The position numbers and the translations under genes are program-made. This document shows positions 1 through 64,000 of a DNA stretch of 64,000 nucleotides, one piece after another. The notes beneath the pieces were generated by a model that saw only the letters and a program-made list of their open reading frames with translations, did not search any database and was not told the origin of the DNA. Source of the stretch: Candidatus Falkowbacteria bacterium (lineage in GTDB: Bacteria > Patescibacteriota > Patescibacteriia > Patescibacteriales > Patescibacteriaceae); NCBI GenBank assembly GCA_903897785.1, contig CAIUCZ010000030.1:18212-82211 (forward strand). Direction: 5' to 3'. Position 1 is the stretch's first letter. Every line of letters starts with the position of its first letter.

Positions 1-781
1 TTGCTTCCGGTGCTAATGAGGTTAACAAACGCAAAGCGTCGGTGGCGGACGGGGAGGGTAGAATAGTAATAATTAATTTGTTGGTGGATGATAACAGCGC
101 TTGGCGTAAGATCTCCGGCCGGTCGCAACGCGACAGAAATATCAAATCGGCATCCTGGCGGCCGAGGCTATGCAAAGCTTGCGGCCAATCATAACCGCGG
201 CGCGGATCAATGATTGATTGATTCACCCCGGCAATCGGCGCTTGCGCCATTTCCGACAAGCTGACAATGTTTAAATTCGGTTTGGCCAGGCGCCGTAAAA
301 TCGCTTGCGCCAGCGTCATTTTGCCGGAGTTGGTCGGGCCGGTGATAACCAGCAAGCCGCTCGGCCGCAGAGCGGTCAGCACAGTTTTTTCCAGAGCCGT
401 GGGCAAGAGTTCGGTCAGTTCCGGTTGAACTTTATTTTGTCGTTCAATTTCCAAGACAATCTTTGGCCCCTCGGCCGTCGGCACCCAAAGTGCGCGCAAG
501 ACGGCGTTGTAGCTTGGTCGATGAATTTTAAACTGGCCCTCATGAATTTCCGGCGTCAAACCTGCCAGATTACTAATTTTTTTAAACAGCCCCGGGCCAT
601 AAGCGGCGGACAAAACCAAAACTGTTTGCAAGCCGTTATCCAAGCGATATCTGACTTCCAGTTTATTGGCCGTGGATTGCAAATGAATGGCCGAGGCTTG
701 CAATTGCAAAGCATAGCCCAGAATCTTTGTAAGCGAGCGAGCGATGATTGGTTGATTGTGATCAGATATTGCAGTCTTCAT
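1..781 (-). CDS. GspE/PilB-family secretion/pilus ATPase homologue, N-terminal ~260 aa (3' part lies beyond the window start); catalytic boxes look degenerate
   Basis: Minus-strand ORF missing from the track because it has no stop inside the window. ATG at 781-779; reads MKTAISDHNQPIIARSL... Walker-A-like GLLVITGPTNSGKMT (about 305-350). Positions of the Asp box, Walker B and His box read SEMAQ, DADLIFLSRCDR and NKLIITILPS. Confidence 0.6.
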   Translation of the reverse strand, partial: MKTAISDHNQPIIARSLTKILGYALQLQASAIHLQSTANKLEVRYRLDNGLQTVLVLSAAYGPGLFKKISNLAGLTPEIHEGQFKIHRPSYNAVLRALWVPTAEGPKIVLEIERQNKVQPELTELLPTALEKTVLTALRPSGLLVITGPTNSGKMTLAQAILRRLAKPNLNIVSLSEMAQAPIAGVNQSIIDPRRGYDWPQALHSLGRQDADLIFLSRCDRPEILRQALLSSTNKLIITILPSPSATDALRLLTSLAPEA

Positions 782-831
782 ATTTATATTATAACCGAAT
801 GCTTGTGATAGCACAAATTAGCCGTCAGTCT

Positions 832-957
832 GTCATTCCCGGCCGGAGCGTAGCGCAGTGCAGCGTAGCGAAACGAAGCACAGCACAGCGGAGGGAAAGG
901 GAATCCATTAGTGGCATTCTAAAAAGAATGGATCCCGGATGAGTACTCCGGGATGAC
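832..957. repeat. A-family hairpin repeat (GTCATYCCGG...CCGGGATGAC), composite copy
   Basis: Outer arms gtcattcccgg (832-842) and ccgggatgac (948-957); inner hairpin atcccggatgagtactccgggat (932-954). Confidence 0.8.
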
Positions 958-1030
958 ATTCCTTCGATGACGGTCTTTATTTACTTATCTCCTGTTTTCT
1001 GTTAAACTGTGATTATGTTAATTTTACCTT

Positions 1031-1447
1031 ATGAAAACTGGTATTACTAAATTTTTTGGCAGTCTTTCCGCTTGGCAGCAAAATGTCGGCGCAATCTTGG
1101 CCGATTTTTGGCAGCCTCTGGACAACAAAATCTATATCTTGCTTGACCTGGCCTTGGTGGCCGCGGCTTGGCTGACAGCTTGGCTTTTATTGGTCCGTCG
1201 CTTGGGCGATGTGACCGCCGCCCTGCATTACAACACTATTTTTGGCATTGACTATGTCGGCGCGCCGGTGCAAATCTACTGGCTGCCGAATATCGGCTTG
1301 ATTATTTTGGCGTTAAATTTGATTTTGGCGGTGCTGGCTGATAAAAAGTACAAGCTCTTGTCGCAATTACTGCTGATTGGCAGCGGTGTTTTGTTGGTTT
1401 TTATCAATATTGCTTTGTACACCCTTAATTTAATAAATTTTCGCTAG
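1031..1447 (+). CDS. hypothetical membrane protein
   Basis: 138-aa ORF with several hydrophobic helices; ends 3 nt before mraY. No recognisable family. Confidence 0.5.
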   Translation: MKTGITKFFGSLSAWQQNVGAILADFWQPLDNKIYILLDLALVAAAWLTAWLLLVRRLGDVTAALHYNTIFGIDYVGAPVQIYWLPNIGLIILALNLILAVLADKKYKLLSQLLLIGSGVLLVFINIALYTLNLINFR

Positions 1448-1450
1448 CTT

Positions 1451-2503
1451 ATGCCCACTCTTGATTTTTACGTCATCAAGCTGCTGTTGTTGTCCACAGC
1501 CGCCTTTGTTCTGTCGTTTGCTTTGACGCCGCTCTTGACCAAAGTTTTATACAAATACAAACTGGGCAAAAGTATCCGCAACAACGGCACGACGCCGATT
1601 TTTTCTCTCTTGCACGCCCACAAAGCCGGCACGCCAACCATGGGCGGGGTATTGATTTGGTTGACCACTGCCATTTTGATTTTATTTTTTGCTTATGTGC
1701 CCGGTTGGTTGCATTGGCCCATGGCCGATCAGCTTAATTTTTTGAGCCGCAACCAAACCTGGCTGCCGCTCGGGGCGCTCGTCGCTTCGGCTTTGGTCGG
1801 TTTGTTTGACGATTGGCTGGACATCAAAGGCAAGGGGACGAAAGGCGGCGGCGGCATGTCAATGCGCCGGCGCTTGCTGTTTTATACTTTGATTGCCGTG
1901 GTCGGCGCCTTGTGGTTTTATTTCAAGCTCGGCCGCGACGTTTTTACCGTTCCTTTTGTCGGCCAGTTTCAGCTGGGCTGGTGGTATATTGTCGCCTTTG
2001 TCTTTGTCATGGTGGCGACGGCATTTTCAGTTAATCAAACCGACGGTCTGGACGGTTTGGCCGGCGGTTTGTTATTGATCGCTTTTTCGGCTTACGCCAT
2101 CATCTCGTTTGTGGTCGGCAAATATGATTTGTCCATGCTTTGCGGCGTGATTGTTGGCGGTTTGCTGTCTTTTTTATGGTTCAATATCGCTCCGGCCAGA
2201 TTTTACATGGGCGATACCGGCTCAATGAGTCTGGGCATCACTCTGGGTATTATCGCCATGCTGACCGACACGCCGATGATTTTGATTTTCATTGGCTGTA
2301 TTTTTGTGGCTGAATCTTTATCAACGATTATCCAGCTGACTTCCAAAAAGTTTCGCCATAAAAAAGTTTTCTTGTCTTCACCGTTGCATCATCATTTTGA
2401 AGCCATCGGCTGGCCGGAAACAAAAGTGGTGATGCGGTTTTGGCTGATTGGCGCGATTGGCGCCACTATCGGGTTGGCGTTATTTCTTTTGAATCGGCTA
2501 TAA
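1451..2503 (+). CDS. mraY: phospho-N-acetylmuramoyl-pentapeptide transferase
   Basis: Motifs NQTDGLDGLAGG, MGDTGSMSLG and PLHHHFE; polytopic membrane protein; dcw context. Confidence 0.95.
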   Translation: MPTLDFYVIKLLLLSTAAFVLSFALTPLLTKVLYKYKLGKSIRNNGTTPIFSLLHAHKAGTPTMGGVLIWLTTAILILFFAYVPGWLHWPMADQLNFLSRNQTWLPLGALVASALVGLFDDWLDIKGKGTKGGGGMSMRRRLLFYTLIAVVGALWFYFKLGRDVFTVPFVGQFQLGWWYIVAFVFVMVATAFSVNQTDGLDGLAGGLLLIAFSAYAIISFVVGKYDLSMLCGVIVGGLLSFLWFNIAPARFYMGDTGSMSLGITLGIIAMLTDTPMILIFIGCIFVAESLSTIIQLTSKKFRHKKVFLSSPLHHHFEAIGWPETKVVMRFWLIGAIGATIGLALFLLNRL

Positions 2504-2525
2504 TTTATTGTGAATAAAGGTGGTG

Positions 2526-2593
2526 GTCATGCCGGCGTATGCCGGTATCCAGTTACAGTCACCAATCTGGATCCCGGCCTACGCCGGGATGAC
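2526..2593. repeat. A-family hairpin repeat
   Basis: gtcatgccggcgtatgccggtatccag / ctggatcccggcctacgccgggatgac. About 27-nt inverted arms with a 14-nt loop, sitting between mraY and ftsW. Confidence 0.85.
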
Positions 2594-2633
2594 AATGCAA
2601 AACTTTAAATAAAGAACTCCAGCTTCCAATGAT

Positions 2634-3794
2634 ATGCTTAAAAAATTTAAACAATTCATCGCTCGCCATTTTTCTTCGGACCGCCACCTGGGCAAGCCCG
2701 ATTTTGTTTTTTTGATCACTCTGGGCTTGATTGTTGTCTTTGGCTTGGTGATGCTGTTTTCCGCTTCGACAATCGTGGCGTACATGGCCTATCATGACGC
2801 TTATTATTTTGTGACGCGCCAGCTGCTCTGGCTGGCCATCGGCGGCGCGGTTTTTTATTTTCTTTATAATTTTGATTATCATCGTTGGCGTAAATACGCT
2901 TTTTCCATGCTGGTGGCATCGCTCGGCTTGCTGTCTTTGATTATGGTTCATCCGATCACCCGCGTGGTCAACGGCCATCGCAGTTGGATCAACTTGGGCA
3001 TTTTTTCTTTTCAGCCGTCCGAGTTTGTCAAAGTGACTTTGATTATTTATCTGGCCGCCCTGCTGGAATCCAGCGGCAAAGCCAAATCTTTGGACATCGA
3101 GCGCGCCAAAAAGTTTTTTATTGTCATCGGCGTGATTGCTGCGTTGATGCTTTTGCAACCAGACATCGGCACTCTGGCCATCATTATGGCCGCTTGTTTG
3201 ATTTTGTATTTTGTCAACGGCGGACAAATGAAAACTTTGCTGGTTTGCGCCGCTATGGCTTTGGCAATGCTTGCCGGGTACATCGGTTACCGCAGTTTGA
3301 AAGGCGGCGGCCAATCATATATGGCTTATCGTTTCACTTGTCTTTATAATCCAAGCTCCAGCGCCAGCGACAAATGTTACCAAATCAATCAATCGCTCTT
3401 GGCTGTCGGTTCGGGCGGCTGGTTCGGCCGCGGCATCGGCAACAGCCGGCAGAAGTTTTTATTCTTGCCCGAAGTGCAAAACGATTTTATTTTTGCTATC
3501 ATTGCCGAAGAAGTCGGCTGGATTTTTTCCAGCCTGCTTTTGGGCGCTTTTGTCTTGTTGATTTATCGCGGTATTTTGATTGCCAAACGCGCTCCGGATT
3601 CGTTTGGCCGCAACTTGGCCATTGGCCTGGTCAGCTGGATCGGCGTGCAGGTGATTGTCAATATCGGCGGAATTATCAATTTATTTCCGATGACCGGCGT
3701 GCCGTTGCCCTTGGTTAGCGCCGGTGGCACGGCTTTGTTGGCGGCCTTGTCTTCGGCTGGGATTATTGCCAATATTAGTCGGCAAGGGAAATAG
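2634..3794 (+). CDS. ftsW: SEDS-family peptidoglycan glycosyltransferase (FtsW/RodA)
   Basis: 386-aa polytopic protein with SEDS-like segments (FQPSEFVKV, LQPDIGT, LPEVQNDFIFA, GVPLPLVSAGGT). Lies between mraY and murG. Confidence 0.9.
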   Translation: MLKKFKQFIARHFSSDRHLGKPDFVFLITLGLIVVFGLVMLFSASTIVAYMAYHDAYYFVTRQLLWLAIGGAVFYFLYNFDYHRWRKYAFSMLVASLGLLSLIMVHPITRVVNGHRSWINLGIFSFQPSEFVKVTLIIYLAALLESSGKAKSLDIERAKKFFIVIGVIAALMLLQPDIGTLAIIMAACLILYFVNGGQMKTLLVCAAMALAMLAGYIGYRSLKGGGQSYMAYRFTCLYNPSSSASDKCYQINQSLLAVGSGGWFGRGIGNSRQKFLFLPEVQNDFIFAIIAEEVGWIFSSLLLGAFVLLIYRGILIAKRAPDSFGRNLAIGLVSWIGVQVIVNIGGIINLFPMTGVPLPLVSAGGTALLAALSSAGIIANISRQGK

Positions 3795-3798
3795 CACT

Positions 3799-3874
3799 GT
3801 CATCCCGAGCTTGCGAGGGATCTCTTAATTCACAAGCAAGAGGCGTAAGAGATCCCTCGTAAACTCGGGATGAC
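3799..3874. repeat. A-family hairpin repeat
   Basis: gtcatcccgagcttgcgagggatctcttaa / taagagatccctcgtaaactcgggatgac; about 29-nt arms. Confidence 0.85.
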
Positions 3875-3900
3875 AAATCTCTAAATTATGCTATAAATTT

Positions 3901-5028
3901 ATGCTCGAGAAAAAAATAAAAGTCCTCTTGACCGGTGGCGGCACGGCCGGTTCAGTCTCGCCCTTGCTGGCAATGGCCGAGGACTTGCGCCAGCTCAAAG
4001 GCCGGGCTATAGATTTTTGTTGGCTGGGCGGTTATCACGGACCGGAACGAGCCATGGCCGGGGACGTTGACATCAAATTTGTTGCCATAAGTTCTGGCAA
4101 ACTGCGCCGTTATTTTTCCCTGTGGAACATTATCGATCCGTTTTTAATCATCATCGGTTTTATCCAAGCATTTTTTTATTTATTATGCTGGCGTCCAAAA
4201 ATAGTTTTGACGGCCGGTAGCTTTATCGCCGTGCCGGTCGCTATGGCCGCCTTTATTTTGCGTATTCCCATCTTGGTGCATCAGCAAGACGTCGTGCCCG
4301 GCCTGGCCAATAAAATTATGGCGCCCATGGCGACCGTGATTACCACGGTTTTTGAAAAATCTTTGAGCGACTATGGCAAAAAAGCCCGTGCTTATGGCAA
4401 TCCTGTCAGAAAAATATTTTCCACTGTCATCCCCGCAAGCGCTGTCATCCCGGCGTATGCCGGCCTGCCCGTTCCGGTTCGGGCGGGGGTCCAGGTTCTT
4501 AATTTAAAATTTAATAATAATTTACCAGTCGTTTTATTCCTCGGCGGCGGCACCGGCGCGCAAGGCCTTAATAATCTGGTAACCGAAGCGGCCGCAGAAT
4601 TAAGCCAGACCTGCAACATGATTCATCTGACCGGCCGCCACAAAACCGTCGAGCTGAAATTAGAAAACTATCAAGCTTATGAATTTTTAAACGCCGATCA
4701 AATGGCTGCTGCTTATGCCGTTGCCGACCTGGTCGTCTCGCGCGCCGGCATGGGCGTTTTGTCCGAGCTGGCCGCGCAAAAAAAATCGGCGATTATTATT
4801 CCCATGCCCGCTTCGCACCAAGAAGCCAATGCGAAGATTCTAAGCGATGCCAAAGCGGCCATCGTGTTGGCTGAGAAAAAAATCACCGCGCAAAAGTTGA
4901 GCGCGGAAATTAAAAAATTACTGGCCGATCCGGCCAAGTTGAAAATTTTAGGGAATAACCTGCAGCAAACCGTCAAAACTGACAGCCAAAATAAAATCGC
5001 GCGCCTTATTTTAGCAATCTTGAAATAA
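3901..5028 (+). CDS. murG: UDP-GlcNAc:lipid I N-acetylglucosaminyltransferase
   Basis: N-terminal LTGGGTAGSVSPLL glycine loop, GNPVR, LGGGTGAQ, and C-terminal HQEANA-type motif; dcw context. Confidence 0.93.
   Translation: MLEKKIKVLLTGGGTAGSVSPLLAMAEDLRQLKGRAIDFCWLGGYHGPERAMAGDVDIKFVAISSGKLRRYFSLWNIIDPFLIIIGFIQAFFYLLCWRPKIVLTAGSFIAVPVAMAAFILRIPILVHQQDVVPGLANKIMAPMATVITTVFEKSLSDYGKKARAYGNPVRKIFSTVIPASAVIPAYAGLPVPVRAGVQVLNLKFNNNLPVVLFLGGGTGAQGLNNLVTEAAAELSQTCNMIHLTGRHKTVELKLENYQAYEFLNADQMAAAYAVADLVVSRAGMGVLSELAAQKKSAIIIPMPASHQEANAKILSDAKAAIVLAEKKITAQKLSAEIKKLLADPAKLKILGNNLQQTVKTDSQNKIARLILAILK
4426..4495. repeat. A-family repeat copy lying in frame inside murG
   Basis: gtcatcc at 4426 and gtcatcccggcgtatgccgg at 4444-4463. 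The latter is identical to the arm at 45383-45402. Translated as VIPASAVIPAYAGLPVPVRAGVQ. Confidence 0.8.
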
Positions 5029-5398
5029 TATCATAAGCCAAAGCCAAGCCGGAGGTGACAAAAATGGCAATGTAGTTCCATTGCGCCTTGGACGAGGTCA
5101 GGCTTTTGAGCGAATAAACCAGCACGTTTTGATCGTCCACGGTCAAGGCGCGGTGTTGTTCGATTTTTTTGATCAAATCCGCGTCCCGCACCATTTTACT
5201 GCGTTTGGTTTCCACGTTGTAGCGATGCGCAAAATACCAGACAAAGCCGATCGTGCCGACATACCAGGCGATGTTGGACCAATAAAGCGTGGGCAGATTG
5301 TTCAACGCGATGATAATGCGATAGGCGATGGTGGCGATAATGCCGATCCAAAACACCAATTCGCGATAAGCCTGCTTGTGCATTTTTATTTCCGTCAT
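5006..5398 (-). CDS. hypothetical membrane protein
   Basis: 130-aa ORF with 3 predicted helices; its 3' end overlaps the murG 3' end by 23 nt (convergent). Confidence 0.5.
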   Translation of the reverse strand: MTEIKMHKQAYRELVFWIGIIATIAYRIIIALNNLPTLYWSNIAWYVGTIGFVWYFAHRYNVETKRSKMVRDADLIKKIEQHRALTVDDQNVLVYSLKSLTSSKAQWNYIAIFVTSGLALAYDIISRLLK

Positions 5399-5410
5399 AT
5401 TGTTTGTATT

Positions 5411-5458
5411 GTCATTCCCGTCCCGTATCGTAGTACGGGATAAACTCCGGCGGGAATC
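5411..5458. repeat. A-family hairpin repeat (short composite)
   Basis: gtcattcccg ... cgggaatc, with inner hairpin tcccgta tcgtag tacggga. Confidence 0.75.
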
Positions 5459-5512
5459 TTGTTCATTGTTTTAATTAGATTATTATTATACCATTGATTT
5501 AGTTTTTCATCT

Positions 5513-7240
5513 ATGACACAGCAACAAGCATTGGATATCATGAAAACCGGCGTTAACGTCTTTCTCACCGGCGAGCCGGGCGCCGGCAAAACCCACACGG
5601 TCAATCAGTATGTGGCGTATTTGCGCGCCCATGGCATTGAACCGGCCATTACCGCCTCCACCGGCATTGCGGCCACGCATATCGGCGGCTTGACCATTCA
5701 TTCCTGGGCGGGGATCGGTATCAAAGAAAAATTAAGCCAGCACGACATCAACAACATTGCCGGCACCGAGCGCCTGGCCAAGCGAATTGCCGCCGCCAAA
5801 GTGCTGTTAATCGACGAGGTCTCCATGCTGCCGCCCTATGTTTTAAATTTGGTCGATGCCGTTTGCCGCAAAATCAAAGACGAATCCACGCCCTTTGGCG
5901 GCTTGCAAATAATTTTGGTCGGCGATTTTTTCCAGCTGCCGCCGATTATGCGCCAGCAGAATATTGAAACGCAAGATTCTTTTTTTGACGTAGCGCCAAA
6001 AACTTTAGAAATGTCTGACCGTTTTGCTTATGGCGCCGCTGCCTGGGCGGCGGCCGAGCCGGTGGTTTGTTATTTGAGCGAGCAATACCGCCAGGACGAC
6101 AAAGATTTTTTAAATATTCTCTCCGCCATTCGCGCCAACGGTTTTGGTGCCGCTCATTTGGCGCAATTGCAGCCGCGCAAAATTGTTTATCAAAACGCGC
6201 CGCAAAATTTGCCCAAGCTCTACACCCACAATGTCGATGTCGATCGCGTCAACGACGAAATGATCCGCCGCCTGCCCGGCAAAGGCTATGGTTATGACAT
6301 GGTGGCGCATGGCCGCAAGGTTTTGGTGGAAGTCCTGCAAAAAGGCTGCCTCTCGCCCGTGCATTTGATTTTAAAAATCAACGCCGCGGTCATGTTTACC
6401 AAAAATCATCAAAAAGGCCTGTACGTCAACGGCACCTTGGGCACAGTGATTGGGTTTGATAGCGTTAACAAATATCCGATTGTGCAAACTCGTTCCGGCG
6501 AGCGCATTACGGCCGAACCGAGCGATTGGATTTTGGAAGACAACGGCGAAACTCTGGCAACGATTACGCAGTTGCCTTTGCGTTTGGCCTGGGCGATTAC
6601 GGTGCACAAAAGCCAGGGCATGAGTTTGGATGGCGCGGTGATGGATTTATCCTCGGTCTTTGAATTTGGCCAGGGCTATGTTGCTTTGTCGCGCGTGCGC
6701 CGTTTGGCCGGTTTGTTTTTGCTCGGCTGGAATCAGCGCGCCTTTGAAGTCCATCCGGATATTGTGCAGGTTGACCGGATTTTTAAAACCGAAAGTGAAG
6801 CGCAAACCGCGGCCTTTGCCGCAGTGGCGCGCGAAGAACTGCAAAAACAGCACGACGAGTTTATCGTTAACTGCGGCGGACGCTTGGCCGCGCAAGCTTT
6901 CGCGCATAAAACTAATTTTAAAAAAGTAAAGGTCAGTACTCAAGACCAGACTTTAGCTTTGTGGCGGGCGGGCAAAGATCTGGCCGAGATTGTGCAAGCG
7001 CGCGGCCTGAATCGAGAAACGATCATCGCGCATTTGGAAAAGCTGAAAGACCAAGGCAAAATCAAGGCTACGGAATTGGACAAGTTGATTCCCGACAGTC
7101 TGCGGCCGGGCTTGGCCGAAATTCAGCATGCTTTTGAGGAGCTGGGCACGGACAAGCTGGGGCCGGTGTTCGGGTTGTTTGACGGGCGGTATTCGTGGGA
7201 GGAACTGAAGCTGGCGAGGATGATGATGGGGAAGAAATAG
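5513..7240 (+). CDS. Pif1/RecD-like SF1 helicase with C-terminal HTH-type tail
   Basis: Walker A GEPGAGKTHT, Walker B LLIDEVSML, ILVGDFFQLPPI, AITVHKSQGMSLD and GYVALSRVR. The ~110-aa C-terminal helical tail is typical of helicases of this type. Confidence 0.85.
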   Translation: MTQQQALDIMKTGVNVFLTGEPGAGKTHTVNQYVAYLRAHGIEPAITASTGIAATHIGGLTIHSWAGIGIKEKLSQHDINNIAGTERLAKRIAAAKVLLIDEVSMLPPYVLNLVDAVCRKIKDESTPFGGLQIILVGDFFQLPPIMRQQNIETQDSFFDVAPKTLEMSDRFAYGAAAWAAAEPVVCYLSEQYRQDDKDFLNILSAIRANGFGAAHLAQLQPRKIVYQNAPQNLPKLYTHNVDVDRVNDEMIRRLPGKGYGYDMVAHGRKVLVEVLQKGCLSPVHLILKINAAVMFTKNHQKGLYVNGTLGTVIGFDSVNKYPIVQTRSGERITAEPSDWILEDNGETLATITQLPLRLAWAITVHKSQGMSLDGAVMDLSSVFEFGQGYVALSRVRRLAGLFLLGWNQRAFEVHPDIVQVDRIFKTESEAQTAAFAAVAREELQKQHDEFIVNCGGRLAAQAFAHKTNFKKVKVSTQDQTLALWRAGKDLAEIVQARGLNRETIIAHLEKLKDQGKIKATELDKLIPDSLRPGLAEIQHAFEELGTDKLGPVFGLFDGRYSWEELKLARMMMGKK

Positions 7241-7371
7241 GAATTTTCCGTGATTAACGATAATCCGATATAATCAAGATATTTAGCATGTCGGGAATCC
7301 CGACGAACTGGCGGTGACAACAAGGAATATGGGATAAAAAACAATTTAAAGAATATCGGATTTGAAATAAA

Positions 7372-7420
7372 ATAAAAACCTGTCGGGTTCGCCCAAGCCG
7401 TGAGGCTTGGGCGCGACAGG
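7372..7420 (-). terminator. strong intrinsic terminator-like hairpin, minus-strand sense
   Basis: cctgtcg ... gcccaagcc gtga ggcttgggc ... cgacagg. Followed by a T-run on the minus strand (A-run 7374-7378 on plus). Confidence 0.6.
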
Positions 7421-7592
7421 TATTAATAAATAAATTATATATCATTTGGTTACGTGTCATCTGCATACGAAAAAGAGTATAGAGACGAAATAAATATGCA
7501 GGAGGCGCATTTTGCCGTCGCTTATTCAAAAGCTGCAATTATAGAAATGCATAAGTTTGTTATAAAAAATTATTTAGAATTAATCTAAAAAT

Positions 7593-7853
7593 ATGTCTGA
7601 AAAAAATTTATCAACAAATAATTCGTCTATCAGTGAGGACGAATTGCACAATTTGGCCAACGAAGGCGCTTCGCTGGATTTTATTGTCACGACTTTGAAG
7701 GCGAATGAAAAAACCATCGGCGAGCATACGCGGCGCTTAGTCCAAGCCGGCCTGATTAATAAAACTTACCGCGGGCATTTTGTCGAACACACGCTGTCGC
7801 CTTATGGCAAAAGCTTTGTCCAATTTTTAAAATCGTTTCAAGTGATAATGTGA
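7593..7853 (+). CDS. small hypothetical protein, possibly winged-helix DNA-binding
   Basis: 86 aa. The segment TIGEHTRRLVQAGLINK resembles a wHTH recognition helix. AT-rich upstream region. Confidence 0.4.
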   Translation: MSEKNLSTNNSSISEDELHNLANEGASLDFIVTTLKANEKTIGEHTRRLVQAGLINKTYRGHFVEHTLSPYGKSFVQFLKSFQVIM

Positions 7854-7857
7854 ACTT

Positions 7858-7885
7858 ATCCTTAAAGACTTGAGAATTTAAGGAT
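7858..7885 (+). terminator. hairpin after the 7593-7853 ORF
   Basis: atccttaaa / tttaaggat, 9-bp perfect stem with a 10-nt loop; weak T-run. Confidence 0.4.
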
Positions 7886-7983
7886 TAATTTAAGTTGTTT
7901 TTGCAAAACTACCGTGAATTTGCCTCACTTTTTATAGATATTCACGCGATATTGAAATTTTAGCGTTAATTTAAAAGATAAAA

Positions 7984-8017
7984 TAAAAAACTAACCGCAT
8001 ACGATTTGGTTAGTTTT
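7984..8017. terminator. bidirectional intrinsic terminator
   Basis: aaaactaacc (7987-7996) / ggttagtttt (8008-8017). A-run upstream and T-run downstream. Confidence 0.6.
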
Positions 8018-8037
8018 ACAAGCGCTTGGCTTGCTAT

Positions 8038-8247
8038 TTATTCCTTGGCAAAAACTATGCCAAGAATGATTAGAATAATGCTGATGACTAATCCAACGCC
8101 GTTTATGCCGTGGTCATAGGCATAAGGGTCCAGGTGGCGCGGAGGATTTATTATACTGCCGATGCTAAAAGCAAAAACTATGACGCCGACGATTACCATA
8201 ACAATGCCGATTAGATTATCAGTGCTGAAAGATTTTGGTGTTTTCAC
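8038..8247 (-). CDS. small hypothetical membrane protein
   Basis: 69 aa with two hydrophobic helices; a terminator lies downstream. Confidence 0.4.
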   Translation of the reverse strand: MKTPKSFSTDNLIGIVMVIVGVIVFAFSIGSIINPPRHLDPYAYDHGINGVGLVISIILIILGIVFAKE

Positions 8248-8330
8248 GGGAGCGTCCTTTTGTTAAATGAGCAAAAAAGCGTTAAACTTATTGTTAAGTA
8301 AACAGTTTTTGACATGATTTGTCAACCCCT

Positions 8331-8579
8331 ATGTATTATCTCTACCTCCTGTCATGCTCCGACGCCACACTCTACGCCGGTATTACCACCGATTTAACCA
8401 GGCGCGTGGTTGAACACAACAGCACCACCCGCGGCGCCAAGTATACCCTAGTCCGGCGGCCGGTGGTTTTGGTTTATAGCAAAAAATTTCGCAATCGCTC
8501 CTTGGCCAGCGTGGCCGAAAGCAAGCTCAAAAAATTAAGCCGCGCGGAAAAGTTAGCCTTGATTGATAAGATTGTTTAA
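8331..8579 (+). CDS. GIY-YIG domain protein (UPF0213/YhbQ-like)
   Basis: YYLYLLSCSDATLYAGITTDLTRRVVEHN ... GAKYT ... RPVVLVY. I prefer the ATG at 8331 over the TTG at 8319. Confidence 0.8.
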   Translation: MYYLYLLSCSDATLYAGITTDLTRRVVEHNSTTRGAKYTLVRRPVVLVYSKKFRNRSLASVAESKLKKLSRAEKLALIDKIV

Positions 8580-8661
8580 AGTTAACAATTGTTAACCTGC
8601 TTGATAATAAAGTTAACATACGTTAACCTTAAAAATACTTACAATATTGTTATTAAATAAT

Positions 8662-10047
8662 ATGGATCTGACAAAAATCAAACGCGCGTATTTCATCGGC
8701 CTCAAAGGCGTGGGCATGACCATGCTGGCGCAATATTTGCATGGCCAGGGGATAAACATTTCCGGCTCGGACGTGGCCGAGGATTTTTCCACCACGGCCG
8801 AGACGTTACGCCGCATCGAGGCGACCATTTTCACTGATTTCAAGATCGGTCGGCTGGCCGGTTATGATTTGATTGTTTATAGCTCGGCTTATACGCCGGA
8901 AAAAAATGTGGAAGTGGCAGAAGCTCTAACGTCAAAAACAAAAACTTTGTCTTATGGAGAGGCCCTGGGCGAAGTGTTTAACCAACACTACGGCATTGCC
9001 GTCTGCGGTTCACACGGCAAGACGACGACGACCGCTTGGCTCGGCTATGTTTTGTGGGCCTCGGGCCTGGAGCCGAGCGTCATGGTCGGTTCGCGCGTGC
9101 CGCAGTTTTCCGGCGCGGCGCTGGTCGGCAAGTCTGATTTTTTAGTCATCGAGGCCGATGAATACCAAAACAAGCTGCAATATTTTGCGCCCAAAGCCAT
9201 CGTGTTAAACAATATTGATTTTGATCATCCGGATTTTTTTAGTGACGAGGCGGCTTATGCGCAAGTCTTTGTTGATTTTGTGGGCAAGCTGTCGGCCAAA
9301 GGTTGGCTGGTGGCTAATTTTGACGATGAGCAAGTGCGTAAAATTTCTGAAAGTTGCAAAGGCAAAGTGATTAGCTATGCCATCGATGCGGAAGCAGATT
9401 TGCGCGCCAGTCAGTTAAAAATCGAACAAGGCCGGCAATATTTTAAAGTCAGTTTAAATGACGAAGACCTGGGTGATTTCTCTTGCCAGTTATTGGGTAA
9501 GCATAATGTCTCCAATGCCTTGGCGGTCATTGCCGCCGGCATTGAGCTGGGCGTATCGTTGGTTAATCTGCGCACCCATCTGGGAAATTTCACCGGCACG
9601 GCGCGGCGTTTGGAAAAAGCCGGGACATACAACGGCGCCTTGATTTTTGATGATTATGCTCATCATCCGACAGAAATTAAAGCCAGCCTTGCCGCCGTGC
9701 GCCAGGCGTATCCGGACAAAAAAATCATGGTTGTTTTTCAAGCCCATACCTTTTCCCGCACGCGGGCATTTTTCAATGATTTTTTAAACAGTTTTGATTT
9801 GGCCGATGAAGTGCTGCTTTTGCCAATCTGGGGCTCGGCCCGCGAACAAGAAACCGAGGGCGAGAATTTGGCGCAAGATTTGGTGGAAAAAATGCGCTTG
9901 CTCAATGAAGAAAAAAGCGTCAGCTACGTTGACAACTTGGAAGAGGCGACCACTTATTTGCACGACAATTTGCACGAGGACGAGGTGGTGGTGCTGATGG
10001 GCGCGACGGATGTCTTTAGGATTAGGGAGAGTTTGCTCAAAAAGTAA
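8662..10047 (+). CDS. murC: UDP-N-acetylmuramate--L-alanine ligase
   Basis: FIGLKGVGMTMLAQ, GSHGKTTTT and the Mur ligase C-terminal domain. ATG at 8662 preferred over the TTG at 8647. Confidence 0.93.
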   Translation: MDLTKIKRAYFIGLKGVGMTMLAQYLHGQGINISGSDVAEDFSTTAETLRRIEATIFTDFKIGRLAGYDLIVYSSAYTPEKNVEVAEALTSKTKTLSYGEALGEVFNQHYGIAVCGSHGKTTTTAWLGYVLWASGLEPSVMVGSRVPQFSGAALVGKSDFLVIEADEYQNKLQYFAPKAIVLNNIDFDHPDFFSDEAAYAQVFVDFVGKLSAKGWLVANFDDEQVRKISESCKGKVISYAIDAEADLRASQLKIEQGRQYFKVSLNDEDLGDFSCQLLGKHNVSNALAVIAAGIELGVSLVNLRTHLGNFTGTARRLEKAGTYNGALIFDDYAHHPTEIKASLAAVRQAYPDKKIMVVFQAHTFSRTRAFFNDFLNSFDLADEVLLLPIWGSAREQETEGENLAQDLVEKMRLLNEEKSVSYVDNLEEATTYLHDNLHEDEVVVLMGATDVFRIRESLLKK

Positions 10048-10054
10048 AATATTA

Positions 10055-10175
10055 TTAATGCGAAAAATGCGAATTGGCATGCGAATACCACGAATTGAAA
10101 CCGCAAAAAATGCGAATTCGAATTCGCGGCTTTCGCTATGCAATTTGCGGTATTCGCATTAATTCGTGGATTCGC
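10055..10175. mobile_element. B-family CGAAT-word element (MITE/REP-like), forward copy
   Basis: ttaatgcgaaaaatgcgaatt ... gaattcgaattc (centre 10118-10129) ... ggtattcgcattaattcgtgg. Near-identical to 61023-61155. Confidence 0.8.
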
Positions 10176-10212
10176 CAGATAAAAAAGACCGTTCAAAATA
10201 ATTTGCAACGGT

Positions 10213-10458
10213 CTACTCTAATAATTTAAACAAAAAATACGCGGTGGCAACGGCAATGGCGATTGGCGCTAAATTTAAATAGCGCTCGCGGATAAACCAT
10301 TTGGTCAGCAGCGGCTCAAAAAAATTATACAAATCTTGTTGTTCGTAAGATTTTTTGCGTTCAACTAGAATTTTTTTGATGCCGGTTTGTGCCAGATAGA
10401 TAAAACTGATCAGGCCGGCGGCAAAACTACAACTGAAAATAAAAATTAATTTTAACAT
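10213..10458 (-). CDS. small hypothetical membrane protein
   Basis: Start moved to the ATG at 10458, which overlaps the upstream gene's TGA (TGATG). Reads MLKLIFIFSCSF... Confidence 0.45.
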   Translation of the reverse strand: MLKLIFIFSCSFAAGLISFIYLAQTGIKKILVERKKSYEQQDLYNFFEPLLTKWFIRERYLNLAPIAIAVATAYFLFKLLE

Positions 10459-10982
10459 CAGCGTCTCGGCGCAAAAAATAATAATCCGATAAGCAAAGAC
10501 CAAACGATAAAAATAATCGCCAGACTAAAGACAAAGGCATGGATCAGTTTGGCTTTGGTTTTTGGCCATTCGAGATGTTTCAAATCCCAAGCCGCATCGC
10601 TGTCAAAATTTTCTTTGCCGCACATAATTTCGGCCGCCAGCCGTTGATTTTTGCCAAACGACCGATTGAACAGCCAGAAAAAAAATAACAGCAAAAGCAT
10701 CAGTCCGACCAAACCGTAAACCAGCAATTCCGTTTGCCAAAAGTTGCCGAACAGCGGCGCGGCAAAAATCAATAACCAGCAAGCAAAAATCGCCAAACGA
10801 TTTTGTTTGATTGATCTTGGCAGCAGTTGAGCCATGTCGGTAAAAATATAGCCGGCACGATAAGATTTGCGAAAAGTCAAAAAATTCTTTAAGCTGTAAA
10901 ATAGCAAGATGGCACTAAATAACGCCAACAAGCCGGTGGCGATGAGCGGTAAAGCCAAACAGGCGGCAATCAGATTAATCAT
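10458..10982 (-). CDS. hypothetical membrane protein
   Basis: 174 aa with 4-5 hydrophobic helices; no recognisable family. Confidence 0.5.
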   Translation of the reverse strand: MINLIAACLALPLIATGLLALFSAILLFYSLKNFLTFRKSYRAGYIFTDMAQLLPRSIKQNRLAIFACWLLIFAAPLFGNFWQTELLVYGLVGLMLLLLFFFWLFNRSFGKNQRLAAEIMCGKENFDSDAAWDLKHLEWPKTKAKLIHAFVFSLAIIFIVWSLLIGLLFFAPRR

Positions 10983-11043
10983 GGTTAAGCTCCAAAATAG
11001 TTAACAAAAGAACTGCCTTGATTTTAGCCACAAAATTAAACAT

Positions 11044-11982
11044 ATGTCAATCAAGATTCAAGAACAAGTGCCTTTAGCCGGTCTGACCTCGTTTCAGGTC
11101 GGCGGCCCGGCCAGATATCTGGTCGAAGTCTCGACGCCCGATGAAGTTGATGAAGCTTTGCAATTTGCCAAAGAAAAAGCTTTGCCGATTTTTATTTTGG
11201 GCGGTGGCAGTAATTTGCTGGTCAGCGACAACGGTTTTACCGGTGTGGTCATCAAGCCGATCGCTCGAGAAGTTAAAATTGAAAATAATCAGATTGTCGC
11301 CGGCGCTGGCGTCGCCTTGGTGAAATTAGTTTTGGCGGCGGCCGAACATGGTTTCTCCGGCCTGGAGTGGGCGATGGGCATTCCGGGCACGATTGGCGGC
11401 GCGGTTTGCGGCAACGCCGGGGCTTATGGCTCATCAATTGATAAAAATGTATCACGCGTCACGGCGATTAATCTTGTTTCCGGAGAGATCAAAGATTTTT
11501 TGGTTGGTGAATGCGGCTTTGCTTATCGTTCCAGTTTTTTTAAACAAACTGGTGAGTGGTTGATCTGGCAAGCGGTATTGAATTTACAACCGGGTAAGCC
11601 AGAAGAAATTAAAGCTTTAGGCAAAAAATATTTGGACGATCGAATGAGCCATCAGCCAAAATTGCCGTCGGCCGGTTGCTTTTTTAAGAATTTTACCATG
11701 GAGCAATTAACCGCCACCAATCCGGAGCTGGTTAAACAAGAAGCGGTGCAAGGCGCGAGCAAGGGCGGCAAGCTGGGCTGTGGCTTTTTGCTGGAGCGGT
11801 TGGGCGTCAAAGGCATGCACGTCGGCGGCGCGACCGTCAGCCCACTGCATGCTAATTTTATTGTTAATGAAAATCATGCCACGGCCGAGGACATTAAAAC
11901 CCTGGCCGAAGAGATTAAGGCTAAAGCGCAAAAAGAATTAAGCGTAACGTTAGCGGAAGAAGTAAGAATGGTCGGATTTTAG
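11044..11982 (+). CDS. murB: UDP-N-acetylenolpyruvoylglucosamine reductase
   Basis: TSFQVGGPARYLVEV, ILGGGSNLLV, GIPGTIGGAV, and SAGCFFKN near the C-terminal domain. Confidence 0.93.
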   Translation: MSIKIQEQVPLAGLTSFQVGGPARYLVEVSTPDEVDEALQFAKEKALPIFILGGGSNLLVSDNGFTGVVIKPIAREVKIENNQIVAGAGVALVKLVLAAAEHGFSGLEWAMGIPGTIGGAVCGNAGAYGSSIDKNVSRVTAINLVSGEIKDFLVGECGFAYRSSFFKQTGEWLIWQAVLNLQPGKPEEIKALGKKYLDDRMSHQPKLPSAGCFFKNFTMEQLTATNPELVKQEAVQGASKGGKLGCGFLLERLGVKGMHVGGATVSPLHANFIVNENHATAEDIKTLAEEIKAKAQKELSVTLAEEVRMVGF

Positions 11983-12000
11983 AATGGAAGAAATAGTACG

Positions 12001-12068
12001 GTCATTCCCGCGTATGCGGGAATCTTTTTGCTATTACACCACGAGATTCCCGCATACGCGGGAATGAC
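12001..12068. repeat. A-family hairpin repeat
   Basis: gtcattcccgcgtatgcgggaatc / gattcccgcatacgcgggaatgac. Each arm is itself a palindrome. Confidence 0.85.
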
Positions 12069-12145
12069 GCTGATTTTTTCGATTGACCAACTCCGCACAA
12101 CCTGCTAAAGTATAATCAGTTTAGAAGAAACTAATCTTGTTTTTT

Positions 12146-13963
12146 ATGTCCAAAAAGAAAAAAAAGTGGTTGTATATCGGTGCGGCAATAATCATTGTGC
12201 TTGGCGCCTATTTTTGGTTAAAACCAAAGAAAACCGCGACTTATACGACAATGGCGGCCGCCCGCGGACCGCTGACCCAGACTGTCAGCGAAACCGGCAC
12301 GATCACGCCTTTGCATGAAATCGACCTTAATTTTCAAAACAGCGGCACCCTGGCCAAACTTGATGTCAAAGTGGGCGACAAAGTCAAAGCCGGACAGGTT
12401 TTGGCCGAGTTAAATTATTCCGGTTTGGCGATTCAGCGAGAGCAAGCCGCGGCGCAAGTGGCGGTCAGCCAGGCCGGTGCCGGCCAAGCGCAAGGCAATT
12501 ACGACACGGCCGTCAAAAATTTGGCCAAATTTAAATTAACAACCCAGCAAAATATCGATCAGCTCGCCAGAACGCTTGACGATTTAAACTCCAAAGACTC
12601 GGCGGCGCAAACCACGCAAGCGCAAAACATTGTCCAAGCGCAAACCGCTCTGGATAATTCTCAAAAAAACGGCCAAAACGCGATTGACGACGCGGCCGGT
12701 TCTTTGGCCACTGACCTGAATAACAAATTTCCGGTCGGTACCACGGCTTTGGATGCGATTAATAAACTATTAAACGACAACGGCGCAAAAAATAATTTGG
12801 GCGCTTTGGATGCCAGCAGTTTAAATCGTACAAATGATAATTATGGCGCGGCCAACAATGCCTTAACCAAAGCGTTAGTCGCGGTTTCCGCGGCTCAAGG
12901 CGCCAACGACAACGCGCAAATTGTCGCGGCCTATAATCAACTGCTCGATGCGCTCAATAAAACCTTGGTGGCACTTAACTCCAGCTATTATCTGTTGCAA
13001 AATTCCATTATTTCCAGTAGTTTTTCTCAAACTTCGCTTGACGGTTATAAAACCGGCATCAACGCGCAAATCTCTAGCGTGACCGTAGCCATTGCCGAAT
13101 TGCAAGGCAGGAAGCAAGCTTATGACGGCGCGGTTCTGGCTTTGAGTTCTAATGTGGCCGCCGCCCAGCAAGCTTTGACCCAAGCTCGGCTTGGTTTATC
13201 GACCAACGTTAAAAGCACGCAAGACGCGCTGACTGCTGCCAAATTGAGCCAGAGCCAGCAGTTAAACACGGCTCAAGGCCAGGTGGATGCCGCGGCTAAA
13301 GCGCTGGCCATTGCCAAAGCGCAAGTTTTATCCGCGCAAGTCGGCGTCGATGTCGTCAAAAATCAAATTAGCAATAGTTTATTGACCGCGCCTTTGGACG
13401 GCATTATCGCCAAATCAAATTACGAAATCGGCGAGCAGGTGACGGCTATGAACGCGGCCAAACCGATTTTTACTTTGGATACGACCAACGCTTATGAAAT
13501 CGATTTGGATGTGGCGGAAACCGATGTCAACAAAATTAAATTAAATCAAGAAGCCGATGTCACGTTTGACGCTTTTGGCAACAGCAAAACTTTCAAAGGC
13601 CAAGTTTATTTTATCGAACCGGCTTCGACGATTATTGCCGGCGTGACTTATTATCAAGTCAAAGTCAGTTTGACTGATGCCAATTTTGCCACCGCCGCTT
13701 CAACTACGGCCACGTCAACCGATTTAATTAAGCCGGGCATGACCGCCAATGTGGTGATTACCACCGCTCAAAAAGATAATGTTTTGGCCGTACCGTTGCG
13801 CGCCTTGATCGACAAGAGCGGTTCCAAATTTTTAAATTTATTGGTTAACGGCCGGAGTGTGGAAACGCCGGTCAGCGTCGGCATTAGCGGCGACAACGGC
13901 ATGGTGGAAATTTTATCAGGATTAAACGCTGGCGATAATGTGATCACCTTTACTTCGAATTAG
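12146..13963 (+). CDS. HlyD/MacA-family periplasmic adaptor (membrane fusion protein) with very long coiled coil
   Basis: N-terminal TM helix, lipoyl-like GDKVKAGQVLAEL and LTAPLDGIIAK, and about 300 aa of Q/A-rich coiled coil. ATG at 12146 preferred. Confidence 0.8.
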   Translation: MSKKKKKWLYIGAAIIIVLGAYFWLKPKKTATYTTMAAARGPLTQTVSETGTITPLHEIDLNFQNSGTLAKLDVKVGDKVKAGQVLAELNYSGLAIQREQAAAQVAVSQAGAGQAQGNYDTAVKNLAKFKLTTQQNIDQLARTLDDLNSKDSAAQTTQAQNIVQAQTALDNSQKNGQNAIDDAAGSLATDLNNKFPVGTTALDAINKLLNDNGAKNNLGALDASSLNRTNDNYGAANNALTKALVAVSAAQGANDNAQIVAAYNQLLDALNKTLVALNSSYYLLQNSIISSSFSQTSLDGYKTGINAQISSVTVAIAELQGRKQAYDGAVLALSSNVAAAQQALTQARLGLSTNVKSTQDALTAAKLSQSQQLNTAQGQVDAAAKALAIAKAQVLSAQVGVDVVKNQISNSLLTAPLDGIIAKSNYEIGEQVTAMNAAKPIFTLDTTNAYEIDLDVAETDVNKIKLNQEADVTFDAFGNSKTFKGQVYFIEPASTIIAGVTYYQVKVSLTDANFATAASTTATSTDLIKPGMTANVVITTAQKDNVLAVPLRALIDKSGSKFLNLLVNGRSVETPVSVGISGDNGMVEILSGLNAGDNVITFTSN

Positions 13964-13974
13964 CCTGCAAAGCA

Positions 13975-14001
13975 AAGAGACGCAAAATCTTGCGTCTCTA
14001 C
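13975..14001. repeat. H-family hairpin (GAGACGCA...TGCGTCTC)
   Basis: gagacgcaaaatcttgcgtctc; the same hairpin occurs at 49653-49676. No T-run; lies inside a presumed operon. Confidence 0.7.
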
Positions 14002-14007
14002 AAATCC

Positions 14008-14730
14008 ATGCCTCTCATTGAACTCAAAAATCTGGACAAAGAATACCGCAATGACGAAGTGGTCACCAAGGTGTTGTTTGATATTACTTTTTCCATTGGC
14101 AAAGGCGAGTTTGTCTCGATCATGGGTCCGTCCGGTTCGGGCAAATCAACCTTGATGCACATTTTGGGCTTTTTGGATCGCGCCACCGGCGGCAGTTATC
14201 ATTTTGAAGGCAAAAAAGTGGCCATGCTGTCCGATGACGAGCTGGCGCGCTTGCGCAATGAACAAATCGGTTTTGTCTTTCAAGCCTTTAATCTCTTGCC
14301 GCGCACCAGCGTCTTGGACAACGTCGCTTTACCTTTGACTTATGTGCGCAAATTGGAATGGCCGAGCATCAATGCCCGCGCCGAGCAAGTTCTGACCAGC
14401 GTTGGCCTGGGGCATCGTTTAAATTATTTTACTAATCAAATCTCCGGCGGCGAAAAACAGCGGGTGGCGATTGCCCGCGCTTTAGTCAATAATCCGGCGG
14501 TGATTTTTGCCGACGAGCCGACCGGCAACTTGGATTCGGTGTCCGGTGTCCAGGTGATGGAGATTTTACAAAAACTAAACGACGAAGGCCACACGATTAT
14601 TTTAGTGACGCATGAAACGTTTACTTCTGAATATGCCAAGCGCATTATTCATGTCAGAGACGGCCGAATTATCAGCGATGAGCCGGTCAAGCATCGAAGA
14701 GTGGCGAAGGATGGGCAAAAGTTGAAGTAG
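14008..14730 (+). CDS. MacB/LolD-type ABC transporter ATP-binding protein
   Basis: GPSGSGKST (Walker A), ISGGEKQRVAIARAL (signature), IFADEPTGNLD (Walker B), VTHE (H-loop). Confidence 0.93.
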   Translation: MPLIELKNLDKEYRNDEVVTKVLFDITFSIGKGEFVSIMGPSGSGKSTLMHILGFLDRATGGSYHFEGKKVAMLSDDELARLRNEQIGFVFQAFNLLPRTSVLDNVALPLTYVRKLEWPSINARAEQVLTSVGLGHRLNYFTNQISGGEKQRVAIARALVNNPAVIFADEPTGNLDSVSGVQVMEILQKLNDEGHTIILVTHETFTSEYAKRIIHVRDGRIISDEPVKHRRVAKDGQKLK

Positions 14731-14795
14731 AATCTGGAATTTAGAATTTGGAATTCGTATTTTCCAGATTCCAGATTCCAGATTCTAAATTCCAT
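14731..14795. repeat. C-family word hairpin (CTGGAAT / ATTCCAG)
   Basis: 14736-14754 pairs with 14775-14793 over 19 bp with one T:G position. It fills the whole ATPase-permease gap. Confidence 0.85.
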
Positions 14796-14797
14796 TT

Positions 14798-16057
14798 ATG
14801 ATGTCCCTCAATTATTACAAATCTCTAATCCTGGCGGCGTGGCGCGGCCTCCTAGCCAACAAACGCCGCAGTTTGCTGACCGCCTTGGGCGTGATTATCG
14901 GCGTGGCGGCCGTGGTGACGATTGTCGCCATCGGCAACGGGGCGCAAGCTTTGATTTTGTCCGAAGTGCAATCGTTCGGCTCCAATTTGATTGGCGTTTT
15001 GCCGGGCAAATCAGAAACCACCGGTCCGCCGGCGTCTGTGTTTGGCGTGACGATTACGACATTAACGACAGCCGATGCCGAAGCCATGGCCGACAAAAAA
15101 AATCTGCCGCACGTCAAATCGGTTGCGCCGTTTGCCCAAGGGGCCGGGACGCTCAACTGGCAAGGCGTCACGTATAGCACCAACCTGTCCGGCACCGGCG
15201 TCGATTATATTGCCACCGAAGGCGGCAATTTGGCGACCGGGCGTTGGTTCACGGCCGACGAAGACAGCGCGTTGGCGCGCGTGGTAATTTTGGGCGATAC
15301 GGCGCGGACACAGTTGTTTGGCAACAGCGATCCGCTGGGCCAGCAAATAAAAATCGGCAATGCTTTTTTTCAGGTGATCGGCACGATGCAAAAAAAAGGC
15401 AGTTCCGGCACGATGGATGTGGATGATCGCGTATTCTTGCCCGTTCAAACTATGCAAAAAATAATTTCCGGCACCAATTATCTGGGTTTGATTCATATGC
15501 AAGTCGATGACAGCAAAAATATCAACCAAACTATTACCGATTTAACAAACTTGTTGCGCGCTCGCCATAACATTACCGATCAATCCGGCAACAGCGATGA
15601 TTTTTCCGTGCGCAGCGGCGCTCAAGCGATTAGTATTTTAACGACGATTACCGACGCCTTGAAATATTTCTTGGCCGCCATGGCCGCTTTGTCGCTCTTG
15701 GTTGGCGGCATCGGCATTATGAATATCATGTTGATTCGCGTCACCGAACGCACCCGTGAAATCGGCTTGCGCAAAGCGGTCGGCGCGCGCTATCAAGACA
15801 TTTTGAGCCAATTTTTAACCGAAGCTACCGTCTTGACTTTGTCCGGCGGCGTCATCGGTATCATTGTCGGTATCGGCATGTCTTGGTTGGTGTCGGTGGT
15901 GGCGACTTACCTTGATTACACTTGGCCGTTGGTGATTTCAGCTTGGTCGATTGTCATTGCCGTAGCTGTTTCCACTTCCATCGGTTTAATTTTTGGTCTA
16001 TACCCGGCGCGCAAAGCCGCCAGATTGGATCCGATTGAAGCTTTACGTTATGAATAA
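14798..16057 (+). CDS. MacB-type ABC permease (FtsX domain + periplasmic domain)
   Basis: N-terminal TM helix, about 230-aa extracytoplasmic domain, then 3 C-terminal TM helices with GIGIMNIMLIRVTERTREIGLRKAVGA. Confidence 0.88.
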   Translation: MMSLNYYKSLILAAWRGLLANKRRSLLTALGVIIGVAAVVTIVAIGNGAQALILSEVQSFGSNLIGVLPGKSETTGPPASVFGVTITTLTTADAEAMADKKNLPHVKSVAPFAQGAGTLNWQGVTYSTNLSGTGVDYIATEGGNLATGRWFTADEDSALARVVILGDTARTQLFGNSDPLGQQIKIGNAFFQVIGTMQKKGSSGTMDVDDRVFLPVQTMQKIISGTNYLGLIHMQVDDSKNINQTITDLTNLLRARHNITDQSGNSDDFSVRSGAQAISILTTITDALKYFLAAMAALSLLVGGIGIMNIMLIRVTERTREIGLRKAVGARYQDILSQFLTEATVLTLSGGVIGIIVGIGMSWLVSVVATYLDYTWPLVISAWSIVIAVAVSTSIGLIFGLYPARKAARLDPIEALRYE

Positions 16058-17327
16058 ATTTTTTAAACCGATTTGGCATTATTTGCAAGGCTCGGTCCGC
16101 GCTCTGCGCGCCAACAAAACCAGAACGATGTTAACGATTCTGGGTATTGTGATCGGCATTGCCACGGTAATTATTGTTTATTCGGCCGGCGAGGGGACGA
16201 AGAGTTTGATCTTGAATCAAATCTCCAGCTTTGGTACGGATATTATTTCTATCCAAGTCAAAGTGCCTAACGGTTTGTCCGGTCAAGCCGGCCGTGCCAA
16301 ATCGGCAACGGCTCTGGCACAAGGCGTGCAGATCACCACCATGGGCTTGGGGGATCTGACGGCGATTAAAAAATTACCAAACGTTATCAACGCTTATGCC
16401 GCGGTCATCAATCAAGATCAAGTCAGTTATCAAAATCAACTGCGCCGCACTTTTTTGATGGGCACCAGCGCCAGCTATTTAGCAATCAATAAGACCCAAT
16501 TAGCGGAAGGTAATTGGTTTAGCGAGGATCAAGACCAAGGTTTTAACAATGTGGTGGTGCTTGGTTCGTCGATCGCTAATAAATTATTCGGCCAGGACGA
16601 TCCGTTGAATAAATACATCACCGTGCATCAACAGAAATTTTTGGTCATCGGCGTCTTAAAATCGGCCGGCGCCGTGGCGTTTATTAATTTTGATGATTTT
16701 TTATACGTGCCGGTGCGCACTTTGCAAAAAAAATTAATGGGCATCAATCATGTTTCGATGATGGTGGCCGAAGTGCAAACTATGGCCTTGGCTGATCAAA
16801 CCGCCGCCGATATCACGGCCACCTTGCGCGCGCGCCACAACATTGACGATCAGACCGGCGGCAAAGACGATTTTTCCGTGGTGACCATGGCCGAAGCCAT
16901 GAAAAATTTAGACACTATTACCAACGCCTTAACCTTTTTACTCTTGGGCATTGTCGCCATTTCTTTGGTGGTCGGCGGCGTCGGCATTATGAATATTATG
17001 TATGTCGCCGTCACCGAGCGCACGGCCGAGATCGGTTTGCGCAAAGCGGTCGGCGCCACTTATAGCGCCATTCTGACGCAATTTTTGGTGGAAGCGATTC
17101 TGATTACCGTTTTGGGTGGCATCATCGGCATTGCCGTCGGCATCGGCGTCTCATTTTTAATTTCTTTGGCCGCCCAGTGGTATGGCCTCGACTGGACTTT
17201 TGTTTTGCCGGCTCAAGGTTTTGCCGTGTCTTTGATTTTTTCTTTTGCCTGCGGCTTGGTCTTTGGCGTTTATCCGGCACGAACGGCGGCGCGGCTGGAC
17301 CCGGTGGAGGCATTGCGCAACGAATAA
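16050..17327 (+). CDS. second MacB-type ABC permease (paralogue)
   Basis: Same architecture, with GVGIMNIMYVAVTERTAEIGLRKAVGA. The ATG at 16050 overlaps the previous gene by 8 nt. Confidence 0.88.
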   Translation: MNKFFKPIWHYLQGSVRALRANKTRTMLTILGIVIGIATVIIVYSAGEGTKSLILNQISSFGTDIISIQVKVPNGLSGQAGRAKSATALAQGVQITTMGLGDLTAIKKLPNVINAYAAVINQDQVSYQNQLRRTFLMGTSASYLAINKTQLAEGNWFSEDQDQGFNNVVVLGSSIANKLFGQDDPLNKYITVHQQKFLVIGVLKSAGAVAFINFDDFLYVPVRTLQKKLMGINHVSMMVAEVQTMALADQTAADITATLRARHNIDDQTGGKDDFSVVTMAEAMKNLDTITNALTFLLLGIVAISLVVGGVGIMNIMYVAVTERTAEIGLRKAVGATYSAILTQFLVEAILITVLGGIIGIAVGIGVSFLISLAAQWYGLDWTFVLPAQGFAVSLIFSFACGLVFGVYPARTAARLDPVEALRNE

Positions 17328-17363
17328 AAAGCATAACGCATAGCATGGAACACGTAACACAGA

Positions 17364-17437
17364 GTTAAAAGTTGAAAGTTATAAAGTTCATAAAGTCAAA
17401 ATTCACTTTATGGACTTTTAACTTTATGAACTTTATA
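17364..17437. repeat. D-family word hairpin (ATAAAGTT / AACTTTAT)
   Basis: gttaaaagttgaaagttataaagttcataaagt / actttatggacttttaactttatgaactttata. Confidence 0.85.
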
Positions 17438-17510
17438 GCTCACGTATCATGTTGCGCATTTTCTTGTTTTCCGCTATAATAATACTAACTTTAAGCTATA
17501 ATTTTTTGTT

Positions 17511-19532
17511 ATGTTTAAGCGCAAAAGACATCATCCGGCTCATCGCCCTAATTTTTTGTTACTCTACGCCGAGCAAATGGAACGCCGGTTGCTGGCCGAA
17601 TTGGGCGGCCTCAAAAAACGGCGGCGCAAAATTTGGCATTTTTACGTCCAATACGGCGCCTTTGTGCTGGCAATTATTTTAGTTTTAACGATTGTCGCGG
17701 CCGGATTATGTTTTGCTCCGTTAAAACAAGTTTATAGCGAAGCGCAGCTCGGCAAATGGTATTTACAGCAAGCCGAGGCCTTTGAACAAAATAAAAATCT
17801 GGCCGTGGCCTTAGCCAATGCTCAGCAAGCCCAAGCCTCTTTAACCAAAGCCCAACAGGATTTTACCGCTCAAGTTGACGGCAAACTGCATTATTTTTTA
17901 ATTTTCAATCCGCTCCTCTCCGAAGTGCGCCATGCCTTGACCGCCTCGAACTTGACCAGCCAGGCAATCACGGCCGGTCTGCAATTAAAAACCGCCTTTG
18001 CTTCAGTTATGCCGGAAGCGCCGGCGACCTTTGCCCGTTATTCTAAAACGCAAAAAACCGAAGTCTTGTCAAAAATCTATGCGGCCGAAACTTCACTGGA
18101 GCAAATCGACAGCGAATTAAAAAGCGCCCAAGCGGAATTGGCGCAAATCAAACTTTTGCCCTGGCTGATCACCGGCAACAGCGCCTTGCTGGAATTGTCC
18201 GGCGCGATTACCGCCAGTCAAAACCGTCTGGCCGGCATTCGACCGCTGGCGCAGGCTTTGCCCAAGCTTCTGGGCTATCCGCAAGCGGCTAACTATCTGG
18301 TTTTTTTTCAAAATAACAACGAGCTGCGCCCGACCGGCGGCTTTTTGGGCAGTTATGGTATTTTGACCGTGCAAAACGGCGAGATTACCGCTTTTAAGAC
18401 TGATGACGTTAATAATCTTGATCGTTTTTCTGTGGGCAAATTGCAGGTAGCTTCGCCGGTGCCGCTAGCCAAATATATCGGCCAACCGAATTTGTTTTTA
18501 CGCGATGCCAACTGGTCGCCTGATTGGCCGACCACGGCTCAAACTTTGGCTTGGTTTTATAATCAAGAAAATAAGAACTTGCCAACACCGCACGCGGAGC
18601 AAAATTTTGTCGGTGTCATCGGCATCACGCCAAATCTGATTAATGACTTTTTGACTTTAACCGGACCGATCAAAGTCGGGACCGACACTTATGATAAGAA
18701 TAATTTTACTTCATTGCTGGAATATAATGTCGAGGTGAATTACAAACAACAAGGTCTGGCCAGGCCTTTGCGCAAAGAAGTGATCGGCCAAGTGGCGCAA
18801 GGTTTGGAACAAAAGATTTTTGCTTTGTCCGCCGCCAATTGGCAGCAGTTGATTTATAAAATAGCGGATAACATCGTTAAGAAAAATATTTTGGTCTATT
18901 TGACTGATCCGCAAATGCAAGTCTTGACCGCCAACACGCTTAATTGGTCGGGCGAAGTCAAAGCTACCGGCGGCGATTATTTCTTGGTGGATGATGCCAA
19001 CTTGGGCGCGCTAAAAACCGACGCTGTAATGAATCGGCGCATCAATTATACTTTGCGCCACACCAAAGACGGGTTGATTGCCGAGTTGCAAGTGGACTAT
19101 GCCAACAGCGGCAAGATTGCCGATTGGCAAACCACGACCTATAAAGACTATGTGCGGGTTTACGTGCCGCAAGGCAGTCAACTGCTGGGCTCGGCCGGCT
19201 GGACGCAAGATAAGACGGCGGTCAGTACTGATTTAGGCAAAACGGTATTTACCGGCTATTTAACGGTTGGATTGGGCCAAATCGTTCATTTGGACCTGCA
19301 ATACAAGCTGCCGGACAGCCTGACCAACGCCATGGTCGCCAATAATCAGTATAGTTTAATCGCCCAGCGCCAGCCTGGCTCCCGCCTCAATTACTTGCAA
19401 ATCGACCTGGCATTTGCTAAACCGATAAAATCATATCAACCTGCCAGTTTATACACTCAGCTGGTCAATGCTCAGGAGGTGCGTTGGACCAGCGACTTTA
19501 GTAATGACAAAAACTACCAAGTACAGTTTTAA
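17511..19532 (+). CDS. DUF4012-like envelope protein
   Basis: N-terminal TM helix and the motif NNELRPTGGFLGSYG, which I associate with DUF4012. 673 aa. Confidence 0.7.
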   Translation: MFKRKRHHPAHRPNFLLLYAEQMERRLLAELGGLKKRRRKIWHFYVQYGAFVLAIILVLTIVAAGLCFAPLKQVYSEAQLGKWYLQQAEAFEQNKNLAVALANAQQAQASLTKAQQDFTAQVDGKLHYFLIFNPLLSEVRHALTASNLTSQAITAGLQLKTAFASVMPEAPATFARYSKTQKTEVLSKIYAAETSLEQIDSELKSAQAELAQIKLLPWLITGNSALLELSGAITASQNRLAGIRPLAQALPKLLGYPQAANYLVFFQNNNELRPTGGFLGSYGILTVQNGEITAFKTDDVNNLDRFSVGKLQVASPVPLAKYIGQPNLFLRDANWSPDWPTTAQTLAWFYNQENKNLPTPHAEQNFVGVIGITPNLINDFLTLTGPIKVGTDTYDKNNFTSLLEYNVEVNYKQQGLARPLRKEVIGQVAQGLEQKIFALSAANWQQLIYKIADNIVKKNILVYLTDPQMQVLTANTLNWSGEVKATGGDYFLVDDANLGALKTDAVMNRRINYTLRHTKDGLIAELQVDYANSGKIADWQTTTYKDYVRVYVPQGSQLLGSAGWTQDKTAVSTDLGKTVFTGYLTVGLGQIVHLDLQYKLPDSLTNAMVANNQYSLIAQRQPGSRLNYLQIDLAFAKPIKSYQPASLYTQLVNAQEVRWTSDFSNDKNYQVQF

Positions 19533-19541
19533 ACACCTCTT

Positions 19542-20549
19542 ATGTTCAGAAAACGAATAAGTATAGATCTGGGAACAGCTTATACTCTGGTTCATGTGCC
19601 GCGCCGCGGTATTGTGATTAACGAACCGAGCGTGGTGGCCATTTCCGTTTTGGATAAAAAAATTTTGACAGTGGGCAACGAAGCCAAAGAAATGTTGGGC
19701 CGCACGCCTGATAATATTGTGGCGGTCCGGCCGTTGAAGGATGGAGTGATTGCCGATTACCGCACAACCGAGGCGATGCTACGCTATTTTATTAACAAGG
19801 CTTTGGGCGGCGTGCGCTTATTGCGGCCGGAAGTAATGGTCGCCGTGCCGTCGGGCGCGTCATCCACCGAACGGCGCGCAGTCATCGATGCGACGATTGC
19901 CGCCGGCGCCAAAGCGGCTTATGTGATTAAAGAACCGATTGCCGCGGCGATTGGCGCCGACATTCCGGTCGGCTCGTCTTCCGGGCATATGATTGTCGAT
20001 ATCGGCGGCGGCACGGCTGAGTTGGCTGTTTTATCTTTGGGCGGTGTCGTCGTTTCTAATTCGATTCGCGTCGGCGGCAATCGCTTGGACGCGGCGATTA
20101 TCGACTTTATCCGCCGCAAATATAATTTAGCCATCGGCGAACGGACAGCCGAAGAAGCCAAAATCAACATCGGCAGCGCCCTTTATTTGGAAGAGAAATT
20201 AACCACCGATCTGAAAGGCCGCGATTTGATCACCGGCTTGCCGCGCACTTTGTCGATTAATTCCGACGACATTACCGAAGCGATTCAAAACGAACTGGAG
20301 ATGATTATCGGCGCGGTGAAAAACTTGTTGCGCGAAACTCCGCCCGAGTTGGCGGCCGATATCATGGACAAGGGTATGGTTTTGTCCGGCGGCAGTTCAC
20401 AACTGCGCAATCTGGATCAATTATTATTCCGTTCGACCGATGTGCCGGCCTTTGTGGCTGATGAAGCGCAACTGTGCGTGGCTAAGGGGATGGGAATAGC
20501 TTTAGATAATCTTAACTCATATAAACGCAGTATCTTCGCGACTAAATAA
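19542..20549 (+). CDS. mreB: rod shape-determining actin homologue
   Basis: IDLGTAYTLV, VAVPSGASSTERRAV, VDIGGGTAE, VLSGGSSQL. Confidence 0.93.
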   Translation: MFRKRISIDLGTAYTLVHVPRRGIVINEPSVVAISVLDKKILTVGNEAKEMLGRTPDNIVAVRPLKDGVIADYRTTEAMLRYFINKALGGVRLLRPEVMVAVPSGASSTERRAVIDATIAAGAKAAYVIKEPIAAAIGADIPVGSSSGHMIVDIGGGTAELAVLSLGGVVVSNSIRVGGNRLDAAIIDFIRRKYNLAIGERTAEEAKINIGSALYLEEKLTTDLKGRDLITGLPRTLSINSDDITEAIQNELEMIIGAVKNLLRETPPELAADIMDKGMVLSGGSSQLRNLDQLLFRSTDVPAFVADEAQLCVAKGMGIALDNLNSYKRSIFATK

Positions 20550-20552
20550 AAA

Positions 20553-20644
20553 TTAATTAACGCACGAAACTACGAATTTTATGCGAATACCGCAAATTAC
20601 ATAGCGAAAGCCACGAATTCGAATTCGCATTTTTCGCATTAATG
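20553..20644. mobile_element. B-family element, reverse-oriented partial copy
   Basis: tacgaattttatgcgaataccgcaaattacatagcgaaagccacgaattcgaattcgcatttttcgcattaatg. This is the reverse complement of the right half of 10055-10175 plus a short terminal arm. Confidence 0.8.
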
Positions 20645-20649
20645 AAAAT

Positions 20650-21906
20650 ATGATAATCGGAATCGATGCCTCCCGCGCTAATCGCTCGCATAAAAGTGGA
20701 ACGGAATGGTATTCCTACTATTTGATTCGTGAATTGGCGCGGCTGGATCACAAAAATCAATATATTTTATACACCGACCAGCCGTTGACCGACGGTTTGG
20801 CGGATTTAACTTTGCCCGACGGCCAATTTTTAAACAAAGAGCCGGAGTTTGAAGGCGGCAATTGGCAAAAAATCATTTCTCCGGGCAAAAATTTTCGCGC
20901 TAAAGTTTTACACTGGCCGTGGAGCTTTTTTTGGACTCAGGGCCGCTTGTCTTGGGAAATGCTATGGCGTGCGCCCGACGTTTTGTTTATTCCGGCGCAC
21001 GCTCTGCCGTTAATCCATCCCAAAAAATCCGTCGTCACTTTACATGACATGGGTTTTGCCCGGCGCAAAAAATTGTATGAAAAAAATCCGATCAGTCTGG
21101 TCAAAGGACTCGATCTTTTAGTGCGCTTGTTGACGCGCGGCAAATACGGCGCCAATTCTTATGATTATCTTTGCTGGTCCACCGAGTTTGCCGTGCGCCA
21201 AGCGCAAAAAATTATTACCATCTCCAACTTTTCCAAGCTGGATATTATTGATTTATATCATCCGCCTTTAGATAAGGTTATTGTTGTCTACAACGGTTTT
21301 AGTAAAAATTTATATCGACCGGCCGATCGAGCGACTGCGGCGGCAATCGGCAAAAAATATAATTTGACTGCGCCTTATGTTTTTTATGTCGGCCGCTTGG
21401 AGCGCAAAAAAAATATCGCCAATTTAATTGAAGCCTTTGCTATTATCAAGGCTCGCCGTAAAGATTTTGCTCATCAGCTGTGTTTGGCCGGCGATGCCTC
21501 TTTTGGCTATGATGAAATAAAATATTTAATGCAAGAATTTGGCTTGGAAAACCGAGTTGTCTTGCCCGGCTGGGTGCCGGAAACAGATTTGCCTGCGCTT
21601 TTTTCCGGCGCGGCTGCTTTTGTTTTTCCCTCAAAGTACGAAGGTTTTGGCATTCCGCTCTTGCAGGCGATGGCTTGCGGCGCACCGATTGCCGCGTCGG
21701 AAGCCGCTTCCATTCCCGAAGTCGCCGGGGAGGCGGCGGTTTATTTTGATCCGGATGATGTTTATGTCATGGCCTTGGCGATTGAGAAAATCCTGTTTAA
21801 CCAAACCTTGAGTGATAACCTGGTTGCGGCCGGGTTGGAACGAGTCAAGCAGTTCGGCTGGAAGCAATGCGCCGGGGAAACGCTGAAAGTTTTGGAAAAT
21901 CTGTAA
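20650..21906 (+). CDS. glycosyltransferase family 4 (GT-B, Glycos_transf_1 type)
   Basis: C-terminal PSKYEGFGIPLLQAMACGAPI (EX7E-type motif). Confidence 0.85.
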   Translation: MIIGIDASRANRSHKSGTEWYSYYLIRELARLDHKNQYILYTDQPLTDGLADLTLPDGQFLNKEPEFEGGNWQKIISPGKNFRAKVLHWPWSFFWTQGRLSWEMLWRAPDVLFIPAHALPLIHPKKSVVTLHDMGFARRKKLYEKNPISLVKGLDLLVRLLTRGKYGANSYDYLCWSTEFAVRQAQKIITISNFSKLDIIDLYHPPLDKVIVVYNGFSKNLYRPADRATAAAIGKKYNLTAPYVFYVGRLERKKNIANLIEAFAIIKARRKDFAHQLCLAGDASFGYDEIKYLMQEFGLENRVVLPGWVPETDLPALFSGAAAFVFPSKYEGFGIPLLQAMACGAPIAASEAASIPEVAGEAAVYFDPDDVYVMALAIEKILFNQTLSDNLVAAGLERVKQFGWKQCAGETLKVLENL

Positions 21907-21909
21907 AAA

Positions 21910-21999
21910 TTACTACAAATACAAATTATTACAAATATACAAATTTCAATCCTCGTTGCGTGCGGATTTAGATATTTGTAATAATTTGTATTTGTAGTA
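21910..21999. repeat. E-family word hairpin (TACAAATA / TATTTGTA)
   Basis: ctacaaatacaaattattacaaatat / atatttgtaataatttgtatttgtag; about 26-bp near-perfect arms. Confidence 0.85.
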
Positions 22000-22132
22000 G
22001 GCTAATATTAGCCAATAATTAGCCACGATTTATCATTGACTTTTACGCCGCTTTGTGCCATAGTTCAGATATATTCAAAGATTGAACATTTACAATCAAA
22101 TATATTTTCAACTTTCAAAAAGGAGTCCTGTG

Positions 22133-22903
22133 ATGGCACGCTTTCTTACCTTAATCCTGGCGGCTTGTTTGCTGCTGATTTTTGCCGACAATGCGGCAAA
22201 TGCTCAAGTCACTTTTTCCGTGCAAAACAACCAAGCGATCGTTTGGTCAACCGGCCGGGTTCAAATCAATCTGCAAATTGTTAATTTAAGCTATGCCAAG
22301 ATTAACAAATTTCAATTCATTCTTTCCATGGTTAACGCCCTGGGCTCAAAAGTTTTGGTCGAGGATTGGAATCCCGGCGGTCGAGATCTTTTGGGTCATC
22401 ACGGTGAGAGTATTCATTATTACACCGCTATGTCCACTCTCGACAGTAACGCCTTAGGCTGGAATAAACTGAATAAATTTTGGATTGATACAGCCAACGG
22501 TTTTTTGCCGCTAAACGCTACCGCGTATACAGTAATGGAAGTCTATGCTGATTTTCCTTTGCCCAGCAATTTGCATCAAGGCGACATTGTTACCGTCATC
22601 ATCGGCAACCTTACCTGCACTCTCGGCGACGGCCAAACGGTTGCGCCGACCAGCAGTACTATTGTCCTGAACATTCCTTTTAATACGACGCTTAGCGCCG
22701 TGGAGGATAAAGTTGCCGCCTTGTTGCCGACCACCTTGGAACAGCTCCGGGCTTGGCAACAACAACATCCCGAGACTCAAATCAGGCTCTATAACTTTCT
22801 CGGCCAAGCGCAAGACATTAATCGCTTAACCGAAAGTTTTTATCTTTATACTATCGAAGACGCCGGTCAAACCGTCAACGGCAAGATTATTTGTCTGCAT
22901 TAA
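22133..22903 (+). CDS. secreted hypothetical protein
   Basis: AAGGAG 7 nt upstream of the ATG at 22133; signal peptide MARFLTLILAACLLLIFADNAANA. Confidence 0.6.
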   Translation: MARFLTLILAACLLLIFADNAANAQVTFSVQNNQAIVWSTGRVQINLQIVNLSYAKINKFQFILSMVNALGSKVLVEDWNPGGRDLLGHHGESIHYYTAMSTLDSNALGWNKLNKFWIDTANGFLPLNATAYTVMEVYADFPLPSNLHQGDIVTVIIGNLTCTLGDGQTVAPTSSTIVLNIPFNTTLSAVEDKVAALLPTTLEQLRAWQQQHPETQIRLYNFLGQAQDINRLTESFYLYTIEDAGQTVNGKIICLH

Positions 22904-22946
22904 TAATTCAGTTCTTTGCAATGATTGATTTTTCTCACTACTTGCA

Positions 22947-22980
22947 ACCCCCAAAGCTACGGCGATGGGGGTCTTTTTAT
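22947..22980 (+). terminator. intrinsic terminator
   Basis: accccc aaagctacggcgat gggggt followed by cttttta. Confidence 0.65.
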
Positions 22981-22981
22981 T

Positions 22982-23156
22982 CTACAAATACAAATTATTA
23001 TCACCGCTTGTCGCGGGATTCCGCCCTCAATTAACAATATAAGTGGCGGAACAAATTTACAAATATCGTTCTCGCAGGTTTTATTTGTAAATTTGCCTGT
23101 CCGCCGTAGCTTTAGCGAAGTTCGAGCGGAGGCGGATGATAATTTGTATTTGTAGG
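22982..23156. repeat. E-family arms enclosing a mosaic of other hairpins
   Basis: ctacaaatacaaattatta (22982-23000) ... taataatttgtatttgtag (23138-23156). The interior holds ggattccgcc/ggcggaac, acaaatttacaaata/tatttgtaaatttg, and ccgccgtagctttagcgaag..cggaggcgg. Confidence 0.8.
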
Positions 23157-23182
23157 AGCATCTTGTTATAATTCAAAGCATT

Positions 23183-25234
23183 ATGAAGGCAAAAATCATA
23201 AACATTATTTTGTTGCTATTAACCGTCGGCTGGACAACCTTGCCGGCGCGAGCGATGGCGCCCAATGATCAATTTTACAACAAACAATGGTACATCAAGC
23301 GCATCATGGCCGACAAAGCTTGGGACAAAATTCATGACGCGCCGAACATTGTTGTCGCTGTGATTGATTCCGGAGTAGATATCAATCATTCTGATTTAAA
23401 AAATAACTTATGGGTTAATCCCAAAGAAATCGCCGGCGACAGCTTGGATAATGATCGCAATGGTTATGTCGACGACATTAACGGCTGGGATTTTGTTAAT
23501 AACACACCCGATCCGTCGCCCAAGTTCAAGTCTGGTTATACGCCCGAAGGCGCTTTGCATGGCACGCTGGTTGCCGGCGTAATTGCCGCCCAAGGCAACA
23601 ATCAGATCGGCGTCTCCGGCCTGGCCTGGCAAGTAAAAATTATGGGGCTAAAAGCCTTGGACGATAAAGGCCAGGGCAAGCTAACCGACATTGTCCGAGC
23701 GATTAATTATGCCGTGGCCAACGGCGCCGATATTATTAATTTAAGTTTTGTCAGCCGCACCACCGGCAAAGACTTGGACAACGCTTTGCGCAATGCTCGC
23801 GCCCATGGCGTGATTGTTGTGGCCGCCGCCGGCAACGAGCAGAGCCAAGGCAATGGATTTTCTCTTGATAAGACGCCCCTGTATCCGGTCTGTTCCGACG
23901 GTTTACCCGGCCAGAATCTAGTTTTAGGTGTGGCGGCGACAGATGCTTTGGACCATAAAACCAACTTTTCCGGCTATGGCCGTAATTGCGTTGACCTGGC
24001 CGCTCCGGGTGTCAGTGTTTTTGGCACAGTGGTTTATAATCAACCGGATTGGCTAAACTTGACCAGTGAAACGCAAAAATCTTATGACGGTTATTGGTCC
24101 GGTACGTCTATGGCTGTGCCTATGGTGTCCGGGGCACTGGCCCTGGTAGAGGCGGCTAACCCGCATCTTACGGCCAGCCAAACAATTAACGTCGTGTTGT
24201 CAACCGCCGACAATATTGAAAGACTTAATCCAAAATACAGCGGCCAGTTGGGCCATGGAAGATTAAATGTGCAAGCGGCGGTTAGCTTGGCTTTGCAAAA
24301 ACTGGCCAATGAACGCGCTTACTTGGCTTTGCCGGTCAGTGACGGCGTCAATGATAGCGTTAAGTTGCTGACTTCTTCCGGTGCGGCCGTTAGAACCGTT
24401 ACTCTCGGTAAAACGCTTAACCGGCCGTTTGTCGTGGCCAGCGGCGATGTTAATGGCGATGGTCAAAACGAATTGATTGTGGTTGACAATCCGCCGGCCG
24501 GCAATGTTTCGACAAAAATTTTGGTGCGCATTTTTGATTTTTCCGGCAAGCTATTGAATAATTTTGCGCCGGTCGCTTGGCCGCAAGGTGCCAATGTTGC
24601 CGTAGCCGATTTTGACAATGACGGCCAAGCGGAAGTCGCCTTAAGTCCGATCGGCGGAGCCGCGGCCGAAATTCTGGTTTTTAAAAACAACAGTAAATTT
24701 ATGCGCCGCTGGCTGGCCTTTGCCCAAAATTTTAACGGCGGCGCCAGTTTGACCATAGTAAAATCCAACAACAAAACTTTATTGGCCGTCGGCCAAGGTG
24801 TTGGCGGCAGCGGTATGATTCGCTTGTTTGACTTATCAGGCAAACTGCAAACTGAATTTTCCTTTGGCGAAAATTTTAGCGGCGGGCTAAACTTGGCGGC
24901 AGTTAATCTTGATGATCATAGCTGGCGCACCGGCAATCAAGCGTTGTTGGTGGCCGGTTTTGGTCCGACCGCCAACGATCAAGCCAAACTTTTTTCCTTG
25001 GACGGCAAACAATTAATCAGCTTTGCGCCGTTTAATAAAGACGGCGCCGTCGGTTTGCGCTTGGCGGCCGGAGATTTTAATAATCAAGGCGCCAGCCAGT
25101 TGGTCTTTGCGCCGGACAACAATCAACGTCAAGACTTGCGTTTCTTTTCTTTGGATGGCAAACCGCTTAATTATTTGGCGTCATCGGCCAAGCTGTTTCC
25201 CTATGGATTGCATCTGACGACGGTGAGCCGATAA
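23183..25234 (+). CDS. S8 (subtilisin-like) serine peptidase with C-terminal FG-GAP/VCBS-like repeats
   Basis: Signal peptide. Catalytic triad context VIDSGVD, HGTLVAG and SGTSMAVP. C-terminal half has GDVNGDGQNELIV, ADFDNDGQAEVAL and GDFNNQGASQLVF. Confidence 0.9.
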   Translation: MKAKIINIILLLLTVGWTTLPARAMAPNDQFYNKQWYIKRIMADKAWDKIHDAPNIVVAVIDSGVDINHSDLKNNLWVNPKEIAGDSLDNDRNGYVDDINGWDFVNNTPDPSPKFKSGYTPEGALHGTLVAGVIAAQGNNQIGVSGLAWQVKIMGLKALDDKGQGKLTDIVRAINYAVANGADIINLSFVSRTTGKDLDNALRNARAHGVIVVAAAGNEQSQGNGFSLDKTPLYPVCSDGLPGQNLVLGVAATDALDHKTNFSGYGRNCVDLAAPGVSVFGTVVYNQPDWLNLTSETQKSYDGYWSGTSMAVPMVSGALALVEAANPHLTASQTINVVLSTADNIERLNPKYSGQLGHGRLNVQAAVSLALQKLANERAYLALPVSDGVNDSVKLLTSSGAAVRTVTLGKTLNRPFVVASGDVNGDGQNELIVVDNPPAGNVSTKILVRIFDFSGKLLNNFAPVAWPQGANVAVADFDNDGQAEVALSPIGGAAAEILVFKNNSKFMRRWLAFAQNFNGGASLTIVKSNNKTLLAVGQGVGGSGMIRLFDLSGKLQTEFSFGENFSGGLNLAAVNLDDHSWRTGNQALLVAGFGPTANDQAKLFSLDGKQLISFAPFNKDGAVGLRLAAGDFNNQGASQLVFAPDNNQRQDLRFFSLDGKPLNYLASSAKLFPYGLHLTTVSR

Positions 25235-25272
25235 GCTTAATTAATTTAGTTTTAACTGTTTCAAATAAATTA

Positions 25273-25354
25273 GTTCTTAAAGTTTATAAAGTTACAAAGT
25301 TCATAAAGTGTCGCGCTTTATAACTTTAAGAATTTTATATCTTTTAACTTTAAC
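25273..25354. repeat. D-family word hairpin
   Basis: gttcttaaagtttataaagttacaaagttcataaagtg / ctttataactttaagaa...cttttaactttaac. Confidence 0.8.
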
Positions 25355-25357
25355 TCT

Positions 25358-26386
25358 ATGTTCAAACGCGCCATTTTCGACAAAAAAAACGTTTTAGTTC
25401 TGGGCGGAGCCGGTTTTATCGGCTCGCATTTGTGCGATCGCTTGGTACAAACAGCCAAAGTGATTTGTATTGATAATTTTTCCACCGGCACGGAATACAA
25501 TATCGATCATTTGTTGGCTAACCCTAATTTCAAGTTTATCAAAGCCGATTTATCAGAACCGCTTAGTTTGGAAAGCCAACCGGAGTTGGCGAGCTTTAAG
25601 GTAGAATTTCAAGGCGTGCAAGAAATTTATAATTTGACTTGCCCGACTTCACCGCTTGATTTTCATAAAAATAAAATCGCCAATTTGTTGGCCAACTCAT
25701 ATGTCGTTAAAAATGCTTTGGACTTGGCGCAAAAATATCAAGCCAAGCTGTTGCATTTTTCTTCGTCCGTGGTTTATGGCGCGCGCCGTTCTTCGGAGCG
25801 CGTCGCTGAAGAATTTGTCGGCGCTTTGGATCCGCTGGCCGAACGCGCGTCGTATGACACGGGCAAATGTTTTGCCGAAACGATGGTGCGTACATATCGC
25901 GATGTTTATAATCTTGATGCCAAAATTATCCGCTTGTCGCGCATTTACGGTCCGCGCATGCCCTTGAATCAAGGCCATCTTCTGCCGGATTTTATCGCCA
26001 ACGCCTTGGACAATCGTGATTTGGTCATTTTTGGCAACGAAACCTTTGCCACCTCGTTTTGTTATGTCGACGATTGTTTGGCGGCGATTGAAAAATTGAT
26101 GAACTCCGAGTTGGCCGGGCCGTTAAACGTCGGCTCCGATTTTGATGTTAACTTGACGGAAATGGCCAAGCGAGTAATTGCTATGACCGGTTCACAATCA
26201 AAAATCGTTTATACTGACGAGCATTTGTTCATCACGTCTTTGCCCTTGCTGGATATTACCAGAGCGCGCGAACAGCTGGGTTGGATTCCGTTGGTTTCAT
26301 TGGAACATGGTTTGGAAAAAACGATTGATGATTTGCGGGCGAGCAAAAATCTAAAGCGGACGGACTATGCGCAGAGCGCAGCTTAA
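25358..26386 (+). CDS. extended SDR NAD-dependent epimerase/dehydratase, UDP-glucuronate decarboxylase-like
   Basis: GGAGFIGSHLCDRL, SSSVVYG, YDTGKCFAE (YxxxK), RIYGPRM. Confidence 0.85.
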   Translation: MFKRAIFDKKNVLVLGGAGFIGSHLCDRLVQTAKVICIDNFSTGTEYNIDHLLANPNFKFIKADLSEPLSLESQPELASFKVEFQGVQEIYNLTCPTSPLDFHKNKIANLLANSYVVKNALDLAQKYQAKLLHFSSSVVYGARRSSERVAEEFVGALDPLAERASYDTGKCFAETMVRTYRDVYNLDAKIIRLSRIYGPRMPLNQGHLLPDFIANALDNRDLVIFGNETFATSFCYVDDCLAAIEKLMNSELAGPLNVGSDFDVNLTEMAKRVIAMTGSQSKIVYTDEHLFITSLPLLDITRAREQLGWIPLVSLEHGLEKTIDDLRASKNLKRTDYAQSAA

Positions 26387-26421
26387 TTTTATTTAGTTGA
26401 TAATTTTTACGTAGCACGACC

Positions 26422-26482
26422 CTTAAGTTATAAAGTTCATAAAGTTGAAAGTTCTTAAAGTGATAATTTTTTCAACTTTTAA
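26422..26482. repeat. D-family word hairpin
   Basis: cttaagttataaagttcataaagttgaaagttcttaaagtg ... ttcaacttttaac. Confidence 0.75.
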
Positions 26483-26488
26483 CCACAC

Positions 26489-27658
26489 ATGAAGAAAATA
26501 AATATCCTAGGAGTAAATTTGGCAATAGCTAAAAAAACGGAAATCCACAACTTCATCCGCGCCGCTTTGTTTGGCCATCGCGCTCGCCAAATCGTCACGC
26601 CCAATCCGGAATTTTTATTAGCCGCGCAAAAGGACAAAGCTTTTTGGCGCGTCTTAAATAATGCCGACCTGGCCGTGCCGGACGGGTTTGGTTTAAAGTG
26701 CGCCGCCTGGCTCAAGGGTGTTAATCTGACCCGCTTTCCCGGATCTGATTTGATGCTGGAAATCTTAAAATTGGCCGAAGCGCAAAAAGCGCGTGTCGCC
26801 ATTGTCAATCGGCAAGACGGTTTATCATCGGAGCAGGCGATTAGACAAGTTTTACGTCAACGCTTTCCCAAATTAAATTTTGTTATCAAATCATTGCCCA
26901 AAAAAGACTCGGCTGACGATGCGCAATGGTTAAAAAATTTCGGGCCCAAGATTTTGTTGGTTAATTTTGGCGCGCCGGAACAAGATAAATTTATCGTCAA
27001 CATTAAAGATCAATTGCCATCCTTAAAATTAGCCATGGGCGTCGGCGGCAGTTTTGATTTTTTAACTAACAAACGCGTGCGCGCCCCCAAACTTTTTCGC
27101 GCCTTGGGCTTGGAATGGTTATGGCGCTTATTGATTCAGCCCAAAAGGATCAAACGAATTTTTAATGCGGTGATAATTTTTAGCCTGACAGCGGCGGTGT
27201 GGCGCATTCGCAGTTTTTTCTATCGCCCCAGCATCGTGGCTATGATTATTACACCCCAAAAAGAAGTCTTATTATTAAATCGCCTTGGCCCGCGCGATTA
27301 CTGGGGCTTGCCTCAAGGCGGCATTGACGGCCTTGAGTCGGCCGAACAGGCGGCCAAACGAGAAACTTTTGAGGAAACAGGCTTAAAAAACATCAAGATC
27401 TTGGCTAGTTTTAAAAATATTTTTAAATATCGCTGGCCGTCAAGCTACACTAATAGCGGCTACAAGGGCGAAAAACAGACTTTATTTATCATTAGTTACA
27501 ATGGGCCATTATTGGTCGTAAAAGTCTCTCCGGACGAGCATAAGGCCTATAAATGGGTAAGGTTGGATCGGTTGGCGGCCGAGTCCGGTAAGGTTCATGA
27601 AACTGCCTATAAACTATTCTTGGAAAAACTAAAAACGGTCAAGGATATTGGATATTAG
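26489..27658 (+). CDS. fusion protein: WecB/TagA/CpsF-family glycosyltransferase (GT26) + C-terminal Nudix hydrolase
   Basis: N-terminal ~235 aa resemble TagA (NPEFLLAAQKD, VPDGFGL, GAPEQDKF, LGLEWLWRL). C-terminal Nudix box GGIDGLESAEQAAKRETFEETGL. Confidence 0.8.
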   Translation: MKKINILGVNLAIAKKTEIHNFIRAALFGHRARQIVTPNPEFLLAAQKDKAFWRVLNNADLAVPDGFGLKCAAWLKGVNLTRFPGSDLMLEILKLAEAQKARVAIVNRQDGLSSEQAIRQVLRQRFPKLNFVIKSLPKKDSADDAQWLKNFGPKILLVNFGAPEQDKFIVNIKDQLPSLKLAMGVGGSFDFLTNKRVRAPKLFRALGLEWLWRLLIQPKRIKRIFNAVIIFSLTAAVWRIRSFFYRPSIVAMIITPQKEVLLLNRLGPRDYWGLPQGGIDGLESAEQAAKRETFEETGLKNIKILASFKNIFKYRWPSSYTNSGYKGEKQTLFIISYNGPLLVVKVSPDEHKAYKWVRLDRLAAESGKVHETAYKLFLEKLKTVKDIGY

Positions 27659-27696
27659 ATTTTGGATTCACCACGAAAAAACAGCACATGTCCCGC

Positions 27697-27730
27697 CACA
27701 GTCTCTCCGACTTTAAGCCGGAGGACTGTG
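27697..27730. repeat. K-family hairpin (CCTCCGACTTNAAGNCGGAG core)
   Basis: cacagtctctccgactttaagccggaggactgtg; a related copy is at 56558-56600. Confidence 0.7.
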
Positions 27731-27798
27731 ACGTCTTAATATTGCGTCTGTGCCTTCTTTATGTTATTCTGTATTTAATTAGAATTAATTAATTTTTT

Positions 27799-28188
27799 AT
27801 GAAAAAACTATCCCTAGCCTTGCTTTTAGCAAGCGCAATATTTTTGGCTGGTTGTCAAGGACCGTTTATGTCAACCAATGCAGTTAGCACGCAAACTATT
27901 CCCGGTGGCATTGTTTTGTTTTACGGCGATACCTGTCCGCACTGCGCCATTGTCCGAAAATTTTTAGACGATAATAAAATCAGCGACAAAGTGCAGTTCA
28001 CCGAAACGGAAGTCTATAACAACCAAGACAACGCCAACTTGATGAGTCAAATCGCTTTGCAAAAATGCGGCTTCAAAACCGGCGATCAGGTCGGCGTGCC
28101 GTTTTTATGGGATGGACCGGAAAGCAAGTGCGTGGTCGGCGATGTGGATGCGATTGCCTTTTTTAAAGATAAAGCGGGTATTAAATAA
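27799..28188 (+). CDS. thioredoxin/glutaredoxin-fold lipoprotein
   Basis: Lipobox LLASAIFLAGC; redox motif CPHC in YGDTCPHCAIVRKFL. Confidence 0.65.
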   Translation: MKKLSLALLLASAIFLAGCQGPFMSTNAVSTQTIPGGIVLFYGDTCPHCAIVRKFLDDNKISDKVQFTETEVYNNQDNANLMSQIALQKCGFKTGDQVGVPFLWDGPESKCVVGDVDAIAFFKDKAGIK

Positions 28189-28191
28189 TAT

Positions 28192-28355
28192 CGCGCAAAA
28201 CTACGAATTATACGCGAATACCGCAAATTACATAGCGAAAAATGCGAATGAAACGCCGAAGGTCTAATCCTTAACAAACAATATTAGAGAATTCGCATTT
28301 TTTGCGGTTTCAATCCGTGGTATTTGCATGTTAATTCGCATTTTTTGCATTAATT
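28192..28355. mobile_element. B-family element, reverse orientation, with 40-nt central insert
   Basis: Reverse complement of the 10055/61023 element. It is interrupted exactly at the central GAATTC|GAATTC by gaaacgccgaaggtctaatccttaacaaacaatattagag (28250-28289). Confidence 0.8.
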
Positions 28356-28365
28356 AATTATTTTT

Positions 28366-29850
28366 ATGTCAGAACCAGAAAAAGTTCGCCTCAGATTAGC
28401 TCCCAGCCCCACCGGCTTCTTGCACATCGGTAATTTACGCACCGCTTTGTTTGGTTATTTGTTGGCAAAGTCTATGCATGGTGAATTTATCTTGCGCATT
28501 GAAGACACGGATGAAAAAAGAGAAGTCGAGGGTGCGGTCGACAGTCTGCTTAATGTTTTAACTTGGCTGGGCATTAATTTTGACGAAGGCCCGCATCTGG
28601 GCGGGGATTACGGCCCTTATATACAAACCCGGCGCCTGGATATTTATCAAAAAGAAATCCAAACGCTACTCGACAACCGTAAAGCCTACCGTTGTTTTTG
28701 CACGCCGGAACGTTTGACCGAGATGCGCGAAGAACAACAAAAAAATAAACAAGCGCCGCGTTATGATCGCCATTGCCGCAATCTGTCTGAAGATGAAGCG
28801 CAAGCCAAAATTAAGGCCGGCGAAAGTTTTGTTATTCGCCAAGCCATGCCGCTCGATGGTGTGGTGGAGGTTTATGATGAATTACGCGGGGCTATCAAAT
28901 TTCAAGCCGAAGACCTGGATGATCATGTCTTGATTAAAGCCAACGGCGTGCCGACTTATCAATTTGCCAGCGTCGTCGATGACCATTTGATGGAAATTTC
29001 TCATGTCACGCGCGGCGAAGAATGGCTGCCGTCTTTTCCGAAGAATATTTTATTGTATCAAGCTTTTGGCTGGATACTGCCCAAATTTATTCATCTGCCG
29101 TTGATCCTTAATAAAACCGGGGGCAAGCTGTCAAAACGCCAAGGCGATGTGTTTGTCGAAGACTATAAAACTAAAGGCTATCTGTCGGAAGCTTTAATTA
29201 ATTTTTGTGCTTTTTTAGGCTGGCATGGTAAAACCGATCAGGAAATTTTTAGCCTGGAAGAATTGGAAAAAGAATTTTCAATCGCCGGCATGGGCGCCAG
29301 TCCGGCCGTGTTTGATTTGGAGAAACTAAATTATTTGAACGGTTATTATATTCGCCAAATGTCGCCAGAGAATTTAGTTGACTTGGTTAAGCCATACCTA
29401 ACAGAGGCTATTGCCACCGCACCTTTCAATATTAGTGATGAATATTTAACCAAGATTATCAGTCTTGAACAAGAACGGCTAAAAGTTTTAGGCGAAATCA
29501 CGCAGGCGACTGCTTATTTCTTTGTTGACCAGTCGGAATACGAAGCACAGCTCTTGGTCTGGAAAAAATCAGACGCTGAAAAAACAAAAACTAATTTGCA
29601 AACTTTAGCTGATTACCTGGCGGTTTATTCTGGTGATTGGACCAAAGAAAATTTAGAAAGCTCTATTAAGCAATTAATCGCCGATCAGGGCGGTCAAGTC
29701 GGCGATTATCTTTGGCCGATGCGTGTCGCTTTGACCGGCCGCCAGTTTTCACCCGGACCGTTTGAAGTGGCGGCTGTCTTGGGGAAAGAAATAACTTTAA
29801 AAAGAATTAAAGGTGCAATTAATATTTTGAATCTGGAATCTGGAAGCTAG
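28366..29850 (+). CDS. gltX: glutamate--tRNA ligase
   Basis: RLAPSPTGFLHIGNLRTAL (HIGH) and KLSKRQG (KMSKS). The last residues NLESGS are encoded by the C-family repeat. Confidence 0.95.
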   Translation: MSEPEKVRLRLAPSPTGFLHIGNLRTALFGYLLAKSMHGEFILRIEDTDEKREVEGAVDSLLNVLTWLGINFDEGPHLGGDYGPYIQTRRLDIYQKEIQTLLDNRKAYRCFCTPERLTEMREEQQKNKQAPRYDRHCRNLSEDEAQAKIKAGESFVIRQAMPLDGVVEVYDELRGAIKFQAEDLDDHVLIKANGVPTYQFASVVDDHLMEISHVTRGEEWLPSFPKNILLYQAFGWILPKFIHLPLILNKTGGKLSKRQGDVFVEDYKTKGYLSEALINFCAFLGWHGKTDQEIFSLEELEKEFSIAGMGASPAVFDLEKLNYLNGYYIRQMSPENLVDLVKPYLTEAIATAPFNISDEYLTKIISLEQERLKVLGEITQATAYFFVDQSEYEAQLLVWKKSDAEKTKTNLQTLADYLAVYSGDWTKENLESSIKQLIADQGGQVGDYLWPMRVALTGRQFSPGPFEVAAVLGKEITLKRIKGAINILNLESGS

Positions 29851-29912
29851 AAGCTGGAATAATTTAAATTTTTTTCTTTCATTCCAGCTTCCAGATTCTA
29901 GCTTCTAGCTTC
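29829..29912. repeat. C-family word hairpin
   Basis: atctggaatctggaagctagaagctggaat / attccagcttccagattctagcttctagcttc. The left arm contains the gltX stop codon. Confidence 0.85.
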
Positions 29913-29933
29913 GTTTTGCGTTATAATAACCTC

Positions 29934-31181
29934 ATGCTTTTCCGCCATCGTTCTATAATTTTTATCAGCATTGTCTTAGCCAGTCTCGGCTATGGCGCTT
30001 TTTTAGTTTTTGGCCAAACCGCCCCCGCCGCATCCGCGCCGCCGACGCTGGATGATCTGTCCGGCAGTCCGGCGATTAAAGCTTTAAACGCGCAAATTGA
30101 GCAGAAAAAAAACAGTTTAAACGCACTGTCCGCCAAACAAGCCTTGTATCAGCAGGCGATTAACGGCCTAACGCGGCAAGAAGCCAGCTTGGCCAATCAA
30201 GTGGCGATGATTGACAATCAATTGTCCGGCCTGCAATTAAATTTAGATAAACTGCAGCTGCAAATCGGTCAAAATAATCTGGAAATCCAAAAAGCCAATT
30301 TGGAAATTCAAACCAAACAAGAACAAATTGCCAAAGTCAAAGAGCAGTTATCTTTATCGATTGAGCTACTGTCGCAAGAAGATAATAAAAGCCAGCTGGA
30401 AATCCTGCTGACCAATAACAATTTGGCCGATTTTGTCGATCAAGTGAAATATTTAAAAGACATCAACGGCAGCCTGCTGGACAGTGTTAATCGATTGCAG
30501 ACTTTGCAGGATCAATTGGCGCAAAAAAATCAGGATTTGCGCAAACAACAAGCGGCTATGCTGGTCTTACAGCAACAATTAAACGACGAACAAGCCGCTT
30601 ACAACGATGCCCGCGACGGCAAGACCGCTTTGCTGGCCCAGACACAATCGTCGGAAACAAAATACAGCGCCCTGTTAAATGAAGCGCGTAAAGAGCAAAT
30701 TGCCGCCGAAAACAATATTTTTTCTTTGGAAAAAACTTATCAAAGCAAAGTCAGCACCAAAGCGGGGGAGGCGACAGTGCTGGCTTGGCCGGTGCCAAAA
30801 AACACCATTACTGCGTATTTTCACGATCCGAGTTATCCTTTTCGTTATTTGTTTGAACACCCGGCTATTGATATTCGCGCCGCTCAAGCCTCACCGGTGC
30901 ATGCCGCCGCCGGCGGTTACGTCGCCGCCGCTCATGACGGGGGAATGGGCTATAGTTACATCATGATTATTCATGGCAACGGCCTGGCGACAGTCTACGG
31001 CCATATTTCCAGAATCGAGGTTAAAGCCGACCAATATGTCGCCGCCGGGCAAGAAATCGGCCTCTCCGGCGCCAAACCGGGTACTCCCGGCGCCGGACCG
31101 TTCACCACCGGCCCGCATTTGCATTTTGAGGTGCGGTTAAACGGCATTCCGGTCGACCCGTTGAATTATCTGCCGCAGTAG
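29934..31181 (+). CDS. M23 family metallopeptidase with N-terminal coiled coil (EnvC-like)
   Basis: About 230 aa of Q/L-rich coiled coil, then HPAIDI ... GHISRI ... GPHLHFEV. ATG at 29934 preferred. Confidence 0.85.
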   Translation: MLFRHRSIIFISIVLASLGYGAFLVFGQTAPAASAPPTLDDLSGSPAIKALNAQIEQKKNSLNALSAKQALYQQAINGLTRQEASLANQVAMIDNQLSGLQLNLDKLQLQIGQNNLEIQKANLEIQTKQEQIAKVKEQLSLSIELLSQEDNKSQLEILLTNNNLADFVDQVKYLKDINGSLLDSVNRLQTLQDQLAQKNQDLRKQQAAMLVLQQQLNDEQAAYNDARDGKTALLAQTQSSETKYSALLNEARKEQIAAENNIFSLEKTYQSKVSTKAGEATVLAWPVPKNTITAYFHDPSYPFRYLFEHPAIDIRAAQASPVHAAAGGYVAAAHDGGMGYSYIMIIHGNGLATVYGHISRIEVKADQYVAAGQEIGLSGAKPGTPGAGPFTTGPHLHFEVRLNGIPVDPLNYLPQ

Positions 31182-31709
31182 ACAAGACAAAGAACAAAAA
31201 GAGGAGACTGCCCAAGCGCGGATCACTTTTGATTTTGTTTATTATCGCTTGCAAACAAGCTGTAAATATAGTGTCGCACAATATAACTTATGCGACACAT
31301 ACTTAAATAAGTAAGCAGTCGATGCGTGGCATTGGTTGGTAGAAATTTTTAAATTAAATTCTACCCCCTACCAACGACAAACTATCTTATTACCAATCCG
31401 ATAAAATTTATTTGCGGATAAAATAATAATAAAATTTTTAGAATCAGCAAAAAGATGCCGATGACAGTCAGGCAAAAAACCAAGACTGCCACAAAAAAGA
31501 ATGCTTTAAAGGCTGTTTCCATAGATTAGCTAGTGGGTTGTAGTTTGGCGCTCGTAGTCGAACATCCACTACTCCCCGTTTAAACTTAAATTTCAATGTG
31601 TCGTAAAATATAGCTGGTAGCTTTTTAGTTAATTGGCTTATTAGGCGAGCACAAATTATTTTTGTTCTCCTGATGAGCTGATCCGCCATCTGGCAGAGCT
31701 ACCGCCTTG

Positions 31710-32732
31710 CTACCTAATGAAAGCTTTATCCCCAAAGCGCAGATCAATATATTGCTTCTTGGTCAGCTGATCACGCAGATTCTGTTGTGACACGGCTTTC
31801 AGTTTCAAAAGTTGTCCGGCCAGGCTATTCTGCGGATTAAACAACAGCAGGGGGCCGCCATCAATCTGGGCGTTAACCGTATTCAATTGGTTGTCAATAA
31901 AATATTGTTTAATTTTTAAATTTATCTGTCCGGGCAAAGCTTGTCCCAGTTCGGTCATAAAAACTATATCGCCCGGAGGCAGCGAAGCCGCCGAGCCGTT
32001 AATCTTATTGAGGCCCTGGTTGGCCACCAGCGGCAAGCCGGCGGGCGCTTGGTCGGTAATGTTAATCACCTCCCCTGCCAGGTCCAAACAGTAATAATGG
32101 CCGGCTTCCAGCCACACCAAGATGCACGGTTTTTCTTGCACGATAATGTTTAGCGTGTGCCAAAGACTTTTTCTGACAGTTATTTTATTAACATTAAAGC
32201 TGGTTGACAGCCGCTTAATCATCTGCCCGGCATCAAAACCAAACAGCGTCCTTTGAGGGATAATCAGCCAGCGGTTATTTTTGCTTTGATTCCAAGCGGC
32301 AACACTAATATCTTGGGCTGATAAATACTTGGTACCGTCAATTTTTATGTCATTAATCGTCAACAAGCCGGAATAGAACAAGCCCCAACCGACAGCCCCG
32401 AACAGAATCAAAACCAAAACAGTATAGAAAATAATTTTACGGCGCAACGGATGTTGATCAACTGCCTGACTGCCTTCCCAATGACGAGCTGATTTTTCGC
32501 CTGCCCGCGCGCCGCCGGCATAGCCTCTGGCGACGTTCGGCCGCAGAGGCGGGTCGGCAAATATTTTATTTTCTCGCGGCAAATGAACTTGTCCGCGCGT
32601 TGTCGGCTGACCGGCGTTAAACAAAATCGTCGAACGCGGCTTAAAAGAATTAGCCCCGGATTTAGGCGACTTTTTCCACCAATGAGATTTAGGTGCGGTT
32701 GATTTTTTTTGAACAAGAAATTCGTTGGCCAT
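31710..32732 (-). CDS. ftsQ: FtsQ/DivIB-like cell division protein (POTRA)
   Basis: Basic cytoplasmic tail, one TM helix, INDIKIDGTKYLSAQDI (POTRA start), and C-terminal IDLRFGDKAFI. Confidence 0.7.
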   Translation of the reverse strand: MANEFLVQKKSTAPKSHWWKKSPKSGANSFKPRSTILFNAGQPTTRGQVHLPRENKIFADPPLRPNVARGYAGGARAGEKSARHWEGSQAVDQHPLRRKIIFYTVLVLILFGAVGWGLFYSGLLTINDIKIDGTKYLSAQDISVAAWNQSKNNRWLIIPQRTLFGFDAGQMIKRLSTSFNVNKITVRKSLWHTLNIIVQEKPCILVWLEAGHYYCLDLAGEVINITDQAPAGLPLVANQGLNKINGSAASLPPGDIVFMTELGQALPGQINLKIKQYFIDNQLNTVNAQIDGGPLLLFNPQNSLAGQLLKLKAVSQQNLRDQLTKKQYIDLRFGDKAFIR

Positions 32733-32736
32733 GCAA

Positions 32737-32768
32737 GTAGTCGTTAGTCGTTAGTTGTTAGTCGTTAG
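32737..32768. repeat. F-family word repeat (AGTCGTTAG), single arm
   Basis: gtagtcgttagtcgttagttgttagtcgttag. Matches the reverse complement of the right arm at 53872-53895. Confidence 0.75.
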
Positions 32769-32800
32769 AAAAATCTACCGGCTTATTAACCGCCGACTAT

Positions 32801-34123
32801 TTACTTTATATTTTTTTGTTTGTTTAAGTAGGAGCGTAAAACTTCCGGAATTACAATTGACCCGTCAGCTTGCTGATAATTTTCTAAAATTGCAATCAGC
32901 GCGCGGGTGGTCGCGACACCGGTGCCGTTCAACGTATAGACATAGCGCCTCTCCCCTGCTTGCTTGTCATCGCCCGCGGTTTGATACTTGATGTTCAGGC
33001 CGCGCGCTTGATAATCAGTGCAGTTGGAAGTGGAAGTAATTTCTCTCCAGGCTCCTTTTTTATTGTCTAAGCTGGTTTCGCCAGCCGTAGCTTTAGCGGA
33101 GGCTGGTAACCAAGCTTCCAAATCAAACGTGCGATAAGACGGATTGCCCAGATCAGCCGTGCAATGATCGACAATACGAAAAGGAATGGCCAGGCCGCTA
33201 AAAATTTCCTTTTCAATCTCTAAAATTTCTTGATGCAAGCTTTCGGCGTCCTCCGGCTGGCAATAAACAAACATTTCCGCTTTGGTAAACTGATGGACGC
33301 GAAAAATGCCTTTGGCAAACTTGGAGTAGCTGCCGGCTTCGGTGCGAAAACAGTGCGACAAACCGACTAATTTAATCGGCAGATCGTCTAAAGACAACAC
33401 TTCGTCGGCATACAATCCGCCCAAAGTGATTTCGGCCGTGCCGATCAAAGACAAATCAGAATCTTCAATATTGTAAACCTGGGTTGAAGCGCCGCGCGGC
33501 GAAAATCCCAGTCGCTCAATTAAATCGGTTTTGGCCAAATCAGGCGTGGTCATAAAAGTGTAGCCGTGCGCCCGGATGATATCCAAAACATAATTAACCA
33601 AAGCCAGCTCCAGCCGGGCTAAATCATTTTTCAAATAATAGAACTTGGCGCCCGTAACTTTGGTTGCCCGTTCAAATTCAATCAAGTCCAAATCCGCCGC
33701 CAGCTGGACATGATCTTTGGGCTCAAACCCGCCTCCTCGGCTGGCAAGCTTAAAATTCGGAATCTCACCGATTGTTTCCAAAACCGGATTATCATCTTCG
33801 TCGGCGCTGACTTTGACGTCCGGATGAGTTAAGTTTGGCACAGCCAACAGCAAAGTCTGCAGATTTTTTTCCGTCATCACCAAAGTCTGCTCCAGTCCCT
33901 CGACCTTCTGGCCCAGCTGCTTCAGCTTGGCGATTTGCTCCTCGTCCGGCTTAGTTTTTGACGACTGATTGCGCTCGGCGCGCAGCTGATCAATTTGATT
34001 AATTAGTTCGCGGCGCTCAGTGTCCAATTTTAACAACTCATCAACATCAACCGCGGCCATGCGATCAGCGCAATTTTTTTTGATTAAATCTTGATTTTCG
34101 CGAATAAATTTAAGATCTAGCAT
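32801..34123 (-). CDS. serS: serine--tRNA ligase
   Basis: N-terminal coiled-coil arm; class II motifs FRTEAGS, REITSTSNCTDYQARG and TLNGTGVATTRALIAILENYQ. Confidence 0.95.
   Translation of the reverse strand: MLDLKFIRENQDLIKKNCADRMAAVDVDELLKLDTERRELINQIDQLRAERNQSSKTKPDEEQIAKLKQLGQKVEGLEQTLVMTEKNLQTLLLAVPNLTHPDVKVSADEDDNPVLETIGEIPNFKLASRGGGFEPKDHVQLAADLDLIEFERATKVTGAKFYYLKNDLARLELALVNYVLDIIRAHGYTFMTTPDLAKTDLIERLGFSPRGASTQVYNIEDSDLSLIGTAEITLGGLYADEVLSLDDLPIKLVGLSHCFRTEAGSYSKFAKGIFRVHQFTKAEMFVYCQPEDAESLHQEILEIEKEIFSGLAIPFRIVDHCTADLGNPSYRTFDLEAWLPASAKATAGETSLDNKKGAWREITSTSNCTDYQARGLNIKYQTAGDDKQAGERRYVYTLNGTGVATTRALIAILENYQQADGSIVIPEVLRSYLNKQKNIK
33058..33105. repeat. repeat-derived palindromic segment in frame inside serS
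   Basis: ggtttcgccagccgtagctttagcggaggctggtaacc encodes ASAKATAGET. The 13-mer gctttagcggagg (33090-33102) recurs at 47180-47192. Confidence 0.7.
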
Positions 34124-34131
34124 AGGTTTTA

Positions 34132-34268
34132 ATTTGCGATAAATTTAATACGAATGTTACGAATTGTATCCGAATACTACGAATTGATTACGAATGTCGT
34201 GAATTTTATATTCGCATTTTTCGCGGTGCCATTCGCAGTATTCGCATACAATTCGTAGATTCGCATTA
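34132..34268. mobile_element. B-family-like CGAAT-word hairpin, degenerate copy
   Basis: aatacgaatgttacgaattgtatccgaatactacgaattgattacgaatg / attcgcatttttcgcggtgccattcgcagtattcgcatacaattcgtagattcgcatt. Confidence 0.7.
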
Positions 34269-34275
34269 TATACAA

Positions 34276-34656
34276 TCACTTCTTCTTTGAATAATAACGT
34301 GCGCACAGCGTTATTAAATCTTTATATTGCTGATAAAGATTGGGGCAAGCGGCGTTCAGCTCGCAATCTGGCTCGTCAGTAATCTTACCTTTTTCTAAAA
34401 ATTGCTGGCACAGCCATTTGTCGGTCGGCAAGACATCGCAGGTTGGCGTGGCAAAGGTGGTGCAATAATTTTTATTAAACAGCTGGGCTTTCATCTCGTT
34501 GGCCGTGCATTGATAAAGCGCCATTTTCTGGTAACCGTCCGGTAGTCTGTAACCGCAGGCCGCCTCCAGCAACGGCTTGTTGTGTATTAAATAATAAATC
34601 GTAAAACCCAGCAAGACAATGAATAGTAGCAATAAAAAGGCCGTTATTTTTTTCAT
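34276..34656 (-). CDS. membrane-anchored cysteine-rich hypothetical protein
   Basis: 126 aa; N-terminal TM helix and 9 Cys in the extracytoplasmic part. Confidence 0.5.
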   Translation of the reverse strand: MKKITAFLLLLFIVLLGFTIYYLIHNKPLLEAACGYRLPDGYQKMALYQCTANEMKAQLFNKNYCTTFATPTCDVLPTDKWLCQQFLEKGKITDEPDCELNAACPNLYQQYKDLITLCARYYSKKK

Positions 34657-34690
34657 CTTAATCTAAATTAAAAATTTTATGGGCTATTCA

Positions 34691-34773
34691 GTTAAAAGTT
34701 CATAAAGTTATAAAGTTATAAAGTCATGGATTCGTAGAACTTTCAACTTTATAACTTTATGAACTTTATAAAC
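34691..34773. repeat. D-family word hairpin
   Basis: gttaaaagttcataaagttataaagttataaagt / actttcaactttataactttatgaactttataaac. Confidence 0.85.
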
Positions 34774-34804
34774 TCAAAAACTACTTCGTCTGGATATTAT
34801 TTTT

Positions 34805-36271
34805 TTAATTCTTAGGCCTCATTAGCGGGAAGATTTGGCATTCTCTGCTTGTTTTATTCATCAAAAAGGAAAAAACCCGTTCCGACATGCCAAAGCCGCA
34901 GGTCGGCGGCATGCCATATTCCAAGGCCTGGACAAAGTCCTCGTCCTTGCGCTGGGCTTCATCATCCCCTGCTTCGCGCAATTTTTGCTGCTCTTCAAAG
35001 CGCGAGGCTTGATCAACCGGATCATTCAACTCGCTATAGCCATTGCCCAATTCCGAACCGGCCAAGATGACTTGAAATCTCTGGGCGACATTGTTATTTT
35101 TTTCATCGCGTTTGGCCAGTGGCGAAACAGCAATCGGCACCCCGACCAAAAATCCCGGGCCGGCCAGTTGGCGGCGGCAAACTTTCCACAAGCTATCAAT
35201 GGCGCGAGTAATATTAAAACCGTTGGGATCATAATTAATGCCCAATTCTTTAAGCTTGGCTTCCATTTCCTCCAGCGTCGCGCCGGCAATATCAACGCCG
35301 GTATATTTTTTGACCGTCTGGCCATAATCATAACGTTCCCATTTGTCGCTCAAATCAACCTCGAATTTACCAATTTGAAATTTGAGCGTGCCAAAAGTTT
35401 CTTGCGCCACGTATTTAAATAATTCCTCAGTCAACTGCATGCCCATTTCATAATCGGCATAGCCCCAATAAAATTCCATCTGGGTATAATCCTGCAAGTG
35501 TTCGGCGTCCATGCCTTCGTTGCGAAACTGGCGGCCGATTTCAAAAGTTTTGTCCAGGCCGGCGACCATCAACTTTTTCTGCCATAGTTCGCCCATGGAA
35601 ATGCGCAAATAAACATCCAAGTCAAGCGCGTTATGGTGCGTCACGAACGGCCGAGCATCGGCCCCGCCCGGCGTGTTTTCCAGCACCGGCGTTTCCACTT
35701 CCACAAAACCGCGCTCGTGCAAAAATGAGCGCACGGCATTCCAGAATTTATCTTTTTTGACAATCATTGCCTTGATTTCCGGATTAGCCAAGATATCCAA
35801 ATATCTCTTGCGCAATTTTTCTTCTTCATTAGCCAGGCCATACCAATCATCAGGCAAAGGCAATAACGCCTTGCTCAAAATTTTCCAGCTTTTAACTAAC
35901 AAACTTTTTTCCCCGGCTTGCGTCACAAAACATAACCCCTGGGCCTCTATAAAATCGCCTTGGTCAATTAATTTTACAAATTGTTTATATAACTCATCGC
36001 CGACTTCTTTTTTGGAAATCACCACCTGCATTCGGCCGCTATCGTCTTCCAGTTCGGCAAAGCTGATGTTGCCATGAGTGCGAATCACCCGCAGTCGACC
36101 GGCCAGACAGACTTCGCCGGCTGCCTTTTCCAACTGTTCAAAATCAGCCAGCGCTAGTTTTGCCATGTGGGTGCGCGTAACTTTGGCCGGATAAGGATTA
36201 ACACCGGAATTTTTTAAAGTCTGCAATTTTTTGAGGCGATCTTGATGCTCGCCGGGCTTGAGGTCGGACAT
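34805..36271 (-). CDS. lysS: lysine--tRNA ligase (class II)
   Basis: OB anticodon-binding domain followed by the class II core (FVEVETPVL, FEIGRQFRNEG, GFGMSERV). Confidence 0.95.
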   Translation of the reverse strand: MSDLKPGEHQDRLKKLQTLKNSGVNPYPAKVTRTHMAKLALADFEQLEKAAGEVCLAGRLRVIRTHGNISFAELEDDSGRMQVVISKKEVGDELYKQFVKLIDQGDFIEAQGLCFVTQAGEKSLLVKSWKILSKALLPLPDDWYGLANEEEKLRKRYLDILANPEIKAMIVKKDKFWNAVRSFLHERGFVEVETPVLENTPGGADARPFVTHHNALDLDVYLRISMGELWQKKLMVAGLDKTFEIGRQFRNEGMDAEHLQDYTQMEFYWGYADYEMGMQLTEELFKYVAQETFGTLKFQIGKFEVDLSDKWERYDYGQTVKKYTGVDIAGATLEEMEAKLKELGINYDPNGFNITRAIDSLWKVCRRQLAGPGFLVGVPIAVSPLAKRDEKNNNVAQRFQVILAGSELGNGYSELNDPVDQASRFEEQQKLREAGDDEAQRKDEDFVQALEYGMPPTCGFGMSERVFSFLMNKTSRECQIFPLMRPKN

Positions 36272-36308
36272 AATTTTAGGTTATTACTTGTAGGTTTTGA
36301 CTATGGTT

Positions 36309-36337
36309 ATTTTAAACAATTTTTAGCAAGAAGTCAA
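36309..36337 (-). promoter_or_regulatory. sigma70-like promoter for lysS
   Basis: Minus strand: TTGACT (36337-36332), 17-nt spacer, TAAAAT (36314-36309). Confidence 0.4.
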
Positions 36338-36370
36338 AAAAGAAGCGCGCCTTGTTTATGGCACGCTTCT
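36336..36370 (-). terminator. intrinsic terminator after greA
   Basis: Minus strand: agaagcgtgcc ataaaca aggcgcgcttct followed by tttttt. Confidence 0.65.
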
Positions 36371-36394
36371 AGCGGGTTTGGTTTAAATTTTAAG

Positions 36395-36847
36395 CTAATC
36401 TATTTTTTTAATTTCGTATTCAATTACGCCTTTCGGTGTTTTGACCATCACCTTGGCACCCTTGCCTTTACCCAAAAAAGCCAGGCCCAGCGGCGATTCA
36501 TTGGAAATCTTGCCCGAGAGCGGATCGGCTTCGTTAAAACTGACAATGGTAAACTCCTTTTCCTGCCCCTGGGCTTTAACCTTAACGACCGAGCCCATGC
36601 CGACCTTATCCTTGTCATGTCCTTCGGATACGGTCAAATTTTTCAACATGTTGGCGATTTCTATAATTTTCCCTTCGTTAAAAGCTTGGGCCTCTTTGGC
36701 GTCGGCATACTCGGCATTTTCCGATAAATCACCCAGCTCTTTAGCCCGTTCAATTCGGTCGGCGATTTCCCGGCGGCGCACCGTGGACAGCATGTTCAAT
36801 TCGTCGACCAGCTTTTGATAGCCCTCTTGAGAGATAATTTGGGACAT
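36395..36847 (-). CDS. greA: transcription elongation factor GreA
   Basis: LGDLSENAEYADAKEAQ in the coiled-coil finger; C-terminal FKBP-like domain. Confidence 0.93.
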   Translation of the reverse strand: MSQIISQEGYQKLVDELNMLSTVRRREIADRIERAKELGDLSENAEYADAKEAQAFNEGKIIEIANMLKNLTVSEGHDKDKVGMGSVVKVKAQGQEKEFTIVSFNEADPLSGKISNESPLGLAFLGKGKGAKVMVKTPKGVIEYEIKKID

Positions 36848-36921
36848 AGTTTTGTTTATAAAAAAATAATTTATGAACAGATAATACTCTAGAACGATAA
36901 ATTTAGCAAGCCTCTGATTTT

Positions 36922-36996
36922 GTCATCCCGAGGAACGAGGAATCTCTAAAACCATAAGCCGGAGGTGTAAGAGATTCCTCGCAAGCTCGGGATGAC
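36922..36996. repeat. A-family hairpin repeat
   Basis: gtcatcccgaggaacgaggaatctct / agagattcctcgcaagctcgggatgac. Confidence 0.85.
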
Positions 36997-37006
36997 ACAT
37001 ACTATG

Positions 37007-37453
37007 TTATTTTATGCTTAAACTCTGCCCTATTTGCAACTGATATTTGTCTATAAATCCGGCATTCACTTCCAGCACATCAGTAATCAGCTGGCGTGAG
37101 GGATAAAAATTTTTGGGCATCGCCCCTTCCGGCGGCAAATTCTTATCCAACTGCACGATTTTATTGTCATTCAACCAAATCAAATCGAGCGGAAAGTTCA
37201 TATCTTTCATCCAGAATTTTTGATTTTGCGGCTTGTCAAACACAAACAGCATGCCGCAAGTCTGGCACAAACTTGGCCGAGAACTTAAACCTTGAACTTG
37301 CTGTTGGTCTGTTAGAGCCAGCTCCAAGCTGATTTTTTGACCATTCAAACTTAAAGTTTTATTCGCGCGCGGATAAATCCAAAAAACTATCAGGCCGACA
37401 ATCAATGCCGCGATAATTATTAATGGCAAGGTGATAGATTTTTTAGCTGACAT
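37007..37453 (-). CDS. DUF192 domain protein
   Basis: N-terminal TM helix; GMLFVF ... FWMKDMNFPLDLIWL is typical of DUF192. Confidence 0.75.
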   Translation of the reverse strand: MSAKKSITLPLIIIAALIVGLIVFWIYPRANKTLSLNGQKISLELALTDQQQVQGLSSRPSLCQTCGMLFVFDKPQNQKFWMKDMNFPLDLIWLNDNKIVQLDKNLPPEGAMPKNFYPSRQLITDVLEVNAGFIDKYQLQIGQSLSIK

Positions 37454-37454
37454 A

Positions 37455-37538
37455 GTTCATAAAGTTATAAAGTTATAAAGTTATAAAGCGCGAAACTTTA
37501 TGAACTTTACGAACTTTATAACTTTCAACTTTATAAAC
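37455..37538. repeat. D-family word hairpin
   Basis: gttcataaagttataaagttataaagttataaagcg / cgaaactttatgaactttacgaactttataactttcaactttataaac. Confidence 0.85.
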
Positions 37539-37539
37539 T

Positions 37540-38229
37540 CTAATTCGGCAATTGATGTTTCTGTTTTATAATCGCCATCGCCTCTTCGTATTTTTTTACC
37601 TTTTTTAGGTTGGGCAAAAATTTATAAACAAAGCCCGGCAACCAAATACTCATCGTGCCGCCGCCGACAAAACTAACCAAAACTTTATCCAGCCACAAAC
37701 CGATTTTCCCTTGCTCCATCATCGTCAGCCATAAATCCCAATCTTGAAACCGTTTTATTTTTTCGTCAAAACCGGAAAAATCAGTCCGCCGCACCAAGGC
37801 AAAAGTACAGATATAAGGTTCACGGCGCAAGCGATCAACATTGTATGGCCCGCAAACAAATTTTTTCCAATCAAGCTTAAACGAACAATAAACAAAACTG
37901 ATATTCGGTTGAGCGGACAAAGCTTCTTGCATTGTCTGCAAAGCTTCCGGTTTTAGCTTGGCATCGGCATCACAAAATAAAACATACTCGCCTTTAGATT
38001 CTTTAAAGCCTCGATTCCGCGCCGCCGGAGCGCCCTTGTTTTCTTGGCTGATTAATAAAAATTTGCTAAAACGCGTTTCGTATTTTTGCAAAACGCCCAA
38101 AGTATTATCAGTCGAACCATCATTAACGATAATCACTTCAAAATCTTGATACGTTTGAGTAAGCAAGCTGTCCAAGCAAGCGCCGATGTTGGCGGCTTGG
38201 TTGTAGGCGGGAATAATAACTGAAATCAT
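37540..38229 (-). CDS. glycosyltransferase family 2
   Basis: ISVIIPAYNQ, VIIVNDGSTD, FCDADA (DXD). Confidence 0.85.
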   Translation of the reverse strand: MISVIIPAYNQAANIGACLDSLLTQTYQDFEVIIVNDGSTDNTLGVLQKYETRFSKFLLISQENKGAPAARNRGFKESKGEYVLFCDADAKLKPEALQTMQEALSAQPNISFVYCSFKLDWKKFVCGPYNVDRLRREPYICTFALVRRTDFSGFDEKIKRFQDWDLWLTMMEQGKIGLWLDKVLVSFVGGGTMSIWLPGFVYKFLPNLKKVKKYEEAMAIIKQKHQLPN

Positions 38230-38230
38230 A

Positions 38231-38268
38231 AGATTGGAATCTGGAATTTAGATTTTAGATCTGAAAAT
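38231..38268. repeat. C-family word segment
   Basis: agattggaatctggaatttagattttagatctgaaaatt. Confidence 0.6.
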
Positions 38269-38270
38269 TA

Positions 38271-39374
38271 TTAATTTTTAATTATTTCGAACATCTTTTT
38301 CGCTTGTCCTTGCCAATTAAATTGCTCATTAGCTCTTTTCTGCCCGGCCACGCCCAGCCGCTCGCGCAAACCTTTAAACTCGGCCAAGCGTAAAATGGCC
38401 GCACTGATTTGTTTGATGCTTTCCGGATCAACTAGCAGGCCGTTGACTTCATCAGCCACGGCATCGGCTACGCCGCCGGTCTTGCAGGCAATGACCGGCT
38501 TGCCGGCCAGCCCGGCCTCCAGATAAACAATGCCAAAACCCTCCACGTCGGCGCCGAGGTTGCGCGAAACCATGATAAAGATATCGCCGGCATAATACCA
38601 TAATATTTTCTCTTTGTCATCTACGCTTGACAAAAATATAATATTATTTTGTAGCCCAAGCTTCTTGGCTAACCGTTGATAATTATCCAACTCCGGACCG
38701 TTGCCAATCACCACATAAACCAAATTTGGCTGAATTTTTAAGACCTCGGGCAAGCTTTTGATTACTTGATCCACGCCTTTACGTTTGATTAAGCGGCCGA
38801 CCGTCAGCAAAATTAATTTATTTTCCAAGCCGTGCTTGCGCCGCAATTCAAACACCGGCGCCAGATTAAGGCCGGTCGATTGCGGTTCAACGCCCGGATT
38901 AACCAAATTTAATTTATTTTCCACGGCCGGGGCAAAATTTTTCACTTGACTCGACGTGTAACTATTAGCGCAAATTATTTTATGCGCGCGATTCAAGATT
39001 TTCTTGGTCAGCCATTTTTTGCGTCCGCCGGTGCTGGCCAAATTAAAATCCAGACCATGCAAAAGGACAGCATAATCAAGCTTGAAAAAATAATTAACCA
39101 GCATGGCCGCCGTGCCCAAAGGCAAAATCTGGCCGATTAAAAAATAATCACCTTGTTTTTTTGCTTTCATTTTTGCCAGCCAAAAAAAAGCCGGCAACCA
39201 ACCGATGAGCGGCCAGCCGTTAACTAATTTTTTTTGTTCGTTAGTGACGACATTCAGACTTCCTGCTGGCTCGCCCCTACCAGAGGGGGGCCAATGTCTA
39301 ACCAGACAACCATAGTAATGCGCCACCCCACCGACAGCCGGCGGATAATCAAGGGTTAAAAGCCAAATCTTCAT
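38271..39374 (-). CDS. glycosyltransferase family 4
   Basis: GGVAHYY near the N-terminus; C-terminal EGFGIVYLEAGLAGKPVI. Confidence 0.85.
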   Translation of the reverse strand: MKIWLLTLDYPPAVGGVAHYYGCLVRHWPPSGRGEPAGSLNVVTNEQKKLVNGWPLIGWLPAFFWLAKMKAKKQGDYFLIGQILPLGTAAMLVNYFFKLDYAVLLHGLDFNLASTGGRKKWLTKKILNRAHKIICANSYTSSQVKNFAPAVENKLNLVNPGVEPQSTGLNLAPVFELRRKHGLENKLILLTVGRLIKRKGVDQVIKSLPEVLKIQPNLVYVVIGNGPELDNYQRLAKKLGLQNNIIFLSSVDDKEKILWYYAGDIFIMVSRNLGADVEGFGIVYLEAGLAGKPVIACKTGGVADAVADEVNGLLVDPESIKQISAAILRLAEFKGLRERLGVAGQKRANEQFNWQGQAKKMFEIIKN

Positions 39375-39380
39375 AAACTA

Positions 39381-39457
39381 GGCGGTAGGCCGTAGGCGGT
39401 GGGCCGGTAGATTATTAGATGATTTTCTAACGACCTACTGCCTACTGCCTACCAGCC
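39381..39457. repeat. word hairpin (GGCGGTAGG / CCTACTGCC)
   Basis: ggcggtaggccgtaggcggtgggccggtag / cctactgcctactgcctaccagcc. Confidence 0.75.
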
Positions 39458-39461
39458 TAAT

Positions 39462-40898
39462 TCATTTCTTAAACGATTGCCACACGCTAATCAAATCTTC
39501 TTTGGCAAAACCTTTAAACGCGAACAGTGTCAAGCCGTAAACTAACACGCCGCACAAAATGTTTACTCCCAAATTCAAACGGCTGTTCAGATAATAAACC
39601 ACCAAACCCATCAGTGTGCTGGCCGCCAGAACTTTGCCGAACAAGCCGGCCGTTGCGCGCAACTTAATAATTTTCAGTTCGCGCACCACTTTCCAGCTCA
39701 ACACCACCAATAAAGCGGCGGCAACAATATCCGAGGCCACCGCGCCCATGACGCCCCAGGGCGGAATAAACAAACATTCCAAAATAATATTCACCACAGC
39801 GGTAATAATCATATTCCAGGTGTTGCTTTTTTGGCGATCACAGGCATTAAGCAATGAACCAAGCGGATAAGATAAAAATGTCAGAAAAATCGTGGCCGCG
39901 GTCAGACGCAGAGGCCAAATCGCTTGCGTATAGCTGGTTTTAAACAACTCGGTCAGCGGCACGGCCGTGGCGGCAATGCCAATGCCGATCGGCATAGCCA
40001 GAATCAAAGAATAGCTAATCGCTCGTTGAAAGGTTTTGCCTAGTTGATCTTTTTGATTATGCCAATAATGGCTCAAAGCCGGATACAAAGAAGCGACAAA
40101 AGCCGCGGGCAAAAACTGCAAAGCCAGGTTAATCTTAAACGGGATTTGATAAATCCCGACCGCCAGGTCATTTTTAAAATAAAACAACAGCAAGCTGTCA
40201 AAATAACCGTAAGCGCGGTTAGCAATGGCAAACAAGCCAAACGGCCAAGCCAAGATTAGCAACTTGCTCAGCCATTGCCAGTTCCAAGTCGGTTTTAAAG
40301 ACAAGTGCCAACGTCCGGCCACCGTGATGATCGCATAAACAAAAGCAAAGGCACTGGAAGCCACCTGCGCCCACATCAAAGCCACCAGATTGCCGTGGGT
40401 AGCAAAGACCAGCCAACTAACCAGCAGAGTGACCGCCTGCGACGCCACCGAAGAAATACTCTCGTATTTTAGATTATGAAAAGCGCGGCTAAAAGCAAAA
40501 ATCAAAGTGGTGACGCTATCCAGCAACATGGAAATGGCCGACACCCAAACCAAATCCGCAATTAACGGATCATAATGTCCCCAGCCGACCAAACCGGCAA
40601 TCACGGCAATCGTGCCAAGCGACAATATAGTCTTTAGCGCTAGCGCGCCGCCCAGATATTTTGTGGCGACGCTTTTGTCTTTGGCTACTTCGCGAGTAAT
40701 CAAATTGGTCAAACCCAAGTCTAAGAAAATGGAAAAAATCGTGGTCAAAGAAATGGCAAAATAGTATTTGCCCAAGTCCGCCGGCCCCAATGCCCTGGCA
40801 TACCAGGTAAAATAAATCAAAGAAATAGCCTTCTGCAAAATCAGGGCCAAGGTAAAATAAGAAGTGTTTTTTGCAATGTTAGCAACTTTTTCTGGCAT
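39462..40898 (-). CDS. MOP/Wzx-type polysaccharide flippase
   Basis: 478 aa with about 12-14 TM helices; adjacent to the GT2 and GT4 genes. Confidence 0.8.
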   Translation of the reverse strand: MPEKVANIAKNTSYFTLALILQKAISLIYFTWYARALGPADLGKYYFAISLTTIFSIFLDLGLTNLITREVAKDKSVATKYLGGALALKTILSLGTIAVIAGLVGWGHYDPLIADLVWVSAISMLLDSVTTLIFAFSRAFHNLKYESISSVASQAVTLLVSWLVFATHGNLVALMWAQVASSAFAFVYAIITVAGRWHLSLKPTWNWQWLSKLLILAWPFGLFAIANRAYGYFDSLLLFYFKNDLAVGIYQIPFKINLALQFLPAAFVASLYPALSHYWHNQKDQLGKTFQRAISYSLILAMPIGIGIAATAVPLTELFKTSYTQAIWPLRLTAATIFLTFLSYPLGSLLNACDRQKSNTWNMIITAVVNIILECLFIPPWGVMGAVASDIVAAALLVVLSWKVVRELKIIKLRATAGLFGKVLAASTLMGLVVYYLNSRLNLGVNILCGVLVYGLTLFAFKGFAKEDLISVWQSFKK

Positions 40899-40916
40899 AA
40901 GGTATCAGGTAAGTAG

Positions 40917-40949
40917 TCGCCTCTTCGGCGACCCGCCGATGAGGCGGGG
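40917..40949. repeat. J-family small hairpins (CCGCCGATGAGGCGG)
   Basis: gtcgcctcttcggcgac + ccgccgatgaggcgg. Related copies at 49387-49429 and 59210-59228. Confidence 0.65.
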
Positions 40950-41013
40950 TGAGTAGATGGCAAGCTTAAGTGCTTATTAAAACTGGCTTTAGCTTAGCAA
41001 ATTATCGTTATTT

Positions 41014-41054
41014 TTTCAAATAAAAAAATATTTGCCACTTTAATGCAAATATTT
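41014..41054 (-). terminator. intrinsic terminator after the 41068-41496 gene
   Basis: Minus strand: aaatatttgc attaaagtg gcaaatattt followed by ttttttatttg. Confidence 0.65.
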
Positions 41055-41067
41055 CTAAGAATCAGTT

Positions 41068-41496
41068 TTAGGCTTCCAGCGCCCGTAATCTCAATTCATG
41101 ATTCTGCACAATTTTCTTAACTTTAACCACATCGTCATTAACCGCCACCACATCTTCACTCTCAACTTGCCTTAAACCGGCCAATTGTTTTTCCATATTG
41201 CTTAACCGCCGGTCGGTTTTGTCGCCATTTTCAATCAGGCGATAAATTAAAGTCTCATGCTCGTCTAGGCGATCGTTTATCCCTGCTACTTCTTGTTTTA
41301 TCCCCGTTACTTCTTGTTTTATCCCTGTTACTTCCTGTTTTATCCCCGTTACTTCTTGTTTTAAATCATCAATCCGCTGATTAGTTTCATCGGACATGGT
41401 TTGCATCATGGGAAACAAAATCTCATCGCTAAATTTTAATAAAGTAGCGACCAGTTCTTCTTGGGTGATGGGTTTTTGTTCGTTATTGTTTTCCAT
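41068..41496 (-). CDS. coiled-coil protein with four tandem heptads IKQEVTG
   Basis: 142 aa; DLKQEVTGIKQEVTGIKQEVTGIKQEVAGIN. TATAAT lies 7 nt upstream of the ATG, so the mRNA may be leaderless. Confidence 0.6.
   Translation of the reverse strand: MENNNEQKPITQEELVATLLKFSDEILFPMMQTMSDETNQRIDDLKQEVTGIKQEVTGIKQEVTGIKQEVAGINDRLDEHETLIYRLIENGDKTDRRLSNMEKQLAGLRQVESEDVVAVNDDVVKVKKIVQNHELRLRALEA
41276..41359. repeat. 4 x 21-bp tandem repeat inside the CDS
   Basis: Units tttatccc(t/c)g(c/t)tacttc(t/c)tgt at 41276, 41297, 41318 and 41339. Confidence 0.9.
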
Positions 41497-41559
41497 GACA
41501 AGTATTATAGCATAAAAATAAAAAGAATAAATAACGACCCGTTAAAGCTTTGCGCCTCG

Positions 41560-42813
41560 TCAGATTCCTTGGCTACTGCATCGCTGAACGATGTCTTTAG
41601 CCTCCTTTACTCCATCGGCATAGCCGGAATAGCTATTGCCTTTTACGGCATCGCGCGCTTCTTGACAAGAGTCCTTAATAAAGTTCGTGCAGGTTTTATA
41701 CTCGCCTTGAATTTCATCAGCTTGAGCCGGAAATTTAGCTTTGTAAGTTAAAATATCTTGGCAATCTTTTAAGATTATGTTATTTACTCCATTCATCTCC
41801 AGCGTTCCAATGTCATCTTCCATAGATTTAACATTCTGCTGTTGCCTTGTGGCCACAACAGCTGCGGCGTCCTTCGTTTGTTTGCCGGTCATAACCGCTT
41901 GGCATTGATTGATTAAATCCGTTTTACGTTGGTTAGTCGGCTGAATCGTTTTGTTTACAAAGTCTGCGCACAAAGACGGCGCGAAAAAGTCTCCGCTGGA
42001 GTAATTGTTAAAATCAAGTTTTTGATATTGATCTATTTTTTTATAGCAATCGTCGAGAATGGCGGTCGGATCTATTTTTTGAAAAATCTTGCCTTTTAGC
42101 TTGTCAACCAAAACACCACAACCGTTATAATCTCTGTTGCGCACTGCCGCTGACTCTTGTTGCAAAACCCAATACGTAGTCGTGCTTTCAACGGCATCCT
42201 GGCAATCTTTTTTTGACAAGCTGTGATCGCCGGCGTAGACCGACATACTGCCCAACTGATCACATAACCCCGGATTCATTTGTCCGACGGCCGCATCAGT
42301 CGTGGTTTGCAAGAAATTTAATTGAGCGTCGTCTGCGGCTTGTTCTTTTTCGATTCTAAGATTAATTAAGTAGCCATGCAAAAGCCCAAGGCTTGCCGGT
42401 AAAACAATATTCATTGTTAATATAAAAACTAAAAAAAATAATTTCGATTTATGTTTGCCGAGAAGAACGGCAGACTCGCTAAGAATAGAATAGTTTAATA
42501 AACCAAACAGAGCGGAGGCTTGAAGAACGATCCAAAAGTCTCCAAAAAACCAAATAAACAGACAAGCAACAGCTGAAAGACAAAAAGCCATCATTAAAGC
42601 AAAAAAATAAAAAAAAGCAACTCCGCCAGTTTTGTTTTCAACGACCTTTTTATTATTAATCGGTTGATCATCCTTCGGATTATCTTCCGACTGTAACCGA
42701 AGTTGAGCTTTTTTCCCATTTACAAAAATGATACCGAAAATGGCAACAAGCAAAATAACCATCAGTATGCCAAAAAAAATTGGGATTGCAATAAGCCCTT
42801 TATAATCAAACAT
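41560..42813 (-). CDS. polytopic membrane protein with cysteine-rich extracytoplasmic domain
   Basis: GGAGGAG RBS. 4-5 N-terminal TM helices, then ~250 aa with 12 Cys. AT-rich relative to its neighbours by eye. Confidence 0.6.
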   Translation of the reverse strand: MFDYKGLIAIPIFFGILMVILLVAIFGIIFVNGKKAQLRLQSEDNPKDDQPINNKKVVENKTGGVAFFYFFALMMAFCLSAVACLFIWFFGDFWIVLQASALFGLLNYSILSESAVLLGKHKSKLFFLVFILTMNIVLPASLGLLHGYLINLRIEKEQAADDAQLNFLQTTTDAAVGQMNPGLCDQLGSMSVYAGDHSLSKKDCQDAVESTTTYWVLQQESAAVRNRDYNGCGVLVDKLKGKIFQKIDPTAILDDCYKKIDQYQKLDFNNYSSGDFFAPSLCADFVNKTIQPTNQRKTDLINQCQAVMTGKQTKDAAAVVATRQQQNVKSMEDDIGTLEMNGVNNIILKDCQDILTYKAKFPAQADEIQGEYKTCTNFIKDSCQEARDAVKGNSYSGYADGVKEAKDIVQRCSSQGI

Positions 42814-42895
42814 AAACTCCTCCGCTAAATCTAGTTTTGTTTAACATCTTTTTAATTTAAAAATTATATTTAAATTATACTCCTTATATCACTCG

Positions 42896-45355
42896 TCAGC
42901 AACTATTCACATATAGCGGATCAATCAACCCGATCAGCCGGCTGGGCGTCATTGGCCGACCAAAGCCGTCAAACTGGCTATAAGACAGGTATACACCTGC
43001 TCGCGCCCGGGTCAAAGCGACATAAAACAAGCGTAGCTCTTCTTCAAAATCAGCTTTATACATCGGGAAATGAAATTCGTTCAGCTTGACCAAAAAAACA
43101 TAATCAAACTCCAAGCCCTTGGCGGCATGCACCGTAATAATCGGCACCTTCCCCTGCTCCAGTCCCAAGAAGTCTAAATTTTTAACCAGACTGGCGTAAT
43201 TAATTAATTCTTGCAAAGCGACGTTGCTCGGTTTTTGAGGATCGTCTTTTTGCGCGAATAACTGGGCCAGCGCGTCAAAAGATTTTAGTCGTTTGTTAGA
43301 GTCCGGCTCTTTGGCATAATATTCCCGCAAACCGGAATCATCCAAAATTTTATTCAAGGCTTCGGCTGGCCGGACTTTGGTAATTAGTGCTTGCCAGTCC
43401 TCAATCATTTTTGCCAAAACGACAAATTTTTTGGAAAATTCTTGAAACAATTCGCGCCGTTTGCTTGTTCCGGTTCGGGCCAAATTAATCAGGTACTCAA
43501 GCAAGCCGACCGTCGCCGCTACGTCGTCATCGGCGCTATGGGTGGCACTGGCCAGATTTAAATTTTTGGCCAAGGTTGACAGGCGATAATTTTCCGATTG
43601 CACAAACCGTTTGGCCAAATCCAAGGTGTCATAATAATCCGCGGCTTGAAAATTTAGGCCATAGCGCGCGCTGTTGTTGGTAATCATCGTCAAATCAAAA
43701 TTAACATTATGGCCGACGACAATCGCTTGGCCGACAAAATTTTTGAGCTTGCCTAAAATTTCTTTGGGCTCGTGGCCGTTTTCGCGTAAAAATTGATCGG
43801 ACAGTTTGTGCACTTGCTCGGACGTGCCGACCGGCTTTTGATTTTTAATATAATAATGAAATTCCTCGCCCGCCCGGCCGTTGATTAATTCCACGGCATA
43901 AATCTGAATAATTTCATCCGTCTGAAAATTTACACCGGTGGTCTCCGTGTCCAAAACGACAATTCGACCATGAGCAAAGGCGTCGAGCAAGGGGGCGAAC
44001 GGTTCAGTCAGCTGATAATTTTTAAAGCTCAACAAATCGGAGACTTTCAGACCGACCGGGTTGCCCTCGGCGCGAATCTTGTTTAAAGTCGCCTGTCCAA
44101 TAGCGCGTGCTGGGCGCTCCACCAAACGATAAGCCGCGTCTAGGTCAAATTTATTAAAAATAATTTTTAAATAAGCATAAATGTCTTTGACCTCTTGGCG
44201 CCGAAAAAAATTATATTGGTCAACCGTGATGTGGGCGATATTTTCTTTGGCAAAAATTTCCGCCAGATCGCTAATCGGCTGATTGGCTCGAGCCAGTACC
44301 GCAATCGTCGCCTTGGGTTCACGCGCGCGCAAGTCTTTGATTTGTGAGACCACCGAAGTCGCCTCTTCGGCAAAGTTGTAGCCGGCAAACAACTGCACGC
44401 ATTTTTCCGGTCCCTCGGCCGCACTGGCGCCGGTTAGTTCTTTGGTATTTTGTTGTTTGAAATTTTGCAAAACAGATTTGATAGCCGCCAATAGCTGCGG
44501 ATTGAACCGATAATTAATGCTCAAATTTAATTTTGTCACCGGCGCAAAATGCGTTTTGAATAACTCGGCAATATATTTTGGTTTACTGCCGCGCCAGCCA
44601 TAAATCGTCTGGTCCAGATCGCCGATCAAAGCTAAATTTTTATGCACGCGCGCCAATTGTTTAACCACCAAATATTCGGACAAATGCGTGTCTTGAAATT
44701 CATCCAGCTGAATAAATTTAAACCGGCGCGACCATTTGTTTTTTAACTCATCGTCTAAATAAAGTGCGCGCAAAGTCAGATAAACCAGTTGATTAAAATC
44801 CACGGCGTTTTGCTGCAATAGAACTTGCTCATATTTCTGGCCGAGCTCCACCAGCTGCGCCGGCAAATTAACCGGCTCCACCTGGTAGCCAATGGCAATT
44901 TCCAGCTGCGTTATTTTGTAACGATAAAGCCGTTCCAGTAAATCTAAAATCGCCCGCTTTTCTCGAGCAATCGGCGCACGCGGGTAATCGGCTAAAAGAT
45001 TATTCATGACGGCCGCCTGCTCATCTTCGTCCATAATGACAAAATCTGCGGTCAGCCCGAGAGCTTTGCTTTCGGCTTTTAAAAAATAGGCACAAAAACC
45101 GTGAAAAGTGTTAATCACCACCTCGCCCGACTGGCTAACGTCCGCTAAACACTGGCGTAAGCGCGTTTTCATTTCTTCGGCCGCTTTGTTGGTAAAGGTC
45201 AGGCACAAAATCTCAGCCGGCGCAACCCCCGCTTTTATGGCTGAAATCACGCGCTGGGCCAGGACAGTCGTCTTGCCCGTGCCGACCGGCGCGGAGATTA
45301 AATACGCGCCAAAAACACTGTCGATTATTTTTTGTTGTTGTTCGTTGAAGTTCAT
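42896..45355 (-). CDS. UvrD/PcrA/Rep-type SF1 helicase with embedded DEDDh 3'-5' exonuclease domain
   Basis: Helicase motifs APVGTGKT, LDEFQDT, IYGWRG, VHAAKGLEFDYVFL and YVALTRAR. Exonuclease motifs VLDTETTG, GHNVNFD and HSADDDV lie at about aa 464-625 (43481-43966). Start set to the ATG at 45355. Confidence 0.88.
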   Translation of the reverse strand: MNFNEQQQKIIDSVFGAYLISAPVGTGKTTVLAQRVISAIKAGVAPAEILCLTFTNKAAEEMKTRLRQCLADVSQSGEVVINTFHGFCAYFLKAESKALGLTADFVIMDEDEQAAVMNNLLADYPRAPIAREKRAILDLLERLYRYKITQLEIAIGYQVEPVNLPAQLVELGQKYEQVLLQQNAVDFNQLVYLTLRALYLDDELKNKWSRRFKFIQLDEFQDTHLSEYLVVKQLARVHKNLALIGDLDQTIYGWRGSKPKYIAELFKTHFAPVTKLNLSINYRFNPQLLAAIKSVLQNFKQQNTKELTGASAAEGPEKCVQLFAGYNFAEEATSVVSQIKDLRAREPKATIAVLARANQPISDLAEIFAKENIAHITVDQYNFFRRQEVKDIYAYLKIIFNKFDLDAAYRLVERPARAIGQATLNKIRAEGNPVGLKVSDLLSFKNYQLTEPFAPLLDAFAHGRIVVLDTETTGVNFQTDEIIQIYAVELINGRAGEEFHYYIKNQKPVGTSEQVHKLSDQFLRENGHEPKEILGKLKNFVGQAIVVGHNVNFDLTMITNNSARYGLNFQAADYYDTLDLAKRFVQSENYRLSTLAKNLNLASATHSADDDVAATVGLLEYLINLARTGTSKRRELFQEFSKKFVVLAKMIEDWQALITKVRPAEALNKILDDSGLREYYAKEPDSNKRLKSFDALAQLFAQKDDPQKPSNVALQELINYASLVKNLDFLGLEQGKVPIITVHAAKGLEFDYVFLVKLNEFHFPMYKADFEEELRLFYVALTRARAGVYLSYSQFDGFGRPMTPSRLIGLIDPLYVNSC

Positions 45356-45382
45356 ATACTTATAATAAACCCTTCCTATTTG

Positions 45383-45461
45383 GTCATCCCGGCGTATGCC
45401 GGGATCCAGTTTCATCTGCTTCGTTCGTGAATTTCTGGATACTGGCATACGCCGGTATGAC
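45383..45461. repeat. A-family hairpin repeat
   Basis: gtcatcccggcgtatgccgggatccag / ctggatactggcatacgccggtatgac. Confidence 0.85.
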
Positions 45462-45465
45462 AGTA

Positions 45466-46200
45466 CTATTTCTTTAGGTAATGCTGTCGCTTCTCTTCCG
45501 GCAATCTTTCAATCGCATACCTTAGCATTGTCCGCGGCATCTTTTTGCCATGCTCGTCTAAAAACTTTGCCAAAACTTTAACGTCGCGTTTGCCAATCTC
45601 GCGCAACATCCAGCCGACTGCTTTGTGCATTAAGTCGTGCTGATCGGTCAATGATAATTTGGCAATTTTTAAAGCATCGACAAATTGATTGTGTTTGATA
45701 AATTGAAAAGTCGCCAGCACGGCAATCCGCCGTTCCCACAAATTTTTACTTTTGATCAGTTTATACAAAAGCCGGCGCGGTTGATTAAGCAAATAGCCGC
45801 CGACAATTTTTGGCGCGGTCAAATCCACCAAATCCCAATTGTTAATTTGTTTAGTGTGAGCTAAATAAAAATTAAAAATGTCATCCCGGCGGATGCCGGG
45901 ATCCAGAGCTTTTGTCTTTTTGCGCTCATCGTTTCCGGTTTCATATTGATCAACCAAAATCAACAAACCCGTCAGCCGCGCTTCGTGAAATTTGTTTTTG
46001 ATTAATTTTTCGATTTCGCTCAAAGCCAGGGCGCAATACTTTTTGGCGATGGCGCGCTGTTGCGGTACCATCACGCCCAAAAATTGATCACCCGCGCCGT
46101 ATTGGCCCGGCCCGGTTTTAAAAAATCCGGCCAGCAATTTAGCTTTGTCAGCGTTGGCGGCTTTTTGCAGATCCACCAAAACAAATTGAGAGCTGTTCAT
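45466..46200 (-). CDS. DNA alkylation repair protein (AlkC/AlkD HEAT-like repeat family)
   Basis: FFKTGPGQYGAGDQFLGV, NLWERRIAVLATFQF and KAVGWMLREIG. Start set to the ATG at 46200. Confidence 0.75.
   Translation of the reverse strand: MNSSQFVLVDLQKAANADKAKLLAGFFKTGPGQYGAGDQFLGVMVPQQRAIAKKYCALALSEIEKLIKNKFHEARLTGLLILVDQYETGNDERKKTKALDPGIRRDDIFNFYLAHTKQINNWDLVDLTAPKIVGGYLLNQPRRLLYKLIKSKNLWERRIAVLATFQFIKHNQFVDALKIAKLSLTDQHDLMHKAVGWMLREIGKRDVKVLAKFLDEHGKKMPRTMLRYAIERLPEEKRQHYLKK
45880..45906. repeat. single A-family arm in frame inside the alkD-like gene
   Basis: gtcatcccggcggatgccgggatccag, 26/27 identical to 45383-45409. Read on the minus strand as LDPGIRRDD. Confidence 0.8.
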
Positions 46201-46204
46201 GATT

Positions 46205-46918
46205 TTATTGCAAAGCAAAATCCACTTTGACGGTAATCATCACGTCTTTATCAATACTGGTAACGTCGTAGCTGCCATAATCGTCAACCGTCACCGTGTC
46301 GGCCGGCATCACCTGCACCACGCCCATGGTTACGCTTTTGACCGCGCCCAAGGTTTTGCCTGACGATTGAGCGATAATTTCCGCGCGGGCTCGAGCGTCT
46401 TTAATCGCCGCCGGCAACAGCGAGACGCGCAATTCCGGCAATTTTGTATAATTATATTCCACCGGATTGGGCGCGAAAAACACGCCTTGGTCAGATAAAA
46501 TCGCGCTGTTTTTGGCCAGCGACTTCATTTTTTGCACGTTGGTCGACTTCAAATCAATGCTCTGCGTCAAACTATATTGTTGCGGCGCGCCTTGGTTGTT
46601 GTTGTAAACCTGATTCATAAACACCGGCGAAATATCCACGTTTTTAAAACCTTGAGCTGTCAAAAAAGTGTTGACTGTTTTTTCATCCCCCTTCATCTGA
46701 TTATAACCGTCTTTCAGGGTGTCGGTGGTAATGCTGCGCGAAAAGTTGGCCGTCCAATGCGCCTGATCGGACGTGATGCGCTGTTTGGCCGAACCGGAGA
46801 CGGTAATCTCGTCGGTTACTTGCTTGGTTTTGAAAAAAGACCAAGAAAATATTGCCGAAGCGATGACCAAGCCCAGCGCTAAAACAATCCAGCCCCAAGT
46901 GTTTTTTTGCGAGTCCAT
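46205..46918 (-). CDS. SIMPL/DUF541-like periplasmic protein
   Basis: N-terminal TM or signal anchor; ITVSGSAKQRITSDQAHWTANF-type start typical of DUF541. Confidence 0.65.
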   Translation of the reverse strand: MDSQKNTWGWIVLALGLVIASAIFSWSFFKTKQVTDEITVSGSAKQRITSDQAHWTANFSRSITTDTLKDGYNQMKGDEKTVNTFLTAQGFKNVDISPVFMNQVYNNNQGAPQQYSLTQSIDLKSTNVQKMKSLAKNSAILSDQGVFFAPNPVEYNYTKLPELRVSLLPAAIKDARARAEIIAQSSGKTLGAVKSVTMGVVQVMPADTVTVDDYGSYDVTSIDKDVMITVKVDFALQ

Positions 46919-47021
46919 AAAATTAAGCTTAATGAATTATCTAAGAATTATAGGGCTTTATCAACGGCCAGTCAATAAAAAAGTCGCCCTGACCGGAACG
47001 ACTTCAATAACCGCCACCGCC

Positions 47022-47052
47022 CTGCCGTCCCGACGCAATGTCGGGACGGCAG
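47022..47052. repeat. perfect 13-bp hairpin (CTGCCGTCCCGAC...)
   Basis: ctgccgtcccgac gcaat gtcgggacggcag. Half-copies at 49755-49768 and 48040-48060. Confidence 0.75.
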
Positions 47053-47056
47053 TCTT

Positions 47057-47098
47057 AAAATCAAAAGCGTCGTAGTCCTCTGCGAGAGACTACGACGC
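47057..47098 (-). terminator. intrinsic terminator after the SPFH gene
   Basis: Minus strand: gcgtcgtagtc tctcgcagag gactacgacgc followed by ttttgatttt. Confidence 0.65.
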
Positions 47099-47172
47099 GG
47101 CTGCGAAGTTTAAACCAACGTTTACATTTATTATTCTGTTGCGCTTTTTACACCTTTACCACCGGCTTTGCT

Positions 47173-47949
47173 CTACGAAGCTTTAGCGGAGGAGAGCCCG
47201 TTGATCGAATCCATTTTGACCGTGTTCAGCACCTCCTGCACAGTCGTCATCAACTGCGCCGGGAAAATAATGGTGGAATTTTTCTCCACACTAATCTCGG
47301 ACAAAGTCTGCAAAGTGCGCAGCTGCAAAGCAATCGGATGATTCATAATAATATCCGCCGCTTGGCCAAGCTTGACCGCCGCCTGGAACTCGCCCTCGGC
47401 CGCCACAATCTTGGCCCGGCGTTCACGCTCGGCTTCGGCTTCTTTGGCCATGGCCCGCTGCATATTATCCGGTAAAGTAATATCCTTGATTTCCACAGCT
47501 GTTACCTGCGCGCCCCACGGTTCGGTGTGGGTATCAATCACGTTTTTTATTTTTTCATTAATCTCCGAGGTCTGCGACAACAACTGATCCAGCTGGAATT
47601 GACCGACAACATTACGCACTGTCGTCTGGCTGATTTGGTTGACCGCGTCATAAACATTTTCAATCCCGACCACAGATTTTTGCGGATCGACAATGTGGTA
47701 ATAAGCCACGGCGGCAATGTCGATCGAAACATTGTCTTTGGTAATAATTTTTTGCGACGGGATGTTCATGGTAACGGTGCGCAAAGTAGCCCGGCTCATC
47801 TGTTCAAAAATCGGAATCAAAAAAATCAAGCCCGGTCCGCGCACACCCGTGCAACGCCCGAGGAAAAAGATGACTCCCCGCTCGTATTCTTTGAGCACGC
47901 GCAAAGAATAGAAAAACAGAATCACGACTACCGCTAGAAAGTACCACAT
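47173..47949 (-). CDS. SPFH/Band 7 (stomatin-like) protein
   Basis: N-terminal TM helix, [12 protein letters not shown], and coiled [12 protein letters not shown]. The last residues SSAKAS are encoded by a repeat word. Confidence 0.9.
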
Positions 47950-48032
47950 AAAGTTAATATTAGTTTAGCCTCAAATAGGCTAATTCACTAGCTTTAAGTC
48001 TAGCCCTTTGCCGACAAAATGCAAGCGAGTAA

Positions 48033-48067
48033 TAAAAAAGCCGTCCCAACGTCCGTCGGAATGGCTT
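48033..48067 (-). terminator. intrinsic terminator after the 48081-48509 gene
   Basis: Minus strand: aagccattcc gacggacgttg ggacggctt followed by ttttttatt. Confidence 0.55.
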
Positions 48068-48080
48068 AAAACGCTTTTTG

Positions 48081-48509
48081 TCAATGCTTGATGACCCATT
48101 TTTGATAAATGTCCTCAAAAACCTGAAAACAGTCTTTGTTCCGCTCGCGCAGATAATAATCATCAAATCCGCCTGTCAAATCAATTTTACCGACGGTTTC
48201 GGTCAACAAGATTATCGGAAAATCGCCTGTTCGTTTATTTCGGATATTACGAACAATGACATTAGCGCTAATCGGCACATCGTGACCGATTACCATGTTA
48301 TTGGAAATAACCAGCACCGTCGGCTCTTCTTTGGTCAGAGCCAATTCCAGATCCATCATGGTGGGCCAAAATTCCACGTCATAAGGCGTGGGGCGCACAT
48401 CTTCAAAAGTAACAACTTCGTGCCAAACGCGTTCATTCAAATATTGTTCCGGCACGTGCTCGTAGCCTTTGGACAAACCGACTACGATTTTACATCTTTC
48501 ATTCATCAC
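48081..48509 (-). CDS. hypothetical protein, possibly a receiver-like (pseudo-REC) fold
   Basis: 142 aa. VLVISNNMV ... FPIILLTE ... GFDDYYL lines up by eye with the CheY beta3, beta4 and beta5 segments, but the acidic pocket and phospho-Asp are absent. Confidence 0.45.
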   Translation of the reverse strand: MMNERCKIVVGLSKGYEHVPEQYLNERVWHEVVTFEDVRPTPYDVEFWPTMMDLELALTKEEPTVLVISNNMVIGHDVPISANVIVRNIRNKRTGDFPIILLTETVGKIDLTGGFDDYYLRERNKDCFQVFEDIYQKWVIKH

Positions 48510-48644
48510 GTCTCCTCTGGTTTAATTTAAAATAACTAATTTCTGGTCATAATTTACGATTAATCTGACACCCTGTCAATAGTTGACTTTTTTTGTAAAT
48601 TATTCTTTAATTAAAGCCGACTGTTCTTTCAAACTGAGGTTGCC

Positions 48645-48923
48645 ATGAACAAAAAATACAAAACTTCGATTACCATTCAATCCCTCAAACCGCTGGCCAA
48701 GGTAATCTTCTACCCGCCGCTGGCCATAATCGGCCTACTACTGGCGCTTTATTTACTCGCCGGCATCGGTTTGGCAATTTATTGGCTTATTTCCACTCTG
48801 TGGTATATTTTTTTGCCGCTGATCGCCGTCCTTATCGTCTGGTTTATTATTGCCTTTATTAAAAGCTTTTTCAGTAGTAGTGATGATTCTTACGTCGATT
48901 CGGTTGAGCCATGGATTTGGTAA
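48645..48923 (+). CDS. small hypothetical membrane protein
   Basis: GAGG RBS 6 nt upstream; 92 aa with 2-3 TM helices. Confidence 0.5.
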   Translation: MNKKYKTSITIQSLKPLAKVIFYPPLAIIGLLLALYLLAGIGLAIYWLISTLWYIFLPLIAVLIVWFIIAFIKSFFSSSDDSYVDSVEPWIW

Positions 48924-48999
48924 AAACAAAAATCCCGATTCTTTCGGGATTTTTTTAATTTTATTCGGCGCAAAAGCGCCGGACGGTCAACGGTTCAAC

Positions 49000-49194
49000 T
49001 CAACCGTTGTTGGGCTTGCTTTGTTCGATTCGCTCCCAGATGCCGACTGCTTTCAAGCCGACCAAGGCGATAAAGATGACTATGCCGAACGGACCGAACA
49101 GCATAAAAAACAACCAAGCAAAAAAAATAATCACGGCGACAATGCCTAAAAGCTTTCGCCAATTGCCTGTAATTCGACTCAATTGAAATCTCAT
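49000..49194 (-). CDS. small hypothetical membrane protein
   Basis: 64 aa with two hydrophobic helices. Confidence 0.4.
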   Translation of the reverse strand: MRFQLSRITGNWRKLLGIVAVIIFFAWLFFMLFGPFGIVIFIALVGLKAVGIWERIEQSKPNNG

Positions 49195-49386
49195 TTTAAA
49201 AATCCTTTCTTACAAAGAACAACAAATCTGCTATTTTTATGGTAACAAAAAGGTTTATTTTTAGCAAATTTCCAGGCAAAATCGTGCCATTGACAAGATT
49301 ATAAATTTCTGCTATCCTTAGAGCTAAGTAAATTAATTTAGAAAAATCGTCGAGCTTCACAAATTTTTTTCTTTGCCTCGCCATAG

Positions 49387-49429
49387 CTCCATCGGAGCGA
49401 AGGCGGGCTTCGTCCGCCGATGAGGCGGA
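49387..49429. repeat. J-family small hairpins in the csp 5' leader region
   Basis: ctccatcggag, cgaaggcgggcttcg, tccgccgatgaggcgga. Confidence 0.6.
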
Positions 49430-49454
49430 AACTTATTAAATTAGCTTCAAAACA

Positions 49455-49652
49455 ATGAACGGTGTTATCAAAAAAAAGACTGACAAGGGTTTTGGTTTCA
49501 TTACCCCGGAAGGTCAAACTACCGATTTATTCTTTCACAGCAACAACTTGGTTGGCATCACTTTTGACCAACTTCAAGAAGGTGACCGTGTTACTTTTGA
49601 AAGCGAACAATCCCCGAAGGGTTTGAACGCGGTCAATGTGCAAAAAGCGTAA
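49455..49652 (+). CDS. cspA: cold shock protein (CspA family)
   Basis: KGFGFITPEG (RNP1) and LFFH (RNP2); 65 aa. Confidence 0.93.
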   Translation: MNGVIKKKTDKGFGFITPEGQTTDLFFHSNNLVGITFDQLQEGDRVTFESEQSPKGLNAVNVQKA

Positions 49653-49676
49653 AGACGCAAAATCTTGCGTCTCTAC
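49653..49676 (+). terminator. H-family hairpin acting as the csp terminator
   Basis: agacgcaaaatcttgcgtct followed by ctacatttt. Confidence 0.55.
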
Positions 49677-49693
49677 ATTTTGTAGAATAAACC

Positions 49694-49731
49694 AAAAACT
49701 CCCCCGATGAAAATCGAGGGAGTTTTTGTTT
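49694..49731. terminator. bidirectional intrinsic terminator
   Basis: aaaaactccc ccgatgaaaatcga gggagttttt. Confidence 0.65.
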
Positions 49732-49791
49732 TAAAACGCCGCCCCGGCAAAACGTCGGGACGGCGAGGCAGAATTATTTTTTATTACAAAA

Positions 49792-49819
49792 GTAGAGACG
49801 CATCGCCATGCGTCTCTAC
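49792..49819 (-). terminator. H-family hairpin acting as terminator of the rpsI-ending operon
   Basis: gtagagacgcatcgccatgcgtctctac, with a T-run (ttttgtaataaaaaa) following on the minus strand. Confidence 0.6.
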
Positions 49820-49863
49820 GCGTAATATTTTATTGCGACAATCAGACATCCGAAATCCGATAT

Positions 49864-50301
49864 CTATCGCTTGGCCCACTGTGGCGCGCGTCTGGCTTTT
49901 TTCAAACCCGGTTTCTTTCTTTCCTTTTCTCTGGCATCGCGAGTCATCAAATCTTTGGCTTTCAAGGCCGGTTTTAATTCAGGATCAAATTTGACCAAAG
50001 CGCGAGTAATGCCGTGGCGGACCGCTTCGGCCTGGCCGACTTTGCCGCCGCCTTTAACCAAAACAGAAAAATCAAACGTTTTTTGATTGGTCAATTTCAA
50101 AGATTGCAAAACAATTTCCTGTTCATTGTCGGCCGGGAAATATTTTTCCAAAGGCATGCCGTTAATGACAACTTTGTTGCTCCCGCCCTCGTATAAACGA
50201 ACTTGGGCGCTGGCACGTTTGCGCCGACCGATGGAACTAATATATTTAGTTGCCGGCATCGCAATCGTCTCTTCGGTTTTACTGACAGTTTTAGTAGCCA
50301 T
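49864..50301 (-). CDS. rpsI: 30S ribosomal protein S9
   Basis: GRRKRASAQVRL, GGGKVGQAEAVRHGITRAL, and C-terminal RRAPQWAKR. Confidence 0.95.
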   Translation of the reverse strand: MATKTVSKTEETIAMPATKYISSIGRRKRASAQVRLYEGGSNKVVINGMPLEKYFPADNEQEIVLQSLKLTNQKTFDFSVLVKGGGKVGQAEAVRHGITRALVKFDPELKPALKAKDLMTRDAREKERKKPGLKKARRAPQWAKR

Positions 50302-50303
50302 AA

Positions 50304-50660
50304 TTATTTGATGTTTAATCTTTTCAACATGCCGTTGCGCAAACGATTATCCGGCAACATCTCCCGCACGGCGCGAAAAATAATATCACCCGGATTATTT
50401 TTATTAATCTCGGACATTTTTTTGGTTTTGAGGCCGCCCGGATAACCGGAAAAGCTGTAATAAACGCGTTGGCCCAATTTTTTGCCGCTGAATTTCAGTT
50501 TATCGGCGTTAATCACTTCCACGATATCACCATTGTCGATATGAGGCTGATAGCTGACTTTGTGTTTACCGCGCAGCACCGTGGCGATTCTGGTCGCCAA
50601 ACGGCCGACGGTTTGATCGGTAGCGTCAAATTTTTGAATTTTTCTTGAAATTTCTGGCAT
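50304..50660 (-). CDS. rplM: 50S ribosomal protein L13 (short form, 118 aa)
   Basis: DATDQTVGRLATRIATVLRGKHK, DNGDIVEVINADK, GYPGGLK. Confidence 0.93.
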   Translation of the reverse strand: MPEISRKIQKFDATDQTVGRLATRIATVLRGKHKVSYQPHIDNGDIVEVINADKLKFSGKKLGQRVYYSFSGYPGGLKTKKMSEINKNNPGDIIFRAVREMLPDNRLRNGMLKRLNIK

Positions 50661-50664
50661 AGTT

Positions 50665-51015
50665 TTAAACTAATTCTAATTGCACCATTTGGGCGCCGTC
50701 ACCAACCCGCTTGCTTAGACGAATAATGCGCGTATAACCACCCGGGCGTTCGGCGTACCGTTTGCCTAAAACATCCATCGCTTTTTTGACAGCCAATGGT
50801 TGAGGCAAGTTGGAAATTAAACTGCGGCGAGCCGTCAAATCACCGGTCTTGGCCGTGGTGATCATTTTTTCTACCAAAGGTTTGCACGCTTTGGCTTTGG
50901 CTTCGGTCGTTTTGATTTTCTCGTACAACAAAAGACTGGCCGCCATGTTTCTTAACATCATTTCGCGAGCTGCTTTCGGTCTGTCTAAAATTACTCCTTT
51001 GTTGCGATGGCGCAT
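50665..51015 (-). CDS. rplQ: 50S ribosomal protein L17
   Basis: MRHRNKG..LDRPKAAREMMLRNMAASLLLYEKIKTTEAKAK. Confidence 0.95.
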   Translation of the reverse strand: MRHRNKGVILDRPKAAREMMLRNMAASLLLYEKIKTTEAKAKACKPLVEKMITTAKTGDLTARRSLISNLPQPLAVKKAMDVLGKRYAERPGGYTRIIRLSKRVGDGAQMVQLELV

Positions 51016-51018
51016 ATA

Positions 51019-51095
51019 ATTAATACGGATCTACGAATTACGTTGGACTTGCTTCTGCCAAGACAGAGGCAAACACTACGAAACTACGAATTTTT
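51019..51095. repeat. CGAAT/TACGAA-word segment between rpoA and rplQ
   Basis: attaatacggatctacgaattacg ... cactacgaaactacgaatttttaatta. Confidence 0.6.
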
Positions 51096-51102
51096 AATTA
51101 TT

Positions 51103-51939
51103 TTAATTATTACTTAACTCGTCCGCCGAAGAGGCGGAATCTGCTTTTTTCTTTCTGGTTCTCTTAGGTTTTTCAACTTCCGCTTCGCTTGTCGTTTCAT
51201 CAACCGGAACTTCCACAACGGCCGGCGCTTCCACCGTCAAACCCTCTTCGGCCAAAGCGACCACGGCATTAAACTGTTCCACCAAAATTTTGGCGGAGGC
51301 GGCAAAAGCGGCCTGCGGTTCAATCGTGCCGTCGGTGGTGATGGACAAAACCAATTTGTCCCAATCGGTCATTTTACCGACGCGGGTATTTTCCACGTTC
51401 AAAGCGACATTCAAAATCGGAGAGAATATGGAATCAATTTCAATATAACCGATTTCGCTGGCTTTGTTCTCGCGATTTTCCACCTGTTCATAGCCGAGGC
51501 CCCGCGAGACAAAAATTTCCATTTCTAATTTACCGGCCATGTCGGTGATATTGGCCAAAACCAAATCAGGATTAACCACCTGCACTTCGGCATTTTTCTT
51601 AATATCGCCGGCTTTGATTTGCTTTTCACCATGAACTTCTAATTCCAAGCGAACCACCGGCTCTTCGGAAAAATATTTAAAACGCAATTGCTTCAAATTC
51701 AAAATCATCTGCAAAATATCTTCTTTGACATGCGGGATGGCCATAAATTCATGATCCACGCCGGCGATTTTGACACCGATCACCGCCGAACCGGGCAAAC
51801 TGGCCAACAACACGCGGCGCAAGGAATTGCCCAAAGTCGCGCCATAGCCGGGATTTAACGGCTCAACGATAATATCAGCTTGGTTGGGCGTTGCACCCGG
51901 AACCACTTCAATTTTCTTTGGTAAAGCAATACTTTGCAT
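51103..51939 (-). CDS. rpoA: DNA-directed RNA polymerase alpha subunit, N-terminal domain only
   Basis: GYGATLGNSLRRVLLASLPG and the NTD through ILVEQFNAVVAL. The remaining 48 aa are low-complexity (EVEKPKRTRKKKADSASSADE). No alpha-CTD-like HhH motif. Confidence 0.9.
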   Translation of the reverse strand: MQSIALPKKIEVVPGATPNQADIIVEPLNPGYGATLGNSLRRVLLASLPGSAVIGVKIAGVDHEFMAIPHVKEDILQMILNLKQLRFKYFSEEPVVRLELEVHGEKQIKAGDIKKNAEVQVVNPDLVLANITDMAGKLEMEIFVSRGLGYEQVENRENKASEIGYIEIDSIFSPILNVALNVENTRVGKMTDWDKLVLSITTDGTIEPQAAFAASAKILVEQFNAVVALAEEGLTVEAPAVVEVPVDETTSEAEVEKPKRTRKKKADSASSADELSNN

Positions 51940-51944
51940 AAAAT

Positions 51945-52077
51945 TTTGGAATCTGGAAGCTGGAATCTGGAATCTGGAGCCTGCCTGCCGGCAGGCGGGT
52001 TTTAATTCTCCAAATTCTAAATTCCAAATTCCAAATTCTTGTTTGTATATTTGTAATAATTTGTATTTGTAGTAATT
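51945..52077. repeat. C-family word hairpin (51945-52039) plus E-family single arm (52040-52077)
   Basis: tggaatctggaagctggaatctggaatctggag cctgcctgccggcaggcggg ...ctccaaattctaaattccaaattccaaattc, then tgtttgtatatttgtaataatttgtatttgtagtaat. Confidence 0.85.
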
Positions 52078-52704
52078 TTATTTTGAATAAAACTCGACAA
52101 TCATCTGCGTCTTAACGGATTTGTCCAAATCATCAACAGTCGGCGCGTGTAAAACTTTGCCCGTTTTTTCCATCGGATCAAAGTTCAGCCAACCGGGCAC
52201 GTAATTATCTTTCATTTTGTCGGCCAAATCGGCAAACGTTTTTTTGTTTTGTTTATTTTTCTTGATAGCAATAATATCGCCTGGTTTAACTTGATAAGAC
52301 GGGATATCGACTAGTTTGCCGTTGACAGTGAACATGCCGTGGCTGACCAACTGGCGAGCCGCCGGACGAGATTTGCAAAAGCCAAAACGATAAACGGTGT
52401 TGTCCAAACGAGTTTCCAGCAAGCGCAATAAATTCTCACCGGCATCACCCAAATTTTTGGCCTTGTCAAAAGTCAATTTAAATTGTTTTTCGCGCATGCC
52501 ATAGGTCCATTTTAAACCTTGTTTAACGCGCAGCATCTGGCCGTATTCGCTCAGCTTCTTGACGCGTTTGGCGCCATGAATACCCGGAGGCGTGGCGCCG
52601 GTAGCCATCGGGCACTTAGCCGTCTTGCAGCGTTCACCTTTTAACATCAATTTTTGACCTTCACGTCGGCATAAGCGACATTGGGCGTTGGTAAGAGTAG
52701 TCAT
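52078..52704 (-). CDS. rpsD: 30S ribosomal protein S4
   Basis: CRLCRREGQKL, EYGQMLRVKQ, and the S4 domain ARQLVSHGMFTVNGKLVDIPSYQVKPGD. Confidence 0.95.
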   Translation of the reverse strand: MTTLTNAQCRLCRREGQKLMLKGERCKTAKCPMATGATPPGIHGAKRVKKLSEYGQMLRVKQGLKWTYGMREKQFKLTFDKAKNLGDAGENLLRLLETRLDNTVYRFGFCKSRPAARQLVSHGMFTVNGKLVDIPSYQVKPGDIIAIKKNKQNKKTFADLADKMKDNYVPGWLNFDPMEKTGKVLHAPTVDDLDKSVKTQMIVEFYSK

Positions 52705-52709
52705 AAGTT

Positions 52710-53267
52710 TTAAATCCTTCTCGGCTTACGGCCGCGGCAACCATTATGCGGCACCGGGGTGATATCTTTGATAAAAGTAATGTTCAGGCCATTGGCATTC
52801 AAAGCGCGCACGGCTGATTCACGACCGGTCCCTACGCCTTTAACAAACACGCCGACTTCTTGCAAGCCAAACTCTTTGGCTTTTTCCACGGCAATGCGCA
52901 CAATAATCTGCGCGGCGTATGGCGTGGACTTTTTCGGGCCTTTAAAACCGGCCAAACCGGCATTCGCCCAAGAAATCACATTACCGACCGGATCAGTCAA
53001 AGTAACGATCGTGTTGTTATAAGTGGAGTTGATAAACGCTTTGCCGCTGGTCACTTTGGCTTGAGCTTGCTTTTTTTTCTTTTTGCTCTTGCTGGCCAAG
53101 CGCGCGGCTTTGGATTTTTCCAATTTCTTTTTGATTTCTTCCGGCAGCTCTTCCAACTGGGCGCCATTATTCGACGGCACAGGCATTTCCGCTTGGTCCG
53201 GGGCTTGTAAATCTATCTTTTCTGTTTGATCGCCGAGTTCATCGGTCAATTTAACTTCTTCGGTCAT
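52710..53267 (-). CDS. rpsK: 30S ribosomal protein S11 with ~55-aa N-terminal extension
   Basis: Core [18 protein letters not shown] ... [12 protein letters not shown], preceded by an acidic/Lys-rich extension. Confidence 0.93.
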
Positions 53268-53270
53268 ACG

Positions 53271-53343
53271 ATTCGGAATTTGGAATTTGGAATTTAGAAT
53301 TTGGATTTTATCTCCAGATTCCAGATTCCAGATTCTAAATTCT
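53271..53343. repeat. C-family word hairpin
   Basis: attcggaatttggaatttggaatttagaatttggat / atctccagattccagattccagattctaaattc. Confidence 0.85.
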
Positions 53344-53384
53344 GTTGTTTAAGTTTTAAATCTTAAATTTATATAATTTGTTTT

Positions 53385-53409
53385 GACTTGTGACTAACGA
53401 CTAGTGACT
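53385..53409. repeat. F-family word segment
   Basis: gacttgtgactaacgactagtgact. Confidence 0.55.
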
Positions 53410-53411
53410 TT

Positions 53412-53804
53412 TTACGTTTTTTGTCCGGCCACTTTTCTGCCGGAACCCATGGTCCGACGTTTGTTGCCGCGCAAAGTGCGGTTATTGGTCTTAGTGCGCT
53501 GGCCGCGAGACGGCAAGCCTTTGGTGTGACGCGTTCCGCGATAGCTGCCGATTTCTTTTAACCGTTTAATGTTGCCGGCCACTTCGCGCCGTAAATCGCC
53601 TTCCACCTTAAACTGCTTTTCAATCATGTTGCGCAATAAGTTGGCTTGTTCGTCAGTCAAATCTTTAACGCGAACATCAGGACTAATCTTGGTACTGGCT
53701 AAAATTTTGTCTGACGTATAGCGGCTAATGCCGTAAATATAAGTCAACGCGATCTGCACGCGTTTGTCATTGGGAATTGTTACACCGGAGATACGAACGG
53801 CCAT
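53412..53804 (-). CDS. rpsM: 30S ribosomal protein S13
   Basis: [41 protein letters not shown]. Confidence 0.95.
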
Positions 53805-53830
53805 ACTAGTTAAAAATTAAAAGTTATAAA

Positions 53831-53895
53831 GTCGTTAGTCATTAGTCGTTAGTCAAGAATAAAAAATTAAAGACTAACAACTAACGACTAACGAC
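53831..53895. repeat. F-family word hairpin (AGTCGTTAG / CTAACGACT)
   Basis: gtcgttagtcattagtcgttagtc / gactaacaactaacgactaacgac; about 21 of 24 positions pair. Confidence 0.85.
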
Positions 53896-53899
53896 TATT

Positions 53900-54013
53900 T
53901 TATCCTTGTCTCTGTTTATGTTTTGGATTTTTACAAATAACACACACCCGGCCTTTGCGGCGGATAGTCTCACAATCTTTACAAATTTTTTTCACTGAAG
54001 CTCTGACTTTCAT
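53900..54013 (-). CDS. rpmJ: 50S ribosomal protein L36 (37 aa, below the ORF-track cutoff)
   Basis: Hand translation: [37 protein letters not shown]. Confidence 0.93.
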
Positions 54014-54021
54014 AATAAATA

Positions 54022-54085
54022 AGTCGTTAGTCGTTAGTCACAAGTCGTCAGTCAATTTTGACTTCCGGCTAACGACTTGCGACTT
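54022..54085. repeat. F-family word hairpin (imperfect)
   Basis: agtcgttagtcgttagtcacaagtcgtcagtc ... ggctaacgacttgcgactt. Confidence 0.7.
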
Positions 54086-54097
54086 ATAACTTTAAAT

Positions 54098-54325
54098 CTA
54101 CATTCTATAAGTAATGCGTCCTTTGCCTAAATCGTAAGGACTTATTTGAATTTTAACGCGGTCACCAAAAGCCAGCCGGATCTTGTTCATCCGCATTTTG
54201 CCGGAGAGATGAGCCAATATTTCATGGCCGTTATCCAATTTTACTTTAAACGAGGCAGAAGGCAGGATTTCTTCAATCTGACCTATAACCTCTATAAATT
54301 CTTTGGAAGCTTCTTCGTGAGCCAT
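54098..54325 (-). CDS. infA: translation initiation factor IF-1
   Basis: S1-like fold: [49 protein letters not shown]. Confidence 0.95.
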
Positions 54326-54586
54326 TAAATAACAAAAAAGTTTGTTAAAACTTATGTTTAACTAAAGTTAAAAAAATGAATAACCTGGATTAGTTATAAA
54401 TTCTATGGCTCATTATATGGTTAAAGCAAAATTATGTCAAGAGTTAGCCCAAAAATAAGTTTATGGAGTTTTTTAACTAAAGTTAGGTAAAAAAAATTGC
54501 TGATTTTTGGAGCAAAATCGACGCTGGGCATAAGTTTTCAGAATTTTAAAGTTTTTCCACGTTAAATCATTTTCAGCCGCTAGCCG

Positions 54587-54615
54587 TTGACAAAATAATA
54601 AGGACGTGATATAAA
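54587..54615 (+). promoter_or_regulatory. strong sigma70-like promoter with extended -10
   Basis: TTGACA (54587-54592), 17-nt spacer ending in TGa, TATAAA (54610-54615). Confidence 0.55.
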
Positions 54616-54619
54616 CAAG

Positions 54620-54648
54620 ACAATACTTTGACAATACTTTGACAATTA
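54620..54648 (+). promoter_or_regulatory. tandem direct repeat just downstream of the promoter (possible operator)
   Basis: gacaatacttt gacaatacttt gacaatt. Confidence 0.4.
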
Positions 54649-54684
54649 GCTGTTAAATTTTCGTACCATTTTAGGAGACTTACC

Positions 54685-55014
54685 GTGAAAAAAATTTTTC
54701 TCATTTCCGCTATTCTGTTGACTGTTTTTACGTCATGTGATGAACGTTGTCCAAGTTCAGAAGAACTTCAATTTTTTCTTCAACAACAAGGAGATTTTCA
54801 AGAAATTATTGTTTGTTTTTCATGCAAAGTGGCGCCAGGCAATACAAAAACTGTTTTCATTGAGCCAACTTCTGAATTACAATATTTTAAGGGCAATGAA
54901 AATAGCCCTGTTGGATATACAATAATTTATAAAACAAAGCAACAAAACTTTAGATTAATTATTCTAAGTAGTACTTACCCTGTTTTTATTATTGCCAGCA
55001 AAGAATTAAAATAA
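54685..55014 (+). CDS. small lipoprotein, hypothetical
   Basis: GTG start with an AGGAG RBS; lipobox LLTVFTSC. AT-rich by eye. Confidence 0.5.
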   Translation: MKKIFLISAILLTVFTSCDERCPSSEELQFFLQQQGDFQEIIVCFSCKVAPGNTKTVFIEPTSELQYFKGNENSPVGYTIIYKTKQQNFRLIILSSTYPVFIIASKELK

Positions 55015-55058
55015 ACAAAACTAAACTTACAAAAGTCGGAAAATTAATCCGACTTTTT

Positions 55059-55277
55059 TTATTTTTTCGCAAAATCGTCTTCTGCCAAATTCGCTTGGCG
55101 CAAAATTGAGCGAAAAGTGCCATAAAGCACATCTTTGCCGTGAATCGGCACAATCACCGTTAACGTCTCGCCGTTTGTTTTTCTATATTTGGCATGCGAA
55201 CCGGTTTGAGAAATAAAAACAAAGCCCTTGCTTGCAAGGACTCTTATTACTAAACGCAGAGTATACGATTTAGGCAT
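55059..55277 (-). CDS. hicA: type II toxin HicA (mRNA interferase)
   Basis: LASKGFVFISQTGSHAKYRK ... VIVPIHGKDVLYGTFRSILRQA. The ATG at 55277 overlaps the hicB stop by 8 nt. Confidence 0.85.
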   Translation of the reverse strand: MPKSYTLRLVIRVLASKGFVFISQTGSHAKYRKTNGETLTVIVPIHGKDVLYGTFRSILRQANLAEDDFAKK

Positions 55278-55488
55278 ACTGCAAAGTGACCGAAGCAATC
55301 GCCGGTCTGGTTACCGCCGCTTTTTGCGGCAAGGGCATATCTTCGAAATACAAAGCCAAAGCATCTTGCAACATGGCCAGCGCCTCTTTTCTGGTTTTGC
55401 CAAAGCTGGAAACATCAACCGCCAAGCATTGGGCAATATAATGGTCGCCTTCTTTCCAAACAACTGATTTTAGATCTATTTTGCGCAT
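55270..55488 (-). CDS. hicB: HicB-family antitoxin (short form)
   Basis: VVWKEGDHYIAQCLAVDVSSFGKTRKEALAMLQDALALYFE. ATG at 55488; an alternative TTG start is at 55506. Confidence 0.8.
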   Translation of the reverse strand: MRKIDLKSVVWKEGDHYIAQCLAVDVSSFGKTRKEALAMLQDALALYFEDMPLPQKAAVTRPAIASVTLQYA

Positions 55489-55513
55489 AAAATTTAATTT
55501 GTTCAATTAAAAT

Positions 55514-55541
55514 ATTATAACACAAATAAAAAATAAATCAA
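55514..55541 (-). promoter_or_regulatory. sigma70-like promoter for hicBA
   Basis: Minus strand: TTGATT (55541-55536), 16-nt spacer, TATAAT (55519-55514). Confidence 0.4.
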
Positions 55542-55602
55542 CTCAAGACTACGGCAAAGCAAAATTTGTTATGAAAAACCCGCTATCAATCAAGATAACG
55601 GG

Positions 55603-56484
55603 TTACAAAGGTTTGTTTAAAACTTTGACCTTATTTTTACGGCGAATCACGGTGATTGCCTTGTTGATAGTGCGACGCACCCATTCCGAGGAAAAGCCAA
55701 GCCGATCACCAATTACTTGCAAAGGCACAATTTCAAAAAGCTCTTGATCCAGCAAATTAAAATGCATTTGCAAAACTTCTCGCTCCTTGTCGTAAAACGG
55801 CGACGCTAACGACCGCAGCAACTGTTGCAAAAGATCTTTTTTCTCCAGCTGCTCAACAAAGTTATCAGCCTCCGCATCAGCCAGAACGTCATGATAAGTA
55901 AAATCACGATTATCGCCGATAGCATCATCCAAGCTGTGAGTTAAATCAATCGCGCCAAACAGCACTTCAGCCACCTCCGTTTCTTCTTGCTTTAACTCGC
56001 TGGCCAAATCAACGATGCCGACAGCTCGACCAAGTTTTTGCTCCAAAGAGCTAAGCGCTTTTTGCGCTTTAAGCTGGCGCGTAATCAAAGCAAAGCTTTG
56101 ATGAATCTGGTAGCCTTTTTGCAGAACAAAGGCGATCAGTCGCCAATAGACCCGCAAATAAGCATAAAGCAAAAAATCTTTCGGCCGGCCGTCTTTACCC
56201 AAACGCGACGAAGAATATTTGTCAATCGCTTCAAAAAAGAACAAACAGCCCTCTTGAAACAAATCATCAACAGTAAAAGTGTTTTTTTCAAATCGCGCGC
56301 CAACTAAGCGAGCCAAGCGCCAAATCATAGTATAATGCGTTTCCAGCAAAATATTTCTGGCTTGCAGATCGCCGGCTTGCGCCAGGTCGATCAACCGGGC
56401 AACTTCCTCTTTAGGCAAAGGCGGAGTTTTATTGATATAATCCTCCATAATCTTACCGCGCGCGCTAGAAACAGCACGTTTCAT
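55603..56484 (-). CDS. sigma-70 family RNA polymerase sigma factor (alternative, group 3-like)
   Basis: AAGGAG RBS. Region 2 DDLFQEGCLFFFEAIDKY; region 4.2 HTH LQVIGDRLGFSSEWVRRTINKAI. Confidence 0.85.
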   Translation of the reverse strand: MKRAVSSARGKIMEDYINKTPPLPKEEVARLIDLAQAGDLQARNILLETHYTMIWRLARLVGARFEKNTFTVDDLFQEGCLFFFEAIDKYSSSRLGKDGRPKDFLLYAYLRVYWRLIAFVLQKGYQIHQSFALITRQLKAQKALSSLEQKLGRAVGIVDLASELKQEETEVAEVLFGAIDLTHSLDDAIGDNRDFTYHDVLADAEADNFVEQLEKKDLLQQLLRSLASPFYDKEREVLQMHFNLLDQELFEIVPLQVIGDRLGFSSEWVRRTINKAITVIRRKNKVKVLNKPL

Positions 56485-56557
56485 TGGTCACTCCTTAAAT
56501 TATGTAACGAACTGGCTATAGTTATAAAATAAAACGAAAAAAAATGCAAATTTAAAA

Positions 56558-56600
56558 CTGCCACAGTCCTCCGACTTGAAGTCGGAGAGACTACGGCAGG
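56558..56600. repeat. K-family hairpin
   Basis: ctgccacagtcctccgacttgaagtcggagagactacggcagg. Confidence 0.75.
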
Positions 56601-56626
56601 GCGGTGATTATTTTTGTGATTACTTT

Positions 56627-58435
56627 TTAGGACAAGGTTGCTTTTATTCGCCGCACCCCGGCGCTCGACGCTTCTTCTTTAATAATCTTAAAACTGCCCA
56701 GCTCACCGGTATTGCTGGCATGCGGGCCGCCGCAAATTTCGCAAGAGAACATCTTATCCCCCTGCCCGACCGTGTAAACTTTAACCATCTGACCGTACTT
56801 GGTATCAAACACCCCCATGGCCTGCATCGCTTTGGCTTCGGCTAATGGCATTTCTTGCACCGTGACCGGCAGTTCATCTTTGATGGCCTGATTAACCAAA
56901 CCTTCCACCTCTTTTATTTGCTCCGGCGTCATCTTGTCCGGATAGGAAAAATCCAAACGCAAACGCTCAACTGTAATATTTGATCCTTTCTGGAAAACGC
57001 CGTCGCCCAAAACTTTGCGCAAAGCCGCCAGCAACAAATGCACCGCGGTGTGTAATTTGGTTGTTGCTTCGGCATGATCAGCCAAACCGCCTTTGAACTT
57101 GCCGGCGGTTGCTGTGCGCGACAAATCTTTGTGCCGCTCCAATTCAGCCACAAAACCGGCTTCATCGACAATAATATCTTTTTCTTTGGCCAGCTCGCGG
57201 GTCAGTTCAATCGGAAAACCATAAGATTGATACAAATCAAACGCATCAACCCCGCTAATTTTTTTGTTGTTTAAAACTAAATTATTAAATCTTTGTTCGC
57301 CTGTTTGCAAGGTTTGCTTGAATTTTGTTTCTTCTTTGTTTAGTTCCGCCACAATTTTCGGCTGATTAGCGATTAGCTCCGGATAGACCTCACCCAATTG
57401 GTCAATAAAAATTTGGGCGATGGTCGAGCAAAAATTAATTTCTTGATTAATCCCCAGCTTTTTGGCCGCACGCATCGCTCGGCGAATCAAACGGCGCAAA
57501 ACATAGCCTTGATCTTTATTAGACGGCACAATCCCCTTTTGATCGCCAATCATGACGGTCGCGGCGCGCAAATGATCGGCAATGATACGAAAATCCGTCG
57601 CTTGATCTTTATATTTTTTGCCAGACAGCTCTTCTAATTTGGCAATGGCAAGATCGAATAAATCCGTTTGATAGATATCGGAAATGTTATTGATTGTACA
57701 AAGAGTTCGTTCCAAACCCATGCCGGTGTCCACGTTTTTTTGCTTGAGCGAAGCAAATGAACCGTCGGCTTGCTTGTCATAAGCCATAAAAACATTATTC
57801 CAAATCTCCACCCAGCGAGAATCAGCGTGCGTGGCTTGAAAATCTTCCGGCGCCGCTTCAGAGCCGCCTGCCCTGAGCGAAGTCGAAGGGGTCCAATAAA
57901 AAATTTCCGTGTCCGGTCCGCATGGCCCGGTTTGACCCGCCGGCCCCCACCAATTATCAGTTTTAGCCAACTTGGCGATGCGTTTATGAGACACGCCCGT
58001 TTCTAACCAAAAATTATAAGAGTCTTGGTCAAATTCAGCATCCTGATCACCGGCAAAAACTGAAAAAGCTAGCTTGGCTTTATCCAGATTCAAATAATCC
58101 GGGCTAGTCAAGAATTCCCAGCTCCAAGCAATCGATTCTTGTTTAAAATAATCACCCAAACTCCAATTGCCCAACATTTCAAAAAATGTCAGGTGCGTCA
58201 GATCGCCCACTTCATCAATATCGCCGGTACGAATGCATTTTTGCGCGCTGGCCAAACGATTGCCGGCAGGATGAGTTTGGCCGAGCAAATACGGCACCAA
58301 GGGATGCATGCCGGCAGTGGTAAACAAAACCGTCGGATCATTTTCCGGAATAATCGAAGCGCTGGGAATAATCGTGTGGCCGTGGGCGGCAAAGAAATCT
58401 AAGAATTTTTGCCTGATTTGCTTGGAATTTATCAT
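56627..58435 (-). CDS. alaS: alanine--tRNA ligase, short form (602 aa; catalytic + editing domains, no C-Ala domain)
   Basis: FFAAHGHTIIPSASI, FTTAGM and WGPAGQTGPCGPDTEIF. Editing-domain motifs HTAVHLLLAALR and CGGPHASNTGELG. Confidence 0.93.
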   Translation of the reverse strand: MINSKQIRQKFLDFFAAHGHTIIPSASIIPENDPTVLFTTAGMHPLVPYLLGQTHPAGNRLASAQKCIRTGDIDEVGDLTHLTFFEMLGNWSLGDYFKQESIAWSWEFLTSPDYLNLDKAKLAFSVFAGDQDAEFDQDSYNFWLETGVSHKRIAKLAKTDNWWGPAGQTGPCGPDTEIFYWTPSTSLRAGGSEAAPEDFQATHADSRWVEIWNNVFMAYDKQADGSFASLKQKNVDTGMGLERTLCTINNISDIYQTDLFDLAIAKLEELSGKKYKDQATDFRIIADHLRAATVMIGDQKGIVPSNKDQGYVLRRLIRRAMRAAKKLGINQEINFCSTIAQIFIDQLGEVYPELIANQPKIVAELNKEETKFKQTLQTGEQRFNNLVLNNKKISGVDAFDLYQSYGFPIELTRELAKEKDIIVDEAGFVAELERHKDLSRTATAGKFKGGLADHAEATTKLHTAVHLLLAALRKVLGDGVFQKGSNITVERLRLDFSYPDKMTPEQIKEVEGLVNQAIKDELPVTVQEMPLAEAKAMQAMGVFDTKYGQMVKVYTVGQGDKMFSCEICGGPHASNTGELGSFKIIKEEASSAGVRRIKATLS

Positions 58436-58490
58436 ATTTTTACAATTCTAATGAGTTTTCAGTATAATCGAGGTTAATTTTTTTAGCAAG

Positions 58491-59111
58491 CTAGCGGCCA
58501 GTATGTTTGCCAGCGGCTGCGGAAAATAACTTGATAATTCTTTTTTCCATCAAATCAACCAAAGCATAATAAGTCAACAGCCAAAAAATCATTTTTTGCG
58601 GTTGTTCCACAAACAAACCGGCGGCTGTACCGAAATTAAAGTTAAAATGCGCCGCACCCAAAGCCGGGATAGGCAGAATCGCCGCCGGCAAAGCGCAAGC
58701 CAATAATAACATCACCCGGGAAAAACCCAGCCAAATCGCAATTGTTATGGCTTGGTATTGATTGGTCTTGCGCGCGCTAAGCGCTCGGCCGATGATCGTC
58801 GCCAAAAAAATAAAAACTTGAGTCAATCCGCCATGCATCGCTACAAAAAATAAAAAAAATCCGTACAAAAGAAAAGCAAACAAAACTAAAAGTTTACTTC
58901 GAGACAAACTGACCAAGCCAAAACCGACCGAGGCGTGGCCAAACACAAACTCAAAGATAAAACACAGCATCATAAAACTGCCCAAATCGTGAAAGTCAAG
59001 ACTAACCACCAAGTTAGGCGCCAGCCAAATAGCCAAAAAAATCAAAGGCAGCAATAGGTCAGAAAAGAAAAACAGGCCGGCATCGCCGATGATCTGAAAA
59101 ACATCATCCAT
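58491..59111 (-). CDS. hypothetical polytopic membrane protein
   Basis: 206 aa with about 6 TM helices; no family recognised. Confidence 0.55.
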   Translation of the reverse strand: MDDVFQIIGDAGLFFFSDLLLPLIFLAIWLAPNLVVSLDFHDLGSFMMLCFIFEFVFGHASVGFGLVSLSRSKLLVLFAFLLYGFFLFFVAMHGGLTQVFIFLATIIGRALSARKTNQYQAITIAIWLGFSRVMLLLACALPAAILPIPALGAAHFNFNFGTAAGLFVEQPQKMIFWLLTYYALVDLMEKRIIKLFSAAAGKHTGR

Positions 59112-59209
59112 GGGTTTATTTTTAAAATTTATGACTATATCCTACCAAGTTTAAAGCTTTTGCGCAACTTGAAAAATCAACCAAAGCAATGTAGTATAAA
59201 AACTACCAA

Positions 59210-59228
59210 CCCCGCCTCATCGGCGGGC
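59210..59228. repeat. J-family small hairpin
   Basis: ccccgcctcatcggcgggc. Confidence 0.55.
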
Positions 59229-59254
59229 AAGCTACCATCCTACCCGCCTAGCCT

Positions 59255-60646
59255 ATGTCCGACAACAAGTCCGAGCTAAAACTGCCGCCACAAAACATTG
59301 AAGCCGAAATTTCCATTTTAGGTTGTTTATTGATCGATAAAGATGCCATCATTAAAATTGCCGACACCCTGCAGCCGGAAGATTTTTACAAAGACAGCCA
59401 CGGCCGGATTTATGAAGTGATCAAAGAGCTGTTCGCCAATCACGAACCGATTGATGTCTTGACTTTGACTTCGCGTCTGGAAGAAAAAGAATTACTGGCG
59501 CAAGTCGGCGGCCGGGCTTATATCACCGAACTGGCCTCTGCCGTCGCCTCTGCGGCTAATGTCGGCACTTACGCCGCCATGGTGCAAAAAAAAGCGACCC
59601 TGCGCCGCTTGATCAACGCCGCTACGGAAATCACGGAAATGGGCTATGACGAAGAAGAAGCGATTGACAAAGTCTTGGACTCATCCGAGCAAAAATTATT
59701 CGGCGTCTCACAAAAATATTTAAAACAAAATTTTACTTCCATCGCCAGCTTGTTAAACGAAGCCTTTGACCGCATCGACGATTTGCACAATCAAAGCGGC
59801 AAACTGCGCGGTATTTCCACCGGCTACCCCGATCTGGATAACTTGTTGGCCGGTTTGCAAAAATCTGACTTGATCATTCTGGCGGCTCGTCCGTCGGTCG
59901 GTAAAACTTCTTTGGCGATGGATTTGGCGCGGCAAGTGGCGGTCGTCGGCAAAGTGCCGGTTGGCGTCTTTTCTTTGGAAATGAGCAAAGAACAGTTGGT
60001 CGATCGCATGCTGTGCGCCCAGGCCGGCGTCAGTTTGTGGAAAATGCGCACCGGCAAATTATCCGATCAAGACGATGACGATGATTTTTCCCGCATCGGC
60101 CAAGCCATGGGCGCGCTGGCCGAAGCGCCAATTTATATCGATGACTCACCGGCCGCCAATGTCATGGAAATCCGCACCAAAGCCCGCCGCTTGCAAATGG
60201 AAAAAGGTTTGGGCTTGCTGGTGATCGACTACTTGCAGTTAATGGAAGGCCGCGGCAAATACAGCGACAACCGCGTGCAAGAAGTGTCGGAAATCTCTCG
60301 CGCCTTGAAAGGCATTGCTCGTGAATTGAACATTCCGGTCATCGCCCTGTCGCAGTTGTCTCGTGCCGTGGAGCAAACTCGTCCGGCTATTCCTCGGCTG
60401 GCGCACTTGCGCGAGTCCGGCTCCATTGAGCAAGATGCCGATATTGTTATGTTTTTGTACCGCAAAGCGGCTGACCGCGGCTACAACTTTGACGACCTGA
60501 CCGAAGAAGAAAAACATTCGGCCGAACTGCATATCGCCAAACACCGCAACGGCCCGATCGGCAAGATTGATTTGTTCTTTGATGAAAATACGGTCAGCTA
60601 TAAGAGCGTTCAGCGATATGATCGGGATGAACCGCCACAATTTTAG
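59255..60646 (+). CDS. dnaB: replicative DNA helicase
   Basis: PPQNIEAEISILGCLL, AARPSVGKTS (Walker A), LVIDYLQLM, ALSQLSRAVE, RESGSIEQDAD. Confidence 0.95.
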   Translation: MSDNKSELKLPPQNIEAEISILGCLLIDKDAIIKIADTLQPEDFYKDSHGRIYEVIKELFANHEPIDVLTLTSRLEEKELLAQVGGRAYITELASAVASAANVGTYAAMVQKKATLRRLINAATEITEMGYDEEEAIDKVLDSSEQKLFGVSQKYLKQNFTSIASLLNEAFDRIDDLHNQSGKLRGISTGYPDLDNLLAGLQKSDLIILAARPSVGKTSLAMDLARQVAVVGKVPVGVFSLEMSKEQLVDRMLCAQAGVSLWKMRTGKLSDQDDDDDFSRIGQAMGALAEAPIYIDDSPAANVMEIRTKARRLQMEKGLGLLVIDYLQLMEGRGKYSDNRVQEVSEISRALKGIARELNIPVIALSQLSRAVEQTRPAIPRLAHLRESGSIEQDADIVMFLYRKAADRGYNFDDLTEEEKHSAELHIAKHRNGPIGKIDLFFDENTVSYKSVQRYDRDEPPQF

Positions 60647-60678
60647 ACCTTGGATGTTGGATATTAGATATTGGATTT

Positions 60679-60720
60679 TTAACTTTATAAACCTTAAAAA
60701 CTTTATAACTTTTAACTTAT
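60679..60720. repeat. D-family word segment, single orientation
   Basis: ttaactttataaaccttaaaaactttataacttttaacttat. Confidence 0.65.
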
Positions 60721-60726
60721 AATTCT

Positions 60727-61017
60727 ATGTTCGAGAAACTTAAGCAATTGAAGGACCTGCGCTCTCAGGCCAAAACTATGCAATCGATGCTGGCTCAAGA
60801 AAAAATCACCGTGGATGAACACGGCATCAAGATTACCATGAACGGCAACATGGAAATTATCGAATTAATCATCGCCCCCGATGTGGCGCCGGAACGGATT
60901 GCCGGCTATGTCAAAGACTCGACCAACGAGATCATCAAAAAGACGCAAAAAGTTATGGCGCAAAAGATGCAAGAGATGGGCGGGCTGGGAGATCTTGGTG
61001 ATTTACTTAAAAAGTAA
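60727..61017 (+). CDS. ybaB: YbaB/EbfC family nucleoid-associated protein
   Basis: 96 aa; sits immediately upstream of recR, the conserved ybaB-recR pairing; QSMLAQEKITVDE...GNMEIIELII. Confidence 0.85.
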   Translation: MFEKLKQLKDLRSQAKTMQSMLAQEKITVDEHGIKITMNGNMEIIELIIAPDVAPERIAGYVKDSTNEIIKKTQKVMAQKMQEMGGLGDLGDLLKK

Positions 61018-61022
61018 ATTTC

Positions 61023-61155
61023 ATTAATGCAAAAAATGCGAATTAACATGCAAATACCACGAATGTAAACCGCAAAAAATGCGAATTCGAATTCGCGGTT
61101 TTCGTTATGTAATTTGCGGTATTCGCATGCAAATTCGCATTTTTCGCATTAATTA
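61023..61155. mobile_element. B-family element, forward copy, most complete
   Basis: attaatgcaaaaaatgcgaattaacatgcaaataccacgaatgtaaaccgcaaaaaatgcgaattcgaattcgcggttttcgttatgtaatttgcggtattcgcatgcaaattcgcatttttcgcattaat. Confidence 0.85.
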
Positions 61156-61162
61156 ATATTTT

Positions 61163-61756
61163 GTGTTTCCATCTCCAATCCAAAACTTAATCGACCAACT
61201 AACCCAACTCCCCTCTGTCGGCCCCAAGACTGCCGAGCGCTATGTCTTTTTTTTGTTGCGCCAAAAGCCGGAATTTTTATACGAGCTAACCAAAAGCATT
61301 GCTGAGCTGCCAAAAAGCATTGCCGAGTGCCAGCATTGCCACAATCTCGGTTTGGCCAATCCGTGTGCGATTTGCGCCGACAACCGGCGCGACGCTCGCC
61401 TGCTTTGCCTGGTGGCGCAACCGCAAGATATTGCCTATCTGGAAAACACTAAACAATATCTCGGGCTTTACTATGTCATCGGCGGTCCGCTTTCCCCAAC
61501 CGCCGGTTTGGGTCCGGAAGTTCTGGCCTTGAGTGGATTGCTGGCACGTCTGCAGACAAAACCGGTTGAGGAAATAATTTTAGCTTTCTCGCCCGACCTG
61601 CCCGGTGAAACCACGGCGCTGTACTTGATTAAAATTTTAAGTCAATTTAACGTCAAAATTAGTCGTTTGGCGCGCGGCCTGCCGAGTGGCGCCAGCTTGG
61701 AATACGCCGACGAAATGACACTGGGACAAGCGATCCAGAATAGAACAAGTTCATAA
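61163..61756 (+). CDS. recR: recombination protein RecR
   Basis: GTG start. LPSVGPKTAERYVFFLL (HhH), C4 zinc finger CQHCHN..CAICAD, and a Toprim domain. The stop codon lies in the D-family arm. Confidence 0.92.
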   Translation: MFPSPIQNLIDQLTQLPSVGPKTAERYVFFLLRQKPEFLYELTKSIAELPKSIAECQHCHNLGLANPCAICADNRRDARLLCLVAQPQDIAYLENTKQYLGLYYVIGGPLSPTAGLGPEVLALSGLLARLQTKPVEEIILAFSPDLPGETTALYLIKILSQFNVKISRLARGLPSGASLEYADEMTLGQAIQNRTSS

Positions 61757-61860
61757 AGTTATAAAGTTTATAAAGTTAAAAGTAAAAACGCCTCAAAAAT
61801 TGAGACGTTTTTTAGTAGCGACACTTTATGAACTTTATAACTTTAAAAACTTTTAACTTC
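61749..61860. repeat. D-family word hairpin spanning both convergent gene ends (recR and rplU)
   Basis: gttcataaagttataaagtttataaagttaaaagt ... actttatgaactttataactttaaaaacttttaactt, with an inner aaaacgcctca/tgagacgtttt hairpin. Confidence 0.85.
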
Positions 61861-62154
61861 TATCATAGTGTGAATCTGCCGATGGCCGACGTTTCTTTTG
61901 TAACGAGTTTTATTTTTAAATTTAATAACATGCACTTTGTCGCCTTGCGCCGTCACGCCAGCCTTGACTTCAACCACCTCGCCCAACGACGGCTGGCCGA
62001 TTTGCAAGTTGCCGCCATCTTCATCGGCAATCAACAAAGTTTCTAATTTAACCGTTTCACCCGCGGCCAATTCTAATTTTTCCACGGATAAAACTTGGCC
62101 TTCTTTGACCTTATACTGCTTACCGCCGGTTTTGATAATTGCAATCTTGTTCAT
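61843..62154 (-). CDS. rplU: 50S ribosomal protein L21
   Basis: MNKIAIIKTGGKQYKVKEGQVL ... KFKNKTRYKRNVGHRQ. The last 5 codons lie in the D-family arm. Confidence 0.93.
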   Translation of the reverse strand: MNKIAIIKTGGKQYKVKEGQVLSVEKLELAAGETVKLETLLIADEDGGNLQIGQPSLGEVVEVKAGVTAQGDKVHVIKFKNKTRYKRNVGHRQIHTMIEVKSF

Positions 62155-62157
62155 AAA

Positions 62158-62226
62158 ATGGAAGCTGGAATCCCTGCCCGCAATGCTACGCGCATAGCGT
62201 TGCAGGCGGGTGGAATTTGGAATTTA
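62158..62226. repeat. C-family word hairpin with GC-rich centre
   Basis: atggaagctggaat ccctgcccgcaatgctacgcgcatagcgttgcaggcggg tggaatttggaattt. Confidence 0.7.
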
Positions 62227-62241
62227 AAAAAATCAATCAAG

Positions 62242-62266
62242 GGATTCCCGCCTGCGCGGGAATGAC
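62242..62266. repeat. single A-family arm
   Basis: ggattcccgcctgcgcgggaatgac. Confidence 0.7.
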
Positions 62267-62336
62267 GTGCTGTTTTTTTCATCCCAAACCCCAAATCAGT
62301 AATCCTTATTTAATAGTTTTAATAACAGTTTGTAAT

Positions 62337-63431
62337 TTAACTAATCTTACTTTTTTTGTCAAGCTTGGCCAAAATAATCAGACCAACCATGGTTAAAATT
62401 GCCAAACAGACTAAAATCAAAATCTTGCCGCTGCTTTGCAAGAACAAAGCGGTCAGACCGAACAAAGCGGCCAAAATATAAAAAATCAAAGCCACTTGCG
62501 GCATAGACAAACCAAAATCCAGCAAGCGATGATGCAAATGCCGGCGATCCGAGGTTTTGAACGGGTTAACACCGGCCAAAATGCGGCGGATAATTGTCCA
62601 AAAAGCATCCAAAATAGGAATACCCATGATTAACAAGGCGATGGCGATTTTACCGCCGGAAATAATCGACAGAACCCCCAAAATAAAGCCCAAAAAGAGT
62701 GAACCGCCCTCGCCTAAGAAAATTTTGGCCGGATGCCAGTTGAACACCAAAAAACCAAGACAGGCCGCGGCCAAAATCAAGGCCGCCAAGCCAATGTCCG
62801 GCTGATAATAACGAGTTGTCATGGTAAACAAAAAGACAACCAAGCTGGCGATAGCCGACAGACCGCTGACCAGCCCGTCCAAGCCGTCCAGGAGCTTGGT
62901 GGTGTACATCATGCCCAGGAGCCATAAAATCGTAAAACTATCGGTCAAAACCACAAAATGACGCCAATAACCATGCCAATAAAACAAAGGAATCTGCCAG
63001 CTATTCAGATAAACAAAATCCCCTCCCGTGCCGGTAATTTTGTCGATGCCAATCCCGCCGGCCACCACGCAGCCGGCAGCCAAAAGCGGCCAGATAATCT
63101 GCCATTTGGGCTTGAGATTGTATTTATCGTCCAAAAATCCGCCAACCATTAGCAAAACCGCGCCCAAAAAGACACCCAGCCAACTGTAAGGATGCGGCGA
63201 GGCGGCTAAAATCGCGCCAATTTTGTCGTGCACTAAAAATAATACTGTAAAAAAGGCCAAAAAAATGCCTATTCCGCCCAACAACGGAACCGGCAACTGA
63301 TGCAATTTCCGGTCATTATCCGGATAATCCATAATTTTTAAAGCCTTGGCCAGCTTACTGACCAGCCAAGTCAAAACCATAGCCAAGCCAAAAGTCAAAA
63401 CAAAGACGCCGATAAGATAACTTGTTGACAT
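62337..63431 (-). CDS. MraY/WecA-family polyprenyl-phosphate N-acetylhexosamine-1-phosphate transferase
   Basis: FLDDKYNLKPKWQ, KLLDGLDGLVSG and FLGEGGSLFLG; about 10 TM helices. Second member of this family in the window. Confidence 0.85.
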   Translation of the reverse strand: MSTSYLIGVFVLTFGLAMVLTWLVSKLAKALKIMDYPDNDRKLHQLPVPLLGGIGIFLAFFTVLFLVHDKIGAILAASPHPYSWLGVFLGAVLLMVGGFLDDKYNLKPKWQIIWPLLAAGCVVAGGIGIDKITGTGGDFVYLNSWQIPLFYWHGYWRHFVVLTDSFTILWLLGMMYTTKLLDGLDGLVSGLSAIASLVVFLFTMTTRYYQPDIGLAALILAAACLGFLVFNWHPAKIFLGEGGSLFLGFILGVLSIISGGKIAIALLIMGIPILDAFWTIIRRILAGVNPFKTSDRRHLHHRLLDFGLSMPQVALIFYILAALFGLTALFLQSSGKILILVCLAILTMVGLIILAKLDKKSKIS

Positions 63432-63501
63432 AATGTTTAAATTGTGATATTAATTAAGATTGTCATTTAGTTGTTCTTTTATTTACAAATATGAGGTTCG
63501 A

Positions 63502-63927
63502 ATGAACAGAAGAGATCTTACTGAATTACCGGCAAATCTTGTCCTACAAGCTAGCCCGGAGGTGGAAATTTCCTTAAAAGCGCAAATTCTCGCCAAAAAA
63601 CTAATAAAGCAAGCCGCGGACCATGTCAGACAAATCGACATCGTTCTTGTCCAAACAACGCCTTGCCAAGAAATACTGCACAGCCTGCAAAGCTATTTTC
63701 AAGAACACCCGGACAAAACAAGAGACTTTTTCTTCTTTGAAAATGTCGAAGCTTGGCAAAAAGACACCAGCCTAAAAAACTTATCGTCCGTCAAGCTGTC
63801 CAGCTTCTGCAAACTTGGCCGCATCTTGCCCATTAAGATCGAATCTGAATCAAGCATCTCTGTTTTTGACCATGAGGTTTTAAAAATCCTAATCAATGAC
63901 CCGGTCATAAAAAACAAAGCTGCTTAA
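63502..63927 (+). CDS. hypothetical protein
   Basis: In-frame ATG at 63502 preferred over the TTG at 63460; no family recognised. Confidence 0.4.
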   Translation: MNRRDLTELPANLVLQASPEVEISLKAQILAKKLIKQAADHVRQIDIVLVQTTPCQEILHSLQSYFQEHPDKTRDFFFFENVEAWQKDTSLKNLSSVKLSSFCKLGRILPIKIESESSISVFDHEVLKILINDPVIKNKAA

Positions 63928-64000
63928 AAATAGTATGTACGTGGGGATTATTAACTAATCCCCTCTTTTTATTTTATTATACCTGGTCTTGCCAGACAGT

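Follow-up and report, generated by a model that had tools for sequence, protein, structure and literature searches.

Whether a short palindromic repeat can enter the coding sequence of a cell-wall enzyme and be kept there in frame is the question raised by a locus of Candidatus Falkowbacteria bacterium, in which a GC-rich segment lies in the linker between the two domains of MurG. The locus was analysed within a stretch of 64,000 nucleotides (GCA_903897785.1 CAIUCZ010000030.1:18212-82211), hereafter referred to as the window. A first-pass annotation had described positions 4426-4495 as a repeat element translated as part of murG and had compared it to the palindromic elements of Rickettsia; the in-frame reading stands, although the segment ends at 4494 and measures 69 nt. 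The genes around the segment and the segment itself are as follows.

1451-2503: mraY, upstream of ftsW and murG (Pfam).
2634-3794: ftsW, between mraY and murG (Pfam).
3901-5028, plus strand: murG open reading frame of 375 amino acids, from the ORF list, with the GT28 N- and C-terminal domains (Pfam Glyco_transf_28 and Glyco_tran_28_C).
4426-4494, plus strand: repeat-derived in-frame block of 69 nt or 23 codons, residues 176-198, VIPASAVIPAYAGLPVPVRAGVQ, from sequence and translation.
8647-10047: murC, downstream of murG (Pfam).
11044-11982: murB, downstream of murG (Pfam).

The gene is presumably essential, as judged from its mraY-ftsW-murG context.

The inter-domain linker of MurG

The murG frame is open from 3901 to 5028, and the catalytic motifs GNPVR and GGGTGA on either side of the linker are intact and are invariant in an alignment with 32 homologues from Patescibacteria (alignment A1). 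GNPVR occupies residues 166-170 and LGGGTGAQ starts at residue 214, with 43 residues between them instead of the 39 first counted, whereas the same interval comprises 22 residues in Pseudomonas aeruginosa MurG (3S2U) and mostly 19-28 in the 32 homologues. Subtraction of the 23 residues of the block leaves a linker of 20, which is inside the range of the homologues. The window MurG thus has approximately 16-21 extra residues exactly at the block in comparison with these homologues (approximately 16) and the solved MurG structures, and the segment is absent from all 32. The base composition changes at the same place, with approximately 73% GC in the block (measured over 4426-4491) and 48% in the rest of murG. 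The comparison with orthologues proposed in the first-pass annotation thereby succeeded for the homologues of the phylum and not for close relatives, because the nearest MurG among 5.8 billion proteins is only 52% identical. Furthermore, the 90% identity cluster of the window MurG has one member from one contig, a look-up of the exact protein gave no recorded contigs, and an exact search of metagenome contigs with a 27-nt murG flank returned no empty site or strain variant; the insertion is accordingly read from distant homologues.

The position of the extra residues was also examined in an AlphaFold2 (AF2) model of MurG built on the homologue alignment (mean pLDDT 89, pTM 0.87), in which confidence is low only at about residues 181-200 and falls below a pLDDT of 50 for residues 188-197. 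Foldseek matched the model best to crystal structures of MurG (1F0K, 3S2U, and 7D1I). Since the low confidence is confined to the insert and the remainder matches MurG best, the model suggests a floppy excursion of the linker beside two intact Rossmann-like domains, as the first-pass annotation had anticipated for a linker loop.

The length of this linker varies naturally, and several Patescibacteria MurGs (P0003, P0004, P0006, P0011, and P0019) bear inserts of their own, different in kind, at the same place; for the inserts of P0003 and P0006 (LPAQTG hairpin), a second copy is absent from the 17-21 kb of flanking DNA. The recurrence of independent inserts might be taken to mean that the block has been put to use, in that a longer flexible linker rich in proline and alanine alters how MurG closes its domains, contacts the membrane, or binds its partners and was selected, and the erosion of the hairpin described below, with the frame kept, would agree with this. 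However, the inserts vary from lineage to lineage in both sequence and length, most homologues have none, the predicted order of the insert is low, and the same repeat is found in unrelated proteins, an observation that has been interpreted as evidence against functional constraint (Di Nocera et al., 2013; PMC3733652). Selection for a new function is therefore considered improbable.

Hairpin repeats of the window and anatomy of the block

The window contains 17 arms of one repeat family, each consisting of a tag NGTC, an 8-bp stem starting with AT, a 4-nt loop, and a CCA tail. The tag is TGTC in 11 arms, GGTC in three, and CGTC in three; the loop is GTAT, GTAG, GGAT, or GCAG; and the tail is extended to CCAG in five. 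The stems are of the ATCCCGGC, ATTCCCGC, or ATCCCGAG type with matching changes on the 3′ side, and pairing is complete (8/8) in seven arms and 7/8 in one more. Six HH dimers (tags outside) are formed, four of them 5-23 nt past a stop codon, and the dimers flank almost every gene of the murG cluster. The inverted arms of a dimer are 14-25 nt apart and can fold as one long hairpin, and the folds of three dimers are far better than those of shuffled sequences (z of -7.6 to -12.5). The elements outside coding sequence are listed below.

832-957: intergenic dimer, the left unit of which has a loop expanded to approximately 58 nt (tag, ATTCCC ... GGGAAT, CCA).
2526-2593: intergenic HH dimer between mraY and ftsW (fold z = -7.6).
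3799-3874: intergenic HH dimer between ftsW and murG with the variant stem ATCCCGAG; the murG start follows after 27 nt.
5411-5460, plus strand: solo unit between two divergent genes; its loop is expanded and contains an inner hairpin.
12001-12068: intergenic HH dimer after murB, both arms of which match the dRS3 consensus ATTCCC-N8-GGGAAT (fold z = -12.5).
36922-36996: intergenic HH dimer of the ATCCCGAG stem type.
45383-45461: intergenic HH dimer, 5 nt past the stop codon of an AlkD-like gene and upstream of the UvrD-like helicase start at 45355; its left arm has the 20-mer of murG (fold z = -8.2).
62240-62266, minus strand: solo unit CGTCATTCCCGCGCAGGCGGGAATCC, within which 62243-62263 is the Neisseria REPIN master 21-mer.

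A Rfam scan of the whole window returned no family at threshold, and direct repeats or target-site duplications flanking the elements were not found in the window. The lack of regular spacers and target-site duplications, together with the arrangement as inverted dimers or single hairpins, led to the rejection of CRISPR repeats, integron attC sites, and MITEs as alternatives.

The murG block is connected to this family by the 20-mer GTCATCCCGGCGTATGCCGG at 4444-4463, which had been reported as identical to an intergenic repeat arm at 45383-45402. The match is exact in both places and the latter is one arm of the inverted dimer 45383-45461; the second GTCATCC reported to start at 4426 is likewise present. 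The exact 20-mer occurs at these two sites of the window, and with up to three mismatches the number rises to eight, compared with 0.00 expected from 100 dinucleotide-preserving shuffles, while GTCATYCC occurs 15 times against 2.1 expected. As the exact 20-mer is very common, being present on at least 120 metagenome contigs, the 20/20 identity indicates membership of the family and not necessarily a recent copy from 45383. Among the metagenome matches listed, the preceding base is C in 93 of 122 and T in 24, and GATCCAG follows in 79 of 122. The block is divided as follows.

4426-4443, plus strand: 5′ part of unit 1, with GTC of the tag, 5′ stem ATCCCCGC (4429-4436), AAGC, and then GCT (arm table).
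4444-4463, plus strand: unit 2, the 20-mer, with the tag, 5′ stem ATCCCGGC, loop GTAT, and 3′ stem GCCGG (exact match to 45383-45402).
4467-4484, plus strand: small imperfect palindrome GCCCGTTCCGGTTCGGGC, located after unit 2 and leading into the terminal 3′ stem, seen in the sequence and present in the predicted fold.
4483-4494, plus strand: 3′ stem GCGGGGGT and tail CCA(G), complementary to the 5′ stem of unit 1.

Both units carry the tag TGTC, because the T at 4425 completes the GTC of unit 1. Unit 2 has lost the final three stem positions and the tail (CCT replaces GAT) and keeps six of eight pairs, while the outer stems ATCCCCGC and GCGGGGGT pair at all eight positions (seven Watson-Crick pairs and one G-T pair) across a 46-nt interval, and the block closes at 4491-4494 with the family tail CCAG. 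The outer stem is present in the minimum free energy fold; taken as a whole, the fold does not outscore shuffled sequences (z = -0.83), which indicates that within murG the hairpin has for the most part decayed. The murG copy is thus a degenerate composite of two units and not an HH dimer. Its first unit fits the 5′ side of an outer unit that is closed by 4483-4494 and has its loop expanded by the second unit, and loop-expanded units are also present at 832-906 and 5411-5460. Alternatively, unit 1 fits a truncated 5′ half preceding a decayed unit 2, a layout found in 15 other sources. The 3′ stem at 4483-4490 still favours the outer unit; the model in which the second GTCATCC results from a nested insertion is no longer preferred, since arrays of truncated 5′ halves are a trait of the family.

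In principle, the resemblance might be a coincidence, with a native murG linker encoding VIPAYAG in GC-rich codons, and the exact 20-mer does lie within apparently native coding sequence of two high-GC metagenome contigs (L153 and L233, where it is read as VIPAYAGF and VIPAYAGL). The window, however, has a GC content of 45%, in which the block forms an island, no shuffle produced a match, and the second tag, the matching 3′ stem, and the CCA tail accompany the 20-mer. Chance is excluded by the shuffles, these extra family features, and the absence of the segment from the homologues, so that a native linker of this kind is barely credible.

Copies in other genes and relation to CGTC-1 REPs

The murG block is not the only member of the family that is read in frame. 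The AlkD-like gene of the window carries a solo arm.

45466-46218, minus strand: AlkD-like DNA alkylation repair gene (Pfam DNA_alkylation).
45880-45915, minus strand: solo arm (45880-45906) plus 9 nt within this gene, read as TKALDPGIRRDD.

This arm keeps a perfect 8-bp hairpin, and the insert is missing from 18 of 19 homologues (58-64% identity), the remaining one (P0122) having a shorter, unrelated insert there. Beyond the window, a tgt gene of Parcubacteria contains an insertion of 60 residues that corresponds to a full dimer and interrupts the alignment to solved Tgt precisely at residue 111; it opens with VIPANSPVIPAKAGIQ, doubled at the beginning as the murG block is. A proteobacterial uvrA open reading frame reads through a full dimer. 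The gatB gene of a Saccharibacteria metagenome-assembled genome (L038), which has VIPAQAGIY in frame, was rejected as a clean insertion, as it shows only a few extra residues relative to solved GatB.

These cases bear on the possibility that the insert is false, created when short reads with the repeat were collapsed or wrongly joined during the assembly of this metagenome-assembled genome. The window represents a single assembly, its MurG has no fellow cluster member, and repeats are classic trouble spots for assemblers; nevertheless, a mis-join would link unrelated loci, whereas the two halves of murG continue in frame with their motifs in order, no other element of the window is cleanly reproduced in the block, and similar in-frame cases occur in independent assemblies. 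An artefact is accordingly very improbable.

The family extends well beyond this genome. A degenerate 24-nt arm pattern matches at least 120 loci of a species-representative genome collection, where approximately 4 are estimated by chance, and the matches listed include Saccharibacteria, Paceibacteria, Parcubacteria, Chloroflexota, Planctomycetota, Bacteroidota, and all proteobacterial classes, with Neisseria lactamica among them. A 13-mer census of coding-region repeats was too noisy and was not used. As a separate observation on all DNA examined, one to four tandem truncated 5′ halves lie upstream of 24 of 541 full units (15 sources), whereas a 3′ half lies downstream of only one of the 541; the arrays are strongly 5′-sided.

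Rickettsia palindromic elements (RPEs), which Ogata and colleagues reportedly described in 2000, are said to be palindromic repeats that lie in frame in housekeeping genes and are tolerated in loops. The murG block likewise is an in-frame insertion in a conserved gene with the fold retained, most of all in the manner of RPE-6 and RPE-4. By contrast, RPE-1 is approximately 100-150 bp in length and encodes its own conserved peptide, whereas the murG block of 69 nt derives from 27-nt units, and the host phylum differs. The likeness is closer than the first-pass annotation had claimed, and the comparison is better than an analogy, because RPE-6 of Rickettsia conorii and dRS3 of Neisseria have been placed among the CGTC-1 repetitive extragenic palindromes (REPs) (Di Nocera, De Gregorio, and Rocco, 2013, BMC Genomics 14:522; PMC3733652) and the arms of the window conform to the definition of that class. 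The presumed kinship with RPE-6 rests on this published equation and on the matching encoded peptides.

Briefly, a CGTC-1 REP has a tag CGTC (often TGTC or CCTC), an 8-bp stem with A-T pairs in the first and second positions, a 4-nt loop, and a tail that is mostly CCA, and the units mostly form HH dimers near the 3′ ends of genes (PMC3733652). CGTC REPs also occur within genes, often those for DNA repair, and a dedicated transposase has not been linked to them (PMC3733652). The arms of the window share the tag, stem, loop, and tail, the HH dimers just past genes, and the in-frame intragenic copies, and as in the survey no transposase was found linked to them in the window; furthermore, VIPAYAG of murG and LDPGIRRDD of the AlkD-like protein match the frames of VIPAKAGI and LDSRFRRND, which are given together with SFPRKRES as intragenic CGTC-1 peptides of R. 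conorii in the supplement of that survey (PMC3733652). The tags of the window differ in being mostly TGTC or GGTC, and the murG copy differs as a degenerate two-unit composite. The hosts listed in the survey are Proteobacteria, Chlorobi, Bacteroidetes, Spirochaetes, and Thermotogae (PMC3733652), and the present host, one of the Patescibacteria, and the target murG are outside the hosts and targets listed there. The dRS3 consensus ATTCCC-N8-GGGAAT (PMC1797815) is matched exactly at 12004-12023, 12046-12065, and 62244-62263, and the murG units with their ATCCCCGC and ATCCCGGC stems are outside it. Long NIME arrays with RS spacers are absent from the window, and neither an Nf-phage nor an IS110-type recombinase was seen in the window.

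Two further systems share part of this organization. Intragenic ERIC elements and MITEs, small non-autonomous repeats that Delihas is said to have described in 2007 as in-frame fusions with host genes (compare QMITE of Coxiella), are longer than the elements of the window and have terminal inverted repeats and target-site duplications, whereas the window elements lack a flanking duplication. REPINs share with the window the inverted REP doublets that form one hairpin in many copies per genome; however, their classic tag is GTAG rather than CGTC, and searches of the 64 kb and of the 120 related loci listed did not reveal the single-copy RAYT gene that defines the REPIN-RAYT system.

Taken with the linker data, these features indicate that the block at 4426-4494 is very probably a two-unit CGTC-1 REP composite, which joined murG and was kept in its tolerant inter-domain linker, as the first-pass annotation had in essence proposed. 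Taken alone, the murG case is a commonplace instance of something already described, since the in-frame intragenic kind of CGTC REP is already known from the RPEs of 2000 and the intragenic CGTC REPs of 2013. What is new is modest, namely the host lineage, the targets murG and alkD, and, as a side observation, the 5′-sided truncated arrays.

Arrival of the block and the copying enzyme

In the proposed course of events, a CGTC-1 unit would have inserted into murG through the copying process of the family itself. Its retention would be explained by a length that is a multiple of three, by the lack of stop codons in five of the six frames of an arm, as read from the sequence, and by the location in a variable linker outside the conserved motifs. 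The insert would be translated as a loop of 23 residues rich in proline, alanine, valine, and glycine, which is probably disordered, and IFSTVIPASAVIPAYAGLPVPVR would be the tryptic peptide diagnostic of its translation. Most likely the insert has no function of its own and is a neutral passenger, the hairpin of which has since partly decayed. Arrival by the copying process of the family rather than by local events, neutrality, and translation are all presumed in this account.

The alternative is that the block was built locally, for example by ectopic recombination or gene conversion with one of the nearby REP dimers (that at 3799-3874 lies 550 nt upstream) or by hairpin-driven slippage that doubled a 5′ half and thereby produced the doubled VIPAxA. 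The 5′-sidedness of the arrays points to local duplication, and a supply of REP dimers around the genes of the cluster would assist it. Against this, the nearest dimer (3799-3874) has a different stem type, ATCCCGAG, the two murG units are unlike each other in both stem and loop, which is not so in fresh tandem arrays at other loci, and an initial insertion of a unit into the gene would still be required. A purely local origin is therefore unlikely, although the doubling may owe something to local recombination or slippage.

Regarding the copying process itself, a RAYT-like HUH Y1 transposase acting in trans on single-stranded DNA hairpins is a tentative candidate, by analogy, that falls somewhat short of an even chance. 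The suggestion comes from Neisseria, where the REPIN master 21-mer ATTCCCGCGCAGGCGGGAATC, the same as that at 62243-62263, forms REPINs tied to a Group 2 RAYT by Bertels and Rainey (bioRxiv 10.1101/2021.07.10.451892). A HUH-motif regular expression and tblastn with E. coli RayT yielded nothing significant in the window and the 120 loci listed, a negative result of little weight because RAYTs are single-copy genes and only 64 kb of the genome were covered.

A more speculative reading, which must be regarded as doubtful, is that CGTC-1 repeats are still being copied in a Patescibacteria genome of approximately 1 Mb without RAYT. The 5′-sided truncated arrays, each half of which comprises the tag, 5′ stem, loop, and a short spacer, would then be footprints of a process that starts at the tag and aborts or switches template at the hairpin loop, and the doubled VIPAxA of murG and of the Parcubacteria tgt would be footprints of the same kind. 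If this were true, the long-sought mobilising enzyme of CGTC REPs, dRS3, and the short RPEs could be pinned down with the help of the tiny gene sets of Patescibacteria. Small CGTC-rich genomes are a good hunting ground for such an enzyme, since a transposase is not known for CGTC REPs.

The occurrence in this genome implies that the pan-bacterial CGTC REP family, which includes dRS3 and RPE-6, is also present in very small Patescibacteria genomes and that housekeeping proteins are decorated in frame there as in Rickettsia, here in a peptidoglycan enzyme and a DNA repair enzyme. For annotation and structure modelling, GC-rich loops that read VIPAxAG or LDxxxRxDD in such proteins are to be regarded as repeat-derived, and REP dimers carry a risk of being misread as N-terminal extensions.

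Repeat and hairpin segments in and beside genes

The palindromic CGTC-1 repeat found in frame in murG has a second in-frame copy in the window, which lies in the gene of an AlkD-like DNA alkylation repair protein:

45880-45915, within the AlkD-like gene 45466-46218, minus strand: solo CGTC-1 arm plus 9 nt, in frame

The arm and the additional 9 nt are translated as TKALDPGIRRDD, and this segment is absent from 18 of the 19 homologues; one homologue, P0122, carries an unrelated, shorter insert at the same position. A full CGTC-1 dimer is also found in a tRNA-guanine transglycosylase gene (tgt) of a Parcubacteria metagenome-assembled genome:

CAVYBN010000007.1 (locus L056), ~6900-7080: full CGTC-1 dimer in tgt

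The dimer composes an in-frame insertion of 60 residues, which interrupts the match to a solved Tgt at residue 111, and the ORF looks frameshifted near its 3′ end.

In other Patescibacteria MurGs, the inter-domain linker that holds the insert in the window murG is occupied by another hairpin, CCTGCCTGCGCAGACAGG, which is translated as LPAQTG:

L121 (locus encoding MurG P0006), 10513-10590: different hairpin in the murG linker
L122 (locus encoding MurG P0003), 10516-10580: different hairpin in the murG linker

The LPAQTG hairpin is bounded on both sides by direct repeats of 13-14 nt (GAAGTAAGAAGTTA; GAAATTAGAAATT), and a second copy of it was not found in the flanking 17-21 kb of the two loci.

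A REP dimer also adjoins a UvrD-like helicase gene:

42896-45355, minus strand: UvrD/PcrA-type helicase

In the stretch 45355-45448, the ATG of the longest helicase ORF falls within the dimer (MPVSRNSRTKQMKLDPGIRRDD...). The conserved part of the protein begins at 45355, so annotation could wrongly take the dimer for an N-terminal extension of the helicase. Separately, the UvrD_C region of this helicase encloses an RNase_T exonuclease domain (residues 466-618).

Truncated halves and expanded loops

Tandem truncated 5′ halves, one to four in number, lie directly upstream of 24 of 541 full CGTC-1 units, the 24 coming from 15 sources, versus a single case on the 3′ side. Each half comprises the tag, the 5′ stem, a partial loop, and a spacer of 5-12 nt; the arrays have a period of 16-27 nt, and each array has its own spacer.

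Window 4426-4463: possible truncated 5′ half before a CGTC-1 unit
Loci L006, L049, L056, L063, L088, L090, L094, L110, L120, L154, L158, L180, and others: truncated 5′-half arrays

No mention of such arrays was found in the paper defining CGTC-tagged REPs (Di Nocera et al., 2013; PMC3733652), and they may represent a footprint of unit copying. Two further units of the window retain the tag, stem ends, and tail around an expanded loop:

832-906: CGTC-1 unit, loop expanded to ~58 nt
5411-5460: CGTC-1 unit, loop expanded to ~29 nt

Both enlarged loops contain other small hairpins.

Sequence conservation and possible chance matches

Positions 62243-62263 (minus strand) are identical to the 21-mer ATTCCCGCGCAGGCGGGAATC, reported to be the commonest REPIN sequence of Neisseria meningitidis (bioRxiv 10.1101/2021.07.10.451892), and the matches listed for the degenerate CGTC-1 arm pattern span at least 15 phyla. 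Such conservation, with a Neisseria 21-mer in Patescibacteria, is unusual for a REP. A lone exact match in a very large database can be due to chance: two high-GC metagenome contigs (L153 and L233) contain the exact murG 20-mer, read as VIPAYAGF and VIPAYAGL, without the 3′ stem, where it is apparently native coding sequence.

Other intergenic repeats of the window

Most intergenic spacers of the window are filled by at least six further AT-rich palindromic repeat families, exemplified by ATTAATGCGAAAAATGCGAATT, AAGTTCATAAAGTTATAAAGTT, GAATCTGGAATCTGGAAGCT, TACAAATACAAATTATTACAAAT, AGTCGTTAGTCGTTAGTC, and AGACGCAAAATCTTGCGTCTCTACA:

10054-10163, 20564-20643, 28214-28354, 34158-34257, 61020-61163: AT-rich palindromic repeats
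17364-17440, 25278-25337, 26425-26483, 34695-34775, 37454-37540, 61747-61852: AT-rich palindromic repeats
14728-14794, 29817-29912, 51938-52040, 53275-53342: AT-rich palindromic repeats
21906-21999, 22976-23155, 52042-52079: AT-rich palindromic repeats
53830-54087: AT-rich palindromic repeat
13978-14002, 49653-49821: AT-rich palindromic repeats

Some of these extend into the 3′ ends of ORFs, as at 29817-29850.

Follow-up and report, generated by a model that had tools for sequence, protein, structure and literature searches.

The CGAAT element is, we suggest, a lineage-specific and non-autonomous family of palindromic insertions, MITE-like in character. On this view its copies are hairpin cassettes without a gene, and other members of the cassette family carry a small GxxExxY (PF13366/TIGR04256) PD-(D/E)XK nuclease gene at the tip of the hairpin. 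We put the probability of this reading at roughly 0.6. It draws on the number and sequence conservation of the copies, on near-empty junctions in related genomes, and on the genes that family members enclose.

Size and spread of the family

The window, meaning the whole 64-kb stretch of DNA analysed, belongs to the assembly of a 0.87-Mb Patescibacteria genome (78 contigs, 96% complete). An nhmmer profile search of this assembly at E<1e-3 returned 41 merged loci with E-values to 1e-46. The family thus occupies about 40 loci on 25 contigs of the 869-kb genome, in both orientations, and splits into three subfamilies, A, B and C. A sequence-only reading of the window had described a dispersed family conserved in sequence and present in both orientations, and had held that a lack of copies elsewhere would speak against mobility; the genome-wide search bears out the description, and further copies exist. 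Five full-length subfamily-A copies are 87-95% identical over ~135 nt, and alignment reveals arm-to-arm mismatches that are conserved among full-length copies. Contigs C6 and C44 each break off within a copy. The A form was found in none of the 40 related genomes searched, the terminal 21-mer has only two matches elsewhere, both by chance, and Rfam 15 at gathering score gives zero matches across the entire window.

Copies in the window

Four clear copies, one diverged relative and one doubtful remnant lie in the window. The full-length, short-form A copy at 61021-61155 (+ strand, 145.7 bits) takes up the entire 145-nt gap between ybaB and recR and folds at -51.6 kcal/mol. Another short-form A copy, at 10053-10179 (+ strand, 128 bits by nhmmer, C30:28264-28382), matches it at 88-90% over 120 nt, in agreement with the alignment of more than 100 nt first seen between 10055-10175 and 61023-61155. 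This copy begins 5 nt past the stop codon of a Mur-ligase gene, and its flanking genes are convergent. Its left terminus is the canonical TTAATGCGAAAAATGCGAATT and its right end is a variant, AATTCGTGGATTCGCCAG, which is also found at C12:1093; both copies are mosaics that join an A left arm to a B-like right end.

The long-form A copy at 28192-28355 (- strand, 97.5 bits, C30:46404-46566) occupies the gap upstream of gltX, with a variant sequence, ...TTTTGCGCGATA, at its right terminus. As had been recognized, it is a reverse complement of the same element, but the insert that had been called unrelated is a recurrent central module, here 41 nt at the hairpin tip (28250-28290, - strand). A further A copy, at 20553-20644 (- strand, 64 bits, C30:38766-38848), fills the gap between the MreB and glycosyltransferase genes. 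It had been seen to be a reverse-oriented copy lacking a part, and the missing part proves to be the inner left arm, deleted between two direct repeats, AAAAATGCGAATT.

The two stretches formerly listed as degenerate relatives fare differently. That at 34145-34268 (- strand, 47.5 bits, C30:52356-52479; ATAATGCGAATCTACGAATTGTATGCGAATAC...) is a true but diverged copy of another subfamily, B, which lies between the SerRS gene and the gene preceding it and has an RNA fold of -54 kcal/mol. That at 51019-51095 (+ strand), between rpoA and rplQ, is doubtful. Inspection by eye shows a likeness to a subfamily-B terminus in the first ~25 nt (TTAATACGGATCTACGAATTACG), with CGAA words after it, but the stretch has no nhmmer match at E<1e-3, and because its CGAA words share one orientation it is not a hairpin. 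Copies in the window end 3-21 nt from the adjoining stop or start codon, except on the side of the 10053 copy that faces its convergent neighbour; with that exception, the earlier statement that copies fill intergenic gaps holds, and so does its naming of the flanking genes (Mur ligase, MreB, GltX, SerRS, YbaB and RecR).

Architecture of the hairpin

A full copy is an imperfect palindrome of ~135 nt with A+T-rich ends. Full-length A copies have perfect 21-nt terminal inverted repeats, TTAATGCGAAAAATGCGAATT and AATTCGCATTTTTCGCATTAA, and the ends read TTAATG...CATTAA, as reported earlier. Each arm consists of five or six CGAAT-type words set 9-12 nt apart, or about one helical turn, with measured spacings of 9, 12, 9, 11 and 11 nt between CG[AC]A words. 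The centre is empty, or holds a module of 41-44 nt (14 copies, at the same position), or holds a nuclease gene of ~400 nt. Whereas the arms are 90-94% identical, the central module is ~60% identical, and the module at 28250-28290 likewise matches the others at only ~60%; we found zero similarity between the module and the cassette loops.

Pairing of the arms is well supported, with 91.4% of cells paired against 22-50% in slid controls, and six arm pairs are altered on both sides in a compensatory manner. Arms of one subfamily are 70-77% complementary to each other and arms of different subfamilies 58-69%, and copies fold at -50 to -80 kcal/mol on both strands. A derived variant that combines a common arm deletion with module variants occurs at two unlinked loci, C5:5539 and C39:13522; the match between these loci is limited to 136 nt (95%), and their flanks are unrelated.

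Evidence for insertion

The syntenic comparison that had been proposed for the element was made at two junctions, and both are near-empty (1-20 nt) in most relatives. The ybaB/recR gap of 145 nt is at most 20 nt in 15 of 22 relatives, and the remaining relatives have unrelated hairpins there. Of 21 relatives, 12 have 1-5 nt in the mreB/glycosyltransferase (GT1) gap, which is 100 nt here, and eight carry unrelated hairpins. The proposal that the copies behave as a "non-autonomous mobile element or REP" survives in its first half: ~40 loci, the absence of the A form from 40 relatives, tiny ancestral junctions and a propagated variant are behaviour of the mobile type. Its second half does not, since REPs are 20-40 nt long and bear a GTAG/CGTC tag, whereas this element is ~135 nt and untagged. 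The earlier interpretation is partly supported. Flanking duplications had also been anticipated, but across 24 copies we found no target-site duplication of at least 3 nt beyond shuffled expectation, and only palindromic dinucleotides within the termini stand out. A TA or TTAA duplication would merge into the terminal inverted repeat and be indistinguishable from it, because it is palindromic and hidden in the TTAATG...CATTAA ends.

Nuclease genes at the hairpin tip

Family members were found to enclose genes of one kind only, those for GxxExxY (PF13366) PD-(D/E)XK nucleases, and these lie outside the window. Three members are associated with such a gene at the hairpin tip: the gene at C62:6632-7018 interrupts a B-type element at the exact midpoint, that at C17:23893-24258 sits within a C-type hairpin, and that at C74:2-292, cut by the contig end, adjoins a C-type arm. 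These three gene-bearing hairpins compare with ~38 gene-less copies. Within this genome, PF13366 genes occupy the loops of long inverted repeats on C62, C17 and C31. Of the 25 PF13366 genes in the order, 19 are bracketed by inverted repeats (17 of these are split hairpins), compared with 0 of 100 control windows, and the protein clades track arm type. Termini of B-type arms recur beside PF13366 genes in genomes G030 and G015 at 85-92% identity. PF13366 is present in seven of 12 genomes with a hairpin at either junction and in none of 11 without (p=0.0046, for few genomes and with kinship ignored). The A-type copies enclose no gene, and they are linked to the nuclease through the homology of the A, B and C arms.

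Candidate transposases were sought in two families, DDE_3 and Y1. The sequence-only reading had looked to a transposase with matching ends, and none was found between matching CGAAT ends in these searches; the IS630-type DDE_3 domain has zero matches in the genome, and no open reading frame was found enclosed by an A-type end pair. Two RAYT genes are present, one at C44:17285-17866 (NF047646, 80.6 bits) flanked by GTCATAGTC...GACTATGAC repeats and one, a Y1 gene, at C65:627-1289 flanked by GTAGAGACGCA...TGCGTCTCTAC repeats. Both are flanked by repeat families other than CGAAT, and a RAYT partner for the element is not supported.

Alternative explanations

The hairpins might instead be maintained by host selection as intercistronic structures (processing sites, stabilisers of mRNA 3' ends, weak bidirectional terminators or insulators), kept similar by selection together with gene conversion, the nuclease gene being cargo cut out of operon transcripts at the stem, in the manner of 23S rRNA intervening sequences. 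We regard this as rather unlikely, although much about the copies would suit it: 28 of the 34 classifiable copies lie between co-directional genes and 3-21 nt from start or stop codons, the folds are stable on both strands with compensatory changes, the arms are much better conserved than the loop, and strong structure occurs in 51% of the genome's 60-250-nt gaps against 5% of shuffled ones. On both strands, a T run also comes after the central GCGAATTCGAATTCGC mini-hairpin. However, the copies are 82/9/9% co-directional/convergent/divergent, like the background of 74/13/13%, so operon ends are not enriched and divergent promoter regions are not avoided; orientation is unbiased (13 forward, 15 reverse), and the same junctions span only 1-20 nt in most relatives. 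Host selection also leaves the arrival of identical sequences at ~40 loci unexplained. As for intrinsic terminators proper, we rejected them: the full hairpin has no U-tract after it, only the inner 7-bp mini-hairpin fits the pattern, gene context is that of the genome at large, and three copies have divergent neighbours. Terminator-like hairpins that evolved locally and are alike only through one shared short word are a very improbable source of the family. The genome does hold several families of word hairpins, and 51019-51095 shares little with the element beyond CGAA words, but the alignments of full-length copies, which agree along their whole length down to the arm mismatches, contradict local evolution, as do the profile E-values and the tiny ancestral junctions.

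A classical MITE, derived by deletion from a DDE insertion sequence (such as one that targets TA or TTAA), would account for the perfect terminal inverted repeats, which could conceal such a duplication, and for the long and short forms and internal-deletion derivatives. Its autonomous partner would be lost or absent from the assembly, with the nuclease genes as later passengers; two contigs break in copies, and repeat-rich transposase contigs could accordingly be missing. Yet the arms enclose PF13366 nucleases only, in an association that extends across the order with clades tracking arm type, and neither the lack of a DDE_3 match in the two-family search nor the empty A-type end pairs favour this origin, which we consider improbable.

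Under the reading that we prefer, a gene-less form of the nuclease cassette, the arms would be cis-acting sites required for propagation, and this would explain why they stayed 90-94% identical while the module drifted. By analogy, the cognate GxxExxY nuclease may recognise the phased words when the DNA is single-stranded or folded into a hairpin, and it would work in trans on gene-less copies, on the models of RAYT acting on REPINs and Ssn on NTS repeats. Arm conservation could alternatively come from host selection or gene conversion, and mosaic copies do exist. Most copies lie within co-directional gene strings, and they are thus probably co-transcribed as RNA hairpins of ~60 bp. These could be RNase III substrates, as a side effect and not the reason for the element's existence. 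More speculatively, the hairpins and the GxxExxY clade nested in three of them might be one genetic system, in which a minimal restriction-fold nuclease of ~125 residues reads the phased words, again on hairpin or single-stranded DNA, and drives or maintains the spread of ~40 mostly gene-less copies; we hold this to be doubtful. If true, it would join RAYT/REPIN and Ssn/NTS as the third partnership of a repeat with an enzyme, and this genome of 0.87 Mb, with three arm subfamilies and several nuclease paralogues that each have a word of their own, would offer a compact setting in which to test it. We found no description in print of GxxExxY hairpin cassettes or of such a repeat-plus-nuclease partnership.

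Comparison with known repeat systems

The element resembles CREE/NEMIS of Neisseria and ERIC of enterobacteria, which are 100-160-bp imperfect palindromes with terminal inverted repeats; their copies, numbering dozens to hundreds, lie between genes in either orientation, often within transcription units near start or stop codons (PMC2649163, PMC2229807, PMC10969869). They too have long and short forms differing by a central segment, their transcripts fold into long hairpins, and a transposase of their own is not known; CREE is described as binding RNase III and being either cleaved or protected by it (PMC2649163). The CGAAT family differs in its unrelated sequence, in arms built as phased arrays of 5-8-nt words instead of unique sequence, in having no demonstrable TA duplication, and in its 0.87-Mb Patescibacteria host. 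CREE and ERIC are not known to enclose a PD-(D/E)XK nuclease gene, as some members of the CGAAT family do at their tips.

REP/REPIN-RAYT systems (PMC3116915, PMC3733652, PMC6006769) offer a parallel in organisation: many gene-less palindromes accompany one or a few inverted copies that flank the gene for a small DNA-cleaving enzyme of a single domain, the type of repeat varies together with the clade of the enzyme, and target duplication is absent, as none of 3 nt or more was found here. Unlike RAYT, which has the HUH-Y1 fold, the enzyme associated with CGAAT arms has the PD-(D/E)XK fold (PF13366), and the repeat of ~135 nt with phased words is unlike the short tagged REP stem-loop. The gene for the GIY-YIG nuclease Ssn is flanked on both sides by the NTS/SRM repeat, which has hundreds of gene-less copies; Ssn cuts single-stranded DNA close to its own repeat, its specificity differing among homologues, and the role shown for it is modulation of natural transformation and not spread of the repeat (PMC11893778). 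Both systems place a small stand-alone nuclease gene between repeats that also occur gene-less, but they differ in nuclease fold (PD-(D/E)XK, not GIY-YIG) and in having long word arrays in place of short hairpin repeats. Cleavage by Ssn was shown biochemically, while action of GxxExxY proteins on CGAAT arms is proposed, the one indirect indication being the match between protein clade and arm type.

The 23S rRNA intervening sequences likewise form a long stem whose loop holds a small gene, whereas CGAAT elements lie between protein-coding genes and are mostly gene-less. The small ORFs of these intervening sequences encode four-helix-bundle TIGR02436 proteins. A four-helix-bundle gene of the present genome, at C78:1364-1735, lies inside a hairpin of AAGTTAAAAGTT words.

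The CGAAT element in the window and across the genome

Read directly, 10055-10175 and 61023-61155 are copies of one palindromic intergenic element made of CGAAT words, 88-90% identical over 120 nt by pairwise alignment, and the same element lies reverse-complemented at 28192-28355, as a sequence-only reading had proposed. That reading was also right to describe 20553-20644 as a reverse copy lacking one half: the terminal word is joined directly to the centre, and the left arm has a AAAAATGCGAATT direct repeat on either side of the deletion. The two degenerate relatives listed there fared differently. The one at 34145-34268 is a diverged member of the family; 51019-51095, judged by eye, resembles a relative's terminus for its first ~25 nt, then runs on as CGAA words in one direction, and is not a true copy. 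The flanking genes are those originally named (Mur ligase, MreB, GltX, SerRS, YbaB and RecR). With gene boundaries taken from crude ORF picks made for the present analysis, 3-21 nt separate a copy from the adjacent stop or start codon on nearly every side. Start codons downstream of some copies lie 4-12 nt from the hairpin base or within the TTAATGA terminus (28355-28368, 61155-61165 and, in contig coordinates, C30:102522-102530), which leaves no space for an unpaired Shine-Dalgarno sequence.

Extending the copy count to the whole source genome, as had been suggested along with those observations, a profile built from five copies found 41 loci on 25 contigs (E-values 1e-46 to 1e-3). This assembly is fragmented (869 kb, 78 contigs, estimated 96% complete); the window spans C30:18212-82211, and contigs C6 and C44 terminate within CGAAT copies, at C6:1-67 and C44:1-45. 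Grouping by eye on the start of the left arm gives subfamilies A (TTAATGCGAAAAATGCGAATT..., ~20 copies), B (ATAATGCGAATCTACGAATTGTATGCGAATACCGCGAAT..., ~12) and C (AATACGAATACTACGAATTAGAATGCGAATACTACGAACGCTACGAA..., ~8), with 87-95% identity among five full-length A copies. Word order is identical across all three, so that the CGAAT-type "word hairpins" and the conserved element represent one family at different depths. Two copies, 10053-10179 (the first window copy in its wider bounds) and C12:1093-1253, join an A-type left arm to a B-like right end (AATTCGTRGATTCGCCAG), mosaics that point to exchange between subfamilies by recombination or gene conversion.

A maintained hairpin with a drifting loop

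Aligned, the best copies give an imperfect palindrome of ~135 nt, TMATTAATGCGAAAAATGCGAATT GGCA TGCGAATACCAC GAATTGAAACC GCAAAAAATGCGAATT | CGAATTCGCGGCTTTCGC TATGTAATTT GCGGTATTCGCA TATA AATTCGCATTTTTCGCATTAATKA, bounded by perfect 21-nt inverted repeats and with CG[AC]A word starts spaced 9, 12, 9, 11 and 11 nt, about one helical turn. All A copies show one and the same set of mismatches between their arms and thus share a common source. Folding energies of the copies are about -50 to -80 kcal/mol on either strand. Because the words repeat, RNAalifold chose an off-register consensus fold, which we discarded, and mirror-image pairing was therefore scored explicitly on two gap-free stems in 16 copies that lack the central module described below. 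Paired cells made up 91.4%, as against only 22-50% for control partners shifted by 1-3 columns, and 6 of 20 pairs had changed on both sides (e.g., GC to AU at 8:7 and UA to CG at 8:7). Left and right arms are 70-77% complementary within a subfamily versus 58-69% between subfamilies, and the A copy at C25:25603 carries a doubly compensated change, ACACG/CGTGT replacing ATGCG/CGCAT. The hairpin is maintained. An asymmetry between TCA and TAA as terminal trinucleotide was considered as a flip/flop or gene-direction signal and set aside, as the counts fit an independently polymorphic position. A mini-insert of ~21 nt, CCTGTCCTCCGCGTAGGGGGA, is confined to four sites in the genome (C6:4555, C17:54056, C37:7812 and C76:2625), each within a CGAAT element and at one arm position, GGTATTCGCA^TACAATTCG; three of the four are in the right arm, and the other is at the mirror site in the left.

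The copy at 28192-28355 carries 41 extra bases (28250-28290) that had been taken for an unrelated, one-off insert. They are instead one instance of a 41-44-nt module that sits precisely at the centre of 14 copies of subfamilies A and B (one of them, on C29, a 22-nt remnant), in constant orientation relative to the arms, and that we find nowhere else in the source genome. In seven long A copies, arm identity is 90-94% and module identity only 60%, against 55 ± 6% when shuffled; conservation of the module, by eye, is confined to its final ~12 nt (CTTTGGNATTT), and within the recent sub-clusters C28/C5/C39 and C76/C14/C25 module similarity reaches 88-95%. Element lineages have thus lasted over a time in which the loop diverged and the arms did not change, the pattern expected should the arms be what acts in cis. 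We considered the module as a promoter, given its TTGACR...TAAACT-like hexamers, and rejected this as a general role because its orientation to the downstream gene is split ~7 to 7 in a hand tally and the spacer varies. Nor does it look like the leftover of a deleted nuclease cassette, as it has no similarity to cassette loops in the source genome or its relatives.

Insertion at tight gene junctions

Comparison of syntenic loci favours insertion. The ybaB|recR gap is 145 nt in the source genome and consists of the CGAAT element, whereas it is 3-20 nt in 15 of the 22 relatives that retain the gene pair; the remaining 7 hold unrelated insertions, including hairpins of other words in three genomes (G030, G006 and G028). 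The gap between mreB and a glycosyltransferase gene is 100 nt in the source genome and 1-5 nt in 12 of 21 relatives, with unrelated hairpins of 88-210 nt in 8 of the 21. None of 40 genomes from the same family and order contains the A form, and copies at C5:5539 and C39:13522 have an arm deletion and module variants in common over a match limited to 136 nt (95%) between unrelated flanks. Taken together, the absence in relatives, the tiny gaps and this variant pair show that the copies arose by insertion and copying, not by local evolution of spacers. In several copies the upstream gene's stop codon, by crude ORF calls, lies within the TAA/TGA-rich terminus of the element. Searched against genome and metagenome collections, the 21-nt terminus gave only two isolated chance matches, one from a Cytophagales MAG and the other from a sediment contig; both are exact but lack the surrounding element, and we do not count them as copies in other organisms.

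The two junctions are filled repeatedly and independently. Relatives of other genera have long word hairpins of their own there (loci L014 in G030, L028 and L088 in G006, L033 in G028, L084 in G015 and L096 in G032), with words that include ACGCATAAC, AAGTCTCAAGTT, ACAAATG and AAATCCAAAATCC.

Association with GxxExxY nucleases

A search for arms without a local partner revealed a B-type element on C62 whose halves lie 406 nt apart, with a 128-residue gene at its exact centre that matches PF13366 PDDEXK_3 (1.4e-18) and TIGR04256 "GxxExxY protein". The source genome has four PF13366 paralogues: besides the C62 gene at C62:6632-7018, C17:23893-24258 lies within a C-type CGAAT hairpin, C74:2-292 adjoins a C-type arm at a contig end, and C31:3362-3823 lies within an ACAAAT-word hairpin. 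Another 24 PF13366 genes occur in 12 of the 40 relatives' genomes. At the 25 assessable loci (three from the source genome, 22 from relatives), 19 genes lie between inverted repeats, compared with 0 of 100 control windows taken from these loci, and in 17 of these 19 the repeats form a split hairpin whose cross-complementarity exceeds any local fold. The arms are arrays of CGAAT/GCAAAT, ACAAAT, TCAAAT or TGTCAGAACC words, and the protein tree groups the genes largely by arm type; within it the source genome's two genes with CGAAT arms cluster with those of G030, G015, G032 and G036 (support 99/99). G030 and G015 also have the B-type terminus (TAATGCRAATCCRCAAATT), 85-92% identical, both beside their PF13366 genes and at gene-less sites; the proteins themselves are, by eye, only ~60% identical. 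PF13366 is present in 7 of 12 genomes that have a hairpin at one or both test junctions versus 0 of 11 without (p=0.0046, kinship ignored). A PDB sequence search with the nuclease gave no useful match, and the only entry on PF13366 that we found in print, a 2012 survey, lists the function as "Unknown" with multiple transfers (PMC3424549).

What may move and maintain the element

We consider it probable (roughly 0.6) that the CGAAT copies belong, as its gene-less members, to a family of hairpin elements associated with GxxExxY proteins, in which the arms are the conserved cis-acting part. Of the earlier suggestion of a MITE-like or REP element, the first half holds as an account of behaviour and the second fails: the source genome has two Y1/RAYT genes, and each lies between repeats of other families. 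The 193-aa RAYT gene (C44:17285-17866; NF047646, 80.6 bits) sits between arrays of GTCATAGTC...GACTATGAC repeats (C44:17100-17910), and the 220-aa Y1-type gene (C65:627-1289) is likewise flanked (C65:570-1290), so that we rejected a RAYT as mobiliser. Our transposase search covered two families, Y1/RAYT and DDE_3, and the absence of a DDE_3 domain from the source genome argues against an IS630-type parent. Flanking duplications of at least 3 nt, a further mark of transposition that had been put forward, do not exceed chance; the termini would mask a palindromic TA or TTAA. Both Y1 loci are REPtron-like, and the C65 gene contains copies of its GTAGAGACGCA...TGCGTCTCTAC repeat within its own reading frame, translated twice as VETHCNASL.

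Copies lie in 28 co-directional, 3 convergent and 3 divergent gaps, matching the background (74, 13 and 13%), and 13 are forward and 15 reverse relative to flanking genes, which together argue against a directional terminator or promoter. The fold-energy difference between strands goes both ways across copies, and on this and the 13-to-15 orientation count we rejected an RNA-strand preference; Rfam families gave no match in the window. The copies could plausibly have a secondary role once transcribed into RNA hairpins.

Returning to the nuclease-associated family, the nearest described system is Ssn, in which small GIY-YIG nucleases are flanked by a repeat that they cut as single-stranded DNA (PMC11893778). 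By this analogy the GxxExxY nuclease might itself recognise the arms and drive or maintain the family, which we regard as unlikely. Correia and ERIC elements come closest to the CGAAT element in form (PMC2649163, PMC2229807).

Implications and other hairpin families

Few known genomes are as reduced as those of Patescibacteria. Yet long hairpins that most relatives lack fill about half of the mid-sized intergenic gaps in the source genome, so that such genomes carry a large load of inserted palindromes, which they either tolerate or use. The CGAAT family ties these hairpins to GxxExxY proteins, a lead on the uncharacterised PF13366. If the nuclease binds or cuts its own arms, it would add a new enzyme fold to the few repeat-plus-nuclease systems and could yield sequence- or structure-specific nucleases, as with the useful Ssn proteins. 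For annotation, the elements lie 3-21 nt from start and stop codons and sometimes provide the stop; they also interrupt assemblies and yield spurious ORFs.

The CGAAT element is one of several hairpin types. In the source genome, 187 of 364 intergenic gaps of 60-250 nt fold below -0.25 kcal/mol per nt, versus 20 after shuffling, and word counts assign ~50 gaps to AAAGTT, 37 to CGAAT, 15 to GGAAT and 8 to ACAAAT. Its co-directional gaps have a median of 113 nt; at the two tested junctions most relatives have 1-20 nt. At C78:1244-1907 inverted arms of AAGTTAAAAGTT words enclose a four-helix-bundle gene (TIGR02436, the 23S rRNA intervening-sequence protein family), so that word hairpins, here with a different word, also house a second family of small proteins. 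At C1:799-1216 a 97-residue GIY-YIG-like gene (MRAHDYYIYIMASKTGVLYIGVTNNL...), which has no NCBIfam match, lies between two GTCATCCCGAG...CTCGGGATGAC hairpin repeats, an arrangement like that of the published Ssn/NTS system.

Follow-up and report, generated by a model that had tools for sequence, protein, structure and literature searches.

Hairpin-forming arrays of tandem heptamers, termed STRR, are "not unusual in filamentous cyanobacteria," where termination has been proposed as a role for some of the hairpins (PMC2670836). In Xanthomonas, arrays of the heptamer GGGAATC occur as inverted pairs, 70 and 75 pairs per genome, as described in PMC4692102, and a slippage hypothesis has been put forward for them. 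For TAACTGA repeats, the argument that such words supply stops in all frames can also be found in the literature. In the 64,000-nt stretch of DNA analysed here (hereafter the window), tandem heptamers likewise form hairpins, as in the cyanobacterial STRR, and heptamer arrays again stand in inverted pairs, as in Xanthomonas. The original prediction for this DNA had suggested that the architecture might be undescribed; the STRR, the Xanthomonas pairs, and a replicon of Nostoc punctiforme (pNPUN01) show that this is not so. Its observation was partly confirmed and its interpretation partly supported.

Arrays of period 7–9 were located with TRF and inverted arms by a separate inverted-repeat search, both of which recovered the elements where they had been predicted. 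Across the whole window, 26 inverted repeats with arms of at least 16 nt were found, against 2.7 ± 1.5 in shuffles; for arms of at least 20 nt the observed and expected numbers were 20 and 0.38, and for clearly periodic arms 10 and 0.17, the excess of periodic-arm hairpins over shuffles being at least 10-fold. Non-coding DNA, 16% of the window, holds 20 of the 26 inverted repeats (P = 1e-11), and word occurrences are enriched outside ORFs. Fold significance was assessed site by site by comparing the MFE with that of 200 dinucleotide shuffles. Although word-arm hairpins had been claimed at all 21 listed sites, 14 proved to be strong hairpins with arms of tandem 7–9-nt words (14731, 17364, 21910, 22982, 25273, 29829, 34691, 37455, 39381, 51945, 53271, 53831, 54022, and 61749; z −4.5 to −11.4), for which none of the 200 shuffles folded equally well. 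Six others (26422, 32737, 38231, 52040, 53385, and 60679) are arrays that are one-armed or weak and do not fold significantly (z −1.1 to +0.2, dG 0 to −8), and therefore the hairpin is not obligatory; at the remaining site, 62158–62226, the only fold is that of a GC-rich palindrome that interrupts a direct array.

The usual locus is an imperfect palindrome of 60–110 nt, made up of an array of 3–6 words, a unique spacer of 7–46 nt (once 132), and the complementary array; the loops are long and of varying length, unlike those of optimised RNA hairpins. That these are not CRISPR arrays, as already argued, is supported. The word families are GGAATYT, AGTCGTT, and TAGGCRG (7 nt), AAAGTT(C)AT (8/9 nt), and TACAAAT(A). 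Word variants are uniform inside one arm and differ between the two arms of the same hairpin.

The first GGAATYT hairpin, at 14728..14793 on the plus strand (dG −33.8, z −9.1), lies between genes assigned by Pfam to an ABC ATPase (13990–14730) and an FtsX permease (14798–16057). The first word opens with the TAG stop codon, within which the stem begins; the stem finishes 10 nt 5′ of the ATG. The pairing of 14736–14754 with 14775–14793 noted by hand (19 bp, one T:G) was reproduced, the MFE structure using a register one word off from it. A GGAATYT/GGAAGCT hairpin at 29829..29912 (plus strand, z −5.0) overlaps with its left arm the last 22 nt of GluRS, where six terminal residues (NLESGS) and the stop codon come from the array; this tail was absent from the 9 relatives compared. 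On the minus strand, the hairpin at 51945..52039 (z −8.0) separates rpsD from rpoA (Pfam), with a nested GC-rich hairpin (51979–52003) in its loop and a stem ending 9 nt 5′ of the rpoA ATG, and that at 53271..53343 separates rpsM from rpsK, its stem ending 8 nt 5′ of the rpsK ATG. The latter folds better on the antisense strand (z −7.4, dG −36.4) than on the sense strand (z −4.6, dG −25), because its left arm is all GGAATTT and its right arm all rc-GGAATCT; the arms of 51945 show the opposite arrangement. Two further minus-strand loci carry GGAATYT words: 38231..38268, with degenerate words and no hairpin (z −0.35), and 62158..62226 (z −3.4), where the words are broken by the 38-nt GC-rich palindrome, a nested insertion. 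The fold at the second uses this inner palindrome alone, the flanking words being in the same orientation and not complementary.

The AAAGTT(C)AT word is really a 17-nt double word, and its loci have the 14-nt core AAAGTTCATAAAGT in common (15 matches against 0.04 expected). This core is present on each of the two arms of the plus-strand hairpin at 17364..17440 (dG −26.1, z −7.3), 3′ of the second permease gene. Other hairpins of the family lie at 25273..25354 (plus strand, z −4.5), ending 4 nt 5′ of the next ATG; at 34691..34773 (minus strand, z −9.5), with perfect 23-nt arms; and at 37455..37538 (minus strand, z −8.1), which occupies an entire 86-nt gap with 1 nt to the stop codon and 1 nt to the start codon. 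An essentially one-armed array is found at 26422..26482 (plus strand, z −1.1; 31 of 200 shuffles fold equally well). At 61747..61859, in the convergent recR/rplU gap and so listed without a strand (z −9.05), AAAGTT arms containing both stop codons surround a hairpin that resembles a terminator and is flanked at each end by A/T runs.

Members of the TACAAAT family have up to 38 identical nucleotides in common. The hairpin at 21911..21999 (plus strand, z −9.1) has perfect 28-nt arms (28/28 complementary) and begins 4 nt past a stop codon; its left arm (21907–21944) is matched exactly over about 38 nt by a solo, non-folding arm at 52040..52077 on the minus strand, directly 3′ of the rpsD stop codon. 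A MITE-like element at 22982..23155 (plus strand) has 21-nt inverted ends around 132 nt holding more hairpins and follows a canonical terminator located near 22950–22975. The AGTCGTT family lies on the minus strand, with hairpins at 53830..53896 (z −11.4), between rpmJ (53900–54013) and rpsM, and at 54019..54087 (z −7.4), between infA (54098–54325) and rpmJ, where the stem ends 5 nt 5′ of the rpmJ ATG. One-armed arrays were detected by TRF at 32737..32768 (4.4 copies, dG 0), between SerRS and ftsQ-like genes, and, as a short AGTCRTT-like version, at 53385..53409 (dG −4.5), 3′ of the rpsM stop codon. The TAGGCRG hairpin at 39375..39461 (minus strand, z −7.9) occupies the gap between two polysaccharide-synthesis genes, its stem base joining the stop-codon region to the start-codon region (d1 = 0, d2 = 2). 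Between dnaB and ybaB, at 60650..60722 on the plus strand, two adjoining direct arrays (TTGGATA x3.9 and AACTTTAT x5.9 by TRF) have no complementary arm (z −0.13).

Two palindrome families outside the original prediction were also seen in the window. A 137-nt element of GCGAAT words lies at 61020..61156 between ybaB and recR (plus strand, z −7.4), with related copies by alignment at 10054–10163, 20560–20645, 28200–28350, and 34142–34262. REPIN-like GTCATCCCGG doublets are represented at 12001..12068 (plus strand, two inverted copies of GTCATTCCCGCGTATGCGGGAATC, 25/25 arms, z −12.5), with copies aligned at 2526–2593, 3798–3875, 36900–36970, and 45383–45461.

Many word hairpins were found inside conserved operons, as had been reported (infA-rpmJ-rpsM-rpsK, rpsD-rpoA, ybaB-recR, and ABC ATPase-permease), frequently 0–13 nt 5′ of the following start codon. 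In 9 of 16 co-directional gaps the stem ends at most 13 nt from that codon, including those of the essential genes rpsK, rpoA, and rpmJ, too close for a promoter to fit between, so that the next gene must be transcribed through the stem. An SD-like motif precedes just 5 of 59 genes. The stems are AU-rich (GC 0.18–0.46), no U-tract was found at the word hairpins, and none was called by a terminator scan of the window, in which canonical terminators with a GC stem and T-run are present separately. On these grounds, and in agreement with the original prediction, the word hairpins are, as judged from their sequence, not canonical intrinsic terminators, and their operon position suggests that they are transcribed through. 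Some might still act as non-canonical, U-tract-independent terminators or attenuators that divide operons and tune downstream gene levels; the highly stable stems directly 3′ of stop codons, the canonical terminator enclosed by word arms at 61747–61859, and the role suggested for some cyanobacterial STRR hairpins (PMC2670836) would fit. With few G–C pairs in the stems, the need for read-through into essential genes, and unstructured gaps at the same positions in relatives, we consider this improbable.

The single T:G had been read as a mark of plus-sense RNA, which the folds do not bear out: G·U pairs number 41 in sense and 40 in antisense folds, the sense strand is more stable in only 11 of 15 hairpins, and the rpsM-rpsK hairpin is better by 11 kcal/mol on the antisense strand, its mRNA sense being far weaker. 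There is thus no positive sign of selection on an RNA fold. Nor did arms pair better with their own partners than with partners from other loci, which leaves no locus-specific compensation and does not bear out the compensatory change that had been expected. Symmetric palindromes with mismatches free of strand bias are what a DNA-level function would predict; by analogy with proposals for some REP/BIME, it could be cruciform extrusion or binding of a nucleoid, gyrase, or recombination protein. Palindromes are also plentiful on each of the two replichores that flank the putative terminus. Such a function is nonetheless very unlikely: no candidate binding protein and no conserved loop or centre were found, hairpins coexist with one-armed arrays, relatives lack the arrays, and no array lies in any of the window's four divergent (promoter-only) gaps, transcribed 3′ or intercistronic placement fitting better.

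Syntenic relatives (66–67% GluRS identity) contain none of these hairpins, which are therefore lineage-specific additions; no relatives above 67% identity were found in the databases searched. Non-coding DNA makes up 16% here and 8–11% in the relatives, and 21 of 41 gaps are structured here against 13 of 47 there. Assemblers cope poorly with palindromes and microsatellites, and the contig stems from a metagenome assembly, but an artefact is scarcely credible, with more than 20 loci of different words each placed exactly between intact conserved genes, stop and start codons included. The same detector finds the same architecture in Nostoc punctiforme pNPUN01, a finished isolate replicon. Many independent assemblies carry it too; it is present in a Peribacteria contig and in 29 of 80 metagenome loci carrying GGAATYT arrays.

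Absence from relatives would also suit non-autonomous mobile elements (REPIN- or MITE-like) copied into gaps by a transposase encoded elsewhere, for example RAYT/IS200-type or TA-targeting, with periodicity arising as secondary slippage in the arms. The 14-nt core at every AAAGTT locus, the 38 nt identical 3′ of two different stop codons, the resemblance of 22982–23155 to terminal inverted repeats of 21 nt with 132-nt cargo, and the likeness of solo arm 52040–52077 to REP singlets, interpreted as decayed REPINs (PMC3116915), point the same way, as does the presence in the same window of two other families, one truly REPIN-like and one of 140-nt palindromic elements. The shared core and the shared 38 nt also make the earlier statement that the loci are not simple dispersed copies only half right. 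On the other side, loops are unrelated among copies of the GGAATYT and AAAGTT families, and arm lengths and word order vary, so the copied unit was not a fixed element. Moreover, no transposase, RAYT, or integrase was found within the 64 kb, the word-hairpin arms are not themselves palindromic REPs, and no consistent target-site duplication emerged, TA...TA ends following from the palindrome itself. We regard mobility of this kind as possible, though doubtful.

The explanation we favour, with some reserve, is that these are STRR-type intergenic repeats on a chromosome of probable Patescibacteria (CPR) origin, the small source genome probably belonging to that group. Family seeds would have spread into new gaps, the 14–38-nt cores indicating common descent within families, and replication slippage would then lengthen, shorten, and homogenise each arm. 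Arrays would persist only outside ORFs, since the words contain TAA/TAG and, repeated every 7 or 8 nt, would bring a stop into all frames; they may also run over a gene's 3′ end and provide its new stop codon. In polycistronic mRNAs the loci would appear as AU-rich stems of 20–35 bp without U-tracts, and their most likely role would be that of an intercistronic structure, either a barrier to 3′–5′ decay or a target for a double-strand RNase. As the stem base often appears to link the stop codon on its 5′ side to a start on its 3′ side that has no SD, initiation at this start would need ribosomes to open the stem, amounting to translational coupling. Any function must be dispensable, as relatives lack the elements entirely, and the elements may owe much of their abundance to neutral or selfish processes and not to adaptation. 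The architecture itself is already known; what is new is the occurrence of an STRR-type repeat system in another phylum, probably the Patescibacteria.

Word hairpins, i.e. intergenic inverted repeats with arms of tandem 7–9-nt words, were examined by tandem-repeat finding (TRF), inverted-repeat search and RNA folding. TRF returned arrays of period 7–9 at the sites named in the original prediction, where a repeat search of the window also recovered the inverted arms. RNA folds of 13 of these sites gave z values between −4.5 and −11.4, and none of 200 dinucleotide shuffles was as stable; the large element at 22982-23155 folded as strongly, so that better pairing than in shuffled controls, as had been anticipated, was observed at 14 loci (z ≤ −4.5). 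The arrays beginning at 26422, 32737, 38231, 52040, 53385 and 60679 are one-armed or degenerate and gave no fold, and the fold at 62158-62226 comes from an inserted GC-rich palindrome alone, flanked on both sides by heptamer words in one and the same orientation. The proposed count of more than 20 word-armed hairpins is thus upheld for the 14 strong folds but not for these other sites. At least five word families (GGAATYT, AGTCGTT, TAGGCRG, AAAGTT and TACAAAT) are present at 21 or more loci within 64 kb. Inverted repeats with arms of at least 16 nt number 26 in the window, against 2.7 in shuffles; the corresponding values are 20 against 0.38 expected for arms of at least 20 nt, and 10 against 0.17 for clearly periodic arms. 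Twenty of the 26 fall in non-coding DNA, which is 16% of the window (P about 1e-11), and 21 of the 41 gaps of 25–400 nt are strongly structured (z below −4). The array words are enriched outside ORFs, in agreement with the expectation that they would be commoner there than within genes. The words are contiguous, with no spacers; a CRISPR array, in which a constant repeat alternates with unique spacers of similar length, could be ruled out, as had been argued from the start.

By TRF, the period is 7 for the GGAATYT, AGTCGTT and TAGGCGG/TAGGCRG families, 8–9 (17) for the AAAGTT family and 8/16 for the TACAAAT family. The true unit of the AAAGTT family is a double word of 17 nt (9+8), and every locus of this family carries the 14-mer AAAGTTCATAAAGT, found 15 times against 0.04 expected. 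A 14-nt super-unit recurs in the GGAATYT family, and up to 38 identical bases follow two different stop codons in the TACAAAT family. These shared cores argue that each word family is a set of dispersed relatives with common descent, linked by more than a shared style. The earlier statement that the hairpins are not simple dispersed copies is therefore half right: loops are unrelated between copies and the words differ in number and order within families, but the cores point to common descent. Within a single hairpin each arm tends to carry one word variant, which is not that of the opposite arm: GGAATTT faces the complement of GGAATCT at 53271, and at 51945 the arrangement is reversed. Such arm-wise homogeneity suggests that single arms have undergone slippage or homogenisation. 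Compensatory change between arms, which had been envisaged, was not seen, with own partners and partners from other loci pairing at −1.10 and −1.14 kcal/nt for GGAATYT and at −0.73 and −0.77 kcal/nt for AAAGTT. As own-partner pairing is no better than pairing across loci, there is no sign of locus-specific compensatory evolution. Solo arms do not fold alone (dG 0). A T:G pair in the hairpin at 14731 had been read as a marker of RNA orientation; tallied per strand over the window hairpins, G·U versus A·C pairs showed no orientation bias (G·U 41 sense and 40 antisense), and the single T:G pair is no indicator of RNA orientation.

The upstream stop codon often lies within the first word (TAG-AATC, TAA-AGTT). 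A period of 7 or 8 nt shifts the frame, so arrays place stops in all three frames and are thereby excluded from ORFs, an argument also made for TAACTGA repeats (PMC4679880). In the hairpin at 29829-29912, the six-residue tail of GluRS (NLESGS) and its stop codon are both array-encoded (29829-29850) and absent from nine relatives, which end earlier; this array has overrun the ancestral stop. Word hairpins also lie inside conserved bacterial operons, at infA/rpmJ, rpmJ/rpsM, rpsM/rpsK and rpsD/rpoA, at ybaB/recR, and between the genes of an ABC ATPase and its permease. The distance from the stem end to the next start codon is at most 13 nt in 9 of 16 co-directional gaps, and two gaps are filled by the stem to within 0–2 nt on either side. 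This leaves no promoter space before the next start, from which we infer that the downstream genes, some of them essential, are transcribed through the hairpin.

Like intrinsic terminators, word hairpins are stable stem-loops downstream of stop codons; unlike terminators, they have AU-rich stems of 20–35 bp, loops often longer than 8 nt and no U-tract, and they stand immediately upstream of essential cistrons. Stem GC is 0.18–0.46 and the tails contain 0–4 T in 8 nt with no T-run, compared with 0.63–0.78 and 5–6 T for canonical terminators at other gaps of the window. A consensus terminator scan of the window called the canonical sites and none of the word hairpins. On these grounds intrinsic terminators of the ordinary kind were ruled out, which bears out the original prediction. 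Termination independent of a U-tract, and a role of the palindromes at the DNA level, are both disfavoured. Over the whole window, an SD-like 4-mer lies 4–20 nt upstream of the start in only 5 of 59 called genes, and A/T-rich sequence precedes the starts; accessibility, not an SD, is probably what governs translation initiation in this organism. The hairpins would act as transcribed intercistronic stem-loops rather than terminators, most plausibly as decay barriers or double-strand-RNase targets, and stems whose base links a stop codon with an SD-less start would couple downstream translation to ribosomes arriving from upstream. This proposal draws on the geometry of the gaps and on analogy with REP-type stem-loops and translational coupling, the behaviour of which is established.

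Other palindromes coexist with the word hairpins. A REPIN-like family, GTCATCCCGG, consists of inverted doublets of a ~25-nt unit, GTCATyCCsGCGTATGCsGGrATC, which is itself a small palindrome (2526-2593, 3798-3875, 12001-12068, 36900-36970 and 45383-45461, with partial copies at 835-965 and 62240-62275); it folds with z −7.5 to −12.5, and several copies lie inside the mraY-ftsW-murG cluster. Palindromic elements of ~110–150 nt, with GCGAAT-type words every 10–11 nt, are found at 10054-10163, 20560-20645, 28200-28350, 34142-34262 and 61020-61156; the five copies can be aligned, and the ybaB-recR gap is taken up by one of them. Palindromes of a GC-rich type, CCTGCC..GGCAGG, are nested in or between word arrays at 51979-52003, 62170-62210 and 23092-23135; they recall the insertion of small elements into heptamer repeats.

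Word hairpins resemble REP, REPIN and BIME elements in being extragenic, dispersed inverted doublets around a spacer, able to fold in ssDNA or mRNA, and in having singlet remnants and operon-internal positions; the REPs of E. coli have an mRNA-stabilising role. They differ in that their arms are tandem words, not small palindromes, and their copy length is not fixed. By the structure of their arms the word hairpins are not REPINs, the arms being direct tandem words that do not self-fold; REP-type palindromic arms were found only in the separate GTCATCCCGG family. With respect to MITE features, inverted ends are present and 22982-23155 has internal cargo; no consistent target-site duplication beyond the palindrome-implied TA and no IS were found in the window. 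Mobility of the REPIN or MITE type is the most serious rival explanation, to which the shared cores within families, the cargo in the copy at 22982 and the coexistence of REPIN-like and 140-nt palindromic families all lend weight, whereas unit length is variable and no Y1 transposase, RAYT or other transposase lies among the ORFs of the 64-kb window. Such mobility is compatible with the origin that we favour on direct sequence evidence, in which family seeds would disperse and then undergo slippage within arms, with tolerance in gaps only. Strand bias and arm covariation are lacking, loops vary and relatives have no such elements, all of which would allow most copies to be neutral or selfish.

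The window is a gene-dense stretch of chromosomal housekeeping genes, 84% coding in our ORF set, with a dcw cluster, several aminoacyl-tRNA synthetases, dnaB, ybaB-recR and a ribosomal cluster (infA-rpmJ-rpsM-rpsK-rpsD-rpoA-rplQ-rplM-rpsI); no tRNAs or Rfam families were found in it, gaps included. Exact matching of proteins retrieved neither the source contig nor close strains. A search of 5.8 billion proteins gave no non-self match above 67% identity to the GluRS of the window, the named relatives (59–67% identity) being ‘Patescibacteria group bacterium’ and ‘Candidatus Saccharimonadales’, and the gene order around GluRS is common to three long contigs of the Patescibacteria/Saccharimonadales group. 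Given these relatives and the single occurrence of HIP1 (GCGATCGC) in the window, a cyanobacterial origin was ruled out. Two long stretches, 7241-8646 and 49150-49863, have no ORF above ~95 aa; the latter contains paired GCGTCTCTAC palindromes and terminator-like hairpins at 49647-49821. A 21-nt tandem repeat (41276-41363, 4.2 copies, 91% identity) lies inside an ORF with no Pfam match (41068-41496), implying a 7-residue protein repeat. The convergent gap 31182-31709 contains a 28-bp near-perfect 11-6-11 palindrome at 31271-31298 (GTGTCGCACAA TATAAC TTATGCGACAC). As this gap is also where genes switch from + to − orientation and where the cumulative GC skew is at its maximum, the palindrome is a candidate dif site or replication terminus. 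The syntenic relatives have a XerC/D-like integrase gene at this position, which is absent from the window.

No word hairpins were found in three syntenic relatives (GluRS 66–67% identical, 21 kb each), where the non-coding fraction is 8–11%, less than the 16% of the window, and the gap orthologous to that of the GluRS hairpin is unstructured, nor were any found in four further relatives from a genome collection. The hairpins are therefore lineage-specific additions and not conserved regulatory structures. The same architecture is present in a contig of a distant CPR bacterium (‘uncultured Candidatus Peribacteria’), with the words GGGGATT, TGAGAAT and GGTAAGGTAC and with arrays flush with a stop codon; its GGGGATT word (2929-3016) matches the heptamer of the GGGGA(T/C)T repeats reported from Nostoc PCC 7120. 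More than 120 JGI metagenome contigs, with GC contents of 32–66%, carry exact GGAATYT arrays of three units, and periodic-arm hairpins were seen at 29 of 80 metagenome loci examined, some with several word families. An assembly artefact is a disfavoured explanation for the hairpins of the window. A tblastn search with all window proteins found no close relatives among the GGAATYT-bearing metagenome contigs, the best match being an ABC ATPase, 47% identical, in Ga0137366_10008498, a 66% GC contig. That contig has a perfect 26-nt-arm GGAATCT hairpin (1705-1816) between two FtsX permease genes of an HlyD-ABC-FtsX operon, homologous to window positions 12137-17327, where the GGAATCT hairpin is at another junction; the shared word in homologous operons may be coincidence. 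Scans of viral contigs for two words gave scattered matches, including giant-virus MAGs, and added nothing.

Like the window, the STRR (short tandemly repeated repetitive) sequences of heterocyst-forming cyanobacteria comprise several families of heptanucleotide words, tandemly arranged at many loci between genes and frequently near a stop or start codon, and an array together with its complementary array forms hairpins, also within an operon (the hupS-hupL gap). With the detector applied to the window, 5–6 such intergenic hairpins were found in 100 kb of the Nostoc punctiforme plasmid pNPUN01 (words CAGGAGT, GAGTAAT, AGGCAGG and GGGTGTA). STRR1-3 of Mazel et al. 1990 are reportedly CCCCA(A/G)T, TT(G/T)GTCA and CAACAGT. 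The window shares the features of the STRR-type class, namely tandem words of at least three copies, dispersed intergenic families and complementary-array hairpins; STRR1-3 in the strict cyanobacterial sense was rejected, the words being different and the host Patescibacteria-like, without HIP1 enrichment. Unlike STRR, some window families have 8–9-nt or 17-nt units, and the genome is small and compact. Hairpin-capable 7-bp STRR are said to be no rarity among filamentous cyanobacteria, and the hupS-hupL hairpin has been proposed to serve transcript stability, to couple translation or to terminate transcription (PMC2670836); in a preprint of 2022 the part played by the heptamer repeats of Nostoc is still an open question.

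Xanthomonas GGGAATC heptamers (Rehm et al. 2015) are likewise intergenic arrays in inverted pairs, with 70 and 75 convergent inverted pairs per genome, mostly about 4 units per array and about three quarters of arrays in stem-loop-capable pairs; related species keep the repeat type but differ in array length, transcription occurs on either strand, and polymerase slippage is proposed to explain the heptamer excess (PMC4692102). GGGAATC differs from the GGAATCT array of the window by one base per unit, but it is a single G-rich, G-quadruplex-capable family, whereas the window has several unrelated families; the G4-forming type was rejected, as GGAATYT, AGTCGTT, AAAGTTAT and TACAAAT have no G3 tract. 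TAACTGA repeats (MacGregor 2015), patchily distributed in Beggiatoaceae, cyanobacteria and some Bacteroidetes, form intergenic arrays of 2–6 units near start codons; these stop-containing words overlap ORF ends only slightly, are almost all direct, with 1 of 170 sets inverted, and no structure is predicted for them (PMC4679880). They share with the window intergenic heptamers with stop codons and a patchy phylogenetic distribution, but represent the direct-repeat version, the window arrays being mainly inverted and hairpin-forming. No report of such repeats in CPR, Patescibacteria or Peribacteria was found in the literature searched.

Given these matches in Nostoc and in the STRR and Xanthomonas literature (PMC2670836, PMC4692102), the suggestion that the architecture was undescribed falls: the window repeats are of a known, STRR-type kind in a new phylum. 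Some words recur, GGAATCT in the window and metagenome contigs of 32–66% GC, GGGAATC in Xanthomonas, and GGGGATT in Nostoc and the Peribacteria contig. We consider it rather unlikely that hairpin-forming heptamer arrays are one pan-bacterial, self-propagating intergenic class, with words recurring across phyla and spread by a widely conserved mechanism, that has been co-opted in SD-poor genomes for stop-start coupling without a ribosome-binding site. For annotation, word-array loci should not be labelled terminators or CRISPRs, and word arrays can extend the 3′ ends of ORFs. Both a small genome of Patescibacteria type and a contig of Peribacteria have the full architecture, with several families, inverted arrays and operon-internal positions. 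Nearly every structured gap can be enumerated in so compact a genome, and the relatives without elements form a clear contrast set for comparative or metatranscriptomic tests. Occurrence in this Patescibacteria-type genome and in the Peribacteria contig, together with absence from syntenic relatives, means that no cyanobacteria-specific factors are needed and that such elements can be gained rapidly.
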